Assembly (NCBI RefSeq): GCF_027307225.1
Contig: NZ_DAHUXJ010000068.1
Coordinates: 1,700 to 65,699 of the forward strand
DNA: 64,000 nucleotides
Origin: Bradyrhizobium sp.
GTDB lineage: Bacteria > Pseudomonadota > Alphaproteobacteria > Rhizobiales > Xanthobacteraceae
Reading direction: 5' to 3'
Part shown: piece after piece, positions 1 to 64,000 of the stretch
Numbering within the stretch: the first letter of the stretch is position 1
Layout: each line of letters opens with the position of its first letter
Made by a program: the position numbers and the translations under genes
Notes under the pieces: model-generated
What the model was told of the DNA's origin: nothing
The model's database searches: none
The model's input: the letters and a program-made list of their open reading frames with translations, nothing else

Positions 1-1000
1 TGAAGGGGCCGAGCGACTGGAAACCGGCGTCCAGCGCAATGGTGAGAATCGGCACCGCCTCCTGCGCCGGATCGGCCAGTGCCGCGGCGACCTCGTCCAG
101 ACGATAGCCGTTGAGAAAGGCATTGAAGTTGCGATGGCCGAGCCGCTGATTGATCAGGCGCCGCAGCGCGTGTTCGGCGATGCCAAGCCTCCCGGCAAGA
201 CCGCCGATCGACAGCCCCTCCTCGCGGTAGGCCCGGTCGTGCTCCATCAACCGGCGCAATGCGAGAAGCATCGGCGCTCCCTCATCGTCGGATTGCCCAA
301 CAACACCCGCCGCCGCCGCCGGCCGGCGCGGTGTGACCGCAAGCGGTTGCGGCTCCGACTGATCAAATGGAATCAGCGATCCGTCGCGATTGACCACAAA
401 CAGAGCGGCCGCGAACACCATCACGATCGCCAGAACGCCGGCGCTGATCGCCATCCCCAGTGCCGGACCGCCGCTGCCGCCCGGGTAGAGAATCTCCGAT
501 GCAATAATCGCCGTTGCATAGAAGGCGATGACGACCACCAGCATGCCGCGCAATCGCCGGCGTTGTTCGACGAGATCGAGCGACCGCTCGGCCAGCGCAT
601 ACCAGGCGCCCACCGCATTGCAGGCGAGTCCGACGGTGCTGAAGCCGATGCGGGCGGCGGGCGTGCCGATCCACAAACAGGAAGCCCCAACCGCCACGAC
701 CGCGAGCCAGGCGAGCCCCTGCCACCAGGAAGGCTTGAAGTCGTCGTCGAACAGAGCGGCCGCAAACAGACAGAAGACGACCGGATTGCCCATCGCAACG
801 AAGCGCAGCGGCAGCAGCCAGGCGGGCAGTCCCGCGGCAAATTCCGAGGCCGAGACGACCGCGTAGCAGGCAACCCCAAGGGCAAAGAACGCGGCGAACC
901 GCGCGGCTGCAATCTGCCGCGCGTCGCGCACCAGGAGCACCGCGAGCAAAATCAACAGGAATACCGCTCCTCCGCGCAATGCTGCTTCGAAAACGGCCAC
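1..1000 (-). CDS. AraC-family transcriptional regulator with N-terminal membrane domain (3' end runs off the window)
   Basis: Manual minus-strand translation from GTG at 1000, with GGAG upstream, gives hydrophobic helices (VAVFEAALRGGAVFLLILLAVLL...) and an AraC HTH near the window start (NAFLNGYRLDEVAAALADPAQEAVPILTIALDAGFQSLGPF). Not in the ORF track. Confidence 0.85.
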   Translation of the reverse strand, partial: MAVFEAALRGGAVFLLILLAVLLVRDARQIAAARFAAFFALGVACYAVVSASEFAAGLPAWLLPLRFVAMGNPVVFCLFAAALFDDDFKPSWWQGLAWLAVVAVGASCLWIGTPAARIGFSTVGLACNAVGAWYALAERSLDLVEQRRRLRGMLVVVIAFYATAIIASEILYPGGSGGPALGMAISAGVLAIVMVFAAALFVVNRDGSLIPFDQSEPQPLAVTPRRPAAAAGVVGQSDDEGAPMLLALRRLMEHDRAYREEGLSIGGLAGRLGIAEHALRRLINQRLGHRNFNAFLNGYRLDEVAAALADPAQEAVPILTIALDAGFQSLGPF

Positions 1001-1143
1001 GTCCGGCTCCCCAGGATTTTTCCGCGCGAGACTTAGCAAATTCGCTCGATCAGGGCGAGGACTTCGGAAATGCGGTATTGTGGCGCAGACGCCACAAGAA
1101 TTTTGAACGATCCCCACCATGTCTCCGCAAACATCGGAGACAG

Positions 1144-1527
1144 CAATGCCGCTCGGGACAATCCTAACCAAGCAAGCCTCAACACCCTTACGCAGCTTCA
1201 TGCCGAGCTGGCCGGCAAGATCGAAGGCAACCGCAAGCAGGGTGACAAGCTCCGAATGCAGATGATGCAGGTCGAGGCCGTCATGAAGATGCTCAATCCG
1301 GAAGTGAACCTGCGGGCCATCGCGGTCAAACGGCGCAACCAAGGCAATCCCTGGTTCAAGCATGGCACATTATACAGGGCCGTACTGGACGTGCTCAGGA
1401 CCGCAGAGAAGCCCATGACGGCGCGGCAGATGATATGGACGCGGTTCTGGAAGGCCGGGAGCCCAAGGCCACCCGCAAGCAGGAGATAGACGTTCAAGCG
1501 GCCATCCAGTCCGCTGATGCGGAATAG
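1144..1527 (+). pseudogene. Frameshifted small hypothetical protein (coiled coil followed by a possible wHTH), mobile-element type
   Basis: Reads LTQLHAELAGKI...VEAVMKMLNP...NPWFKHGTLYRAVLDVLRTAEKPMTARQ. A protein-like continuation (DAVLEGREPKATRKQEIDVQAAIQSA) follows in another frame after about 1431. Confidence 0.55.
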
Positions 1528-1812
1528 GTCCGGGATCGGTTGAGGCCGTGCCGCCTGCGTCGGGGATGGGGCCCGTGGGAAGGCGGCTAGTTGGCTAGTC
1601 GGCGGGAATCGCTGTCACACAGGTTAACGGGGGAAAATCCCCAAAATTGACCTGAACCGGAGCTGTACTCACAGCGACACACAATTAAAATTAACTTTGA
1701 TCCATAGGGCGTTAACGCCCTAGAAGGAACAAACACCAATACTATGTCTTGTCTTTCGACTTGTCAGCGATGGAGCCACTGGTAAGGTGTTCCTGCCGGT
1801 GGGGATAGGCAA

Positions 1813-1986
1813 ATGTCATTCGCAATGAAGAAGCAGGGGCCGCAAGAGCGGGCTCCGCAGGTTGCTGTTCAAATCCATGTTGGCCGCGACGCCGTCAACA
1901 ATGCCTCTCGGCAAACGAGCGAAACGATCAACCAAATGACTGATCAAATTGCTCGTGAAATTTCAAAACAGCTGCAAGAAAAATAA
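1813..1986 (+). CDS. 57-aa hypothetical protein (below the ORF-track cutoff)
   Basis: ATG at 1813 after GGGGATAGG; MSFAMKKQGPQERAPQVAVQIHVGRDAVNNASRQTSETINQMTDQIAREISKQLQEK, ending TAA TAG. Confidence 0.5.
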   Translation: MSFAMKKQGPQERAPQVAVQIHVGRDAVNNASRQTSETINQMTDQIAREISKQLQEK

Positions 1987-2035
1987 TAGCCTTACGGCGG
2001 GCAGCTAGGGGGCGGTTGCTACCGCGTTCATTCGC

Positions 2036-2485
2036 ATGCCAAAGCCGTTGTATGTGCTGGCCTTTGAGCATTTCAAAAACAACCACGGTGATACCCTAAC
2101 CGGGTACGTCGCCTTCGGCATGTACATTGATTCCGAATGTAAGTGGGCAGAGTCTCAGCCTGCTTGGCCCACCCACGGCAAATATAAGGAATGGTACGAT
2201 TGCTATGTCCCGCACGGCATCGCTGCCCATACTGAAAAAGCTACCGATGTCTTGCAGGATTTTGCCAACAACATCGTAGAGCAAGAGCGTGTCGCCTTCC
2301 TTGAGGCCGCCTTGCAAGAGTACAAAGCCGAGGCGGCAAAATCCAAAAAGGGCTTTTGGGATGGCGTGCGAGAAGCTTTTATGGGAGCTGCTTGCTGGAC
2401 TATATTTTTGATTGCGATGGCCTTCGTAATCAAATTGGTTAAGCCAGATTTCTATGAAATTCTCGGACGCGTGTTGGGCGGCTAA
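2036..2485 (+). CDS. Hypothetical protein with C-terminal transmembrane helix
   Basis: 149-aa ORF with AT-richer codon usage and a hydrophobic C-terminal segment (AFMGAACWTIFLIAMAFVIKLV). Confidence 0.7.
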   Translation: MPKPLYVLAFEHFKNNHGDTLTGYVAFGMYIDSECKWAESQPAWPTHGKYKEWYDCYVPHGIAAHTEKATDVLQDFANNIVEQERVAFLEAALQEYKAEAAKSKKGFWDGVREAFMGAACWTIFLIAMAFVIKLVKPDFYEILGRVLGG

Positions 2486-2659
2486 TCAATATGCCGCTGC
2501 CAATAGCCAGTGAAGTCCACTGACTTGCCGCGCTTCATCGCAAGCGCGGCAATCCGGTTCACCTGATCCCCGTTCGAGACGCGTGCGTTGCGGCGCCTGG
2601 AATTAGAACAAGTTGTTTTGGATGAAATCTAGGTTAGGGCTTCCTTCGCATAGTGCGAC

Positions 2660-3406
2660 GTGCAAAAAATGCCAAACGCAACTACGGCAAGCCCACCGAT
2701 GACAGAAACGATAGCCAGCGCAAATGCGGCAGCTTCAACCCTGTTTCTCGGCCATAACGGCGAATGGTGGGATTCTTCGCTGATATTGGCAGTGATATTC
2801 GCCGCACTAGCTGGCGTTGCCGTCGGCATCACGACTGCTGGTTCAATCGTCTCCCATAAAAGGGAGACATCGGCGGCAGAGGATGCGCTAGAAAAATATA
2901 AATTGGAAACAGGGGGTAAAATTTCCGATTCAAATGCTCGCGCCGCAGACGCAAATGCCCGCGCCCTTGAAGCTAAGTTAGAGTTGGCAAAACTGACCAC
3001 TCCGCGACGATTAACAGTAGAGCAAAAGGCCTCCATTGCCGAACGTATGAAAGGTTTCCAGCATATAGCATTTGCTATGTCGGCGGTCGGGGCCGAGTCG
3101 ATAGATTTTGCTAGCGATATTGCAGATGCGCTGAAGGCGGCTGACTGGCGCTGGATAAACTGGCCTCGGGGCGGTATCGTAACTAAACCGGCAGGTGGAA
3201 AGCCAGACGTGGGAATGGATATGCTAAGAGGCATCGAGACACATATTTCAAGCCCGTACCTACAGCCACTCGCTATCGAATTGTTCCATGCGCTGACTGA
3301 CGCTGGATATAAGAATAGCTGGGTACTTGAACCGCCAACATCACCTATTGCGGAGTCTGCCCAACTTTCTACTCCAATCATAATTTTGATCGGCAGCAAA
3401 GACTAA
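2660..3406 (+). CDS. Hypothetical membrane-anchored protein (TM helix, coiled coil, globular domain); start uncertain
   Basis: TM segment WWDSSLILAVIFAALAGVAVGITTAG, heptad-like ADANARALEAKLELAKL, AT-richer composition. Confidence 0.7.
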   Translation: MQKMPNATTASPPMTETIASANAAASTLFLGHNGEWWDSSLILAVIFAALAGVAVGITTAGSIVSHKRETSAAEDALEKYKLETGGKISDSNARAADANARALEAKLELAKLTTPRRLTVEQKASIAERMKGFQHIAFAMSAVGAESIDFASDIADALKAADWRWINWPRGGIVTKPAGGKPDVGMDMLRGIETHISSPYLQPLAIELFHALTDAGYKNSWVLEPPTSPIAESAQLSTPIIILIGSKD

Positions 3407-3723
3407 ACAATCCATCCACCTATACCGCGCATCGACCACTCCTTTCATGTGGTCGGTACTAGGTGCTCCCGCTTGTGGCGTTTGCGCCATAATACCGCGG
3501 AAATGTGCCAAGCCCGCGTCGCCGCCGCCAGAGGCGCTTTTTTGCGGAAATCGACTGCCCACCGGCTGACATGCACCGACAGTCCCGCGAAGGGTCAAAC
3601 GTTAATCAAATCATAAAACCTGCCCGCTACCTTGCCGGGAAGTTTGTTTCAGCGGACTTTTTATTTTCGATCCAGGCGAGCTGCCAAAGCCGCCCCGATT
3701 TCTTGAAAGCCCCAGAGGCGTCG

Positions 3724-4776
3724 ATGGAAACGGCAACGTTGCAGTTGCTCGCGGAATTGGATGCGACGGAGGGATGGCCCGCCGAGCGCTGGGCTGCCGT
3801 CCTGGATCGCACCGCGAAGCTGTTCCTGTGCAGCATTGAAAAGTTGTCGGCGTCCCAGATTGAGCTCTTCGACAGCGTCCTTGGCCGATTGATCGACCAC
3901 GTCGATACGCAATCGTTGACCAAATTGAGCCAAAAACTCTCGGAGGCGAACTGCTCCTTGCCTCAGGTTACCCGCCGGCTTGCCTTCGACGGGAACGAGT
4001 CCGTCTGGGCGCCTGTTCTGAAGTCCGGAGGCGTCGCTCAAGGCGTTCTCCTCGAGGTCATCGCGTCGTCCGGCCTCGCCCACCACCTCGCGATTGCTTC
4101 CAGACATTCGATCGATCATTCGCTGAGCGATACATTGATACAACGCGGGCCGTCGGCCGTTCACCAGGCGTTGGCCGAAAACCGCGGGGCCCAAATGTCG
4201 GAAGCCGGCTGGGTCCGTCTCGCCGAGTTCGCACAGAACGACCCCAAGCTCGCGGAAAAACTCGCGCGCCGGAGGGACATGCCGGATTCGATCAAGCGAG
4301 AGATTCAAACCAGGCTCGAAGATGCGCAGATGCGGCTGCAGTCCTCGAGGCCACGCGCCATGCGCGACCAGATTGAAGACACCGTTGCGTCCAGGGCAAC
4401 GTCCGGCATGCCCGATCCCGACCCGTCGGATCTGGCACGCGCTCAGGCCAGGATGGCGGAGGTCGCCCGCAAGGGCAAGCTGCGCGATTCCACCGTGAAT
4501 CGCGCAGCGGCCGGCCGTGACTACCTCGATGTTGCCGCAGCGCTCGCCGTGCTGACGGGATCGCCGGCCAACGTCATCTGGGCCCTGATCGCCAGCGAGA
4601 AGATCGAAGGTCTCGTCCTGTCTTGCAAGGCGGGCAGATTGAGCTGGGGCACGACGAAGATGGTTGTCAGGAATCGCCCGGGCTTGCCGCCGGTCCCGGC
4701 AGAGGAACTCGCAAAAGCGCAGGAAACCTTCCAGTCGTTTTCCCTGTCTGCCGCGCAGCGCACCGTCCGGTTCTAG
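3724..4776 (+). CDS. DUF2336-family protein
   Basis: Helical pattern LFDSVLGRLI...LAFDGNESVWAPVLKS...HHLAIASR...VHQALAEN.GA typical of alphaproteobacterial DUF2336. ATG at 3724 chosen as start. Confidence 0.8.
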   Translation: METATLQLLAELDATEGWPAERWAAVLDRTAKLFLCSIEKLSASQIELFDSVLGRLIDHVDTQSLTKLSQKLSEANCSLPQVTRRLAFDGNESVWAPVLKSGGVAQGVLLEVIASSGLAHHLAIASRHSIDHSLSDTLIQRGPSAVHQALAENRGAQMSEAGWVRLAEFAQNDPKLAEKLARRRDMPDSIKREIQTRLEDAQMRLQSSRPRAMRDQIEDTVASRATSGMPDPDPSDLARAQARMAEVARKGKLRDSTVNRAAAGRDYLDVAAALAVLTGSPANVIWALIASEKIEGLVLSCKAGRLSWGTTKMVVRNRPGLPPVPAEELAKAQETFQSFSLSAAQRTVRF

Positions 4777-4939
4777 TGCGGTGAATTTGAAGTTCCTATC
4801 AGTTTCGCGGTAACCTCGTCATAGGAACTTCAAATTCTAAACCGCACTAGAATCATATAATTGGCTAGTGCTCCTTTGATTCCGAAGTTCGTAAACGTGG
4901 AGCCGCAATGTGATACGAACTTCGGAATCGGAGCACTAG
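4773..4939. repeat. CTAG-bounded hairpin doublet, copy 1
   Basis: CTAGTGCGGT-GAATTTGAAGTTCCTAT...ATAGGAACTTCAAATTC-TAA-ACCGCACTAG, then an AT-rich linker, then CTAGTGCTCC-TTT-GATTCCGAAGTTCGTA...TACGAACTTCGGAATC-GGAGCACTAG. Confidence 0.9.
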
Positions 4940-4970
4940 TACCGCCTATTTACTCATGGTGATGGCCGCC

Positions 4971-5702
4971 TCACGGCCATGAGGCGGCCTTTGGCAAGCG
5001 CCGCCGCTCGCTTTCGTCGGCTTGTTCATCCGCCAGAACACCGTCCTCGATCCTGACGATGCGATCGGCGAACGAAACGATGCGGGGATCGTGGGTGACG
5101 ACGAGCACCGCCCGGTCGCGCTTGTGAGCTGCGTCCACAAGAATGCGCATGATGGCGCGACCGCTGTCGCCGTCGAGCGCCGAAGTCGGCTCGTCGGCGA
5201 GAATGACAGAAGGATTGGCGACAAAGGCGCGGGCGATCGCAACCCGTTGCTGTTCGCCGCCGCTTAAAGAGTCGGGCAGCGACTTCGCCTTTTGGTCGAG
5301 CCCGACAAGCGCGAGCGCATCGCGCGATTTTCGCGCGGCGTCCCGGCCGTGATGGCCGCGAATATCGAGCGCGAGCTGGACATTTTGCCGGGCCGTCATG
5401 GTCGGGAACAGATGATAGGACTGGAATACGAAGCCGATATGGTCGCGGCGGATTCGGGCGAGAGCTTCCTTGTCGGCATCCGAAGTCGCGGTGCCGCAAA
5501 CGGTCACCCTGCCCGCGCTCGGCGTCAACATGCAGCCGAGGATCAGAAGCAGCGTGGTCTTGCCGCTGCCGGACGGCCCCATCAGGAGCGTCAGCTCGCC
5601 CTTGCGCAGAGCGAGGTCGACGCCACGCAACGCCTGCACCTCCCCGGCGCCTTTGCCGAGCGTCTTCCTGATTTCCCTGGCATCGATAATGATGTCGTTC
5701 AT
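4971..5702 (-). CDS. ABC transporter ATP-binding protein (DevA/LolD/MacB-like)
   Basis: Walker A GPSGSGKTT, signature LSGGEQQRVAIARA, Walker B VILADEPT, H-loop VTHD. Its start overlaps the permease stop (ATGA). Confidence 0.95.
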   Translation of the reverse strand: MNDIIIDAREIRKTLGKGAGEVQALRGVDLALRKGELTLLMGPSGSGKTTLLLILGCMLTPSAGRVTVCGTATSDADKEALARIRRDHIGFVFQSYHLFPTMTARQNVQLALDIRGHHGRDAARKSRDALALVGLDQKAKSLPDSLSGGEQQRVAIARAFVANPSVILADEPTSALDGDSGRAIMRILVDAAHKRDRAVLVVTHDPRIVSFADRIVRIEDGVLADEQADESERRRLPKAASWP

Positions 5703-6835
5703 CGCATGAAAACCGAGGCAGGATCGATACGAACGACGCGGATGATGGCCACGAAGCCCGAGGCCACGCACATGACGACCGTGAGAACGAACAGCGCGGC
5801 CATCAGCCACGGCGTGATCACGATCGGAAGCGCGCTTCTTTCGGTCATCCTGACCACCACGTAACCGATCGCACCGGCCATGATGAAGCCGACCACCGCG
5901 TTAAACAGTGCCTGATAGATAATGACGCCGTAGATGTAGTTGTTCGACGAGCCCATTGCGCGGAGCGTGGCAAATTCGCTCAGGTGATCCTTGGTCGAGG
6001 AATAGAGCGTCTGCGCCACGATCACGGTGCCGACGATCACCCCGAGAATGGCGCCGGCAAACAGCGCCGCGCCGGCGCCAGTGCCGAACAGCCAGAAGGA
6101 TCGGCTGCGCTTGCGGAATTCGGCCGTGGTGAGCACCTCGACGTCGTTACCGACACGGTCGCGGATCGCCTGCACCGCCTTGGTGCGATCGGCGTCGGGC
6201 TTGAGGCGAACGAGCAGATCGCTCGCCTTGCTCGGAAACATGCCGGTATAGAAGCGGGAGTCTTTCTGATCGACGAACACATAGGGCGTGGTGGTGAACG
6301 AGCGGATGCCGTCGGTCACCGCAACCACCTTGACCTTGTGACCATGGATCTCCGCGGCATCGCCGAGCTTCTTGATCCCGAGCCGGTCGAAATAGGTGCG
6401 GTCGACCGCAACAGCGCCCCATTGCGAGAGCGAGCGGACGTCGCCTTCGACCACGTTCCAGGGCTGTAGCCCTCCGGCCTTCACGTCAGAGCCGACGATG
6501 AAGACCGGCGTGACCTCGCCCGAGTCGAGCCGCCAGTCGGAGAAGCCGATCACGAGCGGCACCACGGAGGCGACACCGTCTGCGGCAGCGACCTTCTCGC
6601 GCAGCTTGACGTCGAGCTGCGACGGATCCTCAAAGCACTTCGCGCCTTTGGGCAGCACCCAGAGATCGGCATTGGCGTGATCGATCATGGTCGAGACCAT
6701 GTGACCGAAGCCGAGGAAAAGGCCCATCTGGATCATCACCAGCACCACCGAGAACACGATCCCGATCAGCGTCGCGACCAAGCGCAGCCGGTCGTGAAGG
6801 AGGTTGCGCGTGGCAAGCGTCATGACCAGAGACAT
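5699..6835 (-). CDS. ABC transporter permease (DevC/FtsX-like)
   Basis: N-terminal TM, large periplasmic domain, three C-terminal TMs; LYSSTKDHLSEFATLRAMG is DevC-type. Confidence 0.9.
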   Translation of the reverse strand: MSLVMTLATRNLLHDRLRLVATLIGIVFSVVLVMIQMGLFLGFGHMVSTMIDHANADLWVLPKGAKCFEDPSQLDVKLREKVAAADGVASVVPLVIGFSDWRLDSGEVTPVFIVGSDVKAGGLQPWNVVEGDVRSLSQWGAVAVDRTYFDRLGIKKLGDAAEIHGHKVKVVAVTDGIRSFTTTPYVFVDQKDSRFYTGMFPSKASDLLVRLKPDADRTKAVQAIRDRVGNDVEVLTTAEFRKRSRSFWLFGTGAGAALFAGAILGVIVGTVIVAQTLYSSTKDHLSEFATLRAMGSSNNYIYGVIIYQALFNAVVGFIMAGAIGYVVVRMTERSALPIVITPWLMAALFVLTVVMCVASGFVAIIRVVRIDPASVFMR

Positions 6836-6849
6836 CTAACCTCATTCCC

Positions 6850-8097
6850 TCATCGTGTCTGGTCAACGACCACGCCGTCGCGCGGAATGGCCGAATGCCG
6901 CAGTGCAGGACCCTTGAATGCAGCCTTCAAGCGCGGCCCGACGATCGCGCTGGCGCCGGCGCTTGTCAGCCAGCTTAGCATCAGCGCGGCCGAGAAGACG
7001 ATGATCATCTTGAACACGGCGTTCAATGGCGCGCCGACCAGCGCATATCCCAGCCACAGCACGAAGACATAATGCACTAGATAGATGCCGTAGGCGTTCG
7101 CCGACAGGCTATCGAGCAGGTGGTCGCGCGCGCGCAACAGCCGCAGCGCGATTCCGAGATAGGCCATCACGCCGGCCGCGCTGGCAAAGGGAAAGGCAGC
7201 CGCCGCCGCCAGCCGCTCAACCAGCGGACTCGCGTTCCAGTCCGGCAAGGTCAGCGATGTCAAACCGCCCCAGGCGCACATGCAGATCGTGGCACCCGCA
7301 AGCCAGGCGAGCCAGTACCTGGCGATGGGCCCGTCGTTGCGCAACAGGCTGCGTTCGCAGCCATAGGCGCCGATGGCAAAGCCGGCAAAGAAATAAACGA
7401 GATAGTGCAAGGGACGACTATATTGGAACGAGATCGGCCCGACATTGCTCCAGGCCCAGGGCGTGAAGATCATCGCCAGCGGAATATAGGCGAGCGCCGA
7501 GAATCCGGTCAGGCACGCGACGAAGACGAGCGGTCTCTTGCCTAGCCGACCGGCCCAACGGCTCAAGGCCTCACCCCAGCGAGGCGCGAAGCCATACAGC
7601 GCGGAGGCGAGCGCGCTGAGCACGAACAGCTGCCATAGAAACCATTGCGGGCCGGAGGGCCACATCGGAAGCTTGCGCCAGTGCTGCCAGAACGCCGATA
7701 GCGACGGGTCGACTGCCGTGAGGCGATACGAGGCATAGTAGGCAAGCGGGCTGAGGATCGCGACCGCCAGCACAAAGGGAAGGCCGATCCGCCACCACCG
7801 ATCGGCGAGATAGCGAAACGCACCCTTGCGTCCAAGACTTGCCGGCGCAAACAGGCCGGCGAGGAAAAACATCAGGGGCATCAGGCTGATGTCCTGCCAG
7901 GCGCAAAAAAGGTCAAAGCCGAACCAGCGCTGCTGATCGATGATCGGGAACGCCACCCAGCGATAGGGTTCGGCATCAAAAGCAAAGGGGTGCGGGGGTT
8001 GCGATGCAAGATAAGGCAGCGCCGAATGAAAGGCGACCACGATCAGGATGACCACTGCGCGCAGATTGCTGAACGGCACATTTACATTCGAGTTCAT
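6850..8097 (-). CDS. Acyltransferase family 3 membrane protein (OpgC/MdoC-like)
   Basis: NLRAVVILIVVAFH, MPLMFFLAGLF, PQWFLWQLF, YGIYLVHYVF motifs; about 10 TM helices. Confidence 0.9.
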   Translation of the reverse strand: MNSNVNVPFSNLRAVVILIVVAFHSALPYLASQPPHPFAFDAEPYRWVAFPIIDQQRWFGFDLFCAWQDISLMPLMFFLAGLFAPASLGRKGAFRYLADRWWRIGLPFVLAVAILSPLAYYASYRLTAVDPSLSAFWQHWRKLPMWPSGPQWFLWQLFVLSALASALYGFAPRWGEALSRWAGRLGKRPLVFVACLTGFSALAYIPLAMIFTPWAWSNVGPISFQYSRPLHYLVYFFAGFAIGAYGCERSLLRNDGPIARYWLAWLAGATICMCAWGGLTSLTLPDWNASPLVERLAAAAAFPFASAAGVMAYLGIALRLLRARDHLLDSLSANAYGIYLVHYVFVLWLGYALVGAPLNAVFKMIIVFSAALMLSWLTSAGASAIVGPRLKAAFKGPALRHSAIPRDGVVVDQTR

Positions 8098-8245
8098 GTC
8101 GCGCCACGGGAAATAATTTCAGGTGCTGAAAATCCAACCGCGAGGCCACACTGTTGGTTCCAAGGGCGACTTTCCCGCGACGGCATATCGACAAGCTCGA
8201 GACCGAGCGATGACGGGCCTGGGGCGCGGTGAGCACAGCGCTGAT

Positions 8246-8293
8246 GTCCCGGACGCGGGTGCAGCGTGCAACGCCGCTCCGCACAGCCGGGAC
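8246..8293. repeat. Half copy of the GTCCCGGACGC...CCGGGAC palindromic repeat family
   Basis: Same termini as the longer copy at 27035-27158. Confidence 0.6.
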
Positions 8294-8461
8294 CTAGTGG
8301 AGTGGATTTGACATTCGCTACCCACCTAGCCGCAAACTCGGAAAGCGAATGTCAAATCCTAAACTCCACTAGAAACATATCCTTGCTAGTGGTCCTATGA
8401 TTCTAACATTCGCAAAGGTGCCCGCTGAGAAGGGATGCGAATGTTAGAATCGGACCACTAG
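8294..8461. repeat. CTAG-bounded hairpin doublet, copy 2 (divergent sequence)
   Basis: CTAGTGGAGT-GGATTTGACATTCGCT...AGCGAATGTCAAATCC-TAA-ACTCCACTAG, linker, CTAGTGGTCC-TAT-GATTCTAACATTCGCA...TGCGAATGTTAGAATC-GGACCACTAG. Confidence 0.9.
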
Positions 8462-8551
8462 TGTCGTGGATTATGGGCCCCGGATCCGCAAACCACCGCT
8501 CCGCCTTCGCTACGCGCTGCGTAGCATCCGGGGAAAGGGGTCCGCGCGCCC

Positions 8552-9811
8552 CTATTCGTCTTCCGAGTCGTCTTCGTCGTCGACCTTGCCGCGGTGCCTG
8601 CGCGAAGACGCGGTCTTGCCGAGCGATCCCGTCACCGCCGGTTCGCGCGAGGCATAGGGGTTGCGTCGCATGACGCGTGCGGCGACTTCCTCGCCGGAGA
8701 CCGCCGCCGGCTCGCAGATCAGTCGCCTCGAGGCACGGCGCATCAGGTCCACGTGGATGTGGTCGTAATGATAGGCGTTGGAGCCTGGCGCGAGCACGGT
8801 GGTGAATTGCTGGCACGCGCCGGCCTCGACGTCGCGCAGAAATCCCTGCTCTTCCGGCAGACCGTGCCAGCCGTCCTTCACCGTGACACGGCGGCCGTCG
8901 GCGAATGTGAAGGCGGCGATGTCGAGCGCGTTGCCGAAAGCGTGTTCGGAAATGCGCGCGTTGGGATTGCCGTTCATGCCGCGGCAGGAATAGGCGGAGA
9001 TTTGCTTGATCTCGACTACGCGGCTACCGAACCAGCGCTGCGCCGCCGGCTGCACGGTGTCGGCGAACCAGCGATCGAGCACCGAGACGATTGGACATGC
9101 GAGCGTTGCTGCGGGCTTGACCGCAACGGGACCGGCGACAACGGGCTCCATCGCTCCCGGACCCAACCGCGGCGGCGGCTGATACGAAGGATAAGCCGGG
9201 GCGGATGACATCGGCGCCTCGCCACGCTCCGGCAAGGTCGGCGCATAACGGTCGCGCGAGTAGGACGGCGGCGGCGGCGCATACGGCGAAGAAGGCCCGG
9301 CCTGCCAGCCCGGCGGCACGCCTTCGCTCGGCAGGCGGATGCCATCCTGATCCGGCGCCACGCTGGGCGCGCGCAGCGAGACCGGACCCGACGGCGCTCC
9401 GTATTCGCCCGCGCCGTAGCCCGCTCCGCCGGAGTTGGGCGCAGGATATGGCTGCTGCCGATAATAAGACGATGGGGGCGGCGGTTGAGGCGGCTGGCCG
9501 ACCGGCCAGCGCGGCTGGTTGCCGATGGAAGCCGGTGGACGAAGATCGTCATCAGCAAAGCCGAACGTCGAGGTGCTTTCGCCGATCGCGGAAACTTTCA
9601 ACGGAAAATCGGCACCGCAGGCACCGGGCCCTGAAATCGGGCTAATCCGAACGATATCAGGACCTTCCTTGACTGCGCCGGATTTCAGGCAGGCGGCCTC
9701 GGCCTCGGCCCGCCACGGCTCGCGTTCCTCGGAAAAAAATCCGCGGCCGCAGCCTGCCAACGATACAAGGACGAAGGAGCCGACGAGAAACCAACAAACT
9801 CCGCGCGTCAT
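8552..9811 (-). CDS. Extensin-like C-terminal domain lipoprotein
   Basis: Lipobox SLAGC, Pro-rich linker, SAYSCRGMNG...ISEHAFGNALDI...HYDHIHVD. Confidence 0.9.
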   Translation of the reverse strand: MTRGVCWFLVGSFVLVSLAGCGRGFFSEEREPWRAEAEAACLKSGAVKEGPDIVRISPISGPGACGADFPLKVSAIGESTSTFGFADDDLRPPASIGNQPRWPVGQPPQPPPPSSYYRQQPYPAPNSGGAGYGAGEYGAPSGPVSLRAPSVAPDQDGIRLPSEGVPPGWQAGPSSPYAPPPPSYSRDRYAPTLPERGEAPMSSAPAYPSYQPPPRLGPGAMEPVVAGPVAVKPAATLACPIVSVLDRWFADTVQPAAQRWFGSRVVEIKQISAYSCRGMNGNPNARISEHAFGNALDIAAFTFADGRRVTVKDGWHGLPEEQGFLRDVEAGACQQFTTVLAPGSNAYHYDHIHVDLMRRASRRLICEPAAVSGEEVAARVMRRNPYASREPAVTGSLGKTASSRRHRGKVDDEDDSEDE

Positions 9812-10032
9812 GCGCGAGAACTTCAACCAATTTATTTAAGGACTCATCAACGTCTTGATTTCACGACTCTTTAACCACGCCGCGGCCGATGCTGCGCCGC
9901 GGGGGTGCGGTGCATGGACAGCAGCGCTGACTTTTTCGTCAATGAGTGAGTCGCTAGCTTTTGACGTTAGCGCTGGTTGAGCTTGAGTGACTTCGACGCG
10001 ACCTTTGGAGCAACCCACCCTTGGAGCATCAA

Positions 10033-10125
10033 ATGGCCCTTCGTCCCTTCGTCAGTCAGCTGAGCGTGGTGACGGCGTACCTCGCATTTGCCTTTGTCGG
10101 CGCGATCGTGTTGGGCGTGTTCTGA
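10033..10125 (+). CDS. 30-aa single-pass membrane peptide (not in ORF track)
   Basis: GGAG RBS 7 nt upstream; MALRPFVSQLSVVTAYLAFAFVGAIVLGVF; followed directly by an intrinsic terminator. Confidence 0.65.
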   Translation: MALRPFVSQLSVVTAYLAFAFVGAIVLGVF

Positions 10126-10148
10126 CCTCATCCGGTCATTCGGTTTCG

Positions 10149-10181
10149 AAAACCGGCGGGTCTTTGACCCGCCGGTTTTTT
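10149..10181 (+). terminator. Rho-independent terminator
   Basis: AAAACCGGCGGGTC-TTT-GACCCGCCGGTTTTTT. Confidence 0.85.
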
Positions 10182-10318
10182 GCGCCGAGGAGCCGCGTGC
10201 AATCGCCGGCCTCCCTGACGCGGACGTTCATGCCGCGTTCAGCCGATACCGGCCTCAATTGTTTAAATACATTTCTTGCTGCATCAGTGGCTCTTTGGGC
10301 AGGGCGGATTTCCAAAAC

Positions 10319-11623
10319 ATGCATCTTTCAACGACGACCCCGCATCATCGCGGATCCAGCGCGGCACGACGGTGGTCGCGGGTGCTTGCGATACTGTCAG
10401 GCGTTGCGCTCGCAGGTCTTGCGCTGGCCGGTCCGGCGCTGGCCTATCCCGCACCGGATGCAACGGATGTCGACATCATACTGCCGTTGGCGAGCGCAAT
10501 CGGTGCCCAAATCCAACTGGCGCAGGCGCAGCCGCCAGCGCCTTCACCTGCCCCCGCTGCGGCTTCCTCGCAGCCGGCTTCTTCCACCCAGCCCGCCGCA
10601 TCGGACGAGCCGATCGGCAATGTCGCGACGCTGACAGGCACGGCAAGCGTCATCCGCAACCAGAACACGCTTCCGCTCAAGTTGAAGGATGACATCTACC
10701 TCAATGACGTGTTGGTGACATTTACCGATTCCACGCTCGGCGTCACCTTCAACGATGCCACGACCTTCAACCTCACCGCCAGCGCCTCCATCAAGGTCGA
10801 CGACTTTGTCTATCAGGAGGGCGGCCAGCAGAACTCGGCGCTGTTCGACGTCACCAAGGGCACCGTCGCCTTTGTCGCCTCCGCCGTCGCCAAGACCGGC
10901 AACATGAAAATCGCAACGCCGACCGCAACGCTGGGCATTCGCGGCACCACCGGACTTGTCGAGGTGAATGGCGCCGGCGGCGGCGCGCATAACATCAAGC
11001 TCTATCCCGATCCGGACGGCCATGTCGGCATCATCGAGGTGACCGATCGCAATGGCGTGCGGCTCGGCACGCTCACACGAGGCGCGAGCGGCTTCACCAT
11101 CCGCGCCGGCGCCGGCGGCCGCATCACCGCCGCGCCGCTGACGATTTCGCCGCGAGAGGCCGCGCGCGACCAGGGCATCGTGCGCCAGGTGCATGCGGCG
11201 CAGAATATCGGCCGCCAGGTCGTGAGCGAACAACGCGCGCTGCGGCGCGCCAACCCGAACCGAAACAACAACCAGCGTAATGCTCCGGCTCGGCCCGGCC
11301 AGCAGCGGCAGAACAATCTGCAGCAACGTCCGGGTGGCCCGCAGCAACATGCTTTGCCCAACAACCGCAGCGGCCAACAAGGCCGGCCGGGCGAGCCGAA
11401 CCGCGCGACGGAGCAAGGGAAGCCGGGTCAACCAAATCGCGCCGGCCAGCCGGGTCAACCCGGTCAGCCGAATCGCGCGACCGGGCAAGTGCGGCCCCAA
11501 CAACCGCCCGGCGCGCAGCGGCCCAATGCGCCGGCGCTGCGCCAGGGCGGATTGCCGAACCGCCCCGCCGCACCCCGCCGTCCACCGCCGCCACGGAAAC
11601 CGCCGAAGGAGAAGCGGCGGTAG
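10319..11623 (+). CDS. FecR-domain exported protein with Q/P/R/N-rich low-complexity tail
   Basis: Signal-like N-terminus, FecR-type segment (LKLKDDIYLNDVLVT...ATPTATLGIRGT), repeated GQPGQPNRA units in the tail. Confidence 0.85.
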   Translation: MHLSTTTPHHRGSSAARRWSRVLAILSGVALAGLALAGPALAYPAPDATDVDIILPLASAIGAQIQLAQAQPPAPSPAPAAASSQPASSTQPAASDEPIGNVATLTGTASVIRNQNTLPLKLKDDIYLNDVLVTFTDSTLGVTFNDATTFNLTASASIKVDDFVYQEGGQQNSALFDVTKGTVAFVASAVAKTGNMKIATPTATLGIRGTTGLVEVNGAGGGAHNIKLYPDPDGHVGIIEVTDRNGVRLGTLTRGASGFTIRAGAGGRITAAPLTISPREAARDQGIVRQVHAAQNIGRQVVSEQRALRRANPNRNNNQRNAPARPGQQRQNNLQQRPGGPQQHALPNNRSGQQGRPGEPNRATEQGKPGQPNRAGQPGQPGQPNRATGQVRPQQPPGAQRPNAPALRQGGLPNRPAAPRRPPPPRKPPKEKRR

Positions 11624-11639
11624 GATTTCTGGTGCCGCC

Positions 11640-11746
11640 GTCCTTCGAGACGCATCGCTCACCGCGATGCTCCTTAAGGACGAGGTTGAGAGCAAGACCC
11701 TCATGGTGAGGAGCCGCGTCCTTACGCGGCGTCTCGAACCATGAGG
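11640..11746. repeat. Palindromic intergenic repeat (CCTCATCCTGAGGAG...GTCTCGAAGGA family)
   Basis: Two head-to-head units related to those at 32234, 46114 and 63555. Confidence 0.75.
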
Positions 11747-11753
11747 CCAATCG

Positions 11754-12620
11754 TTATCCCATCTTCCGCAATAGCGGCTGCCCGGCCTTGATGCGCACGC
11801 CTTCGCGCACGTTGGGGCAGAACTCGAAACGACCCGGCGTCAGCACGATGATGGTCGAGCCGTGCTCGAACCAGCCGAGTTCATCGCCCTTCTTCACCGT
11901 CGCGTCACAAGGATAGACGGTGGGCGCTTGAGTTTGTGCATTCAACGTCCGATCGATGCAGTGAAGGCGGAGGCTCGCGACCAGGATGGCCGCAACCGGA
12001 ACAATCGTCAGCGCTTCGCCCGAGGGGAGACGGGTTTCGATCACCGCGCGCTCGTTCTTGCAGAACAGCTTTTCGACGCGCTTGAGCGCGATCGGATTGA
12101 CGTTCCAGGTATCGCCACTGATGAAAGTGACGCGTTCGACCCTGAAATCCGCCGGCGCGTGGAAGCGGTGATACATGCTCGAGGTCAGCCGCAAGGTGAC
12201 GAAGCGGCCGTTGCGGTGGGTTTCGACCAGTTCGGGCATGCCCAGGAGATCGAGCAGCGAATAATTCGCGCCCTTGATCTGGAACAACTCGGTGTCCTCG
12301 ATCGCGCCATGCGCGCCGATGATCGCATCGCTCGGGCTTGTGACGATTGCAGGGTCAGGATCGAACGGACGCAGGCCATCCTTCAGTTCGCGCGTGAAAC
12401 AATCGTGCAGGCTCCTGAACTCGGCCTTTTTGGCCTCCGCGAGATCGAGGTCCGAAAACAGCCGCCAGAGCGCAATCGAGGCGGCGCAGACATAGGGATT
12501 TTCGATTTTGCTGAACCAGCCCATGAAGCGCGTCACAGCCGCGCGCGGAATCCGGTTGGTCAGGAGGAAGTTAAGATCCTCCTGCTCGCTCACGGCTGCG
12601 ATCAGGCCTTTGACTGTCAT
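11754..12620 (-). CDS. psd: Phosphatidylserine decarboxylase proenzyme
   Basis: DCFTRELKDGLRP, YHRFHAP, KNERAV and the pyruvoyl self-cleavage motif FEHGSTII. Confidence 0.9.
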   Translation of the reverse strand: MTVKGLIAAVSEQEDLNFLLTNRIPRAAVTRFMGWFSKIENPYVCAASIALWRLFSDLDLAEAKKAEFRSLHDCFTRELKDGLRPFDPDPAIVTSPSDAIIGAHGAIEDTELFQIKGANYSLLDLLGMPELVETHRNGRFVTLRLTSSMYHRFHAPADFRVERVTFISGDTWNVNPIALKRVEKLFCKNERAVIETRLPSGEALTIVPVAAILVASLRLHCIDRTLNAQTQAPTVYPCDATVKKGDELGWFEHGSTIIVLTPGRFEFCPNVREGVRIKAGQPLLRKMG

Positions 12621-12631
12621 GAATCTGTTAG
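12614..12631 (+). promoter_or_regulatory. Putative Pho box (PhoB site)
   Basis: CTGTCAT-GAAT-CTGTTAG, 7/7 and 5/7 matches to CTGTCAT-N4-CTGTCAY. It points toward the aminotransferase and overlaps the psd start codon. Confidence 0.5.
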
Positions 12632-12640
12632 ATCGAGGCG

Positions 12641-12807
12641 CTAGTGTGGCGATTCAAAAGTCCGCATCATTGATGCCGCGAGTTCGTCATGCGGACTTTG
12701 GAATCAAAGCCACACTAGGTAATTTAAGTTGGCTAGTGTCCTATCGATTCCGAAGTTCGTAAGCAAGGAGCCGCAACGTGGTACGAACTTCGGAATCGGG
12801 ACATTAG
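12641..12807. repeat. CTAG-bounded hairpin doublet, copy 3
   Basis: CTAGTGTGGC-GATTCAAAAGTCCGCAT...ATGCGGACTTTGGAATC-AAA-GCCACACTAG, linker, second module ending in a degenerate TTAG. Confidence 0.9.
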
Positions 12808-12818
12808 CTGCTTCTGGC

Positions 12819-14477
12819 ATGGATTCGTCTCTCCCGATTCTCTCGCTGTCCGCAGCGGTGGTGGCCGCCGCCGCCTTCCCGAAGATCAAGGCGCGGCTGG
12901 ATTTGTCGCGCGCCAAGCACCACTCGCTGACCGGACATTCGAAGATGTCGCGGCGGGTGGCACGGCTGCTGCCTTTCTATGAATTTTCCGGCGACCAATA
13001 TTTTGCCGCCGATGGCGCGCCACCGGAAATCGCGAGCCAGCGAAAGGACGCCTTCTTTGCGCTCGCGAAGCTTTACGCCGAACGCTACGCCAAGGGACGG
13101 CAGATGACGGCGGAGGCGGCGGACCGGGTCTCCGACCTGCAGTTCACCCGCGCCTATCGCGTGCCGTTCCAGTTCTCTCGTCTGGTGCAGCAGAACCTCG
13201 GCACCTCGGCATTCACCGAAAAATCGTCCGGCGTCACCGTCACCGACGTCGATGGCAATTTGTTCTACGACCTCACCGGCTCCTACGGCGTCAACATCTT
13301 CGGCAACGACTTCTACAAGGAGTGCATCGTCGAAGGCGAGAAGCGCGCCCGTGCGCTCGGCCCCGTACTCGGCAGCTACCATCCCGTCGTCGCCGAGAAT
13401 GTGCGGCGCATCTGCGAGATCTCCGGGCTCGACGAAGTCTCGTTCCACATGTCCGGCACTGAAGCCGTGATGCAGGCGGTGCGTCTCGCCCGTTACCACA
13501 CCAGGCGCACGCATCTGGTTCGCTTCGCCGGCGCCTATCACGGCTGGTGGGGCGACGTGCAGCCCGGTGTGGGCAATCCGCTTCCCGCCCACGAGACCTA
13601 TACGCTCGCCGACATGTCGGAGAAGACCCTGCATGTCTTGAGAACACGCCGCGACATCGCCTGCGTGCTGGTCAACCCGTTGCAGGCACTGCATCCGAAC
13701 GCCAACGCACCGGGCGATTCCACGCTGGTCGATTCCTCGCGAACCGCGCATTTCGACCGCGAGGCCTATGCCGCATGGCTGCAGGAACTGCGCAAGGTCT
13801 GCGACCAGCGCGGCATCGTCATGGTCTTCGACGAGGTGTTTCTCGGTTTTCGCATCGCGCCCGGCGGCGCGCAGGAGTATTTCGGCGTGCGTGCCGACAT
13901 GGTGACTTACGGCAAGAGCCTTGCCGGCGGGCTTCCCATCGGCGTCGTCTGCGGCAAGAAGGAGTTGATGCGCCGCTTCCGCGACGATCGTCCCGCCGAC
14001 ATCTGCTTTGCCCGCGGCACCTTCAACGCGCACCCCTATGTCATGACGGCGATGGACGAGTTCCTGTCGCGGCTCGCAAGCCCGAACTTCCGCGGCATCT
14101 ATCAGGGGCTGGACGAGACCTGGAACGGCCGCGCCGCGCGGCTTAACGCGCGGCTCGCGGGCGAAAACCTTCCCGTGCGTGTCGCCAATTTCTCCTCGGT
14201 CTGGACGGCGCAATATACCGAACCCTCCCGCTACAACTGGATGTTCCAGTATTACCTGCGCGCCGAAGGCCTTGCTTTGAGTTGGGTCGGCAGCGGCCGC
14301 TTCATCTTCAGCCTGAATTTCACCGACGCCGATTTTGCCGAGGTCGAGCAGCGTTTCGTCACGGCGGCTGAAAAGATGAAGCGCGACGGCTGGTGGTGGC
14401 ACCCGCCTGAGCTGACCAACAAGGCGATCCGCCGCCAGATCCTCAAAGAGATGCTGAGGAGCCGGTTTCGGCGCTGA
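12819..14477 (+). CDS. Class III PLP aminotransferase (GSAM/HemL-like fold) with N-terminal hydrophobic anchor and extension
   Basis: SGTEAV, AYHG, FDEVFLGFR, TYGKSLAGGLPIG (PLP lysine), GTFNAHP; 552 aa; N-terminus LPILSLSAAVVAAAAFP. Confidence 0.9.
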   Translation: MDSSLPILSLSAAVVAAAAFPKIKARLDLSRAKHHSLTGHSKMSRRVARLLPFYEFSGDQYFAADGAPPEIASQRKDAFFALAKLYAERYAKGRQMTAEAADRVSDLQFTRAYRVPFQFSRLVQQNLGTSAFTEKSSGVTVTDVDGNLFYDLTGSYGVNIFGNDFYKECIVEGEKRARALGPVLGSYHPVVAENVRRICEISGLDEVSFHMSGTEAVMQAVRLARYHTRRTHLVRFAGAYHGWWGDVQPGVGNPLPAHETYTLADMSEKTLHVLRTRRDIACVLVNPLQALHPNANAPGDSTLVDSSRTAHFDREAYAAWLQELRKVCDQRGIVMVFDEVFLGFRIAPGGAQEYFGVRADMVTYGKSLAGGLPIGVVCGKKELMRRFRDDRPADICFARGTFNAHPYVMTAMDEFLSRLASPNFRGIYQGLDETWNGRAARLNARLAGENLPVRVANFSSVWTAQYTEPSRYNWMFQYYLRAEGLALSWVGSGRFIFSLNFTDADFAEVEQRFVTAAEKMKRDGWWWHPPELTNKAIRRQILKEMLRSRFRR

Positions 14478-14488
14478 AGTCCTCTCTC

Positions 14489-14621
14489 TTATCCCTCCCC
14501 CCGCGAGCATAGCGAGTGGTGGGGAGGCTCGACGCGCGCCGTAGGCTAGCGTCGGGGTGGGGGGAATTGCCGCGAACCCGCGCCCCCCACCCTGATCTCC
14601 GCTTCGCGGGGGGAGGGATAA
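14489..14621. repeat. CCCTCCCCC...GGGGGAGGG palindromic intergenic repeat
   Basis: Terminal inverted repeat TTATCCCTCCCCCC / GGGGGGAGGGATAA; lies between convergent genes. Confidence 0.85.
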
Positions 14622-14728
14622 AAGGCAATTCACGATGCACCAAAACATAGATGCCCGGGACATCTAACGCGAAGACGCGCTTCGCGCTTTTGCCCGGGCA
14701 TGAGAAGTCACTGACATTGAATCGGGTT

Positions 14729-15364
14729 TCAGGCCTGCTTTTCGACGAGCTCGTTGTGCTCGATGATGTCGAGGCCCGGATCGATCAGTTCGCCGCGCAG
14801 CAGGGCGAGCGGCGCCTTGCAATAGAGCTTGAAGTCGTTGAAGGGGTCGGTGAGGATCTTGGTCATCCAGACGAGGCCGGTTTCGACGTCACGGATGAAG
14901 AACAGCTGCACGGTGCGGAACAGAAGACCACCGATGCCGACGAACAGCCAGATCCTGGCGACCTGCCGCATGAAATCGGCCGGTGTGACCCACGGATCGG
15001 CCAGACCGAACAGCGTCGGATCGAAGTAGAGCACGATCGGCGAGGCCGCCCAAATCGTCATCAGCACTACCTTGCGGCGCAGGTTATAGCCGACCTTGAT
15101 CGCTTCCTTGTGCTCGTGGGACGCGTCGTTGAGATGATCGTAGTCGCGCGGCTCGAAGAAGAAGTGCCCGGCCTGGCGCGAGGTCATCGAGACCAGCCAG
15201 CCGATCAGCGCCGACATCAAGGGATCGAAGAACATCATCGCATAGCCGATCAGGAAACTTGCGGCACTGACGAAGTGCAGGCTCTGATTGATCCGGCTGT
15301 GATGGTAGAAGCGATGGTCGTCCCAGCGCTGGATCCGCAACTGCTCCAGGAAATTCTTGATCAT
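14729..15364 (-). CDS. Membrane protein with Mpo1/DUF962-like histidine motifs
   Basis: FYHHSRINQSLH and RQAGHFFFE resemble the Mpo1/DUF962 H..N..H and GH.FFE pattern; several TM helices; GAGG RBS. Confidence 0.65.
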   Translation of the reverse strand: MIKNFLEQLRIQRWDDHRFYHHSRINQSLHFVSAASFLIGYAMMFFDPLMSALIGWLVSMTSRQAGHFFFEPRDYDHLNDASHEHKEAIKVGYNLRRKVVLMTIWAASPIVLYFDPTLFGLADPWVTPADFMRQVARIWLFVGIGGLLFRTVQLFFIRDVETGLVWMTKILTDPFNDFKLYCKAPLALLRGELIDPGLDIIEHNELVEKQA

Positions 15365-15438
15365 GGTCATCCTCAAAAGGGGTGAGTCAAAGGAACGGTA
15401 CGGGATTTCGATGTCCGGTGTGTGACATCATCAAGATG

Positions 15439-16146
15439 TCACACACCATCACGCGACGCGGCTGTCGTAAAACCGTGTCTGAGCTTCCGGATCCGCACCA
15501 GCGAGAAGTGACCGAGCGGCGGAATCAGACGGCGTTCCGCAAGTTCGACGCTGTTCGCGCCCGAGAGCCAGCGCGCGTAGCGCGACCACGCGAACTCGGC
15601 GGTGCGGAAGCCGAGCCGGCGCACCACCGGCTGCAAACCCTGCTCGATGAAGCGGCGCAATCCGTCATCGGCGCTGACCCGGGTCAGGATGATCAGTTCG
15701 CCACCCGGTCGCAACACGCGGGCAAACTCATCAAGCGCCACTTCGGGGTTAGGCACCGCGGTGACGACATATTGCGCCATCACGACATCGAAGGAATTGT
15801 CGGGGAATTCGAGCTTCTCGGCATCCATCACCGCGAGCCCCTCGACGTTCTTCAATTTCTGCTCGGCAACGCGCTTTCTCGCCTTGTTGAGCATGGCCTC
15901 CGAAATGTCGGTGCCGAAGATGCGCACATGCGGCGCATACAACGGCAACGAAATCCCGGTGCCGACGCCGACCTCGAGCACGCGGCCGCCGAGCTTGTTG
16001 GTCGCCTGGATCGCGGCATCGCGTCCCTTCGAGAACACGCCGCCGAACACAAGGTCGTAAATCGGAGCCCAGCGGTCATACGCCTGTTCGACCGTCTCGC
16101 GGTCGAAGTCGAGCTGAGTGCCGTCGAGTTTGATGCTCTCTGCCAT
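15439..16146 (-). CDS. SAM-dependent phospholipid N-methyltransferase (Rhodobacter PmtA / PmtX type)
   Basis: AYDRWAPIYDLVFG, VLEVGVGTGISL, MDAEKLEFPDNSFDVV, RVLRPGGEL. Confidence 0.85.
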   Translation of the reverse strand: MAESIKLDGTQLDFDRETVEQAYDRWAPIYDLVFGGVFSKGRDAAIQATNKLGGRVLEVGVGTGISLPLYAPHVRIFGTDISEAMLNKARKRVAEQKLKNVEGLAVMDAEKLEFPDNSFDVVMAQYVVTAVPNPEVALDEFARVLRPGGELIILTRVSADDGLRRFIEQGLQPVVRRLGFRTAEFAWSRYARWLSGANSVELAERRLIPPLGHFSLVRIRKLRHGFTTAASRDGV

Positions 16147-16210
16147 GATGATTTTCTCGTTTTCCTCGTCCAGTACTGATCCCAACCCGCGGATCCAGGC
16201 ATCGTTGTGG

Positions 16211-17275
16211 TTAGGTTCGTGAGCCGCCGACCGCATGGCTTTCGCTTGCGATCGTGACGGGCCGCGGTGCGCGGCTCGGCTGCAACGCACTCAAATTAGC
16301 GATGAACTGACGCGCGCTGTTTTCCCAGGAGCGCTCCAGCGCAAACTGGCGACAGGTTTCGCGCGACATCGTGAGCGCGCGTAAGCACGCAGCGCGCAGG
16401 TCGTTGTCGAGCGCGCCGATCGGATGGCCTGATATCACGTCGATCGGGCCCGTCACCGGAAACGCAGCAACCGGCGCGCCGCAGGCGAGCGCTTCAAGCT
16501 GCACGACGCCAAACGTGTCGGTGAGACTCGGAAATACGAAGACGTCGGCTGCGGCGAGATGCGCGGTGAGGTCCGCGCCCTTCTTTTCGCCCAGGAATTT
16601 GACATCAGGATATTTTTGCGCGAGCTCGCGGCGCTGTGGCCCGTCGCCAATCACGACTTTCGAGCCGGGCAGATCGAGCGACAGAAACGCCTCGATGTTC
16701 TTCTCGATCGCGACGCGCCCCATGGTCATGAAGATCGGGCGCGGCAGATCGAGCGTTGCCGGGTGATCCGGATTGAACAAATCGGTATCGACGCCCCGTC
16801 CCCAGAAGGCGAGCTTGCGGAAGCCGCGCGCGGAGAGCTCGTTATAAAGAGAGGGGACCGCGACCATGGTCGTCGCCGCCGCGTTATGGAAATAGCGCAG
16901 CACCGCGTAAGGCACCGACGCCGGAACGATCGAGCGAACCGCGATATATTCGGGAAACCGCGTCGTATAGGACGTCGTGAAGGCAAGTCCATGACGGCGG
17001 CAATAGGCCCTCGCCGCCCAGCCGACCGGCCCCTCGGTGGCGATATGGATCGCCTCGGGATTCGCTGCCTCGATGCGCCGTGCGATCTCGCACCGGTTGG
17101 GCCAGGCGACCTGAAGGCCCGGATAGGTCGGAAGATCCATCGAGGGAAAACCCTCGGGCGTCAGGAACTGAACGTCGCCGCCCAGCGAGCCGGCTGCCCG
17201 CCGCAGCGAAGTCAGCGTGCGCACCACGCCGTTGACCTGCGGATGCCAGGCGTCTGTCGCTATCAGGATTCGCAT
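16211..17275 (-). CDS. GT4 glycosyltransferase (Agt-like glycolipid synthase family)
   Basis: MRILIATDAWHPQVNGVVRTL, IHIATEGPVG, FVFPSLTDTFGVVQLEALACGAPV. Confidence 0.9.
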   Translation of the reverse strand: MRILIATDAWHPQVNGVVRTLTSLRRAAGSLGGDVQFLTPEGFPSMDLPTYPGLQVAWPNRCEIARRIEAANPEAIHIATEGPVGWAARAYCRRHGLAFTTSYTTRFPEYIAVRSIVPASVPYAVLRYFHNAAATTMVAVPSLYNELSARGFRKLAFWGRGVDTDLFNPDHPATLDLPRPIFMTMGRVAIEKNIEAFLSLDLPGSKVVIGDGPQRRELAQKYPDVKFLGEKKGADLTAHLAAADVFVFPSLTDTFGVVQLEALACGAPVAAFPVTGPIDVISGHPIGALDNDLRAACLRALTMSRETCRQFALERSWENSARQFIANLSALQPSRAPRPVTIASESHAVGGSRT

Positions 17276-17278
17276 CGG

Positions 17279-17446
17279 TCAGTGCCCACTTTCCGAAGTT
17301 CGTGTTCCGCCTCAGCACCCATCTTTCACGAACTTCGGAAAGCCATGGGCACTGCCAAATTTTCGATTCTAGTGTCGCTTTCCATTTGAAGTCCCCGAAC
17401 TGGACTCGCCGCTTGCGGAGCGGGGACTTCAAATGGGCGGCACTAG
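17279..17446. repeat. CTAG-bounded hairpin doublet, copy 4
   Basis: AGTGCCCA-CTTTCCGAAGTTCGTG...CACGAACTTCGGAAAG-CCA-TGGGCACT, linker, CTAGTGTCGC-TTT-CCATTTGAAGTCCCCG...CGGGGACTTCAAATGG-GCGGCACTAG. Confidence 0.9.
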
Positions 17447-17821
17447 CCTTCCGATTCGGCCTTGCTGATTCCTTGAGGCGCGACGTTGCGTCAGAGATAT
17501 TTCAGGCGTGTGACGTCATGGAGGTTAACGACTTTGATTTTCGGATCGCTGCCGTTTCCTCGGTTCCTGCTCCCGCACAGCTCTCGTTTTCCCGCTTCTT
17601 GACAGCGAGATGAAGCATCTGATGAAGCAACCAAGCCATTCTCGAGTGTCGGGTGATCATCGAAGGCGGTGCCCCCGGCCCTTTCTTCTTTCCGCCCGGT
17701 TACAATTCGAACACATTGCCGCCCGGCTTTAAGGGCTTAAGCCTGTCTATGCCGAGCCGCTGCACTGGCGCCGACCTGCCCGCCCCTGTAAAATCCTCCG
17801 TTGAATCAGCCTGGGGGGACA

Positions 17822-19369
17822 ATGCGGCTTAAGATCATTCTGCTCGCGATCGCGGTGGTGGCGGGATCGTTTTTTGTCAGCCTGAAGGTGATGGATTGGG
17901 TGTCGCCGCGCGGGAGCTTGCGCCCGGCCGCCGTCGCCAACCTGCCGCCGTTGCCGCCCGCTCCCGGCAGTTCGGTGATCCTGGCGCAGGTGACGATTCC
18001 CATTACCGCGATCCGCAATGCGGCTGACCGCGGCGCACCACGCAACTTTTCAGGTAAGGCCGAAAATCCGGTCTCGCAGCTTCTGCAAAACGCCGATATC
18101 GGCTGGACCGCCTCGCGCGGGCCGATCGGGATCACCGGCGGGCAGGACACGTTGTCGCTGAACACCGCGCTGACCGGAAGACTGAACGTCGCCGGTTCGC
18201 TGGCGGCCAAGACAACGGGCGCGGTGGGTGATGCGATCGGCGGACTGCTTGGGACCAATGTCAGCAAGCAGATCGCCAGCATCAACATCAAGAATGTGAA
18301 TGCCAACGCCGAGATCAAGGGCAATGTGACCGTGACGGCGCGGCCGAAATTCGGCGCCAACTGGCGCATCGAGCCGAACCTGAGCGGCCAGGTCAATCTC
18401 GGCGACACCACCATGTCGGTCGCCGGCGCGCGCCTCAACGTTCCTACGGAGATCAAGCCGCTGCTCGACAAGAACGTCGCCGATCAGATCGTAGCCGCGG
18501 ACAACCGCATCCACAACGACTCCTCGTTCGAGCACAACGCGCGCATTCAGTGGGCCAAGGCGTGCCGCTCGATCCCATTGCAAACGAGCAGCGCCCCGGC
18601 GCCGCCGCTGTGGCTTGAATTGCGGCCGACGCGGGCGGTCGCGGTGCAGCCTAACGTGAGCGCGACGGCGGTCACCATGACGGTTGGCATCGAGGCGGAA
18701 ACCCGCATCACGTCGAAGCAGACCACGCCGCTGTGCCCGTTCCCGGCAAAGCTTTCGGTAGTGCCGCCGACGCAGCCGGCCGTGGCCATCGATATCCCGA
18801 TCGACATTCCCTTTACCGAAGTCGACAAGATCGTCGAAGCGCAGCTGGTCGGGCGTACCTTCCCCGAGGACGGCTCGGGTTCGGTGAACGTGACCGTGAA
18901 GCGCGCCGAGGTTTCCGCTTCGGGCGACCGGCTTTTGATTTCGCTCCTGCTCCACGCCAAGGAGAAAAGCTTCTTCTCGTTGGGCGGCGAGGCGACCGTG
19001 CATATCTGGGGCAAGCCGGTGCTCGACAAGGCGAACCAGATCCTGCGGCTCACCGACGTCGAGATGGGGGTTGAATCGGAGGCCGCCTTCGGTCTGCTCG
19101 GAGCGGCGGCTCGCGCGGTCATGCCGCATCTGCAAAAGACGCTGGCCGAGAAGACCACGGTGGACTTGAAGCCGTTCCTGGGCGATGCGCAGAAGATGAT
19201 CGCAAGCGCCATCTCCGATTTGCAGAAGAACGACGACAGCGTGCGGGTGACGACGGCTGTTAGCAGCCTCGCGCTCGCGGACATCGCCTACGATTCCAGG
19301 ACGCTACGCCTGATTGCCGAGGTCTCCGGCACCATCAATGTCACGGTGGCGGCGCTCCCGGGGCTTTGA
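17822..19369 (+). CDS. DUF4403-family exported protein
   Basis: N-terminal TM, beta-rich body, WAKACRSIPL...PLWLELRP, ATVHIWGKPVLD. Confidence 0.75.
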   Translation: MRLKIILLAIAVVAGSFFVSLKVMDWVSPRGSLRPAAVANLPPLPPAPGSSVILAQVTIPITAIRNAADRGAPRNFSGKAENPVSQLLQNADIGWTASRGPIGITGGQDTLSLNTALTGRLNVAGSLAAKTTGAVGDAIGGLLGTNVSKQIASINIKNVNANAEIKGNVTVTARPKFGANWRIEPNLSGQVNLGDTTMSVAGARLNVPTEIKPLLDKNVADQIVAADNRIHNDSSFEHNARIQWAKACRSIPLQTSSAPAPPLWLELRPTRAVAVQPNVSATAVTMTVGIEAETRITSKQTTPLCPFPAKLSVVPPTQPAVAIDIPIDIPFTEVDKIVEAQLVGRTFPEDGSGSVNVTVKRAEVSASGDRLLISLLLHAKEKSFFSLGGEATVHIWGKPVLDKANQILRLTDVEMGVESEAAFGLLGAAARAVMPHLQKTLAEKTTVDLKPFLGDAQKMIASAISDLQKNDDSVRVTTAVSSLALADIAYDSRTLRLIAEVSGTINVTVAALPGL

Positions 19370-19382
19370 GAGCCATCTTTGT

Positions 19383-19491
19383 ATCCCTCCCCAGGCGAGC
19401 GCAGCGAGCGGTGGGGGTGGTTCAAAGACCCCCCACCCTGGCCTCGCTCCGCTTCGGCCTTCCCTGCCCACGCGTTCCGCGGGGGAGGGAT
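19383..19491. repeat. CCCTCCCC...GGGGAGGG palindromic intergenic repeat
   Basis: ATCCCTCCCC / GGGGAGGGAT termini; same family as 14489 and 38757. Confidence 0.8.
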
Positions 19492-19603
19492 CAAGAGCGG
19501 CCGAATGCGCTACGCGCCCAACCTTCAGCCTTTACGGACAAAGCCGAAGCCCGGTAAAACAGCGGCATAAAACAAGCATCAACACCAAGGGGAGAATGCG
19601 ACC

Positions 19604-20818
19604 ATGAAATCCTTCACCGCGACGTTGCTGGCCGCTGTCGCTTTTGCCGCATCCTGCGGCGCGGCGAGCGCGCAAATTTCCGACGACGTCGTCAAGATCG
19701 GCGTGCTGACCGACATGTCGAGCCTTTATGCGGACGCCACCGGCAAGGGCTCGCTTACCGCCGTGCAGATGGCGGTCGCCGATTACGGCGGCAAGGTGAA
19801 GGGCAAGCCGATCGAGGTCGTTTCTGCCGATCACCAGAACAAGCCCGACGTCGGCGTCAGCATTGCCCGCAACTGGTATGACAACGACAAGGTTGACGCG
19901 ATCTTCGACGTTCCGACTTCTTCCGTCGCGCTGGCAATCTCGCAGCTGACGCGGGAGAAGAACAAGATCCTCATGAATTCAGGCGCCGGCAGTTCCGACC
20001 TCACCGGCGTCGCCTGCTCGCCGAACACCGTGCACTATACCTATGACACCTATGCGCTCTCCAACGTCGCCGGCAAGGCGATGGTCAAGCGCGGCGAAGA
20101 CACCTGGTTCTTCGTCACCGCCGATTATGCCTTCGGCCATGCGCTGGAGCGTGACGCGGCCAACGTCGTCAAGGAAAGCGGCGGCAAGGTGCTCGGTGCC
20201 GTCCGTCACCCCCTGAACTCGTCCGACTTCTCCTCCTTCCTGCTGCAGGCGCAGGCCTCCAAGGCCAAGGTGATTGCGCTCGCCAATGCCGGTGGCGACA
20301 CCACCAACGCACTGAAGCAGGCGGCCGAGTTCGGCATCGTCCAGGGCGGCCAGAAGATGATCGCGCTGTTGCAGGAAATCACCGACACGCACTCGCTCGG
20401 CATCAAGGCGACGCAGGGGCTGATCGTCACCGATGCGTTCTACTGGGACATGAACGACGAGACGCGCGCCTTCTCCAAGCGCTTCTACGCAAAGGTCGGC
20501 AAAATGCCGACCATGATCCAGGCCGGCCTCTATTCGGCCACCATGCATTACCTCCAAGCGATCGACGCCACCGGCACCGATGAAGCGCAGAAGGTAATGG
20601 TCCAGATGCGCGCCACGCCGATCAACGATTTCTTCGCCAAGAACGGCAAGATCCGGATCGACGGCCGCATGGTCCACGACATGTACCTGTTCGAGGTCAA
20701 GAAGCCCGAGGAATCGAAGGGCGAATGGGATCTCTACAAGCTGCTCGCCACCGTTCCCGGCGACGAGGCCTTCCGCCCGCTCGACAAGGGCAACTGCCCG
20801 CTGGTGAAGAAGGATTGA
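19604..20818 (+). CDS. Branched-chain amino acid ABC substrate-binding protein (LivJ/K family)
   Basis: Signal peptide, VVKIGVLTDMSSLY, ADHQNKPD, TADYAFGHALE. Confidence 0.93.
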   Translation: MKSFTATLLAAVAFAASCGAASAQISDDVVKIGVLTDMSSLYADATGKGSLTAVQMAVADYGGKVKGKPIEVVSADHQNKPDVGVSIARNWYDNDKVDAIFDVPTSSVALAISQLTREKNKILMNSGAGSSDLTGVACSPNTVHYTYDTYALSNVAGKAMVKRGEDTWFFVTADYAFGHALERDAANVVKESGGKVLGAVRHPLNSSDFSSFLLQAQASKAKVIALANAGGDTTNALKQAAEFGIVQGGQKMIALLQEITDTHSLGIKATQGLIVTDAFYWDMNDETRAFSKRFYAKVGKMPTMIQAGLYSATMHYLQAIDATGTDEAQKVMVQMRATPINDFFAKNGKIRIDGRMVHDMYLFEVKKPEESKGEWDLYKLLATVPGDEAFRPLDKGNCPLVKKD

Positions 20819-20920
20819 GCCCTCGTGCTCTCCGCGTCATGGCCGGACTTGACCCCCGGTGATGACGAAAGAGTGTGACCGCGAAACCCATCGCAATCTC
20901 AAATCCTCAACAAAAACGCG

Positions 20921-20945
20921 CCCGGCAAAACCGGGCGCGTTTTTC
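20921..20945. terminator. Bidirectional intrinsic terminator between convergent genes
   Basis: AAAAACGCGCCCGG-CAAAA-CCGGGCGCGTTTTT. Confidence 0.8.
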
Positions 20946-20975
20946 CACGGACAATTGTGCTCGATCGCCTTTTCG

Positions 20976-21188
20976 TCAGTCCTCGAATTTGAACGAGACG
21001 TTGAGCTTGGCGCGATAGGCTTCGATCTTGCCTTTGGCATCAAGTTGCAGGTCGAGCTTGACGATTTCGGCGACGCGGAGATCTCGCAGAGTTTTGCCGG
21101 CCCTTTCGATGGCGGCCGCGGCCGCCTTCTCCCATGATTCCTTGCTGGTACCGACCAGTTCGATGACCTTGTAGACGCTTTCGCTCAT
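20976..21188 (-). CDS. Dodecin (flavin-binding)
   Basis: SVYKVIELVGTSKESWEKAAAAAIERAGKTLRDLR...YRAKLNVSFK. Confidence 0.92.
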   Translation of the reverse strand: MSESVYKVIELVGTSKESWEKAAAAAIERAGKTLRDLRVAEIVKLDLQLDAKGKIEAYRAKLNVSFKFED

Positions 21189-21357
21189 ATCGTTCTCCCG
21201 TTCGGTAATAGGCAGGAGGCAGGTGCTCCTGCCGCCGGCAAGACTAACATCGCGACATCGGCGCTGAAAGGCGCAAAGTCCCGCACAAGCAAAGCGCGCC
21301 CGGCAAAAACCGGGCGCGCTGTGTTTTGTGATCGTTGCCGTATCGTTCTGGCCAGCG

Positions 21358-21903
21358 TCACTCCGAATATTTGAATTCGGGCATCGCCTTCAACTCATCC
21401 TTGTTGGCGTTGAAGACGGCGTGATCCGGATACCAGGGGTCCGCCTTGCTCGCAGATGCACCGCTGCCGCTTGCGGAGCCGGTAGTGGTCGGCGGAGCGG
21501 CCGGCGGCCGTGCGCCACCCGCACCCGGCTTGCTGGTGCTCGCCGTACCCGTAAAGGTGACCGGTTCGTTGACGAACTTGACCTTGTCGAGCGGAACCGC
21601 GACCAGATGCTGGCCGACGCCGAGGAAGCCGCCGACGCCGAGCACGACGGCTTTGATGCTTCCGCCCTTGTCCATCAAGAGATCGTTGATCGAACCGAGG
21701 CTCTCATTGTTGTCGTTATAGACCTTGAGGCCGACGACCTTGGACGCGCGCCAATCGCCCTTGAGCGAGGACTTCGAAATCGGCGCTCCGCTCGTTTGAT
21801 CGGCTTTCGCGGCCGGTGTGGTCGCGGTCGGGGTTTGCGCCGACGCAATCGTCACAAGCAACGCGGTACTGGCCAACGCGGCCGTTAGAGTTTTTGCAAA
21901 CAT
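21358..21903 (-). CDS. PRC-barrel domain exported protein
   Basis: WRASKVVGLKVYN..NESLGSINDLLMD..G.IKAVVLGVGGFLGVG. Confidence 0.92.
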   Translation of the reverse strand: MFAKTLTAALASTALLVTIASAQTPTATTPAAKADQTSGAPISKSSLKGDWRASKVVGLKVYNDNNESLGSINDLLMDKGGSIKAVVLGVGGFLGVGQHLVAVPLDKVKFVNEPVTFTGTASTSKPGAGGARPPAAPPTTTGSASGSGASASKADPWYPDHAVFNANKDELKAMPEFKYSE

Positions 21904-22328
21904 TGTTTCCTCCTTCCAAAAAGGTGAGGAGAAAACACCAGTCCTTTGTTGTCGTTCCGCGGTTCCCGTAATTTTCGGCCGGAACATCGGGGAACCACGG
22001 CACTCAACGCCAAAATCGCACTCTCGATCGTCAGGACGTTGAGGGCGGCATTGTGCCCCAACGGGGCGGCTCGCAGCGCCGTCCGCTCGACTGCTCCGAT
22101 CAGGAAAATGATGGCCTCAAACATGCACTCTTCCGGGCCTGGCTGCCCGGCGCCACAAGGTTAAGGGTTTCCTACCCCATCACCGTATGTCAGGATTAAC
22201 ATAAGCTTACCGGGCCAAGCTCCCGCGCCATTCAGTTGTTGCGAGCTTCAAATCGCCGCACTGGCCCGGAAATATCCGGAAACAAAAAAGGTGGTTCTGT
22301 CGCCCAAAATCTCGGGCAAAGAATTTGG

Positions 22329-23075
22329 ATGCCTGCTGTGCCGCCAAACATCCTGGTCGTCGAAGACGACCGTGAAACGCGGGCCTTGATTGCGAAATAT
22401 CTCCGCAACAACGCCTGCAACGTTATCACCGCCAATGACGGGCGCGAAATGGCTCGCGCCATGACCGACCATCGCGTCGATCTCGTGATTCTTGACGTCA
22501 TGCTGCCCGGCGAAGACGGCTTGAGTCTGTGTCGCAAGATCCGTGGCGACTCGCAAGTGCCTATCATCATGCTGACCGCACGCGGCGAGGACGTCGATCG
22601 AATCCTCGGCCTCGAGATGGGCGCCGACGACTATCTGGCCAAACCCTTCAATCCGCGCGAGCTGCTCGCCCGCATCAATGCGGTGCTGCGCAGGCTGGCC
22701 GCCGCGCAAACCGCGAGCGCCGTGATGGGCGCAACCGCGCTGACCTTCCAGGGCTGGCGGATCGATTTCCGCCTGCGCGAATTGCGCAATCCGGCGGGCG
22801 CGCGCGTGGCGATGACATCGGCCGAGTTCGACCTGCTGCGCGCGTTTTGCGAGCGGCCGGGACGCGTGCTCTCGCGCGACAGCCTGCTCGATCTGACCCA
22901 AGGCCGCAGCGCCGGTTCGTTCGAACGCTCGATCGATGTGCTGGTGAGCCGGATCCGCCGCAAGATCGAAACCGATCCGCAGGATTCCAGCATGATCAAG
23001 ACCGTCCGCTCGGGCGGCTATCTGTTCACGCCGGCGGTGGAGGCGGCTACAGCCCCCCTCGATGCCGTCAAATGA
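22329..23075 (+). CDS. OmpR-family response regulator
   Basis: ILVVEDD, ILDVMLPGEDG, GADDYLAKPF and a C-terminal wHTH (RSIDVLVSRIRRKIE...IKTVRSGGY). Confidence 0.95.
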   Translation: MPAVPPNILVVEDDRETRALIAKYLRNNACNVITANDGREMARAMTDHRVDLVILDVMLPGEDGLSLCRKIRGDSQVPIIMLTARGEDVDRILGLEMGADDYLAKPFNPRELLARINAVLRRLAAAQTASAVMGATALTFQGWRIDFRLRELRNPAGARVAMTSAEFDLLRAFCERPGRVLSRDSLLDLTQGRSAGSFERSIDVLVSRIRRKIETDPQDSSMIKTVRSGGYLFTPAVEAATAPLDAVK

Positions 23076-24469
23076 AACTGGCCGACTTCCTGAACTTGCG
23101 GACCATCGGCGGTCAGATCACCGCGCTGGTGATCGCATCGATCCTCGCGATCCACGCGATCCTGACTTGCCTCTTCCTGCTCAACCGGCCGGACCAGCCG
23201 AATCCGACCATCGACCGCGGCCATGCCCAGTTTGCCGCCGCCGTCATGCTGCTCGGCGCTTCAGCTCCCGCCGAACGCCAGCGGCTGGCCGCTGATCTCG
23301 CCCGCGCCTTTCCCAAGCTCGATGTCCAGCTGCTGCCGCCGGGCCCGATTCCCGAAGCGAGCGCCGTCGAGGGCCTCGACCTGCGCAGCCTGCACCGGCG
23401 GCTCGACAGCACTTATCGCATCTTCGCGGTCGCCGATGGTCAAAGCCGCCAAAGGGTCGGCGTTGCACTTCCGGATGGCGCCATGATTTCGGCGCGAGTC
23501 CTGCCCGACCGGCTGCGGCCGTACTGGATCGGCTCGTGGATGGTGACGCTGCTGTTTGTGATCGTCAGCGTCAGCCTTCTCAGCCTGTGGGCCGCGCGCG
23601 CACTGACGGCGCCGCTATCGGCCTTTGCCAAGGCGGCCGAGAACTTCAGCGTCAACGGCGCCGCCGCTCCCCTGCCCGAGCGCGGACCGGAAGAAATCCG
23701 CTTCGTCGCCAAGGCGCTCAACCGGATGGGAGAGCGCATCAGTACCCTGATCGACGACCGCACCAAGATGCTGGCTGCGATCAGCCACGATCTGCGCACG
23801 CCGATCACGCGGATGCGGCTCAGGGCAGAGTTCATCGACGACGAGATGCATCGTCACCGCATGATGAGCGATCTCGACCAGATGCGCGCGATGCTGGAAT
23901 CGGTGCTGTCGTTCCTGCGCAACGACCGCAAGCTCGAAGCCATGACGCTTGCCGACATCGCCTCCACCTTGCAGCTCGTCGCCGACCAGTTCGCCGACTT
24001 CGGCCACAAGGTCACCTATCAGGGCCCGGAACATGCGATGGCAACGGTGCGGCCGGACGACCTCACCCGCAGCGTCACCAATCTCGTCGAAAATTCCGTC
24101 CGGCACGGCGCGCTCGTCACCATCCGCCTTTCGATCTCGGCCGACGCCGCGACCATCGAGGTCGAGGACGACGGGCCCGGCATTTCGGACGCGCGCAAGG
24201 AAGTGATGCTGGAGCCGTTCGTGCGCGGCGACGATGCGCGCAACATGGACGAGACCACGGGCTTCGGGCTTGGGCTATCGATCGCCCGCGCCATCGTGCT
24301 GGCGCATGGCGGCAAGCTCTCGCTGCACGACCGCCAGCCGAACGGGCTGATCGTGCGCATCGAACTGCCAATACGGCAGCGTTCCGGTTCTGACATTCGT
24401 GCCCCTGTTGAGGCGAGCACTTCCACGAATGTCAGAACCAAAGGAACGCTGCAAAATAAAATTATCTAG
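23072..24469 (+). CDS. Sensor histidine kinase (HAMP-HisKA-HATPase); last ~30 codons derived from a repeat
   Basis: H-box AISHDLRTP, N-box NLVENS, VEDDGPG, GFGLGLSIAR. Start overlaps the regulator stop. Confidence 0.95.
   Translation: MKLADFLNLRTIGGQITALVIASILAIHAILTCLFLLNRPDQPNPTIDRGHAQFAAAVMLLGASAPAERQRLAADLARAFPKLDVQLLPPGPIPEASAVEGLDLRSLHRRLDSTYRIFAVADGQSRQRVGVALPDGAMISARVLPDRLRPYWIGSWMVTLLFVIVSVSLLSLWAARALTAPLSAFAKAAENFSVNGAAAPLPERGPEEIRFVAKALNRMGERISTLIDDRTKMLAAISHDLRTPITRMRLRAEFIDDEMHRHRMMSDLDQMRAMLESVLSFLRNDRKLEAMTLADIASTLQLVADQFADFGHKVTYQGPEHAMATVRPDDLTRSVTNLVENSVRHGALVTIRLSISADAATIEVEDDGPGISDARKEVMLEPFVRGDDARNMDETTGFGLGLSIARAIVLAHGGKLSLHDRQPNGLIVRIELPIRQRSGSDIRAPVEASTSTNVRTKGTLQNKII
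24376..24469. repeat. CTAG-family hairpin module inside the kinase 3' end, copy 5
   Basis: GCAGCGTTCC-GGTTCTGACATTCGTG...CACGAATGTCAGAACC-AAA-GGAACGCTGC, then an AT linker ending in CTAG that supplies the stop codon. Confidence 0.85.
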
Positions 24470-24498
24470 TGCCGTTCTAGCAGCAGAGTAAAGTCGCG

Positions 24499-24699
24499 TT
24501 ACGCCGCCATCGCTTCGTTGTCAGCCTCTTCGGAATCGAAATAGGCAACCGACTCGAAGCGATAATCGCAGGCCATGCAGCGCCAGAGATAGAAGGTGCG
24601 GCCGGGCTCAGTCTCGACCCATTCGGGCAGAGCGATCAGCCTGCCGCACTGGGCGCATGGATTTTCCCGGGGCAACGAACGGAATCTGGTTCCGGCCAT
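24499..24699 (-). CDS. Small zinc-ribbon-like protein
   Basis: CAQC...CMAC in 66 aa. Confidence 0.75.
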   Translation of the reverse strand: MAGTRFRSLPRENPCAQCGRLIALPEWVETEPGRTFYLWRCMACDYRFESVAYFDSEEADNEAMAA

Positions 24700-24880
24700 G
24701 GCGCATCTCTCCCGTTTTTTATTTGGTTGTTGAAGCTAATCAGACAGGATTGCTGTCGGATATCGACTCTTCCGACGATGTTAGATGAACGAGTAATGGG
24801 GCAATTCAACGGCAGAGTCACCGCGACGCGTCGCCGCGATGAATCAAATTTTCCGTTTATTCGTGATGTCGTGCGCCAGG

Positions 24881-26389
24881 TTACTTCGCGCCCGCCGCAA
24901 TCGCGGGTTCCACGAGCGGTTCCATCGTATGCAATGCGTCAGCCTTGCGGACATGGATCGTGGCGATGTCGTCGCTATAGACCTTCTGCCAGCCATCCAT
25001 GTGATCGAGCAGCTTGGTCGCCGCACTTCGCGTACGCATCAGCGTCACCTGGATGTCATATTCCTTCAGCAGGCGGAACAAATTCTCCGGCTCCATCAGG
25101 CCGGACGCGTTGTTGTGATCGACAAAGAATTTCTCGCCATAGAGCTCGGTGCGGCCGTCGATGAAAGGCGCAACCCCGCTGGCGATCAGATAGCCGCCGA
25201 AGTCGTAGTCGTTGAAGACCCGCTCGAGTTTGAGCTTCTTCAATTCGGTGACGGCCTGCACCGGCGAGTTGCCGGTATACGGTGCAAAGCGATGGATCGA
25301 AGCGAAGCCCAGCGTGCCGCCCGCGAGCACGACGGCAAGGGCTGCGACGATGGTGCCACGAAGCGGCTTCCATGGAAGCGAGGATGCCGCTTGCGCGCCG
25401 TCGAGCTGGCGGGCAAGCGGATTTGCCAGCACGAGCGGCGACAGGAGCGCGAGAAGTTCCGCTGCTCGCCCCTGCGACAGCGCCATGTGAAGGAGCCCGA
25501 GCAGGATCACGATGCGCATCGGCGGCAGGGTGATGCCGCGGTAGAGCGCAAGAGCGACGCCGCCGAGCAAACAGATTTCCAGCGGATGCACCGTGGTGAA
25601 ATCGGCGGCGCGCCATTCGGTGATCAGCGGCAACGCGCTGCCTAGCGCCAGAATCTTCCGCGACGCCAGCAGCGAATCCCAGCCATAGGGCGTGCAACAA
25701 CTCGCGGCAATGGCCAGCGCGGCAAAGACCGCCCACCGCATCGCGAGCGATACCCGATTGCCGGGCGGCGCCTGGATCAGGCAATCGAGCGCGATCGGCG
25801 CAACCATCATCAAGCCAAACACGAAGCCACCATGAAGGTTCGCCCACAGCACCATCAGCGGCAGCAGCATGAACGACGGCGCCTCGCGCCGGTCGGCGGC
25901 TGCGATCAACTCACCGATCCAGACAACCATGATCGGCAGCGCTAGCACGTGCGGCCGAGCCAGCAGATGTGGCGCCGTCAACGCCAGCGCCACGGCGACA
26001 AAGACCACCGCGGCGCTGTCGCTCAGGTTTCGGACGAGATATCGCGCCAGCAGCGCGAACGTTGCGGCACTTCCGAGAGCCGCCAGCGCCACCGGTCCGG
26101 TCCAGCCGAACCAGGCATAGACCTTGGCGTAGAGAACCTGCGCCAGCCATTGCGTCGAGATCCAGGGCTGACCGCGCATGGTGAAAGAGTAGACGTCGGT
26201 GTGTGGCACCGCGTGATGGTCGAGGATCCATTTCCCGACGGTAATCTGCCATTGCGTATCGGGATCGAGCAGCAGGCGATCGCCGCTGACGACGACGAGC
26301 ATTGCGTAGATCGCGACACCGATCCACAGCGGCAGCGAGCCGCGCAGGGCTTTGCTGTCGGGCACAGCGTCGGCGGTAGCCAGGGTCAT
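24881..26389 (-). CDS. Polytopic membrane protein, possibly GT-C-like glycosyltransferase
   Basis: About 11 TM helices, acidic first loop LLDPDTQWQI, soluble C-terminal FNDYDFGGYLI...FIDGRTELY. The GT-C assignment is an inference. Confidence 0.7.
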   Translation of the reverse strand: MTLATADAVPDSKALRGSLPLWIGVAIYAMLVVVSGDRLLLDPDTQWQITVGKWILDHHAVPHTDVYSFTMRGQPWISTQWLAQVLYAKVYAWFGWTGPVALAALGSAATFALLARYLVRNLSDSAAVVFVAVALALTAPHLLARPHVLALPIMVVWIGELIAAADRREAPSFMLLPLMVLWANLHGGFVFGLMMVAPIALDCLIQAPPGNRVSLAMRWAVFAALAIAASCCTPYGWDSLLASRKILALGSALPLITEWRAADFTTVHPLEICLLGGVALALYRGITLPPMRIVILLGLLHMALSQGRAAELLALLSPLVLANPLARQLDGAQAASSLPWKPLRGTIVAALAVVLAGGTLGFASIHRFAPYTGNSPVQAVTELKKLKLERVFNDYDFGGYLIASGVAPFIDGRTELYGEKFFVDHNNASGLMEPENLFRLLKEYDIQVTLMRTRSAATKLLDHMDGWQKVYSDDIATIHVRKADALHTMEPLVEPAIAAGAK

Positions 26390-26570
26390 GGGAGACTTCC
26401 GCAATTCCTTCGGGTTTTCAGGCCCGATCGAAGCACATCAGGGCATAATTCCGGGTAAACCCGCGGCTCGGGATTTGCCGAACAAGGCCGGGTTTTCGCC
26501 ATATCCATGGCGAATAAAGGCGCGCGTTGTCGCGCTTTCCACCGGTTCGGCCCCGCCCGGAGGCCACTTC

Positions 26571-27065
26571 ATGAAGCGTCTGTTAACCCTCGCCTCGCTT
26601 GCGCTTGCAGCGGCCCTGCTGTTCCCGGAAGCAGCGCTCGCCCAGCGCAGCCAATATGACGAAATGGTCGCCAGGCACGCGCAGGCCAATGGCGTGCCGG
26701 TCGAGCTGGTCCACCGGGTCATCCTGCGCGAAAGCCGCTATAATGCGTCCCTGGTCGGACGCGGCGGCACGATCGGCTTGATGCAGATCAAGCTCGCGAC
26801 CGCGCGCGGCCTTGGCTACACCGGGACCGCCGAGGGCCTGCGCGATCCCGACACCAACCTCACCTACGCCGTGAAATATCTCGCCGGCGCCTATCGCGCC
26901 GCAGGCGGCAATCACAACCGCGCCGTCGCGTACTATGCGGGCGGCTACTACTACGCCGCCAAACGTCAGCGAATGGCGCATGCCAGACATCCCGAACCGC
27001 TGGTGATCACGCCGGTAGCTGCGCAGGATAGGCTCGTGTCCCGGACGCGGCGCGGCGCGAAGTGA
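26571..27065 (+). CDS. Lytic transglycosylase (SLT domain)
   Basis: VILRESRYN (catalytic Glu), GLMQI, DPDTNLTYAVKYL. Confidence 0.92.
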   Translation: MKRLLTLASLALAAALLFPEAALAQRSQYDEMVARHAQANGVPVELVHRVILRESRYNASLVGRGGTIGLMQIKLATARGLGYTGTAEGLRDPDTNLTYAVKYLAGAYRAAGGNHNRAVAYYAGGYYYAAKRQRMAHARHPEPLVITPVAAQDRLVSRTRRGAK

Positions 27066-27158
27066 CGCGCTGCTGATCCGGGACCCAAGCGCTTCCAATT
27101 AATGTGGACCCGGGATCAGCGGTGCGCCGCTGACGCGCTGCACCGCGTCCGGGGCACG
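27035..27158. repeat. GTGTCCCGGACGC...GCGTCCGGGGCAC palindromic repeat; supplies the SLT stop codon
   Basis: Terminal inverted repeats with an internal GCTGATCCGGG / CCCGGGATCAGC stem. Confidence 0.8.
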
Positions 27159-27252
27159 GTGGCAGGTTCCAAAAGCCGTGCATCACGTCCTCCGATTGGA
27201 GCAAACCGGCCGAGGCCGCGTTGACACGCCGCATCAGGGGATTAAATTAGAG

Positions 27253-27406
27253 CTGTTCCGAGGGGAGCTCCGACGAGGAGCTGAGAGACCGCACCCTCTG
27301 GTTCCAGAATGATCCAAAGGACGCTGTCCGAAGGATCATGTCGTTGGGATCAAGAGACCGCGGTGACCCTTTGAACCTGATCCGGGTCATGCCGGCGAAG
27401 GGACAG
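27253..27406 (+). ncRNA. TPP riboswitch with long P3 extension
   Basis: GGGG...GCTGAGA and CCCTTTGAACCTGATCCGGGTCATGCCGGCGAAGGGA directly upstream of thiO. Confidence 0.95.
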
Positions 27407-27408
27407 GG

Positions 27409-28425
27409 ATGTATCAGAGTTCGACTAGTCCGAGGGGACAATCCCCGATTTCTATCATCGGTGCAGGCGTCGCAGGCGCCTGGCATGCTTTGCTGCTTGC
27501 GCAGTCCGGCCGCGCGGTCACGCTGCACGAGCGCAGTGACGCCACGATGACGCAGTCCACCAGTTACTGGGCCGGCGGCATGCTCGCCCCCTGGTGCGAG
27601 GCGGAATCGACCGAGCCCGTGATCGTCCGGCTCGGCCTTCGCTCCCTCACGCTCTGGCGGGATTATTTTCCCGATACCCCGTTCAACGGCTCGCTGGTGG
27701 TGGCGCACGCGCGCGACCGGGCTGACTTCGAGCGCTTTGCGCGGCTGACATCGGGATATCGGCGGCTGGACGCGCAAGGCGTCAGCGAGATCGAACCTTC
27801 GCTCGACGGGCGCTTTCGCGAAGGCCTGTTCTATCCGGACGAGGGCCATGTCGAGCCGCGCAAGATCCTGGGCGAACTGCACGCGCGCATTCGCGCGCTC
27901 GGCGGCAGCATCGAATTCAACAGCGCGGTCGAGCCGGACCAACTCGACGGCACCGTGATCGATTGCCGCGGGCTTGCGGCGCGCCAGGCGCAGGGCGAGC
28001 TTCGCGGCGTCAAGGGCGAACTCATCCTGATCGAGAGCGACGAGGTGGAACTGTCGCGTCCGGTGCGGCTGGTCCATCCGCGATTTCCCCTCTACATCAT
28101 CCCGCGCGGCGGCGGCCGTTTCATGCTGGGCGCGACTTCGCTCGAGACCGAAAGTGCCGGCGTCAGTGTCCGCTCCGCGCTCGAGCTTCTCGGCGCGGCC
28201 TATGCCGTCCATCCCGCCTTCGCCGAAGCGCGCATCCTCGAATTCGGCTCGGGCCTTCGCCCGGCCTTTCCGGACAACCTGCCGCGCATTGCGATCAAGA
28301 ACGGGAAGATCGCGGTGAACGGGCTTTATCGCCACGGCTTTCTTTTGGCGCCGGCGCTCGCCGAACTGACGCTCGGTTATGTCGAGCGCGGCACCATCGA
28401 CAACGAGGTAATGCAATGCGCGTGA
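27409..28425 (+). CDS. thiO: Glycine oxidase ThiO
   Basis: IIGAGVAG FAD motif, AGGMLAPWCE, GLRPAFPDNLP, NGLYRHGFLLAP; operon context. Confidence 0.93.
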   Translation: MYQSSTSPRGQSPISIIGAGVAGAWHALLLAQSGRAVTLHERSDATMTQSTSYWAGGMLAPWCEAESTEPVIVRLGLRSLTLWRDYFPDTPFNGSLVVAHARDRADFERFARLTSGYRRLDAQGVSEIEPSLDGRFREGLFYPDEGHVEPRKILGELHARIRALGGSIEFNSAVEPDQLDGTVIDCRGLAARQAQGELRGVKGELILIESDEVELSRPVRLVHPRFPLYIIPRGGGRFMLGATSLETESAGVSVRSALELLGAAYAVHPAFAEARILEFGSGLRPAFPDNLPRIAIKNGKIAVNGLYRHGFLLAPALAELTLGYVERGTIDNEVMQCA

Positions 28426-28613
28426 TCATCAACGGCGAAGAGCGCGAGATTCCCTCGATGAGCGTCGCTGCGCTGCTTGGCGAACTCGATTACGAGGGCA
28501 CGCATTTCGCGGTCGCGGTGAACTACGACGTGCTGCCGAGAAGCCGCTGGGCGGAGACGCATCTGAAAGCCGGCGACGAGATCGAAATCATCACGCCGCG
28601 GCAGGGAGGGTGA
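28416..28613 (+). CDS. thiS: Sulfur carrier ThiS
   Basis: MRVIINGE...AVAVN..VLPR...EIITPRQGG C-terminus. Confidence 0.95.
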   Translation: MRVIINGEEREIPSMSVAALLGELDYEGTHFAVAVNYDVLPRSRWAETHLKAGDEIEIITPRQGG

Positions 28614-28638
28614 GGATGAGCAACCTGCAAACTCCGCT

Positions 28639-28738
28639 GTCATCGCCCGACTTGATCGGGCGATCCAGTACGCCGCGACCTCTCGGCTTCGCCTCTGCTG
28701 CTCTGGAATACTGGATCCCCGCTTTCGCGGGGATGACG
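28639..28738. repeat. GTCATC...GATGAC palindromic repeat between thiS and thiG
   Basis: GTCATCGCCCG / GCGGGGATGAC termini and internal GATCCAGTA / TACTGGATC. Confidence 0.8.
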
Positions 28739-28760
28739 ACCTGTGGACTGGAATACTGAT

Positions 28761-29532
28761 ATGCCACTAACTTTCTACGGCAAAACCTTCGCTTCCCGTC
28801 TCTTGATCGGCACGGCGCTCTATCCGTCGCCCACGATCATGCAGAGTGCGATCCGCGCCTCGGCTGCCGAAATCGTCACCGTGTCGCTGCGGCGCGAGGC
28901 CGCCGGTGGCAAGACCGGCGACGCCTTCTGGAATCTGATCCGCGAGCTCGACGTGACGGTGCTGCCGAACACCGCCGGCTGCCGCAGCGTGCGCGAAGCC
29001 GTGACGACCGCAAAACTCGCCCGCGAATTGTTCGGCACGAGCTGGATCAAGCTGGAAGTGATCGCGGACAACGATACCCTGCAGCCTGACGTGGTCGGCC
29101 TCGTCGAGGCGGCCTCCATCCTGATCAAGGATGGCTTTGAGGTGTTCCCCTATTGCACCGAGGATTTGTCGGTGGCGATGCGGCTGGTCGACGCCGGCTG
29201 CAAGGTGGTGATGCCCTGGGCGGCGCCGATCGGCTCGGCGCGCGGCATCATCAATCCCGATGCGCTGAAACTCCTGCGCGACCGCCTGCCTGACGTGTCG
29301 CTCGTGGTCGACGCGGGCCTGGGCGCGCCGAGCCATGCCGCCCGCGCGCTCGAGCTTGGTTACGACGCCGTGCTGCTCAACACCGCCATCGCCAGGGCCG
29401 CCGATCCCGTCGCGATGGCAAAAGCGTTCCGCGCCGGCGTCGAAGCCGGGCGCACGGCCTTTGAAGCCGGATTAATGGAAGCGCGCGACTTCGCCTCCCC
29501 TTCAACCCCCGTCGTTGGGACCCCGTTCTGGC

Positions 29533-29546
<14 letters not shown>
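28761..29546 (+). CDS. thiG: Thiazole synthase ThiG
   Basis: [40 protein letters not shown]. Confidence 0.96.
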
Positions 29547-32377
<2,831 letters not shown>

Positions 32378-32824
32378 GCTTTCCTCGCCTACCGAGCGAA
32401 CCTGAGAAGTCTATCAAAAATAAAGGGGCGGGCGAGGCGCGCCGACCCATGAGAAGTCCTCAACGGGGCGAAATCCTCAAGGGTCGGGGCGAGGGTTGGA
32501 TGGACAGGACCCGCCTGCCTCACAGCGCGGCTGGGGTCCAATCATTGCTCCCGGAGGATGTGAAATCTGGAATCGGAAAATATTCCTGTGGGAAATGCAA
32601 GTTGTTTCATGCATTTACGTCAAGTCGCTCGATCATTGAGCGGAGAAACTGGGGATAGACGCGCCCATCGGTTGTAAAAGCCCTCCTTGGCCGCCAATAC
32701 GTGGCGTGCTGCGAGGATCGATGAACATGAAAGGACTCATACTGGCGCTGATCATGGCGCTTGGCCTCGGACGAGCGCTTCATGTCGCTTACGCCTGCAA
32801 AAAGGGAGCCGGAGCGCACACGCA

Positions 32825-33295
32825 ATGAGCGATCTGCGACCTTATCGGGATCGACCTGCTACGCAGCTGACTGCCGGAGCGCGCTTCATAAGGGGCTTCA
32901 CTCGGATTGGCGCAGTCGTTGCCGTGCTGGTGGCGCTGACAGGCGGGACGATCACCATCTTCGTCGCCAAAGAGCTGTACAACGATGCGACTCGTTCTCA
33001 TGAGAGCGCGCAGTGCGTCGCGCGGCTCGCGCGCGCCGGCTACACATTCAGAACAAAGTCCTACAGTGATGCACTCGATTATGACGTCGGCGGCTGCGTC
33101 GAAGACGGCCTCTATCGCAAATCGGTTCGCGAAGTGATCGCGCTTGCCGATGCGCCAGACCCGGTGTTTGTCACGAGCAACGGCGCTGAAGCGCTCGGTT
33201 ACGGCATGATCGTTACTGGCATCTGCGCCGTCGTCGCCTATCTGGCCTCCTGGCTGATCGGCTGGATGTTCGCCGGCTTCACGAAAGACGCATAA
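32825..33295 (+). CDS. Hypothetical two-TM protein with a Cys-containing periplasmic loop
   Basis: TM IGAVVAVLVALTGGTITIFV and TM YGMIVTGICAVVAYLASWLIGWMF; ATG at 32825. Confidence 0.7.
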   Translation: MSDLRPYRDRPATQLTAGARFIRGFTRIGAVVAVLVALTGGTITIFVAKELYNDATRSHESAQCVARLARAGYTFRTKSYSDALDYDVGGCVEDGLYRKSVREVIALADAPDPVFVTSNGAEALGYGMIVTGICAVVAYLASWLIGWMFAGFTKDA

Positions 33296-33297
33296 TC

Positions 33298-34044
33298 ATG
33301 GAATACAACTTGGACCATCGGGTCGTTCTTAGTACCGAGCGCGAACACAAGAGTTTGTATTCGTGGTCCATCAAGGAGTTTGATGCACACGGAAAACAAA
33401 TCGGCCATGACCAGATTCCATGGGACTGGTCTGTGGCATTCGAAGTTCTAGAATTGAGCACGTCGTATACGCTTGAGATGAAGAAAGATGATGGGGCACA
33501 TGACACCGACGCCCCTCTGTCGAGCGAGGTGCGGGAATATCTCTATGGAAGATTGCGCCCTTCTGTGGAGCGCCGAGAGGCGGGCTTCTACTCTATGTTC
33601 GGGACTCGGCGACGAATAGATCGGTTTAGCTTCTTTATCTACAAAGCGAAGGACGACAAAAACGAATATTGTCAGTTGTCAGGTAGCGCAAGTTATACGG
33701 CTGAGTGGGATTTCGAAGACGTAACCGAGCCGGATTGGATTCAGCTATCGATCGTTGTCTCACCGGAGCGGTTCGAACAACTAATGAATTTGGTGAAGTT
33801 GCCCGCGGCGACGGGAGCAACAATTCGCTTGCGCGGTGTTGACGGCTTTTATTCGGAGTGGTCGCCGTCGATAAGAACGGAAAGCATTAAGGTGCTGGCC
33901 AGTGTGCAAGATCAGCAGCTCATGAATTCAGAAAATTTAGACTTGGTCCCTCCCGTATTGGGCAATGTTCAGGAATTCGAGCTCTCCTTAAGAAAGCAAC
34001 ATCCTCTGATACGTTCACTGAAACCGAAAGATGGCGAAGACTGA
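33298..34044 (+). CDS. Hypothetical beta-rich cytoplasmic protein, AT-richer
   Basis: 248-aa ORF starting 2 nt after the previous stop; no recognisable motif. Confidence 0.75.
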   Translation: MEYNLDHRVVLSTEREHKSLYSWSIKEFDAHGKQIGHDQIPWDWSVAFEVLELSTSYTLEMKKDDGAHDTDAPLSSEVREYLYGRLRPSVERREAGFYSMFGTRRRIDRFSFFIYKAKDDKNEYCQLSGSASYTAEWDFEDVTEPDWIQLSIVVSPERFEQLMNLVKLPAATGATIRLRGVDGFYSEWSPSIRTESIKVLASVQDQQLMNSENLDLVPPVLGNVQEFELSLRKQHPLIRSLKPKDGED

Positions 34045-34170
34045 GATGGCGGTTCGAGCGCCCGCTCCGCTGGTTGGTTTTCTCGACGTTGCCGCCCCCA
34101 AGTCGCGCGAGGTGATCAACGTACCCGGCGGCCTCCGCAATGCGTTCGAAGAAGCTACAGCAGGCCGCGT

Positions 34171-34626
34171 TCACAACAGCTTTCTTTGCGCGGGCGCGAT
34201 GGGCTTTCTGATCAACAACGGCGGTATGCCGACCACTCCGGTTTTTTTGAGCAAGCCGTCATCGAATGTCTCCAGCGCCTGAACTTTCGCCTCAAGCGCG
34301 GTCGCGACGTGAATGGCGTCTTTGGGGCGTATTCCGTGGTCCCAAACTAGTTCTTGAGCGCTCTCTGAGACAACGCGAGTGACGTTGCGGAGTCTCATGC
34401 AGGATCGGCGAAAGAATCTGCGAACGATTTCGGCCTTGTCCTTCGGAATCGGAGGTGCGTTTCGCATCCAAAGTACTTCAGCGATTGTAAGCGTCGACGT
34501 CACGATGAGCACTTCGCCCGCATCCGCGCGCATCAGGGTGCCCTCGCACAGCTGCGCCTTACCGGCCTCTGACTGGAGCCATCCGAGAAACGCGTCGCTA
34601 TCCCAATAAATCAATTCAACTGGCAA
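34171..34626 (-). CDS. PIN-domain (VapC-like) ribonuclease
   Basis: Acidic tetrad in YWDSDAF, TSTLTIAEV, IRPKDAIHVATA, LETFDDGL; TTG start 1 nt after the partner stop. Confidence 0.9.
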   Translation of the reverse strand: MPVELIYWDSDAFLGWLQSEAGKAQLCEGTLMRADAGEVLIVTSTLTIAEVLWMRNAPPIPKDKAEIVRRFFRRSCMRLRNVTRVVSESAQELVWDHGIRPKDAIHVATALEAKVQALETFDDGLLKKTGVVGIPPLLIRKPIAPAQRKLL

Positions 34627-34627
34627 A

Positions 34628-35374
34628 TCAGTTACGGAGAATGCCTCTCACGTCCCCTGCTGTTGGTAGTTCGCTGTCATCGGGCAGGCTGATTACGCTA
34701 ACCGCTTCGATGCTGATAGGCATCCCGTTCTTCCGATAATGGATCACGCCGGAGACTTCGACGCGCTTTCGAAACTTATCGAAGACCTCGGCGAGCAGGT
34801 TCTCGGGAAAAAAGCAGCGAACCTTCTGCTTTAGCATTGCATCGCGGATTTGGAATTGTAGAGAGCCGCTACTGCCCTCGGTTATCGTTTCCAATCGACC
34901 TTCGATTGTCCCGTAGTCGTTGTAGTCAGCCCTAAAATCCTCCCGGATGACGCTCGCAATTCTTGGGTCTAGCTCGACCGGCTTTTTGCGGACCCAAAGG
35001 CGGACCGGAATCATGTGACCTCGTGTGCCTTCGGATATTTCCGCCAAGGTCCGCAAGTGCTTCACCGCTGCTTCAGGTAGGCCGGAGTCGTCAATATCGC
35101 CTTCCGCGATGCGCCTAATGCCCTTCTCAGCACGCGCGTAGACCGCGTTCACGACTTCAATAGGAGTTACCGGCATTGGGTCAACGCCGAGTAATGTGCT
35201 GCCCTCGCGCACCCGTACGACCCATCGCGCGGGCTCCCCCTCTGGAGCAAAGCTCGCGCTCAATTCCTGTATATATCCGAAGAACGCACGGGCAGCCGTC
35301 ATGAAGCGCTCAGGAGATAGATCGGCGCCGATCTCCAGCGTGAGTTCACTAGGTATCTGGTCGGCAATAGCCAT
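34628..35374 (-). CDS. Hypothetical 248-aa partner of the PIN nuclease (possible OB-like C-terminal domain)
   Basis: Tightly coupled upstream of the PIN gene; C-terminus YGTIEGRLETI...FQIRD...KVRCFF...RVEVSGVIHY is beta-rich. Confidence 0.75.
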   Translation of the reverse strand: MAIADQIPSELTLEIGADLSPERFMTAARAFFGYIQELSASFAPEGEPARWVVRVREGSTLLGVDPMPVTPIEVVNAVYARAEKGIRRIAEGDIDDSGLPEAAVKHLRTLAEISEGTRGHMIPVRLWVRKKPVELDPRIASVIREDFRADYNDYGTIEGRLETITEGSSGSLQFQIRDAMLKQKVRCFFPENLLAEVFDKFRKRVEVSGVIHYRKNGMPISIEAVSVISLPDDSELPTAGDVRGILRN

Positions 35375-35618
35375 CAACCAATCCGTTGTTAGCTCCCAAA
35401 AACAACAACGCGCATTATCCGACGGAGGCGTCAATCATACGTTACGCTCATCATCGTCGGCAAGGGACGGAGGCAGGTACCAACTCCCGTTTCTTTCGTA
35501 ATTTCAATGCGATAAATAAAGGGTCTTTCTCCCGCAAAGGAGAGAACGGCAAAAAACCGGCCTTGGCGATATGCCGACCGGGCTGCTCACATTTGAAAAG
35601 TTTTCAAATCCGCGTTGA

Positions 35619-35840
35619 TCACGCCGCGACCGGCAGCTCCGCCCGGTCGACGGCCCCTACCGCCGGCCTTCCGATGATCCGCCGCAGTTCGGCAGCCAAG
35701 CCATCCAGCACCGCGCGCTTTTCCTTCATCCGCTTGCTGTGATTGTACACCTTGCCGGTGACGGTCGGCACGATCTGCTCTGACTTGCTCGCGGTGTGAT
35801 CGAGGCACTTCGCGATCCACGTTGGCATCGAGGTCACGCA
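35619..35840 (-). pseudogene. C-terminal remnant of a tyrosine integrase
   Basis: IAKCLDH...VTGKVYNHSKRMKEKRAVLD matches the box II His and catalytic Tyr region of phage-type integrases; the 5' part is replaced by repeats. Confidence 0.75.
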
Positions 35841-35889
35841 GCTCGGGATTCTCTGGCGCGTACCTGGGGATGCACCCCGGAATGACGGT

Positions 35890-36382
35890 TGCTGATTTGC
35901 GCGTCTGTCCAGCCCTCGCGCGAAAAATATTTCGCTTAACCCGTCGGGCAAATCAGCGATACCAGCTCGCCCCGTCTCACCCGATGAGAGGGGCGGCTCG
36001 CGATCGTCACGAACGTGGGTGAGATGCGGTGGACGCGGACCTCGCCAACAGACGAACGGCGCGGGCTCGCGGACGGCGAAGTCGTGTGGTCCTGACGCCC
36101 CGACGCTGGCGTCAACTTGGTGACGATGCTCGGCATCGTGACTTAGGATGGTGGCAAGAAAGCCCGGCTCACCAGGGAGATCACGAAGGAAACCGTTAAA
36201 ACCATTGCGCAGGGAGTGCCGGATCGTTCCGGTGGACCTGTGGTGACTAACTCGTGTGCTTTCTATCCTTGCGCACGAGGCTGCGGGTGCGCCTGACGCA
36301 CCGGCATTCCCTGCGCCCTCTCTATCCGGGGCGAAATGTTTGTGCATCACCCGCGCGCAACTCGCGCCGCGGGAATGCGGCC
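35890..36382. repeat. ~490-bp structured non-coding element (dispersed repeat of Bradyrhizobium type)
   Basis: Many internal stems (GCTGATTTGC / GCAAATCAGC; GCGCAGGGAGTGCCGG / CCGGCATTCCCTGCGC). Recalled as a multicopy Bradyrhizobium sequence that yields spurious ORFs; only one copy in this window. Confidence 0.7.
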
Positions 36383-36562
36383 TGACGCCCCAGTGTCCCG
36401 CGGCACTGAAAGGAACGTCAGTGTCGCTACACCAGGCTGTCTGACACGTGAATCCGGGAGACCCCCGAGATGCATCGCTATCAGCGATACGCCTCTGGAT
36501 GAGGGCTGAGTGACGTCTGTCAAGCGGTCCGCCGGCGCCGCGATGTGTGCCGGAGCAGCACA

Positions 36563-36641
36563 CAGGATGGGTTGAGCGTTTGCGAAACCCATCGTCTCAG
36601 CCGCTGCCGTGATGGGTATCGCTGCGCTCCACCCATCCTAC
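36563..36641. repeat. GTAG-REP inverted doublet (REPIN) cognate to the RAYT at 60577
   Basis: The reverse complement of 36611-36641 (GTAGGATGGGTGGAGCGCAGCGATACCCATC) differs by 1 nt from the REP at 61192. Confidence 0.9.
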
Positions 36642-36662
36642 GCACTGCAGAACACCTGCCTC

Positions 36663-37232
36663 TCACCGCGCCGGAAATACCGTAACCGTCAGCACACAGA
36701 CGCGCTCGAATTTGGTCCCGTCGCCGAGCGAGAATGTCTGCACGATCGGCGATGCGCCGCCGTACACGTCAGCGCCGTCGCGGCGCGCCAGTCGTTTGAG
36801 TTCGAAGGAGGAAATGCCAAAGCTCTTTCCGGCGGTGGGACCGGCTGTAAAGGTGCCGCTTGCGGCGCCGGCGCGGAACATGGCGCCGTTGTCTTGCGAT
36901 TCGCTGACCGAGGCACTGAATGTGCTGTTGTAGGCGTGCGCTGCCGGCGCATGCATGCGGGGTCCGACCCCGAAAGAAGCAGTATCGACGAATTGACCGA
37001 CCTCGCTGGCCGCACCGTGATCGTCCACGCTGCCGTTGCTTGCGAATGTCATCGTCCACGCAACACCGGTGTAGACCGGTTCCAGCCTGGCATTGAAGCC
37101 CTGCGGCGAGGCCAGGCATGTTCCCGAAGCGCTATAGGTGAAAGCCGAAGCCGTGGACTTCGTGTCGGCAGGCTCCGCCAGCGCCGATGTTGCAAGCGCT
37201 GCAAGCAGGCAGGAGACGAATACGGCTCTCAT
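36663..37232 (-). CDS. Hypothetical secreted beta-rich protein
   Basis: Signal peptide MRAVFVSCLLAALATSALA; two Cys (GTCL, ERVCV). Confidence 0.75.
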   Translation of the reverse strand: MRAVFVSCLLAALATSALAEPADTKSTASAFTYSASGTCLASPQGFNARLEPVYTGVAWTMTFASNGSVDDHGAASEVGQFVDTASFGVGPRMHAPAAHAYNSTFSASVSESQDNGAMFRAGAASGTFTAGPTAGKSFGISSFELKRLARRDGADVYGGASPIVQTFSLGDGTKFERVCVLTVTVFPAR

Positions 37233-37549
37233 CCCGCACCTCCTTTTGTTGCCTTGCCTGAAATGGCGCACGATTCATATTCTCAAATGAGCGGAAAGCC
37301 AATTCGCCTTTGGCGGCGAGACGATGTCTCGCCGCCTCTCGTCGCCTCCTTTGGTGCCGCCGGCGAAGGCCTCGGGCGTGATGACCCGCAACATGAGCGA
37401 TCCAGGCGCGGGCAAGCCGCCGGCAATCACGCGCTTGCTACTGGCGCCGATAGAGCTTTTGCCGCAGGACTGCCCCGTTCAGCGCCCTCGTGCGGTCGAC
37501 ATTGGCCACCTTGCGGTGCCTGGGGATCCATCATTTGGGGAGACTTTTC

Positions 37550-37816
37550 ATGCGTCGCGTTACTGCCCTCTGTGCTGCTGCCGCCATCGTTGCCTCGACC
37601 GCTGCCATCGCCCGTCCGATGCATCAGGAGCAGTCCGGCTACTATGTGATCCGCTGGGACGACACCGGCGTCTGCCAGATCTGGAACACCAACCTGACCC
37701 AGAAGCCGTGGCAGCTGTTCTCGCAGTACAAGGTCGTCAGCAAGACCGTGCCGACCTTTGCGGCCGCGGCGACCATCCAGGAAGACATGCGGATGACCCG
37801 TCACTGCACGCTGTGA
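37550..37816 (+). CDS. Small secreted hypothetical protein
   Basis: Signal peptide; YYVIRWDDTGVCQIW...RHCTL; GGAG RBS. Confidence 0.75.
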   Translation: MRRVTALCAAAAIVASTAAIARPMHQEQSGYYVIRWDDTGVCQIWNTNLTQKPWQLFSQYKVVSKTVPTFAAAATIQEDMRMTRHCTL

Positions 37817-37913
37817 GCGTGGGTTGAGAGTGCCTCAGGTTGAGGCAGAGTGGCATCGAAGGCCGAGCGATTGCCCGGCCTTCTTGTTTGATGGCAGTAT
37901 CGCCATTGCGTGA

Positions 37914-38741
37914 ATGCGGATGACCATGGACGGCGAATTTCGGCTGCAAAATTATCTGGCGCGGATCGGCTATCACGGCCCGCTTCACGCCGATCTCGCC
38001 ACGCTGAAGGCGCTTCAGCTTGCGCATCTCGATGCAATTCCGTTCGAGACGCTCGATCCGCTGTTGCGCCGTCCGGTCAAGCTCGATCTCGCTTCGGTGC
38101 AGGCCAAGCTCGTCGATGGGCGCCGCGGCGGATATTGCTACGAGCATAATCTGCTGCTGCAGGCCGCGGTTGCGGCGATCGGCTTTGAGGTCACCGGGCT
38201 TGCCGGGCGGGTGCGCTGGATGTCGCCGCCGGACAGTCCGCTGGGGGCGAAGACACATATGCTGCTGAAAGTCGATCTCGCCGACGGCGTTTATCTGGCC
38301 GACGCCGGCTTCGGCGCCTGTCTCCTGGACGCGCCCCTGCTGCTGAAAGCCGATATCGAGCAGACCACCGCGATGGGGACGTATAGGCTCACACAATCGG
38401 ACGAACTGCTCTGGTTGAATGCGAAACGAGAGGGCGGCTGGCGAACGCTGTACGTGTTCGACTTGCAACCGCAGCTTCAGTCCGATTACGAACTTGGCAA
38501 CTGGTTCACCTCGACCAACCCGGCGATTCCCCTCACCACCCGCCTGATCATGGAGCGGCTGTCGGGCAGGCGGCGCTACCGGCTGGTCGATCGAACGCTG
38601 TCGACCGAGGCGCGCGATGGTGAGGTGGTCAGTGAGCGCACGCTCGCAAGCGCGGCGGAACTGGCCGACGCGATGAGCGACACCTTCAGGGTGACGCCGC
38701 CGGTGCCAGCGGAGGTGATTTTCGACAAGATCGGCGGATGA
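37914..38741 (+). CDS. Arylamine N-acetyltransferase
   Basis: HLDAIPFETLD, RRGGYCYEHN (catalytic Cys), THMLLKV, YLADAGFG. Confidence 0.95.
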   Translation: MRMTMDGEFRLQNYLARIGYHGPLHADLATLKALQLAHLDAIPFETLDPLLRRPVKLDLASVQAKLVDGRRGGYCYEHNLLLQAAVAAIGFEVTGLAGRVRWMSPPDSPLGAKTHMLLKVDLADGVYLADAGFGACLLDAPLLLKADIEQTTAMGTYRLTQSDELLWLNAKREGGWRTLYVFDLQPQLQSDYELGNWFTSTNPAIPLTTRLIMERLSGRRRYRLVDRTLSTEARDGEVVSERTLASAAELADAMSDTFRVTPPVPAEVIFDKIGG

Positions 38742-38756
38742 GGCCTGCGCATCTTC

Positions 38757-38922
38757 TGATCCCTCCCCCGCGGAACGCGTGGGGAGGGTGGCCGTTGCGA
38801 AGCAACGGTCGGGTGGGGGCGCTAACGCTATCCGACAGATGACTTATTTTGAGTTGGCTCTCAGAGACCCCCACCCCGTCGCTCGCTTCGCTCGCGCCGA
38901 CCCTCCCCACAAGGGGGAGGGA
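38757..38922. repeat. CCCTCCCC...GGGGGAGGG palindromic repeat
   Basis: Same family as 14489, 19383 and the thiC insertion. Confidence 0.85.
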
Positions 38923-38936
38923 AAAGCAAGAGCGTC

Positions 38937-39371
38937 TCACCGGATGCCGATCGCAAGCCCGCTGAGATCCGCGTTCGCCATCAGGCCGACCTGCATGCCC
39001 GAAAGTTCGAGCACGACGCCGCGCGCGTTGGTGAGCAGGATGCCGCGCACGCCGCCGCCGACCACAATGCCCGCGCCGCCCGCCGCATAGGGCCCCGCGA
39101 TATCCGACGCCCGCCAGATATTGTGGACGCGGCCGCGCAGCACGGCGCGCGATCCGCCGAACACGAGACCGTAGTCGATCCCGCCGACCGAGAGCGAGTA
39201 GCGGCGGCCGTGGAAATCCAGAACGCCGCTGCCGCCGTTGCCGCCGATGATCCATCCGGCCTTGTAGATCGTGAGCTGCACATAGCCATCATCGGCATTG
39301 GCCGCGGTCGGCAGACTGAGGCAGGCGGCCAACGTGAGGACGGCGGCGCGCAAGACGGATGGCAGTTTCAT
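38937..39371 (-). CDS. Secreted Gly-rich beta protein (DUF1134/EipA-like)
   Basis: Signal peptide; KAGWIIGGNGGSGVLDF.G...ILLTNARGVVLEL.G..VGL. Confidence 0.65.
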   Translation of the reverse strand: MKLPSVLRAAVLTLAACLSLPTAANADDGYVQLTIYKAGWIIGGNGGSGVLDFHGRRYSLSVGGIDYGLVFGGSRAVLRGRVHNIWRASDIAGPYAAGGAGIVVGGGVRGILLTNARGVVLELSGMQVGLMANADLSGLAIGIR

Positions 39372-39525
39372 AGGTTCCCCCGGGAGTTTGCGTTCGAAAC
39401 GAGAAATCGAATCTCAGGCGGCAGGACTTTAGCCGACCGAACAAGCCCAGAAAAAGGCATTGGCGGCAGGCGGACGGGTCCCTATCGTGGTAATTTCGGA
39501 GCGGCCAGCCACAGGAGGGACCAGA

Positions 39526-39948
39526 ATGCACAATTTCACGCCCCTGAGCGGACTGATCGGCGGCGCGTTGATCGGGCTCGCCTCCGCGCTGTTGATGCTA
39601 TCGGCCGGGCGCCTCGCCGGCGTTTCCGGCATTCTCGGCGGATTATTGACCGCAAGCAGCGACCGCGCCTGGCGGATCGCCTTCATTGCCGGGCTCATCG
39701 TTGCCGCGCTGGTCGGGCCACTGTTCGGCGCACCGGGAGCCGCGCGGCTTTCGTCTTCCAATCTCGCGCTCTATGCCGTGGCCGGCCTGCTGGTCGGGTT
39801 TGGCAGCCGGATGGGGAACGGCTGCACCTCGGGCCATGGCGTCTGCGGTTTTGCGCGTTTCTCGATGCGTTCGATCACGGCGACGCTGGTTTTCATGGGC
39901 GTCGCAGTCGTCACGGTTCTGATCGTTCGTCACGGTTTCGGGGGATAA
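39526..39948 (+). CDS. YeeE/YedE sulfur-compound transporter, subunit 1
   Basis: GRLAGVSGI, GLLVGFGSRMGNGCTSGHGVCG. Confidence 0.92.
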   Translation: MHNFTPLSGLIGGALIGLASALLMLSAGRLAGVSGILGGLLTASSDRAWRIAFIAGLIVAALVGPLFGAPGAARLSSSNLALYAVAGLLVGFGSRMGNGCTSGHGVCGFARFSMRSITATLVFMGVAVVTVLIVRHGFGG

Positions 39949-39952
39949 GATC

Positions 39953-40420
39953 ATGGCATTGATCCTCGCGAGCTTCTGTAGCGGCCTCATCTTCGGGCTG
40001 GGACTTTTGATCTCCGGCATGAACGAACCGGAAAAGGTGCTCGGCTTCCTCGATTTCTTCGGCGCTTGGGACGCCACGCTGGCCTTTGTGATGGCAGGCG
40101 CCGTCGCTGTGGCCGCAGCAGGATTTGCGCTGGCGCGACGCCGAGTTGCGCCGCTGTTTGCCGCCAGATTTGGCTGGCCCTCGCGCAACGATATCGATGC
40201 ACCGCTCCTGACCGGCTCGGCGCTGTTCGGCGTTGGCTGGGGTCTTGCCGGGATTTGTCCCGGCCCTGCGCTGGTGAACCTCGCTAGTCTGACCGCACCG
40301 ATCATCGTCTTCGTGGCGGCGATGGTGCTCGGCATGTTCGGCTTTGAACTGTGGCAGCGGCGCAGTGTGGCGAGCGCTGGCGCTCAAAGTGTCGCCGTCG
40401 CAACGCCGTCGGACGGGTGA
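39953..40420 (+). CDS. YeeE/YedE (DUF6691-like) transporter, subunit 2
   Basis: GLLISGMNEPEKVLGFLD, WDATLAFVM, FGVGWGLAGICPGPA. Confidence 0.92.
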   Translation: MALILASFCSGLIFGLGLLISGMNEPEKVLGFLDFFGAWDATLAFVMAGAVAVAAAGFALARRRVAPLFAARFGWPSRNDIDAPLLTGSALFGVGWGLAGICPGPALVNLASLTAPIIVFVAAMVLGMFGFELWQRRSVASAGAQSVAVATPSDG

Positions 40421-40463
40421 GGCGGCGCTCGCCCCTCACGTCGGCATTGCGAGCGAAGCGCCT

Positions 40464-40886
40464 TTACGCCTTCTCTTCCGCTTCCAGGCGGTTGAATTCG
40501 GCCTTGACCAGTTCGTGAAAGACATCCTTGTCCAGCACGCCGGATTTGCGGATGGGCGCGGCCGCAAGCGCATTGACGACGGCGTCATGAATTTCGAGGC
40601 CGCCTTCCGAGTGCTTGACCATGCCCCACTTGATCAGCTTCTTGTCGCTGACGAGTTCCGTGAAACGCATAAGCCGCAGGCTCAAGCTCAAAAATTCCTT
40701 CGGATCCGGAAATTCGCGTTTCACCGCCTGCATGCCGCGCAGGCTCGCCGGCTCCTCAGGCTTTACTGATCCATCCGCCTCGCCGTCCGGTAAGTCCGCA
40801 ATCAGCGCGGACTGAAAAATGCCGAGCGCCTGATGCAGCCGCCCTGGCTGCACAGCCTCTACCTTCTCTTCAGTCGCAGCACTCAT
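40464..40886 (-). CDS. Hypothetical protein
   Basis: 140-aa ORF with a GGAG-type RBS and typical codon usage. Confidence 0.7.
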   Translation of the reverse strand: MSAATEEKVEAVQPGRLHQALGIFQSALIADLPDGEADGSVKPEEPASLRGMQAVKREFPDPKEFLSLSLRLMRFTELVSDKKLIKWGMVKHSEGGLEIHDAVVNALAAAPIRKSGVLDKDVFHELVKAEFNRLEAEEKA

Positions 40887-41152
40887 CTCTTCCTCCCGGG
40901 CGGCAACGCGTAGCTCACCCTTGCGCCAGCGGATGCCGCTTTTGCGCCAACAGAAGGGGCATTGCAACCTCGACGAAGTCGTTTTGAAACCATTTTGGAG
41001 CCGCCAGTTCCACAACTCGCGGCACTCATGAGCATTCGGGTCGATCCGATCGCGCCTTTAGGCGCTGCTCGTCAGAACTGCCGCCCCTTCTACAGCGACA
41101 CAACCCGCTACCGCTCGTGGCGTGGATTTGACACTCGCCGTCCGCCAAGCCG

Positions 41153-41644
41153 CTAACGACGCGGCGGCAATCGCCGCTCCCTGAGCAGGGCATCATGCGC
41201 TGCCGAAATCCGCAAGAAGGCTTCCTCGCTGCCGCCGGCATCCGGATGAGCGCGCTTGGCGAACAGCTTGTAGGCGCGATGAATTTCAGCTTCGGACAGG
41301 CGACGATCGAGCGGCAATCCCAGAAGCTCGCGGGAGTGCTCTTCCATGGTCAGCATCCTGGGCGCTGCCTGTCGCCTGCCGAATTGCGGCGTGGTGAGCG
41401 CAGATAACACCTCGCGAATGACGCCGAGCCGGCGCCGTGCCGCAACACTGGTTGCGCGATCGGCGCCGTCCTGCGCGGCGGATCGCAGGATCGGCAAGGC
41501 CTGGGAAGCCGCCTGACCCAACGCCTCGTCTTCGCTTGTAGAGGCAATCAGCTGCGCGAGCCGCATCGCCTCGCCGTAGTCGGGCGCATGCGCCAACCAG
41601 ATGCGATCGAGTTCAAGCTTCCACTCCGCAAGATGCCGGTCCAT
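41153..41644 (-). CDS. Protein with C-terminal J-like domain
   Basis: ELLGLP...EIHRAYKLFAKRAHPDAGGSEEAFLRISAAHDAL, containing the HPD motif. Confidence 0.85.
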   Translation of the reverse strand: MDRHLAEWKLELDRIWLAHAPDYGEAMRLAQLIASTSEDEALGQAASQALPILRSAAQDGADRATSVAARRRLGVIREVLSALTTPQFGRRQAAPRMLTMEEHSRELLGLPLDRRLSEAEIHRAYKLFAKRAHPDAGGSEEAFLRISAAHDALLRERRLPPRR

Positions 41645-41788
41645 GGCAAACACCCAGAGAATGAAACACCAGGCGGAGGTAAGGCTTTCCGCTTCCGTTG
41701 CGGCAAATTTGAATTGATTTGTCGAGAAAGCGCTGTGGCCAGCGCGGCAGAGTTGTTAAGCTCCCAAAAAATCGACGCGGAGAAAAAA

Positions 41789-42559
41789 ATGTCAGGACTT
41801 CTCGAAGAGCACATCGCTGTCGTCACGGGCGCAGCCTCCGGCATCGGTCACGCGATCGCGTCCGGCTATGCCCGCGAAGGCGCTCGGGTGGTCCTGCTCG
41901 ACATCAACCAACCGGCGGCCGAACAGGCCGCGGAAGAAATTCGCCGCTCCGGCGGCCGTGCTTCCAGCTACCGGCTCGACGTCACCCACCGCGAGGACTG
42001 CGTGAAGGTCGCGAAGCTCATCGCGGAACAGGTCGGGCAGGTTTCGATCCTGGTCAACAATGCCGGCATCAACCGCCGTAACGGCTTCGCCGGCGAGGCT
42101 TCGGCCGTGATCAAGGATTGGGAAGACATCATCTCGATCAATCTCAACGGCGTATTCAATGTGACGCATGCCCTTCTCGAACCCTTGCGCGCGAGCAAGG
42201 GACGCATCGTCAACATTGCCTCGATCCAGTCCTTCGTGCATGTGCGCACGCCGAACTCGCCGGCCTACACCACCTCCAAGCACGGCGTGCTCGGCTTCAC
42301 CCGGGCGCTTGCGGCCGAACTCGGCAAGTTTGGCGTGCGCGTCAATGCGATCGGCCCCGGCTTGATCGAAACGCCGCTCAATGCCGCGGTGCGCGCCAAC
42401 AATCCGGAGTTGGTCAAGATTTTCATCGACCACACGCCGCTCGGGCGCGCGGGCAAACCGGAAGACATCGTGGGGCCGGCGATCTTTCTCGCCTCCGACC
42501 TCGCAGCCTATGTCACGGGATCGATCGTGATGGCGGATGGCGGCTACCGGGCGATCTGA
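41789..42559 (+). CDS. Short-chain dehydrogenase/reductase
   Basis: VTGAASGIG, NNAGI, YTTSK, VNAIGPG. Confidence 0.95.
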   Translation: MSGLLEEHIAVVTGAASGIGHAIASGYAREGARVVLLDINQPAAEQAAEEIRRSGGRASSYRLDVTHREDCVKVAKLIAEQVGQVSILVNNAGINRRNGFAGEASAVIKDWEDIISINLNGVFNVTHALLEPLRASKGRIVNIASIQSFVHVRTPNSPAYTTSKHGVLGFTRALAAELGKFGVRVNAIGPGLIETPLNAAVRANNPELVKIFIDHTPLGRAGKPEDIVGPAIFLASDLAAYVTGSIVMADGGYRAI

Positions 42560-42610
42560 ACGCGGATGCACGGACAAATAAGCGTAAAAAGAAGGGCAGG
42601 AAGTAAGAGG

Positions 42611-42934
42611 TCACGGGTGCGGCGCCTCCGTTCGCACCTTGCCAAAGTGCCGCGCCAGATAGAGCGCGATGACCAGGCCGCCGATCAGCGCCACCGCGCA
42701 TAGCGGCCACGGCGGCGGCAACTGCGGCAGGAAAATATAGAGCAGTGCGAAACCGATCGCGAGATTGCAAAAGCCCCAGACCACGTTGACCACCGCCGAG
42801 GATTCGCCGACGCCGCGCGGCGAAGCGAACGGCGTCTGAAAACGGTTGCCACACGTGCCTTGCACGACGTGCGGGATCGCGTTCGTCAGGAACGCGCCGG
42901 CAAAGAACCAGCCGACATAGACATACCAGACCAT
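42611..42934 (-). CDS. Small membrane protein
   Basis: Three hydrophobic helices; NAIPHVVQG...FQTPFA.P.G. Confidence 0.75.
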   Translation of the reverse strand: MVWYVYVGWFFAGAFLTNAIPHVVQGTCGNRFQTPFASPRGVGESSAVVNVVWGFCNLAIGFALLYIFLPQLPPPWPLCAVALIGGLVIALYLARHFGKVRTEAPHP

Positions 42935-42960
42935 GAACGATCCTCTTTCGCAGCGCGTGA

Positions 42961-43227
42961 CTACCCGAAGCGAAGGCGCGAACGCTCCTTCGCCTTCTCG
43001 GCTTCGACCTCGCGGTCGCGCGCCGGCGCATGGGTATGCAGCGAGGCAAGCAGCCGATGCGCGGCAGATGTGACCTCCTCGACCGCGCGGTCGAAGGCAG
43101 CCTCGTTGGCTTGCGACGGCTTGTTGAAGCCGGATAACTTGCGCACGAACTGCAAGGCCGAAGCGTGAATTTCGTCGTCGGTCGCCGGCGGCTCAAAGTT
43201 GAACAGCGTCTTGATGTTTCGGCACAT
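42961..43227 (-). CDS. DUF2277-family protein
   Basis: MCRNIKTLFNFEPPATDDEIHASALQFVRKLSG. Confidence 0.88.
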   Translation of the reverse strand: MCRNIKTLFNFEPPATDDEIHASALQFVRKLSGFNKPSQANEAAFDRAVEEVTSAAHRLLASLHTHAPARDREVEAEKAKERSRLRFG

Positions 43228-43361
43228 ATTGATCTCCCTGAAAACGGCCCGGCGTAGGCCGCTCCTTAGACAAGGTCTGGCGGACGGCCAATTCTGCCAT
43301 AGAATAGATCGTGCATTCTCTTTCCGCAAAGCCGGTCGAGCCGGCGAGAGGCAAGTTCCCG

Positions 43362-43607
43362 ATGAGCCATGTCACTTACAAGATCGTCGAACACGATAGC
43401 GGTTGGGCCTATACCTACGATGGGGTGTTCTCCGAAAGCTTCCCGACCCACGCCAAGGCCCTGGCGGCCGCCCGACGCGCCGCCCTCGAGCAACGCGTGC
43501 CAGGACGGACAGAATCCATCCAATATGAGACCGCTGACGGCAAATGGCACACCGAAGCCGCCTCCGGCAGTGACCGCCCCGAGACCGATGTTCAGGACAC
43601 ACCGTAA
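43362..43607 (+). CDS. DUF2188-family protein
   Basis: YKIVEHDSGWAY..DGVFSESFPTHA.AL.AA...IQYETADGKW. Confidence 0.8.
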   Translation: MSHVTYKIVEHDSGWAYTYDGVFSESFPTHAKALAAARRAALEQRVPGRTESIQYETADGKWHTEAASGSDRPETDVQDTP

Positions 43608-43636
43608 CGCGCAAGCCATCAAATGAGGATAACGCC

Positions 43637-44677
43637 ATGAGAGGTTTGCGGCCGCTATTGTCCGCGATTTTCGTCGCCATGTCATTTGCCGCTGTCGCCG
43701 CGGACTATCCGCCGCCGAAGCAAAGCGACTTCATCGTGCACGACTTCAAGTTCCATGGCGGGGAGGTGATGGCAGAGCTGAAGCTGCATTACACCACGGT
43801 GGGCGAGCCGACCGGCCAGCCGGTATTGGTGCTGCACGGCACCGGCGGCTCGGCGGCGAGCATGTTGACGCCCGCCTTTGCCGGAGAGCTGTTCGGCGCG
43901 GGCCAGCCGCTCGACGCCTCGAAATATTACATCATCATTCCCGACGGCATCGGCCATGGCAAATCGTCCAGGCCCTCCGACGGCATGAAGACCGGATTTC
44001 CCAAATACGACTACGATGACATGGTCGAGGCGCAACACCGGCTCGTGACGGAAGGCCTTGGCATCAAGCACCTGCGGCTCGTGATCGGCAATTCCATGGG
44101 CGGCATGCAGACCTGGCTGTGGGCCGAAAAATATCCCGACATGATGGACGTAGCGGTGCCGATGGCCTCGCAACCGACCGCGATGGCGGCGCGCAACTGG
44201 ATCTTGCGCCGGATGATGATCGAGACCATCCGCAACGATCCCGACTACAAAAACGGCAACTACACGAGCCAGCCGCGCATGATGAAATATGCCATCGCAG
44301 CCTATCGCTTCGCGAGCTCCGGCGGCACGCTCGCCTATCAGGACCAGGCGCCGACGGCGGAGAAGGCCGATCGCATGGTCGCCGAGCAGCTGGCGAAGCC
44401 GATCGCCACCGACGCCAACGACTTCATCTATCAGTGGGGGTCCTCGCACGACTACGATGCATCCGCCGGGCTTTCGCGGATCGAGGCGAAGCTGCTCGCG
44501 ATCAACGCGGTCGATGACGAGCGCAACCCGCCCGAAACCGGCGTCATCATCGATGCACTGGCCCAGGTCAAGCATGGCAAGCTCGATCTGATCCCGGCGT
44601 CAACCGAGACACGCGGCCACGGCACGACGGCGAACGCAAAGTTCTACAAGCTGGCGCTTGAGGAGCTGCTGCGCTAG
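43637..44677 (+). CDS. Exported alpha/beta hydrolase (homoserine acetyltransferase-like)
   Basis: Signal peptide, LVLHGTGG, GNSMGGM nucleophile elbow, RGHG. Confidence 0.9.
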   Translation: MRGLRPLLSAIFVAMSFAAVAADYPPPKQSDFIVHDFKFHGGEVMAELKLHYTTVGEPTGQPVLVLHGTGGSAASMLTPAFAGELFGAGQPLDASKYYIIIPDGIGHGKSSRPSDGMKTGFPKYDYDDMVEAQHRLVTEGLGIKHLRLVIGNSMGGMQTWLWAEKYPDMMDVAVPMASQPTAMAARNWILRRMMIETIRNDPDYKNGNYTSQPRMMKYAIAAYRFASSGGTLAYQDQAPTAEKADRMVAEQLAKPIATDANDFIYQWGSSHDYDASAGLSRIEAKLLAINAVDDERNPPETGVIIDALAQVKHGKLDLIPASTETRGHGTTANAKFYKLALEELLR

Positions 44678-44840
44678 TGCGGCGAATTTGAAGTTCCTAT
44701 CAGTTTCGCCGAGAGTTCGTTATAGGAACTTCAAATTCAAAGCCGCTACTCAAATCAATAACTTGCTAGAGCTCCTTTGATTCCGAAGTTCGCATCGGAG
44801 GGGCCGCAATAGCTTGCGAACTTCGGAATCGGAGCTCTAG
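44674..44840. repeat. CTAG-bounded hairpin doublet, copy 6
   Basis: Begins at the hydrolase stop codon (CTAG); close to copy 1 and nearly identical to copy 7. Confidence 0.92.
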
Positions 44841-44879
44841 TGAGGGCGAAAACACCAGCGCCTCGTCACCCTGCGCGCC

Positions 44880-45245
44880 GTGATGCGCTGGACGATGGCC
44901 GGGTTCTACGTCGCGGCCGGCATCGCTCATCTTGTCGTGCCGGATAAATTGCTCGCGATCACGCCGTCATGGGTGCCCTTCGCGCCGCAGGTCATCCTGG
45001 TGACCGGCTTGTGCGAACTGGCAGGCGCCGTGGCGCTGGTGACCAGGCCATTCCGACGCTGGGCAGGAGTTGCACTCGCGGCCTACGCCATTTGCGTGTG
45101 GCCCGCCAATTTCAAGCACGCCATCGAAGGCATCGACCTGCCGTATATCGCCAACAGCTGGCTCTATCACGGCCCCAGGCTCGCCTTCCAGCCGGTGCTG
45201 GTCTGGTGGGCGCTGTTCAGCGCTGAAATCATCGACTGGCCCTAG
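44880..45245 (+). CDS. DoxX-like membrane protein
   Basis: GIAHL..P, PSWVPF...ILVTGLCELAGAVAL, VWPANF, RLAFQPVL. Confidence 0.85.
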   Translation: MMRWTMAGFYVAAGIAHLVVPDKLLAITPSWVPFAPQVILVTGLCELAGAVALVTRPFRRWAGVALAAYAICVWPANFKHAIEGIDLPYIANSWLYHGPRLAFQPVLVWWALFSAEIIDWP

Positions 45246-45407
45246 AGCTCCGATTCCGAAGTTCGCAAGCTATTGCGGCTCCTCCGATGCGAACTTCGGA
45301 ATCAAAGGAGCTCTAGCAACTTATTGATTTGAGTAGCGGCTTTGAATTTGAAGTTCCTATAACGAACTCACGGCGAAACTGATAGGAACTTCAAATTCGC
45401 CGCACTT
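45242..45407. repeat. CTAG-bounded hairpin doublet, copy 7 (inverted relative to copy 6)
   Basis: Begins at the DoxX stop codon (CTAG); its reverse complement matches 44674-44840 with only a few differences. Confidence 0.92.
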
Positions 45408-45485
45408 GCGGCGCGATTCGCGGTAGCTGTGATCTGGTCCCGGTGATAATTCTGCGGCTGGCGCCCGCAATTTTGGAGAGTTGAC

Positions 45486-46091
45486 GTGAGCGAGCTTTGC
45501 CCCGATGACCTCAGGAAGATCTACCCGGATCCGACAGCGCGCGTGATCACGAAGGCGCGGCCAGCGATCGATGTTCACGCGCGGAAATTCATCGAGATGT
45601 CGCCGTTCTGCGTGCTGGCCACGTCCGGCACCGACGGCAGCGTCGACGCCTCGCCGCGCGGCGGCCATCCCGGCTTTATCCATGTCGACGGACCCAACCG
45701 GCTCTTGATGCCCGACCGCCCCGGCAACAACCGGATCGACAGTTTCAAGAACATCGTCGAGGGTAGCGGCCTCTTGCAGCTGATCTTCTTCGTGCCCGGC
45801 CTCGACGAGACGCTGCGCGTCGGCGGCAGCGGCGTGCTCACGGCCGATCCGGCTCTGCTTTCGGCGATGGAAGAATTCGGAAAATCGCCACGCGCAGTGC
45901 TGCGCATCGACGTCAATGAGGCCTATTTCCACTGCGGCAAGGCGCTGATGCGTTCAAAACTGTGGTCGAAGGATACGCAGGTCGAGCGCGCGATGTTTCC
46001 ATCGATCAGCCAGGTCATCCACGATCAGACCAGTCTCGGCGAGCCGGAAACGCAAGCCGCGGTCGAGGCGCGCTACAAGACGCAGCTTTGA
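45486..46091 (+). CDS. Pyridoxamine 5'-phosphate oxidase-family FMN-binding protein
   Basis: SPFCVLATSG.DG.VDASPRGG.PGF, PDRPGNNRIDS, EAYFHCGKA..RSKLW. Confidence 0.9.
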   Translation: MSELCPDDLRKIYPDPTARVITKARPAIDVHARKFIEMSPFCVLATSGTDGSVDASPRGGHPGFIHVDGPNRLLMPDRPGNNRIDSFKNIVEGSGLLQLIFFVPGLDETLRVGGSGVLTADPALLSAMEEFGKSPRAVLRIDVNEAYFHCGKALMRSKLWSKDTQVERAMFPSISQVIHDQTSLGEPETQAAVEARYKTQL

Positions 46092-46113
46092 TTCCGGATT
46101 TCGTGATAGGTGG

Positions 46114-46222
46114 CCTCATGGTTCGAGGCGCCACGCAAAAGCGTGACTCCTCACCATGGGGGTCTCGCGCCCAAATTGAGGACCTCATCCCGAGGAGGCG
46201 CTTGCGCCGTCTCGAGGGATGA
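46114..46222. repeat. CCTCATGGTTCGAG / CCTCATCCCGAGGAG palindromic doublet
   Basis: Same family as 11640, 32234 and 63555. Confidence 0.8.
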
Positions 46223-46232
46223 TTGAAGAGCG

Positions 46233-46721
46233 CTAGTGCTCCTCGCCCTGGAGGCCGCCGACATGCTTCTGGGTGTAGAGTTCGAGCCCGATGCGGCCGA
46301 TTAGGTCGATCTGGGTTTCGAGGAAATCGATGTGATGTTCCTCGTCCTTCATCAGCTTCTCGAACAGATCGCGCGAGACGTAATCCTTCACGCCGTGACA
46401 GTGGGTTGCGGCTTCCTGATAGAGCAGGCGCGCGCTGATTTCCGCGGCGAGATCGCAGTCGATGACTTCCTTGACGTTCTGGCCGATCCGCAGGGGATCG
46501 AGCACCTGCATGTTGGGAAAGCCGTCGAGGAAGATGATGCGATCGATCAAGCGGTCGGCGTGCTCCATCTCCTCGATGGATTCCTTGCGCCAGGTCTTGG
46601 CCATCTCGAGCAGGCCCCAATTGCCCAGGAGGCGGTAGTGCAGCCAGTACTGGTTGATGGCCGTGAGTTCGTGGCGCAAACCCTTGTTAAGATAGTCGAT
46701 GACCTTGGCGTCGCCTTGCAT
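46233..46721 (-). CDS. bfr: Bacterioferritin
   Basis: [31 protein letters not shown] ferroxidase motifs. Confidence 0.97.
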
Positions 46722-46733
46722 GATAGCTTCCCT

Positions 46734-46809
46734 TTAGTGCCCACTTTCCGAAGTTCGTACCCTGCCTCAGCACCGACTTCCACGAACTTCGGAAAGTCAA
46801 GGGCACTAA
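46734..46809. repeat. Single CTAG-family hairpin module between bfd and bfr, copy 8
   Basis: TTAGTGCCC-ACTTTCCGAAGTTCGT...ACGAACTTCGGAAAGT-CAA-GGGCACTAA. Confidence 0.85.
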
Positions 46810-46933
46810 CAAACCTAAATATCCTCACCGGTTCCTGCTGTAGCGCATCGTCCGCCAAAGTTTAAGCGGTTTGGCAGCCTGCCAATCGTGCCCATGCCGC
46901 GGGAAGCGGAGAACTCGCGGTAAGTTCCGGGGT

Positions 46934-47200
46934 TCAGGCGACGGTTTCGAGCGGGAGGATGGTATCGCCGTGCTGATGCTTTGCAGCATGGTTGTGCGGA
47001 CAGCCGGAGCAACACGCCTTGGCGCAGGCGCCGAGTGCATCGTCGATGATGGTCTTGATCGTGCGCGCGCAACGGCCGCACTCGGCGCTGCAACCGAGGC
47101 AGCCATAGAGTTGCTTGGCATTGCGAGGGAGATCTTGCGCACTCTCGACGGCGCTGCGGACGTCGTTGTCGCTCAGCACGTTACAGGAACAGACGATCAT
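46934..47200 (-). CDS. bfd: Bacterioferritin-associated ferredoxin
   Basis: MIVCSCNVLSD...CGRC; upstream of bfr. Confidence 0.93.
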   Translation of the reverse strand: MIVCSCNVLSDNDVRSAVESAQDLPRNAKQLYGCLGCSAECGRCARTIKTIIDDALGACAKACCSGCPHNHAAKHQHGDTILPLETVA

Positions 47201-47277
47201 TGAAGCGGGAGGCCCGTTGGTGATGCAGAGCCTGAAATATTGGATGAGGCCGCCGGATGCAAAGACAAAAGCGGAGT

Positions 47278-47327
47278 TTTGAAGCAATTCCAAACTGATA
47301 GACGGTTCACTTTGGAATGAATCTAAA
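47278..47327. promoter_or_regulatory. Two Irr iron-control-element (ICE)-like sites upstream of bfd-bfr
   Basis: TTTGGAATGAATCTAAA (47311-47327, 1 mismatch to TTTRGAAYNRTTCYAAA) and TTTGAAGCAATTCCAAA (47278-47294, 2 mismatches). Confidence 0.7.
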
Positions 47328-47380
47328 ATCCAAAAAGCGAGCTCCGTAGATCGACGGAGTTTGGCAAACGGCCGCGCCCT

Positions 47381-47626
47381 TCAGTCGCTGTCGCCTCCAC
47401 CGCCATGTGCGCCGCCACCATCGCTCCCGCCGCCATCGCTAGTGCCGCCGTGATCCCCGGAATGGCCCTGCCCGTCGAACCAGCAACTGCCAGCCGCTTC
47501 GACGCTGACCGAACCGTCATGCGCCGATGCATGGTCCTGCCCTTTGCGGCGCCGGACGCCTTGCACGAACCAACTGAGGAGGACCGCGGCGACCATGATC
47601 GTCATCGCCAATAACGCCTGCTTCAC
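47381..47626 (-). CDS. Small single-TM protein with Gly/His/Asp-rich tail
   Basis: LLAMTIMVAAVLLSWFV followed by DGGGSDGGGAHGGGGDSD. Confidence 0.6.
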   Translation of the reverse strand: MKQALLAMTIMVAAVLLSWFVQGVRRRKGQDHASAHDGSVSVEAAGSCWFDGQGHSGDHGGTSDGGGSDGGGAHGGGGDSD

Positions 47627-47801
47627 GACTCACTATCCCCCATGGCAGTCACTATTGTGCATTGCACCATTTTTCCCGACGCCGCCTGATTAGGCCGGTA
47701 TTATGACAGCCCCGTTCATTGATCGTTCAAGTGATATATGGGAACCTCTCGTGAGTAGACCGCTTGAACGCAGTCTCATGTTCAATCTGAAAGGTGATGC
47801 C

Positions 47802-48113
47802 ATGAGGAAAGTACTGGTGGCACTGGCCACCGTGGCCACGTTGGCCTTCTCGGCAGCGAGCCCCGCCCACGCCCAGCGCGCGCTCGGTGCGGCGATCGCC
47901 GGCGGCCTGATCGGTGGCGCCATTGTCGGCGGCGCGGTAGCCGCGAGCCCCTACTATTATGGCCCCGGCCCTTACTACTACGGACCCGGACCTGGCCCCT
48001 ATTACGGTGGGCCGGCCTACGTCGCCAATGAACCGTATGGCTGCTACTGGCAGCGTCAGCGCTTCTGGGATGGCTACGCCTGGCGTTTCCGCCGCGTGCG
48101 CGTTTGCGACTGA
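47802..48113 (+). CDS. Small secreted glycine-zipper protein, paralog 1
   Basis: Signal peptide, AQRALGAAIAGGLIGGAIVGGAVAAS, Y/G/P-rich linker, CYWQRQRFWDGYAWRFRRVRVCD. Confidence 0.8.
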   Translation: MRKVLVALATVATLAFSAASPAHAQRALGAAIAGGLIGGAIVGGAVAASPYYYGPGPYYYGPGPGPYYGGPAYVANEPYGCYWQRQRFWDGYAWRFRRVRVCD

Positions 48114-48146
48114 CGCCCGTTCAACTGACGGCTATTCATCTTCATT

Positions 48147-48182
48147 AAATCAGGCGAGATGGCCCTCCATCTCGCCTGATTT
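48147..48182. terminator. Strong hairpin after paralog 1
   Basis: AAATCAGGCGAGATGG-CCCT-CCATCTCGCCTGATTT, a perfect 16-bp stem. Confidence 0.7.
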
Positions 48183-48367
48183 CCGTAGTGTCACGGGAGT
48201 GTTGGCCCGAAAAAACCGCTTTTCGGGCCAATGTCCCAAGCACGTTTACTTCGGGTTGACCGTTGCGCGCTTCTTGGGCCGCAGCGTAAATTTCAAACTC
48301 GGCGTGCGAATCGAACTGCCCCCCTGGCGCCCCCCCCAGGCGTCGCATCTCCAGGAGAGTTGAACAC

Positions 48368-48634
48368 ATGAACAAGACCTTTGCTGCGCTCCTTGCTCTG
48401 GCAATGGTAGCCGGCCTTGCCACCACAACCCCGGCCAGTGCCCAGCGTGCGCTCGGCGCGGCGATTGCCGGTGGCATCATCGGTGGCGCGATCGTCGGCG
48501 GCGCTGTTGCCGCTAGCCAGGCTCCTCCGCCCCCGGTTTACGTCGCGCCCGGACCCTACCCGTGCCGCTGGGTACGTGAGCGCTTCTGGGACGGCTACGA
48601 GTGGCGCTTCCGCCGCGTTCAGTACTGCGACTGA
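48368..48634 (+). CDS. Small secreted glycine-zipper protein, paralog 2
   Basis: AQRALGAAIAGGIIGGAIVGGAVAAS...CRWVRERFWDGYEWRFRRVQYCD. Confidence 0.8.
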   Translation: MNKTFAALLALAMVAGLATTTPASAQRALGAAIAGGIIGGAIVGGAVAASQAPPPPVYVAPGPYPCRWVRERFWDGYEWRFRRVQYCD

Positions 48635-48656
48635 TCGCAAGCTCGCTTTGACGAGG

Positions 48657-48685
48657 AAAAACCCGGCCTCGCAGCCGGGTTTTTG
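48657..48685. terminator. Bidirectional intrinsic terminator
   Basis: AAAAACCCGGC-CTCGCA-GCCGGGTTTTT. Confidence 0.8.
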
Positions 48686-48763
48686 GTTTTCCAAGCCATC
48701 GGGACGCTGGCTTCGTTTGCACCGTTCGCTAACGGCCTCGCTGTCGCTCGACCTGCTCGGGTG

Positions 48764-50005
48764 CTATCGTGCCTGCTCGATCGAATGCAGCACCGCTTCG
48801 CTCGGCCAGCAATCTACTTTGAGCCCGGTCCGCTTCTGATAGGCGCCGAGCGCTGAGCGCGTCAGCATTCCGGCTTTGCCATCGATCTTGTCGGCGTAGA
48901 GACCAACGCGGGTAAGGCCGCGCTGCATGGCTTCGACATCCTGGGTGCGCAACTGCTTCGCGGCCGACCATGGTCTGGCGAACGGAAGCGGGCTCACCAT
49001 TCGATCGGCGAGGTGGCCGACGAACAGCACATAGAGATCGGAGAAATTGTACTCCTTGATCACGAAGTAGTTCTTCGTGGCAAGAAATGATGGGCCGTAA
49101 ATGCCCTCGGGCTGCAACAGCGACGCCTCTTGTGCCTGTTCGGCCGCACTCAATCGCTGCCCGCGCACCGGCACAAAGCCTTCGCGCCGCCATTCGTCAA
49201 GCGGCTTGGTCACCTCCGGCACCCCTGACGTGCAGTCGACATTCGCCGGCGGCGTGACTTCGTAGGCCCAGCGCAGGCCCTTCTGCCAACCCTTGTTGAC
49301 GAGCTGCGCCGCGGCAGACGCCAGTGCATCCGGCACCGAGTGCCAGATATCCTTGCGGCCGTCGCCATCGAAATCGACTGCGTGCTCGTAAAACTCTGAG
49401 GGGAGGAATTGCGTGAGCCCGGTCGCACCGGCCCAGGAGACGCGCAGATCCTTGCGCGTCACCTCGCCGTCATTGATCAATTTCAGCGCCAGAACGAACT
49501 CGTTGCGGTACTGATCCTTGCGCCGGCCGACATAGGCCTGCGTCGCCAGCACGCGCACGCCGTCATAGGGCAGTGTATAACGCCCGTAATCGGTCTCGCG
49601 GCCCCATATCGCGAGCACGATCGGCGCCGGCACGCCGAAGCGCTTTTCGATTGCCTCCAGCGAAGCGCGATATTTCGCCATCAGCTTTTGACCTTCGGCC
49701 GCCAGCCTCGCGATCGAGGCTTCGTTGATGTAGTCGGCCGGCACCTGCACGAACTCCGCCTGCGACGGCGCGCCGGTTGCGGGGCGTCCCGGCAGGATCA
49801 GGTCCGGCAGCTTGTAATCAGGCTCGAGGTCTGCGGTCTCGCGGTCGAAGGTCGCGCGCGAGACGCCTTGCGCCTTGGCCTCGGGCCAGAGCGAGGCGAT
49901 GAATTGCGTGAAGGCAGGGTCGGGCGCGGCGCTGGCGGGGAGAGGCAGCAGAATCAGCAGCAGGCCAAGTACGCACGCAATACGGACGAGCAACCGAATG
50001 CTCAC
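48764..50005 (-). CDS. Lytic murein transglycosylase (MltB/SltB family) with PG-binding domain
   Basis: AIWGRETDYG, SWAGATGLTQFLPS, DFDGDGRKDIW, YNFSDLY, C-terminal DGKAGMLTRSAL. Confidence 0.92.
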   Translation of the reverse strand: MSIRLLVRIACVLGLLLILLPLPASAAPDPAFTQFIASLWPEAKAQGVSRATFDRETADLEPDYKLPDLILPGRPATGAPSQAEFVQVPADYINEASIARLAAEGQKLMAKYRASLEAIEKRFGVPAPIVLAIWGRETDYGRYTLPYDGVRVLATQAYVGRRKDQYRNEFVLALKLINDGEVTRKDLRVSWAGATGLTQFLPSEFYEHAVDFDGDGRKDIWHSVPDALASAAAQLVNKGWQKGLRWAYEVTPPANVDCTSGVPEVTKPLDEWRREGFVPVRGQRLSAAEQAQEASLLQPEGIYGPSFLATKNYFVIKEYNFSDLYVLFVGHLADRMVSPLPFARPWSAAKQLRTQDVEAMQRGLTRVGLYADKIDGKAGMLTRSALGAYQKRTGLKVDCWPSEAVLHSIEQAR

Positions 50006-50202
50006 GCGTCGGTTAGGTCGAGACGGCGCTCGATGCGCTCGATACGAACATCCATCCGATCAAGGCGGTTCGACATATTGGCGTACTGGTTCTCGAGATT
50101 TCCGACGCGCTGCTTTATCTCTCGGATATCATCGCGTACATCATCGAGGGCGCCACGAATGTGGCGCAAGTGTTCAAGAACGATATTGTCTGCATCAGCC
50201 AT
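50002..50202 (-). CDS. Small coiled-coil protein
   Basis: 66 aa of heptad repeats (LRHIRGALDDVRDDIREIKQRVGNLE); stop overlaps the transglycosylase start. Confidence 0.75.
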   Translation of the reverse strand: MADADNIVLEHLRHIRGALDDVRDDIREIKQRVGNLENQYANMSNRLDRMDVRIERIERRLDLTDA

Positions 50203-50288
50203 GGTGTAAGGTTATCATAGCTCCGGATCGTTGTGAACCATAGCGGCCAGCCCGACCTGGAGATGCCTTCAAATCTGGGCCCAGCCGA

Positions 50289-50546
50289 ATGACCAAGCGA
50301 AATTTGCCTCCCAAATTCAAGACGGAAGCCGAAGAGCGGAAGTTCTGGGAGACGCATGACTCCACCGATTACGTCGACTGGAGAAAGGCGGAGCGCATAC
50401 GCTTTCCGAATCTGAAGCCTTCAACCACGGCAATTTCAATTCGCTTGCCGCTGGGCTTGCTGGAGCAAATCAAGATCGCCGCCAACAAGCGCGACGTTCC
50501 CTATCAGTCGCTGATCAAGATGTGGTTGGCGGAAAAGGTAGAATGA
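50289..50546 (+). CDS. BrnA/CopG-like RHH antitoxin with no adjacent toxin
   Basis: FKTEAEERKFWETHDSTDY...ISIRLP..LLEQIK..ANKRDVPYQSLIKMWL. Confidence 0.85.
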   Translation: MTKRNLPPKFKTEAEERKFWETHDSTDYVDWRKAERIRFPNLKPSTTAISIRLPLGLLEQIKIAANKRDVPYQSLIKMWLAEKVE

Positions 50547-50613
50547 CGGAACCGCCTGCGAAGAGGCCCTAACCTATACGCACGGCAAGTCTCACTAATC
50601 GAAGCAGTGAGAC

Positions 50614-52266
<1,653 letters not shown>

Positions 52267-52522
52267 CGAGGTTCCTGAAAATAGGGGATTTTTAAGCACG
52301 TTGAGCTTGCGGCTGATGTAGCGGCGCAGCCCCCAAAGGGCAACCTTTCCAGCGACCGCACCCGGCGTTTTCCGTCCGTTCACCACGGACGAATACGGGA
52401 TCGGTCGATCACGACAATTGAAACCTTCTTTTAATAAGTTGCGGCCGAAAATCGAACGCGACGCCGGAAAAAGGCGTCCAACGTGTCAGAAGACGCCGGA
52501 AAGAAAAAAGACAGGTTTCGTC

Positions 52523-52726
52523 ATGGCGATCATCGATTTGGCTTCCCTTTCCCCTCCGGCAGACCGCCACGACGGCCACAGCCTTGTCCTCGCCGGAATC
52601 CGTGCCTTCTTCAGCGCGTTCTTCGCCAAGGCGTTCGACCCCTACCGTCCCGAACTGCACTATATGCGCGGGCCCGGTCCGGCCTGCCGCGCCAAGCAGA
52701 CGATTAAATCTCAGCGCGCCGGCTGA
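52523..52726 (+). CDS. Small hypothetical protein
   Basis: DPYRPELHYMRGPGPAC motif in a 67-aa ORF. Confidence 0.7.
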   Translation: MAIIDLASLSPPADRHDGHSLVLAGIRAFFSAFFAKAFDPYRPELHYMRGPGPACRAKQTIKSQRAG

Positions 52727-52903
52727 CCTTGCGCTACCTAGCCGGCCATCCGAGGCCGCCGGTAACGCAGAGCGGCACCGTCTTCCCAACCACATTTTGA
52801 TAATGGCGGCGCTTGCCTGAACAAGCGCGCCGCGCGACCATGGGGTCACGTCCCGAGACGCGCGCATGATGCGCCGTCACCATCGCCATGAACGGACCTT
52901 CCC

Positions 52904-53863
52904 ATGACGCGGCTGCGCTGTGCAATTCTCGACGACTATCTCAACCTCTCGCTGGCGGTCGCAGACTGGTCCAAGGTCGAGGATCGCGTCGATGTCACCG
53001 TGTTCCGGGAGCCCTTCGCCTCACCGGAGGCCGCAGCCAGCGCGCTAGAGGATTTCGAGATCATCTGCGCCATGCGCGAACGCACGCCGTTCCCGCGCGC
53101 CATGTTCGAACGCCTGCCCAGGCTGAAGCTTTTGATCACCTCCGGCATGCGCAACAACTCGATCGACATGACGGCCGCCAAGGAGCGCGGGGTTGCCGTG
53201 TGCGGCACGCATTGGCCGCGCGATCCCACCGCGCCGCTTACCATGGGCATGATCCTGGAATTGACCCGCAATATCGGCCGCGAAAGCTCCCGCATGCACG
53301 CTGGTGAATACCTGCAAAAGCATGTCGGCATCGAGATCGAGGGCAAGACGCTTGGCGTGGTCGGCCTGGGCAAGCTCGGCGCCAAGGTTGCGGGACTGGC
53401 GAAAGCGTTCGGCATGAACGTGATCGCCTGGAGTCCGAACCTGACGGCCGAGCGCTGCAAGGAAGTCGGCGTGACCTACGCCACCAAGGAAGACCTGTTC
53501 TCGACCGCCGACATCATCACCATCCATGTGGTGCTGAGCGACCGTTCGCGGGGTCTCGTCGGCGCCGCCGATCTCGCCCGCATGAAGCCGACGAGTTTCA
53601 TCGTCAACACCGCGCGCGGACCGATCATCGACGAGACGGCGCTGTTGGAAACCTTGAAGGCGCGCAAGATTGCGGGCGCCGGCGTCGACGTGTTCTCGGT
53701 CGAGCCGTTGCCGGTCGACCATCCCTTCCGCAAGCTCGACAATCTCGTGCTGACGCCGCACCTTGGCTACGCGACGCAGGAAACCTTCATCGCCCACTAC
53801 AACCAGATGGTCGAAGGCATCGACGGCTGGTTCAAGGGCGAGCCGGTGCGGCGTCTGGCGTAA
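52904..53863 (+). CDS. D-2-hydroxyacid dehydrogenase family protein
   Basis: MRERTPF, LGVVGLGKLG, VNTARGPII, DVFSVEP, TPHLGY. Confidence 0.95.
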   Translation: MTRLRCAILDDYLNLSLAVADWSKVEDRVDVTVFREPFASPEAAASALEDFEIICAMRERTPFPRAMFERLPRLKLLITSGMRNNSIDMTAAKERGVAVCGTHWPRDPTAPLTMGMILELTRNIGRESSRMHAGEYLQKHVGIEIEGKTLGVVGLGKLGAKVAGLAKAFGMNVIAWSPNLTAERCKEVGVTYATKEDLFSTADIITIHVVLSDRSRGLVGAADLARMKPTSFIVNTARGPIIDETALLETLKARKIAGAGVDVFSVEPLPVDHPFRKLDNLVLTPHLGYATQETFIAHYNQMVEGIDGWFKGEPVRRLA

Positions 53864-54110
53864 ATCGAGGCTTCATCGGGAGCGATAGCGGCTTGTCCGT
53901 CGAGACCCGCGCAGAGGCGACGTCGCCCCTCGAAATGACGGGGATTTGGCTATCCCGTCTCTACTCGTCGAGAACCGTTGGAAACACCCGTCGCAACTCG
54001 GTACGGCCGCTGGCCGAACGATCACGCCGTTTTTGGCTACAGCGCTGTGGACGCGACGAAAAGCGCGCCGTTGGCGCGCTTTTCGTAAGTTTCTCGATCT
54101 CGGTACGGCT

Positions 54111-55313
54111 TTAGCGCACCGTCACCGCTGGCGGCAGCGGCGGCACCGCGGTCGCCGGGTTGGTGCCAGGAGCGCCCGCCGGCGGCATCGCCTGTCCCGC
54201 AGTCGATCCCGGCACAGGTGCGGCAGAAGCCGTCGTGGTGGTCGAAGCCGGCGGATTGCCCGGCCACACGACCACGCGGGTGCCGACCTTGACGCGAGCG
54301 AACAGGTCGGAGACGTCCTCGTTCAGCATGCCGATGCAGCCCGAGGAGACGAACTTGCCGATCGTCGACGGCTGGTTCGTGCCGTGGATACGATAGACGG
54401 TGCTGCCGAGATACATCGCGCGCGCGCCGAGCGGATTGCCAGGGCCGCCGGCCATAAAGCGCGGCAAATAGGGCTGGCGATCGATCATTTCCGGCGGCGG
54501 ATGCCAATCCGGCCATTCCGCCTTGCGCGTGATCTTCTGCACGCCGTTCCAGGTGAAGCCGTCGCGGCCGACGCGGACGCCGTAGCGGATCGCGCGGCCA
54601 TTGCCCAACACGTAATAGAGATAGGTGTGGGGCGTATCGACGATGATCGTCCCTGCCGGCTCCTTGGTGGCGAAGGCGACTTCCTGCCGGCGCAGATTAG
54701 GCGCCAGATTGGCCGGCCCCGATTCCGGCTGCTCCTCCGGCGGCAACAGCATGACTGTCTTGTTTTCCGGCCCTTGCGGCGCGGCGCCCTGCGGCGGCTG
54801 CACGGTGCCAGTGACGTTGGCGGATCCAATTGCGCCGGGCGGCCGACCCTGGTCATCGACGGGCGGCGAGCCATAAGGCTGCGGCGTCGCGCCAGCAGGC
54901 CGGTCGGCATAGATCACCGCGGGCGCATCGCTGCGGCCATAACGCGGATCATCCGGCGACATCACCGGGCCCGAATAACCACCAGGCGGCGGCATGGGAC
55001 GGCCATAACGTGGATCGTCAGGCGACATCACGGGGCCGCGATCGGAATAAATCGGACGGCTGGCCGGGCCAGGCGGCGGCAAGGCGGTCGAACCGGGCCC
55101 GTTTGGTCCCTCATCGTCTTCCAGCGAGTCGAAATCGGCCGGACGCTGCGACCGCGCATCACCCGGATAGGGCGGATAGGCCTGCGGAGAGGGCGAATAG
55201 ACAGCCCCCGACGGCGGATAGTTCTGCGCCGACGCAAGCGAGGTCCCCACGGTCTCCGCCGCCAAAACAGCAGAAACCGCCGCGCAAATCGTCAGAATGC
55301 GATTGGTCATCAT
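54111..55313 (-). CDS. L,D-transpeptidase (ErfK/YkuD family)
   Basis: AIRYGVRVGR, NPLGARAMYL, YRIHGT...SSGCIGM; Pro-rich N-terminus. Confidence 0.93.
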   Translation of the reverse strand: MMTNRILTICAAVSAVLAAETVGTSLASAQNYPPSGAVYSPSPQAYPPYPGDARSQRPADFDSLEDDEGPNGPGSTALPPPGPASRPIYSDRGPVMSPDDPRYGRPMPPPGGYSGPVMSPDDPRYGRSDAPAVIYADRPAGATPQPYGSPPVDDQGRPPGAIGSANVTGTVQPPQGAAPQGPENKTVMLLPPEEQPESGPANLAPNLRRQEVAFATKEPAGTIIVDTPHTYLYYVLGNGRAIRYGVRVGRDGFTWNGVQKITRKAEWPDWHPPPEMIDRQPYLPRFMAGGPGNPLGARAMYLGSTVYRIHGTNQPSTIGKFVSSGCIGMLNEDVSDLFARVKVGTRVVVWPGNPPASTTTTASAAPVPGSTAGQAMPPAGAPGTNPATAVPPLPPAVTVR

Positions 55314-55788
55314 TCCTCTTGTATAGCCCCAAGGCGACACCGGATCGTTAACGGCAGATGACCGAAGATCGCGGCGCATTCAAGACAAAATAGCTGTTCC
55401 AGCTGCATACGACCATTTTGTGATGCCGCAAAAACCCGGCTTTTCACCGGTTCCTGCCCGACTAGCGAGATTCCTGCGTGGAAAGGCGGCTTGCAGAGGG
55501 GCGACCATCATCACCTGCGGCGGCGAAGTGACAGGCGCTTTGAGATTCCAGGTCGAGAACGAGATTTAACGAGCGGCGTAAAACCGTTGCGCTATTCTTG
55601 TGTGATCGTGATTCGTCTGTGATCGTGATTTGTCGCTTCTAGCGCGCGGCAGTTCTTCTCCACCAACGGCCCTTTTTCATCGCCCGCCTCCCGCCGGGCG
55701 CTTTTGTGAATCCAAGGCCGTTGGCACGTCCGATTTCAGTGGCCACCGCGTTCCCATCCGCCCCAGTTTTGCAAGATTTACGCGCGCC

Positions 55789-56769
55789 ATGCTTCCTGGT
55801 TTTCGCTTCCTGTTCGCAGCGATCATGTTGTCGATGTCGCTCCTCATTTTCGGGCTCGGCGCGGCGGCGCTGCTGCGCGCGGCTCATGAATCGTTTGCCA
55901 GCAATTCATCCTGGCGCGGGTCGCCGGAAGTCGCCTTCGCGCAGCCGCCTGAGACGACGCTGCCCATGCTCGCGACCCTGCGCGTCGAGCCGGCGACAGA
56001 GAAGCCGGCCGCTTCCGCCCCGGCCGCGGCTATTCCCGCAGAGCTGTCGGAGCCTGCGATCGTCGCGGCTCGTCCCGAGCCGGCACCGGCGGCAACTGAG
56101 CCCGCAAAGGCCGATCAGGTCGCCGCAGCAAGGCCCGCCGACGCTCCGGTAGAGGTTACGACGCCCAATAGTGCACCGGTCGATCTGCCGGTAACGCAAA
56201 ATCCGCTGGTGTCTGAGGCCGCACCAGCCGCGCCCGTCGCCGAGCCGGCCGCCGCCGGCGAGACAAAGACGGCAGCGCTCGGGACATCCGATGCCCCATC
56301 CGGTGCGAGCGAACCGGCCGCGATCCAGCCGGAGCCAGCGCCTCCGCCACCAGCCAATCCGACGATCGTCACACCGCCGGCGCCCACGGCATCAGCGGTC
56401 GCCGCCGCGCCAGCCGAGCCGGCCGCTTCAGCCGCGCCGGCGACCCCAGCCGCTCCGGCAATGACGGCGGAGACCAGCGAGGCTGAAACGAAAATCGCGA
56501 CGCTTGGCGGACCGCCGGTTGAGGTCACCGACAACGAGTCGGTTCTCCAAACGCGGGAAGTGAAGCTCCCTCGGGCCAGACCCGATGAAAGCTTGATCAG
56601 GAAACGTCTGCAAGCGCGGCGCGCGCTACGCCGGCGCCGCCTCGCCGCACGGGCAAGGCTCCTCCTGGCGCAACAACAGTTGCAGGCCAATCCCTTCTTG
56701 CAACAGCCCCTGGCGCAGCCGCAGCAACCCTACCTGCAACCCGCCGTCACGACACGCCAGCGGCAATAG
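55789..56769 (+). CDS. Membrane-anchored Ala/Pro-rich hypothetical protein
   Basis: N-terminal TM (FRFLFAAIMLSMSLLIFGLGAAALL), AP-rich linker, basic C-terminus. Confidence 0.75.
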   Translation: MLPGFRFLFAAIMLSMSLLIFGLGAAALLRAAHESFASNSSWRGSPEVAFAQPPETTLPMLATLRVEPATEKPAASAPAAAIPAELSEPAIVAARPEPAPAATEPAKADQVAAARPADAPVEVTTPNSAPVDLPVTQNPLVSEAAPAAPVAEPAAAGETKTAALGTSDAPSGASEPAAIQPEPAPPPPANPTIVTPPAPTASAVAAAPAEPAASAAPATPAAPAMTAETSEAETKIATLGGPPVEVTDNESVLQTREVKLPRARPDESLIRKRLQARRALRRRRLAARARLLLAQQQLQANPFLQQPLAQPQQPYLQPAVTTRQRQ

Positions 56770-56770
56770 A

Positions 56771-57628
56771 TCAGGCCGGCCCGGTTGCGATCGCAGGGCC
56801 GTCGGCCTTGCCCCATTCCGACCATGAGCCGTCATAGAGGGCGGTGTTTTCGACGCCGAGCCGATAGAGCGCGAGCGTCAGCACCGCCGCCGACACCCCC
56901 GAGCCGCAACTTGTCACGATCGGCTTTGCAGTATCGACGCCGGCGCCGGTAAAGGCTTTACGCAAATCGTCGAGCGGCTTCATCGTGCCGGTCGCCGCAT
57001 CGAACAGGTTGTTGTAGGGCAGGTTGAGCGCGCCGGGAATGTGGCCCGAACGAATGCCCGCCCGCGGTTCAGCCGCACGCCCTTCGAAGCGGTCGGCCGC
57101 GCGCGCGTCGATCACCTGTTCGGTCCGGCTGGCGACATTGGCGATCATCTGTTCGATTGATCGAACGCGCTTCGCGTCATAGCTCGCTTTGAAAGCACCA
57201 GGCATGGCCTTCGCCTCGCCGCTCTCGACGGGACGCCCTTCGGCGCGCCACTTCTTCAACCCGCCATTGAGAATGCGGACGTCGCGATGACCGTAAGACA
57301 GGAACATCCACCACACCCGTGGCGCTGCGACCCAACCGCCGGAATCGTAGATCACCACCGTGTCGCCGTTCGAGATGCCGAGCCCGCCGACGTCGCGGCC
57401 GAACTGTTCGGCGCTCGGAAACATGTGCGGCAGCGGATCGGAATGATCCGACACCGCATCGACGTCGAAATAGACTGCGCCCGGAATGTGCGCGGCGAGA
57501 TAATCGTCCCTCGGCAGCGGCAGGACGCCCGGCAGCTTGAACGTCGCGTCGAGAAGTTTGACGTTCGCATCCTTTAGGTGCGCAGCCAGCCATTCGGTGG
57601 AGACAAGCGGATCGTTGTTGGTGGTCAT
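56771..57628 (-). CDS. sseA: 3-mercaptopyruvate sulfurtransferase
   Basis: LVSTEWL, HIPGA x2, RVWWMF, SCGSGVSA, LYDGSWSEW. Confidence 0.93.
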   Translation of the reverse strand: MTTNNDPLVSTEWLAAHLKDANVKLLDATFKLPGVLPLPRDDYLAAHIPGAVYFDVDAVSDHSDPLPHMFPSAEQFGRDVGGLGISNGDTVVIYDSGGWVAAPRVWWMFLSYGHRDVRILNGGLKKWRAEGRPVESGEAKAMPGAFKASYDAKRVRSIEQMIANVASRTEQVIDARAADRFEGRAAEPRAGIRSGHIPGALNLPYNNLFDAATGTMKPLDDLRKAFTGAGVDTAKPIVTSCGSGVSAAVLTLALYRLGVENTALYDGSWSEWGKADGPAIATGPA

Positions 57629-57650
57629 CGATGAATCTCTCTTGGCTCTG

Positions 57651-57748
57651 TCGTCATGGCCGGCGAAAGCGCGAAGCGCGTCTTCGCAATTCAGCCGGTC
57701 ATCCATCTCTTCGCGGGATGGACACGCGGGTCAAGCCCGCATGTGACA
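57651..57748. repeat. GTCATGGCC...GTCAAGCCCG palindromic repeat
   Basis: CGTC-type repeat between sseA and the rhodanese gene; short relative at 20835-20866. Confidence 0.7.
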
Positions 57749-57754
57749 AGCTAA

Positions 57755-58171
57755 TCACCTCTTCGGCTTCTTCGATTCCCATTTCTCGGTCGGTCCGCCG
57801 GCGTCGCGCCAGGCGGCATAACCACCGGCAATATGCGCGACCGGCTTCAGGCCCATGTCCTGCGCGGTCTTGGCCGCGAGCGCCGAGCGCAGACCGCCGG
57901 CGCAATAGAAAATGAATTTCTTGTCCTGCTGAAACACCGGTTTGGCGTAAGGACTCTCCGGATCGATCCAGAATTCCAGCATGCCGCGGGTACAGGAGAA
58001 CGAGCCGGGGACCCTGCCGTCACGCTCGAGCTCGCGCGGATCGCGGATATCGACGATCACGACGTCACCACTTTGCGCGGCCTTGATCGCGTCGGCGGCG
58101 CTCAAGGTTTCGATTGAGGCATTGGCCTCGTCAATCAGGGTCTTGATGCCGCGATGAATAGTCTGGGACAT
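57755..58171 (-). CDS. Single-domain rhodanese
   Basis: IVDIRDPRE, FYCAGGLRSAL, HIAGGYAAW. Confidence 0.92.
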   Translation of the reverse strand: MSQTIHRGIKTLIDEANASIETLSAADAIKAAQSGDVVIVDIRDPRELERDGRVPGSFSCTRGMLEFWIDPESPYAKPVFQQDKKFIFYCAGGLRSALAAKTAQDMGLKPVAHIAGGYAAWRDAGGPTEKWESKKPKR

Positions 58172-58190
58172 TGCCTGAACCTCCTTCCCG

Positions 58191-58290
58191 GTCATTCCGG
58201 GGCGATGCAAAGCATCGAGCTATGGTGCGCAATTGCGCACCTGAGAATCTCGAGTTCTCCGATGTGCAATTGCACATCGTAGTTCGCTAA
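58191..58290. repeat. Degenerate GTCATTCCGGGG palindromic repeat
   Basis: Terminus shared with 30163; internal GTGCGCAATTGCGCAC and GATGTGCAATTGCACATC palindromes. Confidence 0.7.
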
Positions 58291-58313
58291 GCGCCCCGGA
58301 ACGACGTTGTCTT

Positions 58314-59489
58314 CTACCGCACCAACTCCTTCATCGCATTTTCCAGACCCTCGATCGTGATCGGGTACATGCGCTCGGAAAAGAGACGGCGAATGATGGT
58401 GGTCGATTCCGAATAGTCCCAATGCCGCTGCGCGACCGGATTGAGCCACACCGCATGCGGGTAGGTGCGCGTGATGCGCTCGAGCCAAACCGAGCCCGCC
58501 TCCTCGTTGACGTGCTCGACCGAGCCGCCGGGCACCATGACCTCGTAGGGCGACATCGAGGCGTCGCCGACGAACACGACCTTGTAGTCGTGCGGATATT
58601 TATGCAGCACGTCCCAGGTCGGCGTGCGATCCGTGAAGCGACGGCGATTCTGCTTCCACACGCCCTCGTAGAGGCAGTTGTGGAAGTAGAAATATTCCAT
58701 GTGCTTGAATTCGCTTTTCGCCGCGGAGAACAGTTCCTCGACCTGCTCGATATGGGAATCCATCGAGCCACCGATATCGAAGAACACCAGCACCTTCACC
58801 GCATTGCGCCGCTCGGGACGCATGTGCACGTCGAGATAGCCGTGATTGGCGGTCTCCTTGATCGTGGTGTCGAGATCGAGCTCGTCCGGCGCGCCGGTAC
58901 GGGCGAACTTGCGCAGACGGCGCAGCGCGATCTTGACGTTGCGGATGCCGAGCTCGACATTGCCGTCGAGGTCTTTGAACTCGCGGCGATCCCACACCTT
59001 CACGGCGCGGAAATTGCGGTTCTTCTCCTGGCCAATGCGGATGCCTTCGGGGTTATAGCCATGTGCGCCGAACGGCGAGGTGCCAGCAGTGCCGATCCAC
59101 TTGTTGCCGCCCTGATGGCGGCCCTTCTGTTCTTCGAGACGCTTGCGCAAGGTCTCCATGAGCTTGTCCCAGCCCATGGCCTCGATCTGCTTCTTCTCTT
59201 CCTCGGTGAGGTACTTTTCGGCGAGCTTCTTCAGCCATTCCTCGGGAATATCGGCCTTCAGCATCGCGTCGAGCAGGCTTTCCAGCCCCTTGAACACCGT
59301 GCCGAATACGCGATCGAACTTGTCGAGGTTGCGCTCGTCCTTCACCAGCGCCGCACGCGACAGGTAATAGAAATTCTCCACCGACTGCTCGGCGAGGTCG
59401 GCGTCGATCGCCTCCATCAGCGTCAGGTATTCGCGCAAGGTCACCGGGACCTGGGCCTCGCGCAGCGATGTGAAGAATTGCAAAAACAT
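58314..59489 (-). CDS. VWA-domain protein (CoxE-like)
   Basis: MIDAS-like DIGGSMD, VFVGDASMSPYE, VWLNP. Confidence 0.9.
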   Translation of the reverse strand: MFLQFFTSLREAQVPVTLREYLTLMEAIDADLAEQSVENFYYLSRAALVKDERNLDKFDRVFGTVFKGLESLLDAMLKADIPEEWLKKLAEKYLTEEEKKQIEAMGWDKLMETLRKRLEEQKGRHQGGNKWIGTAGTSPFGAHGYNPEGIRIGQEKNRNFRAVKVWDRREFKDLDGNVELGIRNVKIALRRLRKFARTGAPDELDLDTTIKETANHGYLDVHMRPERRNAVKVLVFFDIGGSMDSHIEQVEELFSAAKSEFKHMEYFYFHNCLYEGVWKQNRRRFTDRTPTWDVLHKYPHDYKVVFVGDASMSPYEVMVPGGSVEHVNEEAGSVWLERITRTYPHAVWLNPVAQRHWDYSESTTIIRRLFSERMYPITIEGLENAMKELVR

Positions 59490-59678
59490 GGCCTTCAGAT
59501 TGCCCGCCCACCGGTCTTCGTCAAGGGCCGTTAGCGTAGATCAGGGCGGCGCGGCGGGCCAGGTATCGGTATGGACCTCTGAGGTTTTTCAATTACATTA
59601 CCGGCAAGCGACCGCCGTCCCGGCGGTCTTTTCCTGTCCAGAGGCGTTTCCGCGTCTCAAACCAAGGCAACGGCCTCG

Positions 59679-60521
59679 ATGAAATTTACCGGTACCAAGG
59701 ACTACGTCGCCACCGAAGACCTTAAAGTCGCGGTCAATGCCTCGATCGTGCTCGAGCGGCCGCTGTTGATCAAAGGCGAGCCCGGTACCGGCAAGACCGT
59801 GTTGGCGGAAGAAGTCGCGAAGGCGCTGAAGGCCCCGCTCCTGACCTGGCATATCAAATCCACCACCAAGGCGCAGCAGGGTCTTTACGAATATGACGCG
59901 GTGTCGCGGCTGCGCGACAGCCAACTCGGCGATGAGCGGGTGTCCGATATCAAGAACTACATCAAGCGCGGCAAGCTGTGGGATGCCTTTACGTCCGAAC
60001 AGCGGCCGGTGCTGCTGATCGACGAGATCGACAAGGCTGACATCGAATTTCCCAACGACCTCCTGCTCGAACTCGATCGCATGGAATTCTTCGTCTACGA
60101 AACCGGCGAGAACATCAAGGCCGCCAAGCGGCCGATCGTGATGATCACGTCCAACAACGAAAAGGAATTGCCGGACGCGTTCCTGCGGCGCTGCTTCTTC
60201 CACTACATCAAGTTTCCCGACGTCGACACCATGAACCGGATCGTCGACGTGCATTTCCCGGACATCAAGAGGCGGCTGGTCGAAGAAGCCTTGCGCATCT
60301 TCTTCGAGGTGCGCGAGGTCCCGGGCCTGAAGAAGAAGCCATCGACGTCGGAATTGCTCGACTGGTTGAAGCTTCTTCTGAACGAAGACATAACGCCAGA
60401 AATGCTCAGGGAGCGCGACCCGCGCAAGCTGATCCCGCCGCTGCATGGCGCGCTGCTCAAGAACGAGCAAGATGTGCATTTGTTCGAGCGGCTGGCGTTT
60501 TTGAGCCGACGCGAAGTTTAA
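59679..60521 (+). CDS. MoxR-family AAA+ ATPase
   Basis: GEPGTGKT, LLIDEIDKAD, TSNNEKELPDAFLRRC. Confidence 0.95.
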   Translation: MKFTGTKDYVATEDLKVAVNASIVLERPLLIKGEPGTGKTVLAEEVAKALKAPLLTWHIKSTTKAQQGLYEYDAVSRLRDSQLGDERVSDIKNYIKRGKLWDAFTSEQRPVLLIDEIDKADIEFPNDLLLELDRMEFFVYETGENIKAAKRPIVMITSNNEKELPDAFLRRCFFHYIKFPDVDTMNRIVDVHFPDIKRRLVEEALRIFFEVREVPGLKKKPSTSELLDWLKLLLNEDITPEMLRERDPRKLIPPLHGALLKNEQDVHLFERLAFLSRREV

Positions 60522-60532
60522 GGCGGCCGACG

Positions 60533-61280
60533 GTAGGATGGGTTGAGCGGCAGCGAAACCCATCAACTCCATCTGCTCAACGTCTTTCGCCGTATGAGCA
60601 GCCATCTTGGGACATGTCACCAGCCCAATCGATCGGATAAAGACCGAGTTTTACATATCGATGAAACGACGACGCCTCCCAATCGCACACACGTCCGACC
60701 AGTCCATGTTTCACAGGGTTGATGTGGATGTAATCCACATGACGCGCAAAATCATTTTCATCGCTAATGGTATGCTCCCAATAGCGACGCTGCCAGATAC
60801 CGCGCTCACCTTTTGCTGCACGGCTCGCCGAAGCCGGCTCGCCACCTGAAAGACTACGTGAAAACGCTGACTTGATCAGCCGCCAGCGCGTCGCGAAGTC
60901 TGCATCGCCGTCCGGCATCGTCCAAATAGCGTGGAGGTGATCAGGCAACACAACGATGGCATTGATGGTGAAAGGGTGGCGCTGGCGCGTCACGCGAAAC
61001 GCTTCGCGCAAGAACTCGATATGTGCGGTCAGAAGCGAGAGCCTCCGGTCCGCTAGATTGACGGTGAAGAAATAGCTTCCGCCCGAGACAAAATTGCGCC
61101 GATACGAGGTCATGCCAGACCAGGATAGCACAACTTGCAAAGATGGGTTTCGCTAACGCTCAACCCATCCTACGGCACCCACGATTGACCGGTAGGATGG
61201 GTAGAGCGCAGCGATACCCATCAACTGCAAGACGGGCTGACGACACAAGATGGGTTTCGCAAGGGCTCAACCCATCCTAC
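60533..61280. mobile_element. REPtron: RAYT gene flanked by four GTAG-REPs
   Basis: REPs GTAGGATGGGTWGAGC...AWACCCATC at 60533-60564 (+), 61142-61173 (-), 61192-61222 (+) and 61249-61280 (-). Confidence 0.92.
60577..61113 (-). CDS. rayT: REP-associated tyrosine transposase (HUH Y1)
   Basis: YFFTV, VVLPDHLHAIW (HUH), IWQRRYWEHTI, YIHINPVKHG, SSFH. Confidence 0.95.
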   Translation of the reverse strand: MTSYRRNFVSGGSYFFTVNLADRRLSLLTAHIEFLREAFRVTRQRHPFTINAIVVLPDHLHAIWTMPDGDADFATRWRLIKSAFSRSLSGGEPASASRAAKGERGIWQRRYWEHTISDENDFARHVDYIHINPVKHGLVGRVCDWEASSFHRYVKLGLYPIDWAGDMSQDGCSYGERR

Positions 61281-61300
61281 GAAGGTGAAGGTAACGGACT

Positions 61301-62935
61301 CTAATTGAACGCCACCGCTTCCATTGGCGTCTTGCCGCGAACGAGGTCGCTGGCTTTATCCGCGATCATCTGCGTCGAGGCGTTGAGGTTGGCCGAAATC
61401 ATCCGCGGCATTACCGAAGCATCGATCACGCGCAGGCCGTCAAGGCCATGCACGCGCAACTGGTCGTCGACCACGGCCCATGACGCGTCCACTGGACCCA
61501 TCCGGCAGGTACAGCCGGGATGGAACGTCGTGGTGCCGCGCTTGGTCGCGGCCTGCAAAAATTCCTCGTCGGTCTGGACGTCGGGCCCGGGGAAATCCTC
61601 ATAGTCGTAATAGGGCTTCAGCGGCTCCGCCTTCAAAAGCTTCCGCGCCAGCTTCATTCCGGCGACGACGACGCGCCGGTCGAGCTCGGCGGTGAGATAG
61701 TTGGTCTGAATGATCGGCGCCGCGAACGGGTCGGCCGAGCGGATGCGGACATAGCCGCGGCTCTCGGGGCGCTGCTGCCAGGAGGTGACCGTCATGCCCG
61801 GCAGATCCTCGAGCGTGCCCTGCACGCCTTCCTTGTAACTCGCCGGCGTGAACGTCAGTTGCAGGTCGGAGCTTTCGGTGGTCTCGCCGGAATGCCAGAA
61901 GCAGTAGACCATGGTCGGCGACAGCGACAGCAGGCCGCGCCGCGTCGTCGCCCATTTGATGACTTCGCCCATCAGGCTCAGGCCACGCCGGCGCTCGTTG
62001 ATGGTCTTGATGTTCTTGACCCGCGCCACCGACCGCGGCGCGTAATGGTCCTGCAATCCCTCGCCCACGCCAGGCAGCGCATGACGAACCTCGATGCCGT
62101 GCGACTGCAACAGTTCCGGCGAGCCGACGCCCGACAATTGCAGAACCTGCGGCGAGTTATAGGCGCCGCCGGAGAGAATGACTTCCCTGGCCGCGCGCAC
62201 CTCGTGCAGCGTGCCGTTCTTGCCGCCACGCCGATAGCGCACACCGACCGCGCGCTTGCCCTCGAAGACGATTTCCGTGACATGCGCATGCGTGCGCACA
62301 TCGATATTGCCGCGCTTGAGCGCCGGACGAAGAAAGGCGGTGGCCGCGCTGACGCGAAGACCATTCTTGATGGTGCGCTGGGCGTAGGACACGCCTTCCT
62401 GGATCGCGCCGTTGTAATCGGGATTGCGCGGAATGCCGAGCGAGATGGCGCCTTCCATGAACGCCTCGCAGAGCGGATCCTGCCAGTCCATGGTGGTGAC
62501 GGTGAGATTGCCGTCGCGGCCGCGATAGGTGTCGTCGCCCGGGCCGATGCGCGTTTCCAGCCGCTTGAAATACGGCAGCACGTCGGAATAGCCCCAGCCG
62601 CGATTGCCGAGCTGCGCCCAGGTGTTGAAGTCCTGGCGCTGGCCGCGGTTATAGATGTGACCGTTGATCGAGGACGAGCCGCCGAGCGTCTTGCCGCGCG
62701 GCGCATAGATGCTGCGGCCGCCGGTCCAGGGCCCCACTTCCTGTTGATAGGCCCAATTGACGCTGCGCATATGGAAGGTCTTGATGAAGCCCGCCGGCAA
62801 ATGGATGTACGGGTGCCAGTCACGCGGCCCTGCCTCCAGCATGCAGATTTTCGTGGAGGCATCCTCGCTTAGCCGATTGGCCAGCACGCAACCGGCCGAA
62901 CCCGCACCGATAATCACATAGTCGAACGTGTCCAT
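61301..62935 (-). CDS. GMC oxidoreductase (choline dehydrogenase-like)
   Basis: IIGAGSAGCV, PRGKTLGGSSSING, VGEGLQDH, FHPGCTCRMG, DASVMP...ANLN. Confidence 0.93.
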   Translation of the reverse strand: MDTFDYVIIGAGSAGCVLANRLSEDASTKICMLEAGPRDWHPYIHLPAGFIKTFHMRSVNWAYQQEVGPWTGGRSIYAPRGKTLGGSSSINGHIYNRGQRQDFNTWAQLGNRGWGYSDVLPYFKRLETRIGPGDDTYRGRDGNLTVTTMDWQDPLCEAFMEGAISLGIPRNPDYNGAIQEGVSYAQRTIKNGLRVSAATAFLRPALKRGNIDVRTHAHVTEIVFEGKRAVGVRYRRGGKNGTLHEVRAAREVILSGGAYNSPQVLQLSGVGSPELLQSHGIEVRHALPGVGEGLQDHYAPRSVARVKNIKTINERRRGLSLMGEVIKWATTRRGLLSLSPTMVYCFWHSGETTESSDLQLTFTPASYKEGVQGTLEDLPGMTVTSWQQRPESRGYVRIRSADPFAAPIIQTNYLTAELDRRVVVAGMKLARKLLKAEPLKPYYDYEDFPGPDVQTDEEFLQAATKRGTTTFHPGCTCRMGPVDASWAVVDDQLRVHGLDGLRVIDASVMPRMISANLNASTQMIADKASDLVRGKTPMEAVAFN

Positions 62936-62944
62936 GACGACCGG

Positions 62945-63538
62945 TCACCGCTGCTTTTCATTGAGTTGAAACGTGAGATGCGCTTTTGCTGTCGGCCATT
63001 CCGAGGCGATGATGCTGAACACCACGGTGTCGCGCAGCGTGCCATTCGGCGCGATCTGATGGTTGCGCAAGATGCCGTCCTGCTTGGCGCCGAGCCGTTC
63101 GATGCCGCGCCGGCTCTGATGGTTGAAGAAATGCGTGCGGAACTCGACCGCGATGCAATCGAGCTTTTCGAACGCATGGGTGAGCAGCAACAACTTGCAC
63201 TGGGTGTTGAGCGCCGTGCGCTGCACACGCTTGGCATACCAGGTCGAACCGATCTCGACGCGCCGGTTCGTCGCGTCGATATTCATGTAGGTCGACATGC
63301 CGGCGATCAGGCCGTCGGCGTCGAACACGGTGAACGGCAGCATTGAGCCTTTCGCCTGCAGGCCGAGCCGGCGGTCGATTTCCCGGGCCATCTCTTCCGG
63401 CTTTGGAACCGAAGTATACCAGAGCTTCCACAGATCGCCGTCCTTCACCGCTTCGGTCAGCCCCGCCAGATGGGCCTGCGATAGCGGCTCAAGCCGCGCA
63501 TGCGCGCCCGCAAGCGTCACCGGATCAGGCCAGGGCAT
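62945..63538 (-). CDS. GNAT (RimJ/RimL-type) acetyltransferase
   Basis: RVEIGSTW, NTQCKLLLLTHAFE, SRRGIERLGAKQDG.LR. Confidence 0.93.
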   Translation of the reverse strand: MPWPDPVTLAGAHARLEPLSQAHLAGLTEAVKDGDLWKLWYTSVPKPEEMAREIDRRLGLQAKGSMLPFTVFDADGLIAGMSTYMNIDATNRRVEIGSTWYAKRVQRTALNTQCKLLLLTHAFEKLDCIAVEFRTHFFNHQSRRGIERLGAKQDGILRNHQIAPNGTLRDTVVFSIIASEWPTAKAHLTFQLNEKQR

Positions 63539-63554
63539 TCAAGTCTCCTTCTCC

Positions 63555-63660
63555 TCGTCCTGAGGAGCGCTTTGCAAAAGCGCGTCTCGAAGGATGAGGC
63601 CCGTATGGTGGCCTCATGGTTCGAGACGGGTCGCTCATGCGCCCCTCCTCACCATGAGGA
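63555..63660. repeat. CGTCCTGAGGAG...CCATGAGG palindromic doublet
   Basis: Same family as 11640 and 46114. Confidence 0.8.
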
Positions 63661-63676
63661 TCGTAAGCCGCTTCGT

Positions 63677-64000
63677 TCATCGATTCAAAAAATTCAGCGG
63701 CAAGCCGGACCGGGGCCAGTCCATCGCGACGAGTTCGCCTTTGCCGGACAGCGTGATGTAGGCGGTCTTCAGCTCGCTCCCGCCGAAAGCGATATTGGTG
63801 GTAACGCGGTCGCCGGTCGGCACCTGCTCGACCAGCGCCCCGTCCGGCGCGATTACCGAAATGCAGCCGGTCACGAGCGTGGCGACGCAGACATTGCCGT
63901 TCGCCTCGACCGCCAGCGAATCGAACATCTGGTAGCCGCCCAGCCCCGCGATCGGCTTTCCCCGCTCGCCGCGATAGATCACGTCGCGCGGCTTCACCAC
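63677..64000 (-). CDS. SMP-30/gluconolactonase family protein (5' end outside the window)
   Basis: FDSLAVEANGNVCVA, TNIAFGG.ELKTAYIT. Confidence 0.88.
   Translation of the reverse strand: MVKPRDVIYRGERGKPIAGLGGYQMFDSLAVEANGNVCVATLVTGCISVIAPDGALVEQVPTGDRVTTNIAFGGSELKTAYITLSGKGELVAMDWPRSGLPLNFLNR

Follow-up and report, generated by a model that had tools for sequence, protein, structure and literature searches.

CTAG-bounded hairpin doublets of a Bradyrhizobium genome are probably MITEs of IS630-family descent

The window analyzed here, a stretch of 64,000 nt of Bradyrhizobium sp. DNA, harbours eight loci with hairpins bounded by CTAG (Table 1). With a profile HMM trained on 637 strict copies from the genome, exactly 14 units were recovered in the window, all at these eight loci and none elsewhere in it, which confirmed that the loci listed in an earlier note on this DNA are real. 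The sequences of the eight loci revealed units of 75-79 nt with ends CTAG(T/A)G...C(A/T)CTAG, the CTAG ends being degenerate at 17279, 24376 and 46734. Above a basal stem of 10 bp, each unit has a bulge of ~3 nt on one side only, then an upper stem of 16 bp that ends in a loop of ~20 nt carrying a GCCGC/GCTGA-type motif. The same build is found at all eight loci, in support of the view that they belong to a single dispersed family whose hairpin geometry is fixed; the basal stem described previously is present as well, but measures 10 bp instead of ~7 bp once the CTAG is counted. The units had furthermore been described as inverted doublets with a short AT-rich linker. Indeed, six of the eight loci are inverted doublets with a linker of 13-14 nt, and the apparent singles at 24376 and 46734 are decayed doublets that retain the linker and remnants of the partner, reduced at 24466-24480 to the basal stem alone. 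The two units of the 4773 doublet scored 47.4 and 64.1 bits with the profile HMM, and the 45242 copy is identical to the 44674 copy at 163 of 167 positions.

Table 1 Hairpin loci of the window
Position	Strand	Feature	Composition
4773..4939	.	Doublet, subfamily D1 (youngest)	alpha 4773-4850, linker 4851-4864, beta 4865-4939
8294..8461	.	Doublet, subfamily D2	alpha 8294-8372, linker, beta 8386-8461
12641..12807	.	Doublet, subfamily D5	alpha 12641-12718, beta 12733-12807, right flank TTAG
17279..17446	.	Doublet, D4-like	beta 17279-17355 with decayed CTAG ends, alpha 17369-17446
24376..24480	.	Decayed doublet	beta-type 24376-24452 (ends GCAG...CTGC), AT-rich linker, partner 24466-24480
44674..44840	.	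Doublet, subfamily D3	order alpha to beta
45242..45408	.	Doublet, subfamily D3	order beta to alpha (opposite to 44674)
46734..46809	.	Beta-type unit, ends TTAG...CTAA	linker and partner remnants at 46810-46835

Several of these copies touch coding sequences. The TAG stop codon of the ORF at 3505-4776 comes from the left CTAG of the 4773 doublet, and the gene upstream of the 44674 doublet and a DoxX-like ORF likewise take their TAG stops from the left CTAG of the 44674 and 45242 doublets, respectively. The 46734 unit lies upstream of a minus-strand start codon situated 12 nt from the start of the unit. The copies at 12641 and 17279 occupy divergent promoter regions, and the 8294 doublet is flanked on each side by another REP-like repeat.

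The genome-wide count that the earlier note had called for yielded 1,153 non-overlapping units in 563 clusters (967 units being full length by profile HMM). These units make up ~1.7 % of the DNA of the genome and hold 44 % of its CTAG sites, CTAG being fivefold under-represented across the genome. A degenerate pattern gave 656 forward matches versus 0 for the reversed control. The copy number, this control and the scarcity of CTAG exclude an origin by chance. All 357 simple doublets show the bulge-to-linker orientation, an order found in 357 of the 362 two-unit clusters, and in each of them an alpha unit is joined to a beta unit, the choice of partners being fixed. What moves is the doublet of 165-169 bp, an alpha and a beta hairpin inverted around an AT-rich linker of 13-14 nt. 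The doublets are small, non-coding and of high copy number, and form near-identical subfamilies (93-98.6 % identity), as is characteristic of MITEs. Of 856 units, 839 retain the bulge. Inner and outer arms are equally conserved within families, their variability being 4-8 times lower than that of the loops and the linker. The family is also present in Caulobacteraceae and in one Brucella species.

Covariation in the stems is strong. In the 14 window units 96.7 % of the stem cells are paired and 19 of the 26 pairs have changed on both sides; in 500 shuffles, pairing and two-sided change always stayed below these values, and pairing falls to 25-43 % when the structures are slid by 1-3 columns. 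The compensatory arm changes noticed earlier are thus borne out. One-sided stem changes are few, however (6, versus 77 two-sided), G:T mismatches (164) are about as frequent as A:C mismatches (152), showing no wobble preference, and the doublets have no orientation bias towards genes (52 versus 46, p = 0.61). This points to pairing at the DNA level and not at the RNA level. No Rfam family passed the gathering score, and relaxing the search to E up to 10 brought up only miRNA-like matches of chance level.

Comparison with related genomes revealed how the doublets are inserted. In four relatives, the pair of divergent genes that borders the 12641 copy here has a lone CTAG in place of the doublet. 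This is the kind of presence/absence polymorphism, with a single-CTAG empty site, that had been proposed as a check. Among the window loci compared, a clean empty site was obtained at 12641 only: 4773, 8294 and 17279 showed no synteny in the nearest species (at most 81 % identity), and 44674 and 45242 defy comparison, as the gene end differs in the relatives and a DoxX-like gene is lacking there. Across the genome, 13 nested doublets have an insert bordered by CTAG on both sides, and 48 neighbouring doublet pairs have one CTAG in common. The whole doublet inserts at CTAG and leaves a CTAG on each side, and its own four CTAGs then offer insertion sites to other ISs and to more copies of the doublet, which results in arrays and nested copies. 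The outermost flank bases are more variable than the adjacent element bases (20 versus 7), as TA duplication predicts. These flank statistics lean modestly to duplication of TA, which at a CTAG target is indistinguishable from duplication of CTAG; insertion is at CTAG, probably at the TA within it, with a target duplication of two or four bases.

A half-unit match beside a broken IS630 gene led to 23 loci, within the genus, of an IS of 1,214 bp. Its ends, CTAG+TGTCCCGAGTCACAAGTTCGCA and CTAG+TGTCCTGAACCAGAAGTTCGCA, match the outer arms of the beta units at ~19 of 23 positions in this genome and at 23 of 26 in a relative. Both ends match in register from the CTAG onwards, without the 3-nt insertion. 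The protein encoded by this IS is an IS630-family transposase (NF033545, 268.7 bits at a cut-off of 100). Furthermore, all IS630-family ISs of the genus with definable ends are flanked as cTA|G...C|TAg. IS630-family elements are described as duplicating TA, and IS630 itself as favouring the TA of CTAG (PMC2170065, citing Tenzen and Ohtsubo 1991). The homology of the terminal inverted repeats (TIRs) to those of an IS630-family IS makes it probable that the hairpin doublets are MITEs descended from IS630-family (Tc1/mariner-like, DDE) insertion sequences. As IS630-family TIRs, the arms would mark the doublet as ordinary selfish DNA, albeit of an uncommon two-hairpin construction, rather than as something that an unknown enzyme recognises by its hairpins.

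No member of the matching IS clade occurs in this assembly, where tblastn detected only two IS630-family ISs, with 28-30 % protein identity. The ends of these two resident ISs align only weakly with the arms (shuffle p = 0.02-0.6 in local alignments), so that they cannot be named as mobilisers and were rejected as such. Likewise, an IS630-family IS of the relative G159 was rejected, since it has its own ends and sits inside a doublet. The same-genome transposase with matching ends that would complete the picture of an IS630 MITE was thus not found here. In the genus sample, all seven genomes with high copy numbers lack the matching clade and three of them have no DDE_3 gene; across 151 genomes the presence of ISx3 showed no positive association with doublet number. 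The missing transposase concerns the present mobility of the doublets, not their descent.

The following scheme would account for the architecture of the doublet. The two outer arms would represent the two terminal inverted repeats of an ancestral IS630-family IS, each backed by its own inverted inner copy to give a predicted 26-bp hairpin per end, and the AT-rich linker of 13-14 nt would stand in for the transposase gene. An IS630-family transposase supplied in trans may bind the arms and cut at the outer ends, and insertion would take place into the TA of CTAG with duplication of TA. The bulge, a T-rich insertion of 3 nt in every inner arm, would offset the binding core so that it is no longer in register with the terminus, which may render the inner ends bindable but not cleavable; with uncleavable inner ends the doublet would move, not a single hairpin. 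The covariation of the stems would then arise because both arms of a unit copy one and the same transposase site. A counterpoint is that a plain MITE needs its outer ends only, yet the inner arms and the bulge have been kept. Such conservation is not required by any known IS630 mechanism.

It may therefore be considered that formation of the hairpin or cruciform is itself required, or that the host has adopted the double hairpin for a function of its own. The equal conservation of inner and outer arms, the near-invariant bulge and the persistence of hundreds of copies in genomes without an IS630 gene point in this direction, but this possibility is judged improbable. If true, a required hairpin could serve a route of mobilisation not known for Tc1/mariner-type elements, for instance one dependent on the host or on structure, or timed by CcrM via GANTC in the arms.

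The copies might also be kept mainly for use by the host, as RNA stabilisers or terminators at 3' ends or as protein-binding or CcrM sites, their mobility being secondary or extinct. The low variability of the arms relative to the loops would fit such a use, as would the high copy numbers in several genomes without an IS630 gene. Of the clusters, 31 % abut a stop codon, but this share equals that of the free CTAG sites (34 %), so that the placement reflects the location of the target. The units carry 6.4 % of the GANTC sites of the genome, at four times background density, and CIR repeats are likewise described as tied to GANTC (PMC2229807). However, only some subfamilies carry GANTC in their stems: four beta subfamilies have two such sites, whereas two beta and most alpha subfamilies have none. 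The absence of both orientation bias and wobble preference, the copies in divergent promoter regions (12641 and 17279) and a copy number ranging from 0 to more than 650 among genomes of one genus also speak against a host role, which is considered unlikely.

The stems had been interpreted in the earlier note as a single-stranded DNA or RNA fold under selection, as for hairpins read by HUH enzymes. The doublets would then be REP/REPIN- or IS200/IS605-like, with a Y1/HUH transposase (RAYT or TnpA) reading the folded single strand and cleaving beside CTAG. They do resemble REP doublets in their inverted palindromes, short spacer, conserved asymmetric bulge and loop motif. The structure is conserved with strong covariation, including inner arms as conserved as the outer ones, a RAYT-like gene lies in the window and an IS200 in the genome, and an HUH element that inserts after CTAG and itself ends in CTAG would imitate a duplication. 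Nevertheless, the genome has five Y1_Tnp matches, and units flank none of them. No units lie within 3 kb of the RAYT-like gene, and the IS200 on C85, the only match with a nearby doublet (on one side only), bears GC-rich hairpins of its own; both were rejected as mobilisers. As the units of a doublet are inverted, one strand would present two different structures. PATE-like elements of the IS200/IS605 type have same-strand subterminal hairpins without duplication, unlike the inverted units with CTAG on both sides described here. The units are twice the length of REPs and lack the GTAG or CGTC head of the catalogued ones (PMC3733652), a catalogue in which CTAG is not mentioned. The arms match IS630 TIRs in CTAG register, target and duplication are of the IS630-family type, and neither the mismatches nor the orientation towards genes betray a fold. 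Reading by an HUH enzyme is therefore extremely unlikely and the proposed selection on such a fold is not supported. By contrast, the claims that the units, with ends CTAG(T/A)G, differ from the GTAG REPs that belong to the local RAYT and need a separate mobiliser were upheld.

An IS5-type transposase had been suggested as an alternative, and is closer in kind, being a DDE enzyme with a CTAG target, but probably of the wrong family. In this case the doublets would be moved by another CTAG-targeting DDE family, of the IS5 or IS701 type, and all 4 bp of CTAG would be duplicated. Several DDE_Tnp_1 genes are present in the genome (DDE_Tnp_4 is absent from it), an IS701-family IS of this genome sits inside the inner CTAG of a doublet with CTAG on both sides, and IS5-derived MITEs that duplicate CTAG exist, such as MITEPsy1 (PMC3189936). 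However, the ends of the IS701-family IS (CATTACAGTTG...), the sole element of the IS5/IS701 kind compared, are unlike the arms (p = 0.93), and none of 253 doublets has direct-repeat flanks CTAA...CTAA or TTAG...TTAG. With arm homology running to IS630 ends, mobilisation by such a family is very unlikely. The 'hairpin-transposase-hairpin' arrangement of C120 was rejected as a mobiliser, since what lies inside the doublet there is an IS701-family element that has ends of its own.

No named Bradyrhizobium MITE was found in the literature searched, and Br-REP1 and Br-REP2 of B. japonicum (PMC5082802) differ in sequence; the family thus remains without a recognised name, as noted earlier, CIR and Bru-RS having been compared by description only. 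These two are the closest described elements. CIR1-4 of Caulobacter, Brucella and other Alphaproteobacteria (Chen and Shapiro 2003, cited in PMC2229807) are described there as intergenic repeats that also have two inverted-repeat arms and a linker, TA termini and GANTC sites, but are ~110 bp long with GANTC at the terminal loop, versus ~167 bp and GANTC in the stems of some subfamilies for the doublet. Bru-RS1 and Bru-RS2 of Brucella (Halling and Bricker 1994, cited in PMC2266754 and PMC10800456), also from Hyphomicrobiales, are presented as related palindromic intergenic pairs and hot spots for IS711, which duplicates the TA of YTAR/CTAG; ISs likewise sit in the CTAGs of doublets. Bru-RS are given as 103-106 bp long with tens of copies, and no IS630 origin is known to have been proposed for them.

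Beyond the Alphaproteobacteria, the pneumococcal RUP (Oggioni and Claverys 1999, cited in PMC2229807) is, according to that account, a small non-coding intergenic repeat with TA termini whose terminal repeats resemble an IS630-family IS and which is thought to be moved in trans, IS630-Spn1 being the proposed mobiliser. RUP is described as 107 bp long with one end-to-end stem, whereas the doublet of ~167 bp has a 26-bp hairpin per end, a CTAG target, a copy number about five times higher and a matching IS that is not in the same genome. The Correia/NEMIS elements of Neisseria are described as MITEs of 100-155 bp with terminal repeats of 24-26 bp and TA duplication that occupy ~2 % of the genome and, like the doublet, have no known resident cognate transposase (PMC2229807); they differ in their single end-to-end hairpin, the lack of a CTAG preference as described there, and an unrelated sequence. 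REPINs and BIMEs (PMC3116915; PMC3733652) share inverted palindromes, a short spacer, a replicative doublet, several subfamilies and hundreds of copies with the doublet, but REPs are 20-40 nt long, have a GTAG/CGTC head and no target duplication, and their Y1 transposase is flanked by REPs, none of which applies here.

Descent from IS630-family ISs would explain a feature that stands out in this genome and in many Alphaproteobacteria, with one miniature transposon accounting for the share of DNA and of CTAG sites given above. The doublet breaks short-read assemblies, supplies stop codons, can bracket genes, and is a landing pad for other insertion sequences. It also urges caution, as a palindromic DNA repeat may show strong 'covariation' without having a functional RNA or single-stranded DNA fold.

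The eight loci with CTAG-bounded hairpins described in the earlier note (window positions 4773, 8294, 12641, 17279, 24376, 44674, 45242 and 46734) are real. A profile HMM trained on 637 strict copies from the genome returned 14 units in the window, all at these loci and none elsewhere, and the observation of the units is highly non-random. Read directly, each of the eight loci carries either a single unit or a pair. A unit measures 75-79 nt, has the ends CTAG(T/A)G...C(A/T)CTAG and folds into a basal stem of 10 bp, a ~3-nt bulge on one side, an upper stem of 16 bp and a ~20-nt loop. The assembly containing the window (5.6 Mb, 160 contigs) yielded 654 strict CTAG-to-CTAG palindromes and 1,153 non-overlapping profile matches, 967 of them full length. 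The true number of units lies above 1,153, because many contigs end within copies of the youngest subfamily, with overlaps of 141 nt. CTAG is fivefold under-represented genome-wide (3,679 observed against ~19,500 expected), and the elements contain 1,605 of these 3,679 sites (44%).

About a dozen unit subfamilies were distinguished, with identities of 93-98.6% within each. The units are arranged in 563 clusters, of which 362 consist of two units; in 357 of the latter the bulges face an AT-rich linker of 13-14 nt. Such a doublet measures 165-169 bp and joins two fixed partners in inverted orientation, an alpha unit of 78-79 nt (GAATTTGAAGTTCC type) and a beta unit of 75-76 nt (GATTCCGAAGTTCG type). 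The doublets that could be classified comprise 117 alpha-beta, 101 beta-alpha and only one alpha-alpha, and most apparent single units retain remnants of both linker and partner. The outer arms are bulge-less and the inner arms carry the 3-nt insertion; 839 of 856 full units have this T-rich bulge, which reads TTT in 378. Within families, inner and outer arms are equally conserved, the variability of both being 4-8 times below that of loops and linker. The shrunken partner in the 24376 doublet (see table) appears to have arisen by deletion of the hairpin interior. The GC-rich repeats on either side of the 8294 doublet are a separate REP-like family.

The doublet is the mobile unit, its target is CTAG, and CTAG or its internal TA is duplicated. 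This follows from shared CTAGs, nested copies and an empty site. Adjacent doublets have one CTAG in common in 48 cases. Nested doublets occur in 13 clusters, the insert lying at one of the inner CTAGs of its host with a CTAG on either side. At 12641, four species of the genus have a single CTAG in the short spacer between the same two divergent genes, at the spot where this genome carries a 167-bp doublet flanked by CTAG and TTAG. Among 253 doublets, flanks depart from CTAG at the outermost base in 20 cases and at the adjacent base in 7, which leans, only modestly, towards TA duplication at nTAn targets.

Two insertion sequences were considered as hairpin-gene-hairpin elements and rejected: the IS701-family IS on contig C120 of this genome and the IS630-family IS of the relative G159 have their own ends, lie inside doublets and have an intact linker beside each. 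Since both sit at the inner CTAGs of doublets, the CTAGs of the elements serve as landing sites for other ISs. The DoxX-like ORF between two D3 doublets (a doublet subfamily) is absent, together with these doublets, from between the same flanking genes in the five nearest species; the gene upstream of the 44674 doublet ends ~8 codons earlier here than in those species. The two doublets are 163/167 identical and have one private variant in common (median for D3 pairs 88%). The region may be a composite unit mobilised through its outer arms, or it may have arisen by two local insertions.

Features with coordinates or contig assignments
Sequence	Position	Feature	Details
Window	8245-8294	Short GC-rich repeat, beside 8294 doublet	Dozens of 80-95% identical copies in related genomes
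Window	8472-8535	Short GC-rich repeat, other side of 8294 doublet	Dozens of 80-95% identical copies in related genomes
Window	24466-24480	Partner unit of 24376 doublet	Shrunk to basal stem (CTAG, 7 nt, CTAG)
Window	27251-27421	TPP riboswitch (RF00059)	67.1 bits; 67-nt insertion in one stem
Window	44674-45408	DoxX-like ORF bracketed by two inverted D3 doublets	133 codons
Window	60577-61140	RAYT-like Y1 transposase ORF	Minus strand; 187 aa; Y1_Tnp 27.5 bits
C120 (locus L020)	1238-2682	IS701-family IS in inner CTAG of a doublet	411-aa transposase; ends CATTACAGTTG; CTAG both sides
G159 (loci L036, L037)	1398-2445 (L036)	IS630-family IS at inner CTAG of a doublet	Two ORFs, split at A8 run; several further copies adjoin doublets
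C153	10405-11653	Resident IS630-family IS, collapsed at contig end	Transposase in two frames joined at A7 run
C4	1-1402	Resident IS630-family IS, collapsed at contig end	
C133, C64, C105, C139, C138		Resident IS630-family ISs, collapsed at contig ends	

The origin of the arms was traced with an arm-only profile, whose match in another species was an isolated arm at the end of a broken IS630-family gene. Using that IS as query recovered a 1,214-bp element at 23 loci, present in 44 of the 151 genomes of the genus sample and encoding an intact 389-aa IS630-family transposase (locus L072). Both of its ends begin at CTAG (TGTCCCGAGTCACAAGTTCGCA and TGTCCTGAACCAGAAGTTCGCA) and align with the outer, bulge-less arms of beta units in register from CTAG, with positions corresponding one to one: ~19/23 for the TGTCCC subfamily of this genome and 23/26 for the units of a relative. 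In the same doublet family, the alpha arm resembles the other end of the IS (19/27). Every IS630-family IS in the genus with definable ends is flanked as cTA|G...C|TAg, and published work (PMC2170065 and its reference list) shows TA duplication by members of the IS630 family and a preference of IS630 for the TA within CTAG. The doublets are very probably an IS630-derived MITE, present in high copy and unusual in its double-hairpin design.

The earlier note had attributed the pairing of divergent stems to selection on a ssDNA or RNA fold read by an HUH enzyme. Pairing is indeed strong: in the 14 window units 96.7% of stem cells pair, two-sided changes occur at 19 of 26 pairs, and 77 cells are changed on both sides against 6 on one side only. 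Genome-wide, however, G:T and A:C mismatches are equally common (164 and 152), as predicted for complementarity at the DNA level and against the prediction for an RNA fold. The Y1 transposases of this genome are without flanking units; they comprise an IS200, which has hairpins of its own, a broken copy and the window's RAYT-like gene, whose ORF has no CTAG hairpin unit within 3 kb. Together with the match of the arms to IS630 ends, these findings do not support an HUH-read fold. We conclude that a hairpin consists of one terminal repeat and its own inverted copy, which explains the covariation of the stems. With respect to the gene whose stop they adjoin, doublets have no preferred orientation (52 beta vs 46 alpha, p = 0.61). 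Clusters supply the TAG stop of open frames of 100 codons or more about as often as free CTAGs do (31% vs 34%), so that cluster position reflects where targets lie.

Unit counts in the genus sample are 656 (this genome), 298, 288, 275, 222, 184 and 71, then below 40, with about half of the genomes at zero. Scanning species-representative genomes for the pattern recovered the element from numerous groups of Alphaproteobacteria: Xanthobacteraceae (Bradyrhizobium, Afipia), Hyphomicrobium, Mesorhizobium, Hoeflea, Brucella daejeonensis, Caulobacteraceae, Asticcacaulis, magnetospirilla and Sphingobium. Its two-hairpin build of 167 bp was the same wherever inspected among them. The literature searched gave no named family for the doublets in Bradyrhizobium. 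The closest described repeats, likened on their published descriptions, are CIR1-4, which PMC2229807 presents as ~110 bp with two arms, a linker, TA termini and GANTC, and Bru-RS1/2 with IS711 (PMC2266754).

The IS clade with arm-matching ends is absent from this genome, as from every one of the seven high-copy genomes of the genus sample (0/7), and no DDE_3 (IS630-type) gene was detected in three of them (G018, G104 and G160, with 180-300 hairpin units each). Two other IS630-family ISs are resident here, one in at least three copies and the other in several, all in CTAG; their proteins share 28-30% identity with the matching clade and their ends resemble the arms weakly. One resident copy adjoins a hairpin unit. 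In the proposed mechanism the core of the arm would be GAAGTTCG, and the inner arms, being 3 nt out of register, would be bound but not cut, so that the doublet would move as one piece. In four beta subfamilies the CcrM site GANTC is present twice, in both arms at positions 11-15 from CTAG; two IS630 clades also have it at that position, in one of their ends (IS ends in loci L039, L040 and L072-L094). The units carry 6.4% of the GANTC sites of the genome, and these sites hint that transposition may be timed by methylation.

What the first reader, a model, noticed from the sequence alone, without database searches (positions are those of the whole stretch)
11754..17275. Candidate uncharacterised membrane-lipid remodelling cluster
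Five lipid-related genes are contiguous: Psd (pyruvoyl decarboxylase), a membrane-anchored class III aminotransferase, an Mpo1/DUF962-like protein, a Pmt-type N-methyltransferase and a GT4 resembling the phosphate-starvation glycolipid synthase Agt. Psd plus Pmt explains PS to PE to PC (established). The aminotransferase and Mpo1-like protein have no place in that route. Together they suggest synthesis or breakdown of an amino-headgroup or hydroxy-acyl lipid (inference), with a Pho-box-like site in the divergent promoter.
Basis: partly seen in the sequence, partly recalled or inferred. Interest (0 to 1): 0.7.

Follow-up and report, generated by a model that had tools for sequence, protein, structure and literature searches.

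The report
Conserved phosphate-starvation membrane-lipid gene cluster
Five neighbouring genes in this Bradyrhizobium-like genome form a conserved unit that most likely builds or edits an unknown amine-bearing membrane lipid under phosphate starvation. Its three-gene core occurs in soil, freshwater and apparently marine Proteobacteria, and I found no description of it in the papers searched.

Summary
At 11754-17275 lie a phosphatidylserine-decarboxylase paralog (Psd2), an N-terminally anchored class-III PLP enzyme (AT), a DUF962/Mpo1-like membrane protein, a Rhodobacter-type Pmt-like methyltransferase (MT) and an Agt-clade GT4. The order is psd<- ->AT <-DUF962 <-MT <-GT4.

Psd2, AT and DUF962 are adjacent in every locus examined: 80 Bradyrhizobium/Nitrobacter loci, 20 other loci of the family, and 16 from six other families including Polynucleobacter. 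In one 401-genome sample all 28 genomes with AT also carry DUF962. MT (alphaproteobacteria only) and a GT4 are accessory.

The Pho-box-like site is real. It scores 12/14, is conserved in position, and the same consensus marks this genome's pstS. Relatives carry a second box upstream of GT4.

Three labels need revising:
- Psd2 is a second, divergent copy with both phosphate-contact residues changed.
- AT is closest to the beta-keto-acyl amine-transferase domain of MycA, not HemL.
- The GT4 has the Agt motifs but lacks the catalytic His104.

The product is unknown. My best guess is oxygenase, then transaminase, then decarboxylase, then optional N-methylation on a lipid head group. This is an uncharacterised variant of phosphate-stress lipid remodelling.

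The parts
11754..12620 (-). psd2: E. coli-type (long) phosphatidylserine-decarboxylase paralog, 288 aa
   Evidence: PF02666 E 2.5e-54; TIGR00163 166 bits, above its 112 cut-off. Aligns to E. coli PSD 7cnw/6l06 at E 1e-29, with D90, H144, H147 and the GST cleavage site kept; Y137 is R and S166 is N. A second, short-type psd lies at G000:C71.
12614..12631 (+). Pho-box-like direct repeat CTGTCATGAATCTGTTAG, overlapping the psd2 start codon and pointing towards AT
   Evidence: 12 of 14 consensus positions. Relatives score 11-13 of 14 at the same place. The pstS promoter of this genome has a 13/14 box in the same orientation.
12645..12812 (.). About 165-bp insertion of two palindromic repeat units between the Pho box and the AT start codon, specific to this genome
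   Evidence: Relatives have only about 34 bp between the two start codons. Inverted repeats lie at 12651-12705 and 12745-12798. The core TTCCGAAGTTCG occurs 647 times in the genome.
12819..14477 (+). AT: N-terminally anchored class-III PLP enzyme, 552 aa, with a conserved 120-aa N-terminal extension and a basic amphipathic C-terminus
   Evidence: PF00202. Best PDB sequence match is the MycA AMT domain 6kfm, E 1e-50 and 176 bits, against 124 bits for HemL. AF2 model pLDDT 83; the Foldseek top hit is also 6kfm, followed by GSA aminomutases and beta-transaminases. The Lys of YGK is invariant (K366). All NCBIfam cut-offs are missed.
14648..14666 (-). Terminator-like hairpin with T-run just after the DUF962 stop codon
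   Evidence: The number of such sites in the region is at chance level; only the position is suggestive.
14729..15376 (-). DUF962/Mpo1-like helical membrane protein, 215 aa, His-rich
   Evidence: Pfam Mpo1-like 18.6 bits, below the gathering score of 24; ortholog 24.7 bits; Atlas clusters named DUF962. Invariant D19, D20, H21, H25, H34, H71 and E75 in 18 orthologs. AF2 pLDDT 86, with no PDB fold match.
15439..16146 (-). MT: Rhodobacter-type phospholipid N-methyltransferase-like protein, 235 aa, 26.1 kDa
   Evidence: PDB 8ys9 E 1e-44. Catalytic Tyr10, Trp13 and Phe21 are kept. NF045882 156 bits against a cut-off of 390. A 56%-identical paralog lies at G000:C108.
16211..17275 (-). GT4 of the Agt/GTcp clade, 354 aa, with Thr in place of the catalytic His104
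   Evidence: Motifs GRVAIEKN (186-193) and FPSLTDTFG (248-256) are present; position 104 is Thr (SYTT). It is 57-58% identical to the His-bearing paralogs that sit next to a PlcP-like gene in L089 and L097.
17277..17447 (.). Two further palindromic repeat units inserted upstream of GT4
   Evidence: Sequence read. They are flanked by CTAG like the units at 12645-12812 and share the TTCCGAAGTTCG core.
17599..17616 (-). Degenerate copy (10/14) of the second Pho-box-like site, upstream of the GT4-MT-DUF962 operon
   Evidence: GCTTCATCTCGCTGTCAA. The homologous site scores 12-13/14 about 150 bp upstream of GT4 in many relatives, for example CTGTCATCTCGCTGTCAC in L009.

Best explanation
The five genes are one membrane-lipid head-group module that belongs to the phosphate-starvation (PhoB) response.

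Shown:
- Psd2, AT and DUF962 form an invariant, horizontally mobile triad.
- A GT4 lipid glycosyltransferase, an N-methyltransferase (alphaproteobacteria only), and in some lineages flippase-like, PlcP-like, PHP-like and UDP-glucose-dehydrogenase genes, are attached to the triad.
- Pho-box-like sites sit in front of AT and of the GT4 operon.

Inferred mechanism:
1. Under phosphate limitation PhoB switches on AT and GT4-MT-DUF962.
2. The GT4 glycosylates diacylglycerol released by a PlcP-type phospholipase. Because His104 is replaced by Thr, the donor sugar or the acceptor probably differs from those of characterised Agt.
3. The His-rich DUF962 protein, a presumed non-haem-iron oxygenase like yeast Mpo1, oxidises a hydroxyl or hydroxy-acid on a lipid head group to a carbonyl.
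4. The membrane-anchored AMT-like PLP enzyme converts that carbonyl to an amine.
5. The pyruvoyl enzyme Psd2 removes the neighbouring carboxylate, leaving a primary amine of PE type.
6. In alphaproteobacteria the Pmt-like MT methylates that amine towards a choline-like group.

The net effect would be an amine-bearing or zwitterionic lipid that takes over part of the role of PE/PC when phosphorus is scarce. The identity of the precursor, and therefore of the product, is unknown.
For: Synteny:
- All five genes in 76 of 80 Bradyrhizobium/Nitrobacter loci. Two of the other four end at a contig edge; two lack GT4.
- psd-AT-DUF962-MT in 20 of 20 further loci of the family.
- The triad is adjacent in 16 of 16 loci from families f2, f76, f147, f225, f233 and f244.

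Co-occurrence and descent:
- In one 401-genome sample, 28 genomes have AT and all 28 have DUF962. The two genomes with DUF962 only are 73%-complete MAGs.
- All five non-family genomes tested have a separate psd elsewhere.
- The trees of the three proteins give the same family-level clades.

Lipid and phosphate context in relatives:
- UDP-glucose dehydrogenase in the same operon, an MFS next to GT4b, and a START-like protein.
- An MprF-flippase-like gene, 205 bits.
- PlcP-like metallophosphoesterases, an S1/P1 nuclease and a lysophospholipase-like hydrolase.
- A possible PHP phosphoesterase fused to GT4.

Pho boxes. A 12/14 box also lies about 50 bp upstream of this genome's PlcP-like gene.

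Enzymology:
- AT is closest to the MycA AMT domain and to beta-transaminases.
- Psd2 has intact catalytic residues.
- MT keeps Tyr10, Trp13 and Phe21.
- DUF962 has invariant His, Asp and Glu residues.
- No OlsB homolog was found in this genome. A BtaA search also found nothing, but that search had no positive control.
Against: - No lipid, transcript or enzyme activity was observed. No RNA run holds this DNA.
- The order of the three core reactions is pure chemical logic. No known bacterial lipid has the required hydroxy-acid head group.
- AMT-type enzymes make beta-amino compounds, whereas a pyruvoyl decarboxylase needs an alpha-amino acid.
- The DUF962 assignment rests on a sub-threshold Pfam hit, and only the yeast enzyme has been characterised.
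- Psd2 passes NCBI's equivalog cut-off for PS decarboxylase, so it may simply make PE.
- Genome-wide, 12/14 Pho-box matches occur at chance frequency: 18 seen, about 19 expected. The family f225 operons show no clear box.
- In this window both boxes are separated from their genes by inserted repeats, and the second box is degenerate.
- The loci compared are related, so the counts overstate independence.
Confidence: 0.45

Rival explanations
1. Phosphorus salvage or head-group catabolism. Psd2 funnels PS into PE. The class-III PLP enzyme acts on the ethanolamine head group as a transaminase or as a phospho-lyase, as the class-III-fold ethanolamine-phosphate phospho-lyase does. DUF962 oxidises the fragment. 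Diacylglycerol or phosphatidate is freed for the GT4. In alphaproteobacteria the MT converts PE to PC for a PC-specific PlcP.
For: - Psd2 and MT are bona fide members of phospholipid-acting families with intact catalytic residues.
- Arg at the Tyr137 position occurs in about 15% of PSDs (PMC7952604).
- Pho boxes and neighbouring PlcP-like, nuclease and hydrolase genes fit phosphorus scavenging.
- From my own knowledge, phospho-lyases exist within the class-III fold.
Against: - AT is nearest to the AMT, GSA-aminomutase and beta-transaminase group, not to the AGXT2-like group that contains the phospho-lyases.
- A membrane anchor is not needed for a soluble phospho-alcohol.
- Spending three SAM to make PC only to degrade it is costly.
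- The role of DUF962 is ad hoc.
Confidence: 0.2
2. Lipid-linked amino-sugar pathway, analogous to Ugd/ArnA/ArnB. The GT4 makes a glucuronosyl lipid. DUF962 oxidises it to a 4-keto-uronate, which is a beta-keto acid. The beta-selective AT aminates it to an amino-uronate or amino-pentose glycolipid, which the MT may methylate. Psd2 plays a side role.
For: - Ugd lies in the same operon in f225, and nearby in L125 and L130.
- A GT4 is adjacent in 33 of the 39 loci (window included) compared.
- AT's nearest relatives act on beta-keto or beta-amino substrates.
- A tentative keto-glucuronosyl diacylglycerol was reported in phosphate-starved Burkholderia cenocepacia (PMC13691135).
- Replacement of His104, which contacts sugar O6 in MshA, hints at a different sugar.
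Against: - The invariant partner Psd2 has no chemical role, because a pyruvoyl enzyme cannot decarboxylate a beta-keto or beta-amino acid.
- The triad occurs without any adjacent GT4 in f147, in f76 and in one f2 locus.
- The beta/gamma-proteobacterial GT4b is a different GT4, only 30-38% identical.
Confidence: 0.15
3. Soluble small-molecule pathway. The PSD-family enzyme decarboxylates a free amino acid, as PsiD does with tryptophan. The AMT-like enzyme and the oxygenase tailor a secreted or signalling amine. The lipid genes are merely neighbours.
For: - A PSD-family enzyme acting on a non-lipid substrate exists: PsiD (PMC11929908, listed).
- AT-like domains occur inside 2400-2800-aa megasynthases.
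- Psd2's phosphate-contact residues are changed.
Against: - AT has an N-terminal hydrophobic anchor and a basic amphipathic C-terminus, and DUF962 is an integral membrane protein.
- Psd2 aligns with E. coli PSD from residue 21, including the N-terminal region.
- Lipid glycosyltransferases, flippase-like genes and PlcP-like genes recur next to the triad in unrelated lineages.
- No carrier-protein, ligase or exporter genes typical of metabolite clusters are conserved there.
Confidence: 0.07
4. Unrelated neighbours. Psd2 and MT are a spare PS to PE to PC line, and AT, DUF962 and GT4 have independent functions.
For: Synteny within a single family could be inherited by descent alone.
Against: - Adjacency holds across classes in three different gene orders, including a single-strand operon in f225.
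- Co-occurrence is 28 of 28.
- AT and DUF962 are both broken in G842.
- The three proteins share the same family-level clades.
Confidence: 0.03

Closest known systems
PlcP-Agt phosphate-starvation lipid-remodelling operons (Sinorhizobium, Agrobacterium Agt atu2297, SAR11 GTcp, Burkholderia plcP-agt-dagK)
   Same: - The GT4 carries both clade motifs, GRVAxEKN and FPSxTDTFG, including the clade-specific Asp.
- Pho-box-like sites are present.
- PlcP-like genes sit next to the cluster in several relatives, and one with its own box lies elsewhere in this genome.
   Different: - The cluster GT4 has Thr instead of the essential His104.
- No plcP lies in the window.
- The core of the cluster (Psd2, AT, DUF962) has no counterpart in those operons.
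Phosphatidylserine decarboxylase, E. coli type (PDB 6l06, 7cnw)
   Same: Same fold family. Asp90, His144, His147 and the Gly-Ser-Thr self-cleavage site are kept, and the protein passes the TIGR00163 cut-off.
   Different: - It is a second copy beside a housekeeping psd.
- It is only 30-33% identical to the canonical long PSD of the same betaproteobacterial genomes, but 52-66% identical among cluster copies from other families.
- Phosphate contacts are changed in every ortholog: Tyr137 to Arg, Ser166 to Asn.
- LGST is replaced by (H/Q)GST.
Amine-transferase (AMT) domain of mycosubtilin synthase MycA (PDB 6kfm/6kfu) and the GSA-aminomutase / beta-transaminase subgroup of class-III PLP enzymes
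   Same: Best sequence match (E 1e-50) and best fold match (TM 0.82 on the target, 29% identity). The PLP lysine is conserved.
   Different: - It is free-standing rather than part of a megasynthase.
- It has a hydrophobic N-terminal anchor, a conserved 120-residue N-terminal extension and a basic C-terminal helix.
- No carrier protein is encoded nearby.
Yeast Mpo1 (Fe2+-dependent 2-hydroxy fatty acid dioxygenase), Pfam PF06127/DUF962
   Same: Weak profile match over the N-terminal His-rich helices. It is a membrane protein with conserved His, Asp and Glu residues.
   Different: - The match is below Pfam's threshold in the window protein.
- I found no characterised bacterial member in my searches.
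- There is no solved structure to compare with.
Rhodobacter-type phospholipid N-methyltransferases (Rubellimicrobium PmtA 8ys9; Bradyrhizobium PmtX1/PmtX2)
   Same: Full-length match at E 1e-44, with catalytic Tyr10, Trp13 and Phe21 conserved.
   Different: - It falls below the NCBIfam equivalog cut-off.
- At 26.1 kDa it fits the reported 24 kDa of PmtX1 less well than the 23.2-kDa paralog at G000:C108 does, so it may be the poorly characterised PmtX2. This is an inference.
Ugd/ArnA/ArnB aminoarabinose pathway and BtaA/BtaB betaine-lipid pathway
   Same: The overall logic is the same: oxidise, decarboxylate and transaminate a uronic acid, or add and then N-methylate an amino-acid head group under phosphate stress. 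Ugd is present in some versions of the cluster.
   Different: The enzyme families are unrelated. There is no ArnA-type dehydrogenase, no DegT-type aminotransferase, and no BtaA was found.

Membership tests
Phosphatidylserine decarboxylase (PF02666 / TIGR00163) | Profile match above the curated cut-off | tested here: met
   PF02666 184 bits (cut-off 22); TIGR00163 166 bits (cut-off 111.75).
Phosphatidylserine decarboxylase (PF02666 / TIGR00163) | Self-cleavage site Gly-Ser and catalytic Asp90/His144/His147 | tested here: met
   HGST, PSDA and YHRFHAP align with the E. coli residues in the window protein and in 37 orthologs.
Phosphatidylserine decarboxylase (PF02666 / TIGR00163) | Phosphate-contacting Tyr137 and Ser166 of E. 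coli PSD (PMC7952604) | tested here: not met
   Arg and Asn in all 37 Psd2 orthologs. The canonical Tyr and Ser are present in the housekeeping long PSDs of G1015 and G721. Arg occurs in about 15% of PSDs, so this does not exclude PS as the substrate.
Phosphatidylserine decarboxylase (PF02666 / TIGR00163) | Decarboxylates phosphatidylserine | not testable with these tools
   Needs an enzyme assay.
Glutamate-1-semialdehyde 2,1-aminomutase (HemL), the name given in public annotation | Score above the NCBIfam cut-offs | tested here: not met
   NF000818 176 bits against 398; TIGR00713 165 bits against 527. The MycA AMT domain scores higher than any HemL structure.
Class-III PLP aminotransferase fold (PF00202) | Profile match and conserved PLP-binding lysine | tested here: met
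   PF00202 115 bits. Lys366 in YGK is invariant in 20 orthologs and aligns with the MycA lysine. The fold is confirmed by Foldseek.
Mpo1-like / DUF962 (PF06127) | Profile match above the gathering score | tested here: inconclusive
   Window protein 18.6 bits against 24. Orthologs score 24.7 (L138) and 20.5 (L124). The Atlas neighbours are DUF962/Mpo1-like clusters at a score of 0.99.
Mpo1-like / DUF962 (PF06127) | Fe2+-dependent dioxygenase activity on a 2-hydroxy acid | not testable with these tools
   Only the conserved His, Asp and Glu residues could be seen.
Rhodobacter-type phospholipid N-methyltransferase | Full-length similarity to a solved R-type PmtA, with catalytic Tyr10 and head-group pocket Trp13 and Phe21 | tested here: met
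   8ys9 E 1.2e-44 over residues 16-224. Tyr, Trp and Phe are conserved.
Rhodobacter-type phospholipid N-methyltransferase | NCBIfam equivalog cut-off, and phosphate contacts His117 and Ser120 | tested here: not met
   NF045882 156 bits against 390. The contact positions are Tyr and Thr, but the same holds for the paralog at C108.
Agt/GTcp clade of GT4 diacylglycerol glycosyltransferases | UDP-sugar motifs GRVAxEKN and FPSxTDTFG, with Asp in place of the GT4 signature Glu | tested here: met
   GRVAIEKN at 186-193 and FPSLTDTFG at 248-256.
Agt/GTcp clade of GT4 diacylglycerol glycosyltransferases | Catalytic dyad His104 (the H104A mutant of GTcp is inactive) | tested here: not met
   Thr104 (SYTT) here and in 92 of about 100 cluster orthologs. 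His (SFHT) is present in the PlcP-linked paralogs of L089 and L097. The mapping was fixed by the H104A primer, which reads TTSF(H>A)TRF.
Pho regulon | Pho box (CTGTCAT-N4-CTGTCAT) in promoter position | tested here: met
   12/14 at 12614-12631, with 11-13/14 at the same place in relatives. The control is this genome's pstS, 13/14 in the same orientation. A second conserved box lies upstream of GT4 in 60 of 100 loci, against about 5% expected.
Pho regulon | PhoB binding and induction under phosphate limitation | not testable with these tools
   No RNA run holds this DNA, and no transcriptome paper covering these genes was found.

The most novel reading that the evidence does not exclude
The Psd2 / AMT-like aminotransferase / DUF962 triad is the biosynthetic core for a class of amine-bearing membrane lipid that has not yet been described. 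In alphaproteobacteria the lipid would be N-methylated; in many lineages it would be glycosylated or paired with a glycolipid. It would be made under phosphate starvation by abundant soil (Bradyrhizobium, Nitrobacter), freshwater (Polynucleobacter) and apparently marine Proteobacteria. This would also give the first function to bacterial DUF962 proteins, the first lipid-acting AMT-type transaminase, and a PSD-family enzyme with a non-PS lipid substrate.
Probability: 0.35. Interest if true: 0.85.

Novelty: new variant of a known kind. Interest (0 to 1): 0.7.

Why it matters
Replacing phospholipids when phosphorus is scarce is a major adaptation of soil and aquatic bacteria. The known routes are PlcP-Agt glycolipids, BtaAB betaine lipids and OlsBA ornithine lipids.

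This module is not one of those routes, yet it shows signs of the same regulation. These proteins carry only generic or misleading names such as 'glutamate-1-semialdehyde aminomutase'.

It is directly testable in cultivable Bradyrhizobium, Nitrobacter and Polynucleobacter strains. It could explain some of the 'unidentified aminolipid' and 'aminophospholipid' spots reported in chemotaxonomy. That link is my own suggestion and was not tested.

It would also assign functions to three protein subfamilies at once. [quoted passage not shown]

Tried and rejected
- The + strand ORFs 14651-15385 and 15382-16179 have no family hits. They are antisense shadows of the DUF962 and MT genes.
- The 582-aa TTG start of AT was rejected. 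It lies inside a repeat insertion that relatives lack.
- HemL identity of AT was rejected on curated cut-offs and on the better AMT match.
- The literature gave nothing on this gene combination, on bacterial DUF962, on Bradyrhizobium phosphate-starvation transcriptomes, or on Polynucleobacter/Limnohabitans lipid remodelling.
- Hacker et al. 2008 (PMC2223695), which would settle PmtX1 against PmtX2, is not held. USDA110 locus tags guessed from memory found nothing.
- A fold search with the DUF962 model found no solved structure, and a sequence search of the PDB found none either.
- No RNA-seq run contains this DNA, so read laying was not attempted.
- The BtaA (PF11899) search found nothing anywhere, including in the controls, so it proves nothing.
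- The short-type housekeeping PSDs were too distant to align by tblastn, so the residue comparison rests on the two long-type housekeeping PSDs and on E. coli.
- The chemical routes I considered on glucuronosyl-diacylglycerol that start from its C5-C6 end destroy the glycoside, so I dropped them. This is reasoning only.
- A genome-wide count of Pho-box matches is at chance level. The argument therefore rests on position, conservation and the pstS and PlcP-like controls, not on the count.

Full report
**What is there.**
The region holds five real genes.
- psd2, 11754-12620 (-), 288 aa: PF02666 E 2.5e-54; TIGR00163 166 bits against a cut-off of 112.
- AT, 12819-14477 (+), 552 aa: PF00202.
- A DUF962/Mpo1-like membrane protein, 14729-15376 (-), 215 aa. 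Pfam gives only 18.6 bits against 24, but an ortholog reaches 24.7 bits and the Atlas neighbours are DUF962 clusters.
- A methyltransferase, 15439-16146 (-), 235 aa.
- A GT4, 16211-17275 (-), 354 aa.

The + strand ORFs over 14651-16179 are antisense shadows. The layout is psd2<- ->AT <-DUF962 <-MT <-GT4. A terminator-like hairpin follows the DUF962 stop codon.

The genome is a 5.6-Mb Bradyrhizobium-like MAG. Its best DNA match is a mine-drainage metagenome, and no RNA run holds it.

- Among the 80 best loci (Bradyrhizobium, Nitrobacter), psd2 and AT are always adjacent and all five genes are present in 76. Two of the other four end at a contig edge and two lack GT4.
- Within the family the AT is patchy: 70 of 301 genomes and 18 of 62 genera. 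In 20 loci from the more distant carriers, psd2-AT-DUF962-MT is present in 20 of 20 and GT4 in 19. In one of those 19 GT4 has moved to the other side of psd2, and the copy in L099 is only 50% identical.
- An even sample of 400 other alphaproteobacterial genomes has a single carrier.
- A 401-genome sample of the phylum shows orthologs at 54-66% identity in families f2, f147, f225, f233 and f244. G967 (f244) is a Polynucleobacter. The close relatives of the f225 proteins come from MAGs labelled Gammaproteobacteria, Methylococcales, Cycloclasticus and so on, some from TARA samples.
- In all 16 loci fetched from outside the family, psd2, AT and DUF962 are adjacent.
- In the same 401 genomes, 28 have the AT and all 28 have the DUF962 ortholog. 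The two genomes with DUF962 only are 73%-complete MAGs. In G842 both genes are broken.
- All five non-family carriers tested have a second psd elsewhere, as does this genome.
- Trees of the three proteins give the same family-level clades. The betaproteobacterial and other alphaproteobacterial copies nest among those of the Bradyrhizobium family. This fits transfer of the module as a unit, though the rooting is not established.
- These carriers are related to each other, so the counts are not independent events. The independent evidence is the three different gene orders.

**Three architectures.**
- Alphaproteobacteria: psd2<- ->AT <-DUF962 <-MT (<-GT4).
- f233 and f244: psd2<- ->AT <-DUF962 ->GT4b, followed in three of the five loci by an MFS gene (same strand as GT4b in L124 and L133, opposite strand in L125).
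- f225: one operon, AT > (about 500-aa domain fused to GT4) > psd2 > DUF962, followed in two of the five loci (L134, L138) by a UDP-glucose dehydrogenase gene.

Accessory genes in these loci point to lipids and phosphorus:
- GT4b scores best against the GlcNAc-phosphatidylglycerol synthase and monoglucosyl-diacylglycerol synthase models.
- An MFS and a START-like protein.
- UDP-glucose dehydrogenase.
- An MprF-flippase-like protein next to GT4 in eight loci of the family.
- PlcP-like metallophosphoesterases, an S1/P1 nuclease and a lysophospholipase-like hydrolase.
- The f225 fusion domain may be a PHP phosphoesterase. This is a lead only.

**Pho boxes.**
- The same motif scores 11-13 of 14 at the same position in essentially all Bradyrhizobium/Nitrobacter loci and in about half of the more distant genera.
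- Genome-wide there are 18 matches of 12/14 or better against about 19 expected, so the count alone means nothing.
- However, one of the two 13/14 matches sits in front of pstS in the same orientation. Another 12/14 match lies about 50 bp upstream of the genome's PlcP-like metallophosphoesterase.
- Relatives have a second conserved box about 150 bp upstream of GT4, in 60 of 100 loci at 11/14 or better against about 5% expected. The betaproteobacterial DUF962/GT4b spacers have one too. The f225 operons show none.
- In relatives the psd2 and AT start codons are only about 34 bp apart, so the box would sit at about -41 to -24 of the AT start codon. This suggests a nearly leaderless, PhoB-activated AT transcript. 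That is an inference.
- In this window about 165 bp of palindromic repeat units are inserted between the box and the AT start (core present 647 times in the genome). Two more units lie upstream of GT4, and the box there is degenerate at 10/14. Pho control may therefore be weakened in this particular genome.

**The enzymes.**
- Psd2 aligns with E. coli PSD and keeps Asp90, His144, His147 and the Gly-Ser cleavage site. The residues that bind the lipid phosphate in the E. coli structures, Tyr137 and Ser166 (PMC7952604), are Arg and Asn in all 37 orthologs. The housekeeping long PSDs of two carriers keep Tyr and Ser. The PSD family also contains a non-lipid decarboxylase, PsiD (PMC11929908).
- AT misses every NCBIfam cut-off. 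Its best sequence and fold match is the amine-transferase domain of mycosubtilin synthase MycA (E 1e-50; TM 0.82), followed by GSA aminomutases and beta-transaminases. From my own knowledge, that domain converts a beta-ketoacyl thioester to a beta-aminoacyl thioester. AT has the PLP lysine, a hydrophobic N-terminal segment, a conserved 120-residue extension and a basic C-terminal helix.
- DUF962 is a helical membrane protein with invariant His21, His25, His34, His71, Asp19, Asp20 and Glu75, and it has no solved structural relative.
- MT matches the R-type PmtA structure 8ys9 over its full length and keeps Tyr10, Trp13 and Phe21. A 56%-identical paralog of 23.2 kDa fits the reported size of PmtX1 better than this 26.1-kDa protein does. 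The cluster MT may therefore be PmtX2, which reviews describe as not expressed under standard conditions. This is an inference.
- GT4 has both signature motifs of the Agt/GTcp clade, but the dyad His104 (the H104A mutant is inactive) is Thr in 92 of about 100 cluster orthologs. The 57-58%-identical paralogs next to PlcP-like genes keep His. In MshA the equivalent His contacts sugar O6, so a different donor sugar or acceptor is plausible.

**Interpretation.**
Shown:
- The genes form a conserved, mobile, membrane-associated three-enzyme core with lipid-glycosylation, N-methylation, flipping and phospholipase-type accessories.
- Conserved Pho-box-like sites accompany it.

Inferred:
- The module is induced by phosphate starvation.
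- It makes or edits an amine-bearing lipid head group in the order oxygenase, transaminase, decarboxylase, then optional methylation.

The precursor is unknown, and the match between a beta-selective transaminase and an alpha-amino-acid decarboxylase is unresolved. The rival readings are head-group catabolism for phosphorus salvage, an Arn-like aminoglycolipid route, a soluble metabolite pathway, and mere neighbourhood.

This genome has no OlsB homolog. The BtaA search had no positive control.

**Verdict.**
I found no description of this gene set in the library searched. It is best filed as a new variant of phosphate-stress lipid remodelling, with a fair chance that the product is a new lipid class.

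Noticed in passing
window 12645-12812 and 17277-17447: Palindromic repeat units flanked by CTAG are inserted between each Pho-box-like site and its gene. Relatives have about 34 bp between the psd2 and AT start codons, where the window has 198 bp. The core TTCCGAAGTTCG occurs 647 times in the genome.
   Followed up: partly
G000:C41:36634-37437 (-), box at 37489-37506: This genome's PlcP-like metallophosphoesterase (PF00149, 59 bits) lies on another contig, with a 12/14 Pho-box match about 50 bp upstream. No His-type Agt paralog was found in the genome.
   Followed up: partly
L097:10663-13175 and L089:5551-7106: Some relatives carry a second set next to the triad: a 42%-identical MT, a PlcP-like gene and a His104-bearing GT4. 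In L089 this His-type PlcP-GT4 pair replaces the Thr-type GT4.
   Followed up: partly
G842:C5:13308-19251: In one f225 genome both the AT and the DUF962 gene appear broken into pieces. This suggests the two genes decay together.
   Followed up: no
L087:3351-4421 (-); G000:C140:10558-11484 and G000:C41:17840-18754: An MprF-flippase-domain-like gene (NF033480, 205 bits) lies beside GT4 in eight loci of the family. This genome has two copies elsewhere, one just upstream of the pstS Pho box.
   Followed up: partly
G915:C6:416574-417752, G762:C5:89857-91194, G1015:C1:1345596-1346825: The next-best relatives of the AT (32-35% identity) are domains inside open frames of 2400-2800 aa, presumably PKS/NRPS amine-transferase domains.
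   Followed up: no
window 22344-23027 (+): An OmpR/PhoB-family response regulator (196 bits to the PhoB model, below its cut-off) lies 5 kb from the cluster. Homologous ORFs occur near the cluster in six other loci. The true PhoB is on contig C140.
   Followed up: no
window 10088-11623 (+) and 17801-19369 (+): The flanking genes, a FecR-domain protein and a DUF4403 protein, are only variably linked to the cluster in relatives. They mark the edges of the conserved block.
   Followed up: partly
L138:2344-3900 (+) and homologs in L134-L137: A domain of about 500 aa without Pfam hits is fused to the N-terminus of the GT4 in family f225. Atlas features point weakly to PHP-type phosphoesterases (score 0.92).
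   Followed up: partly
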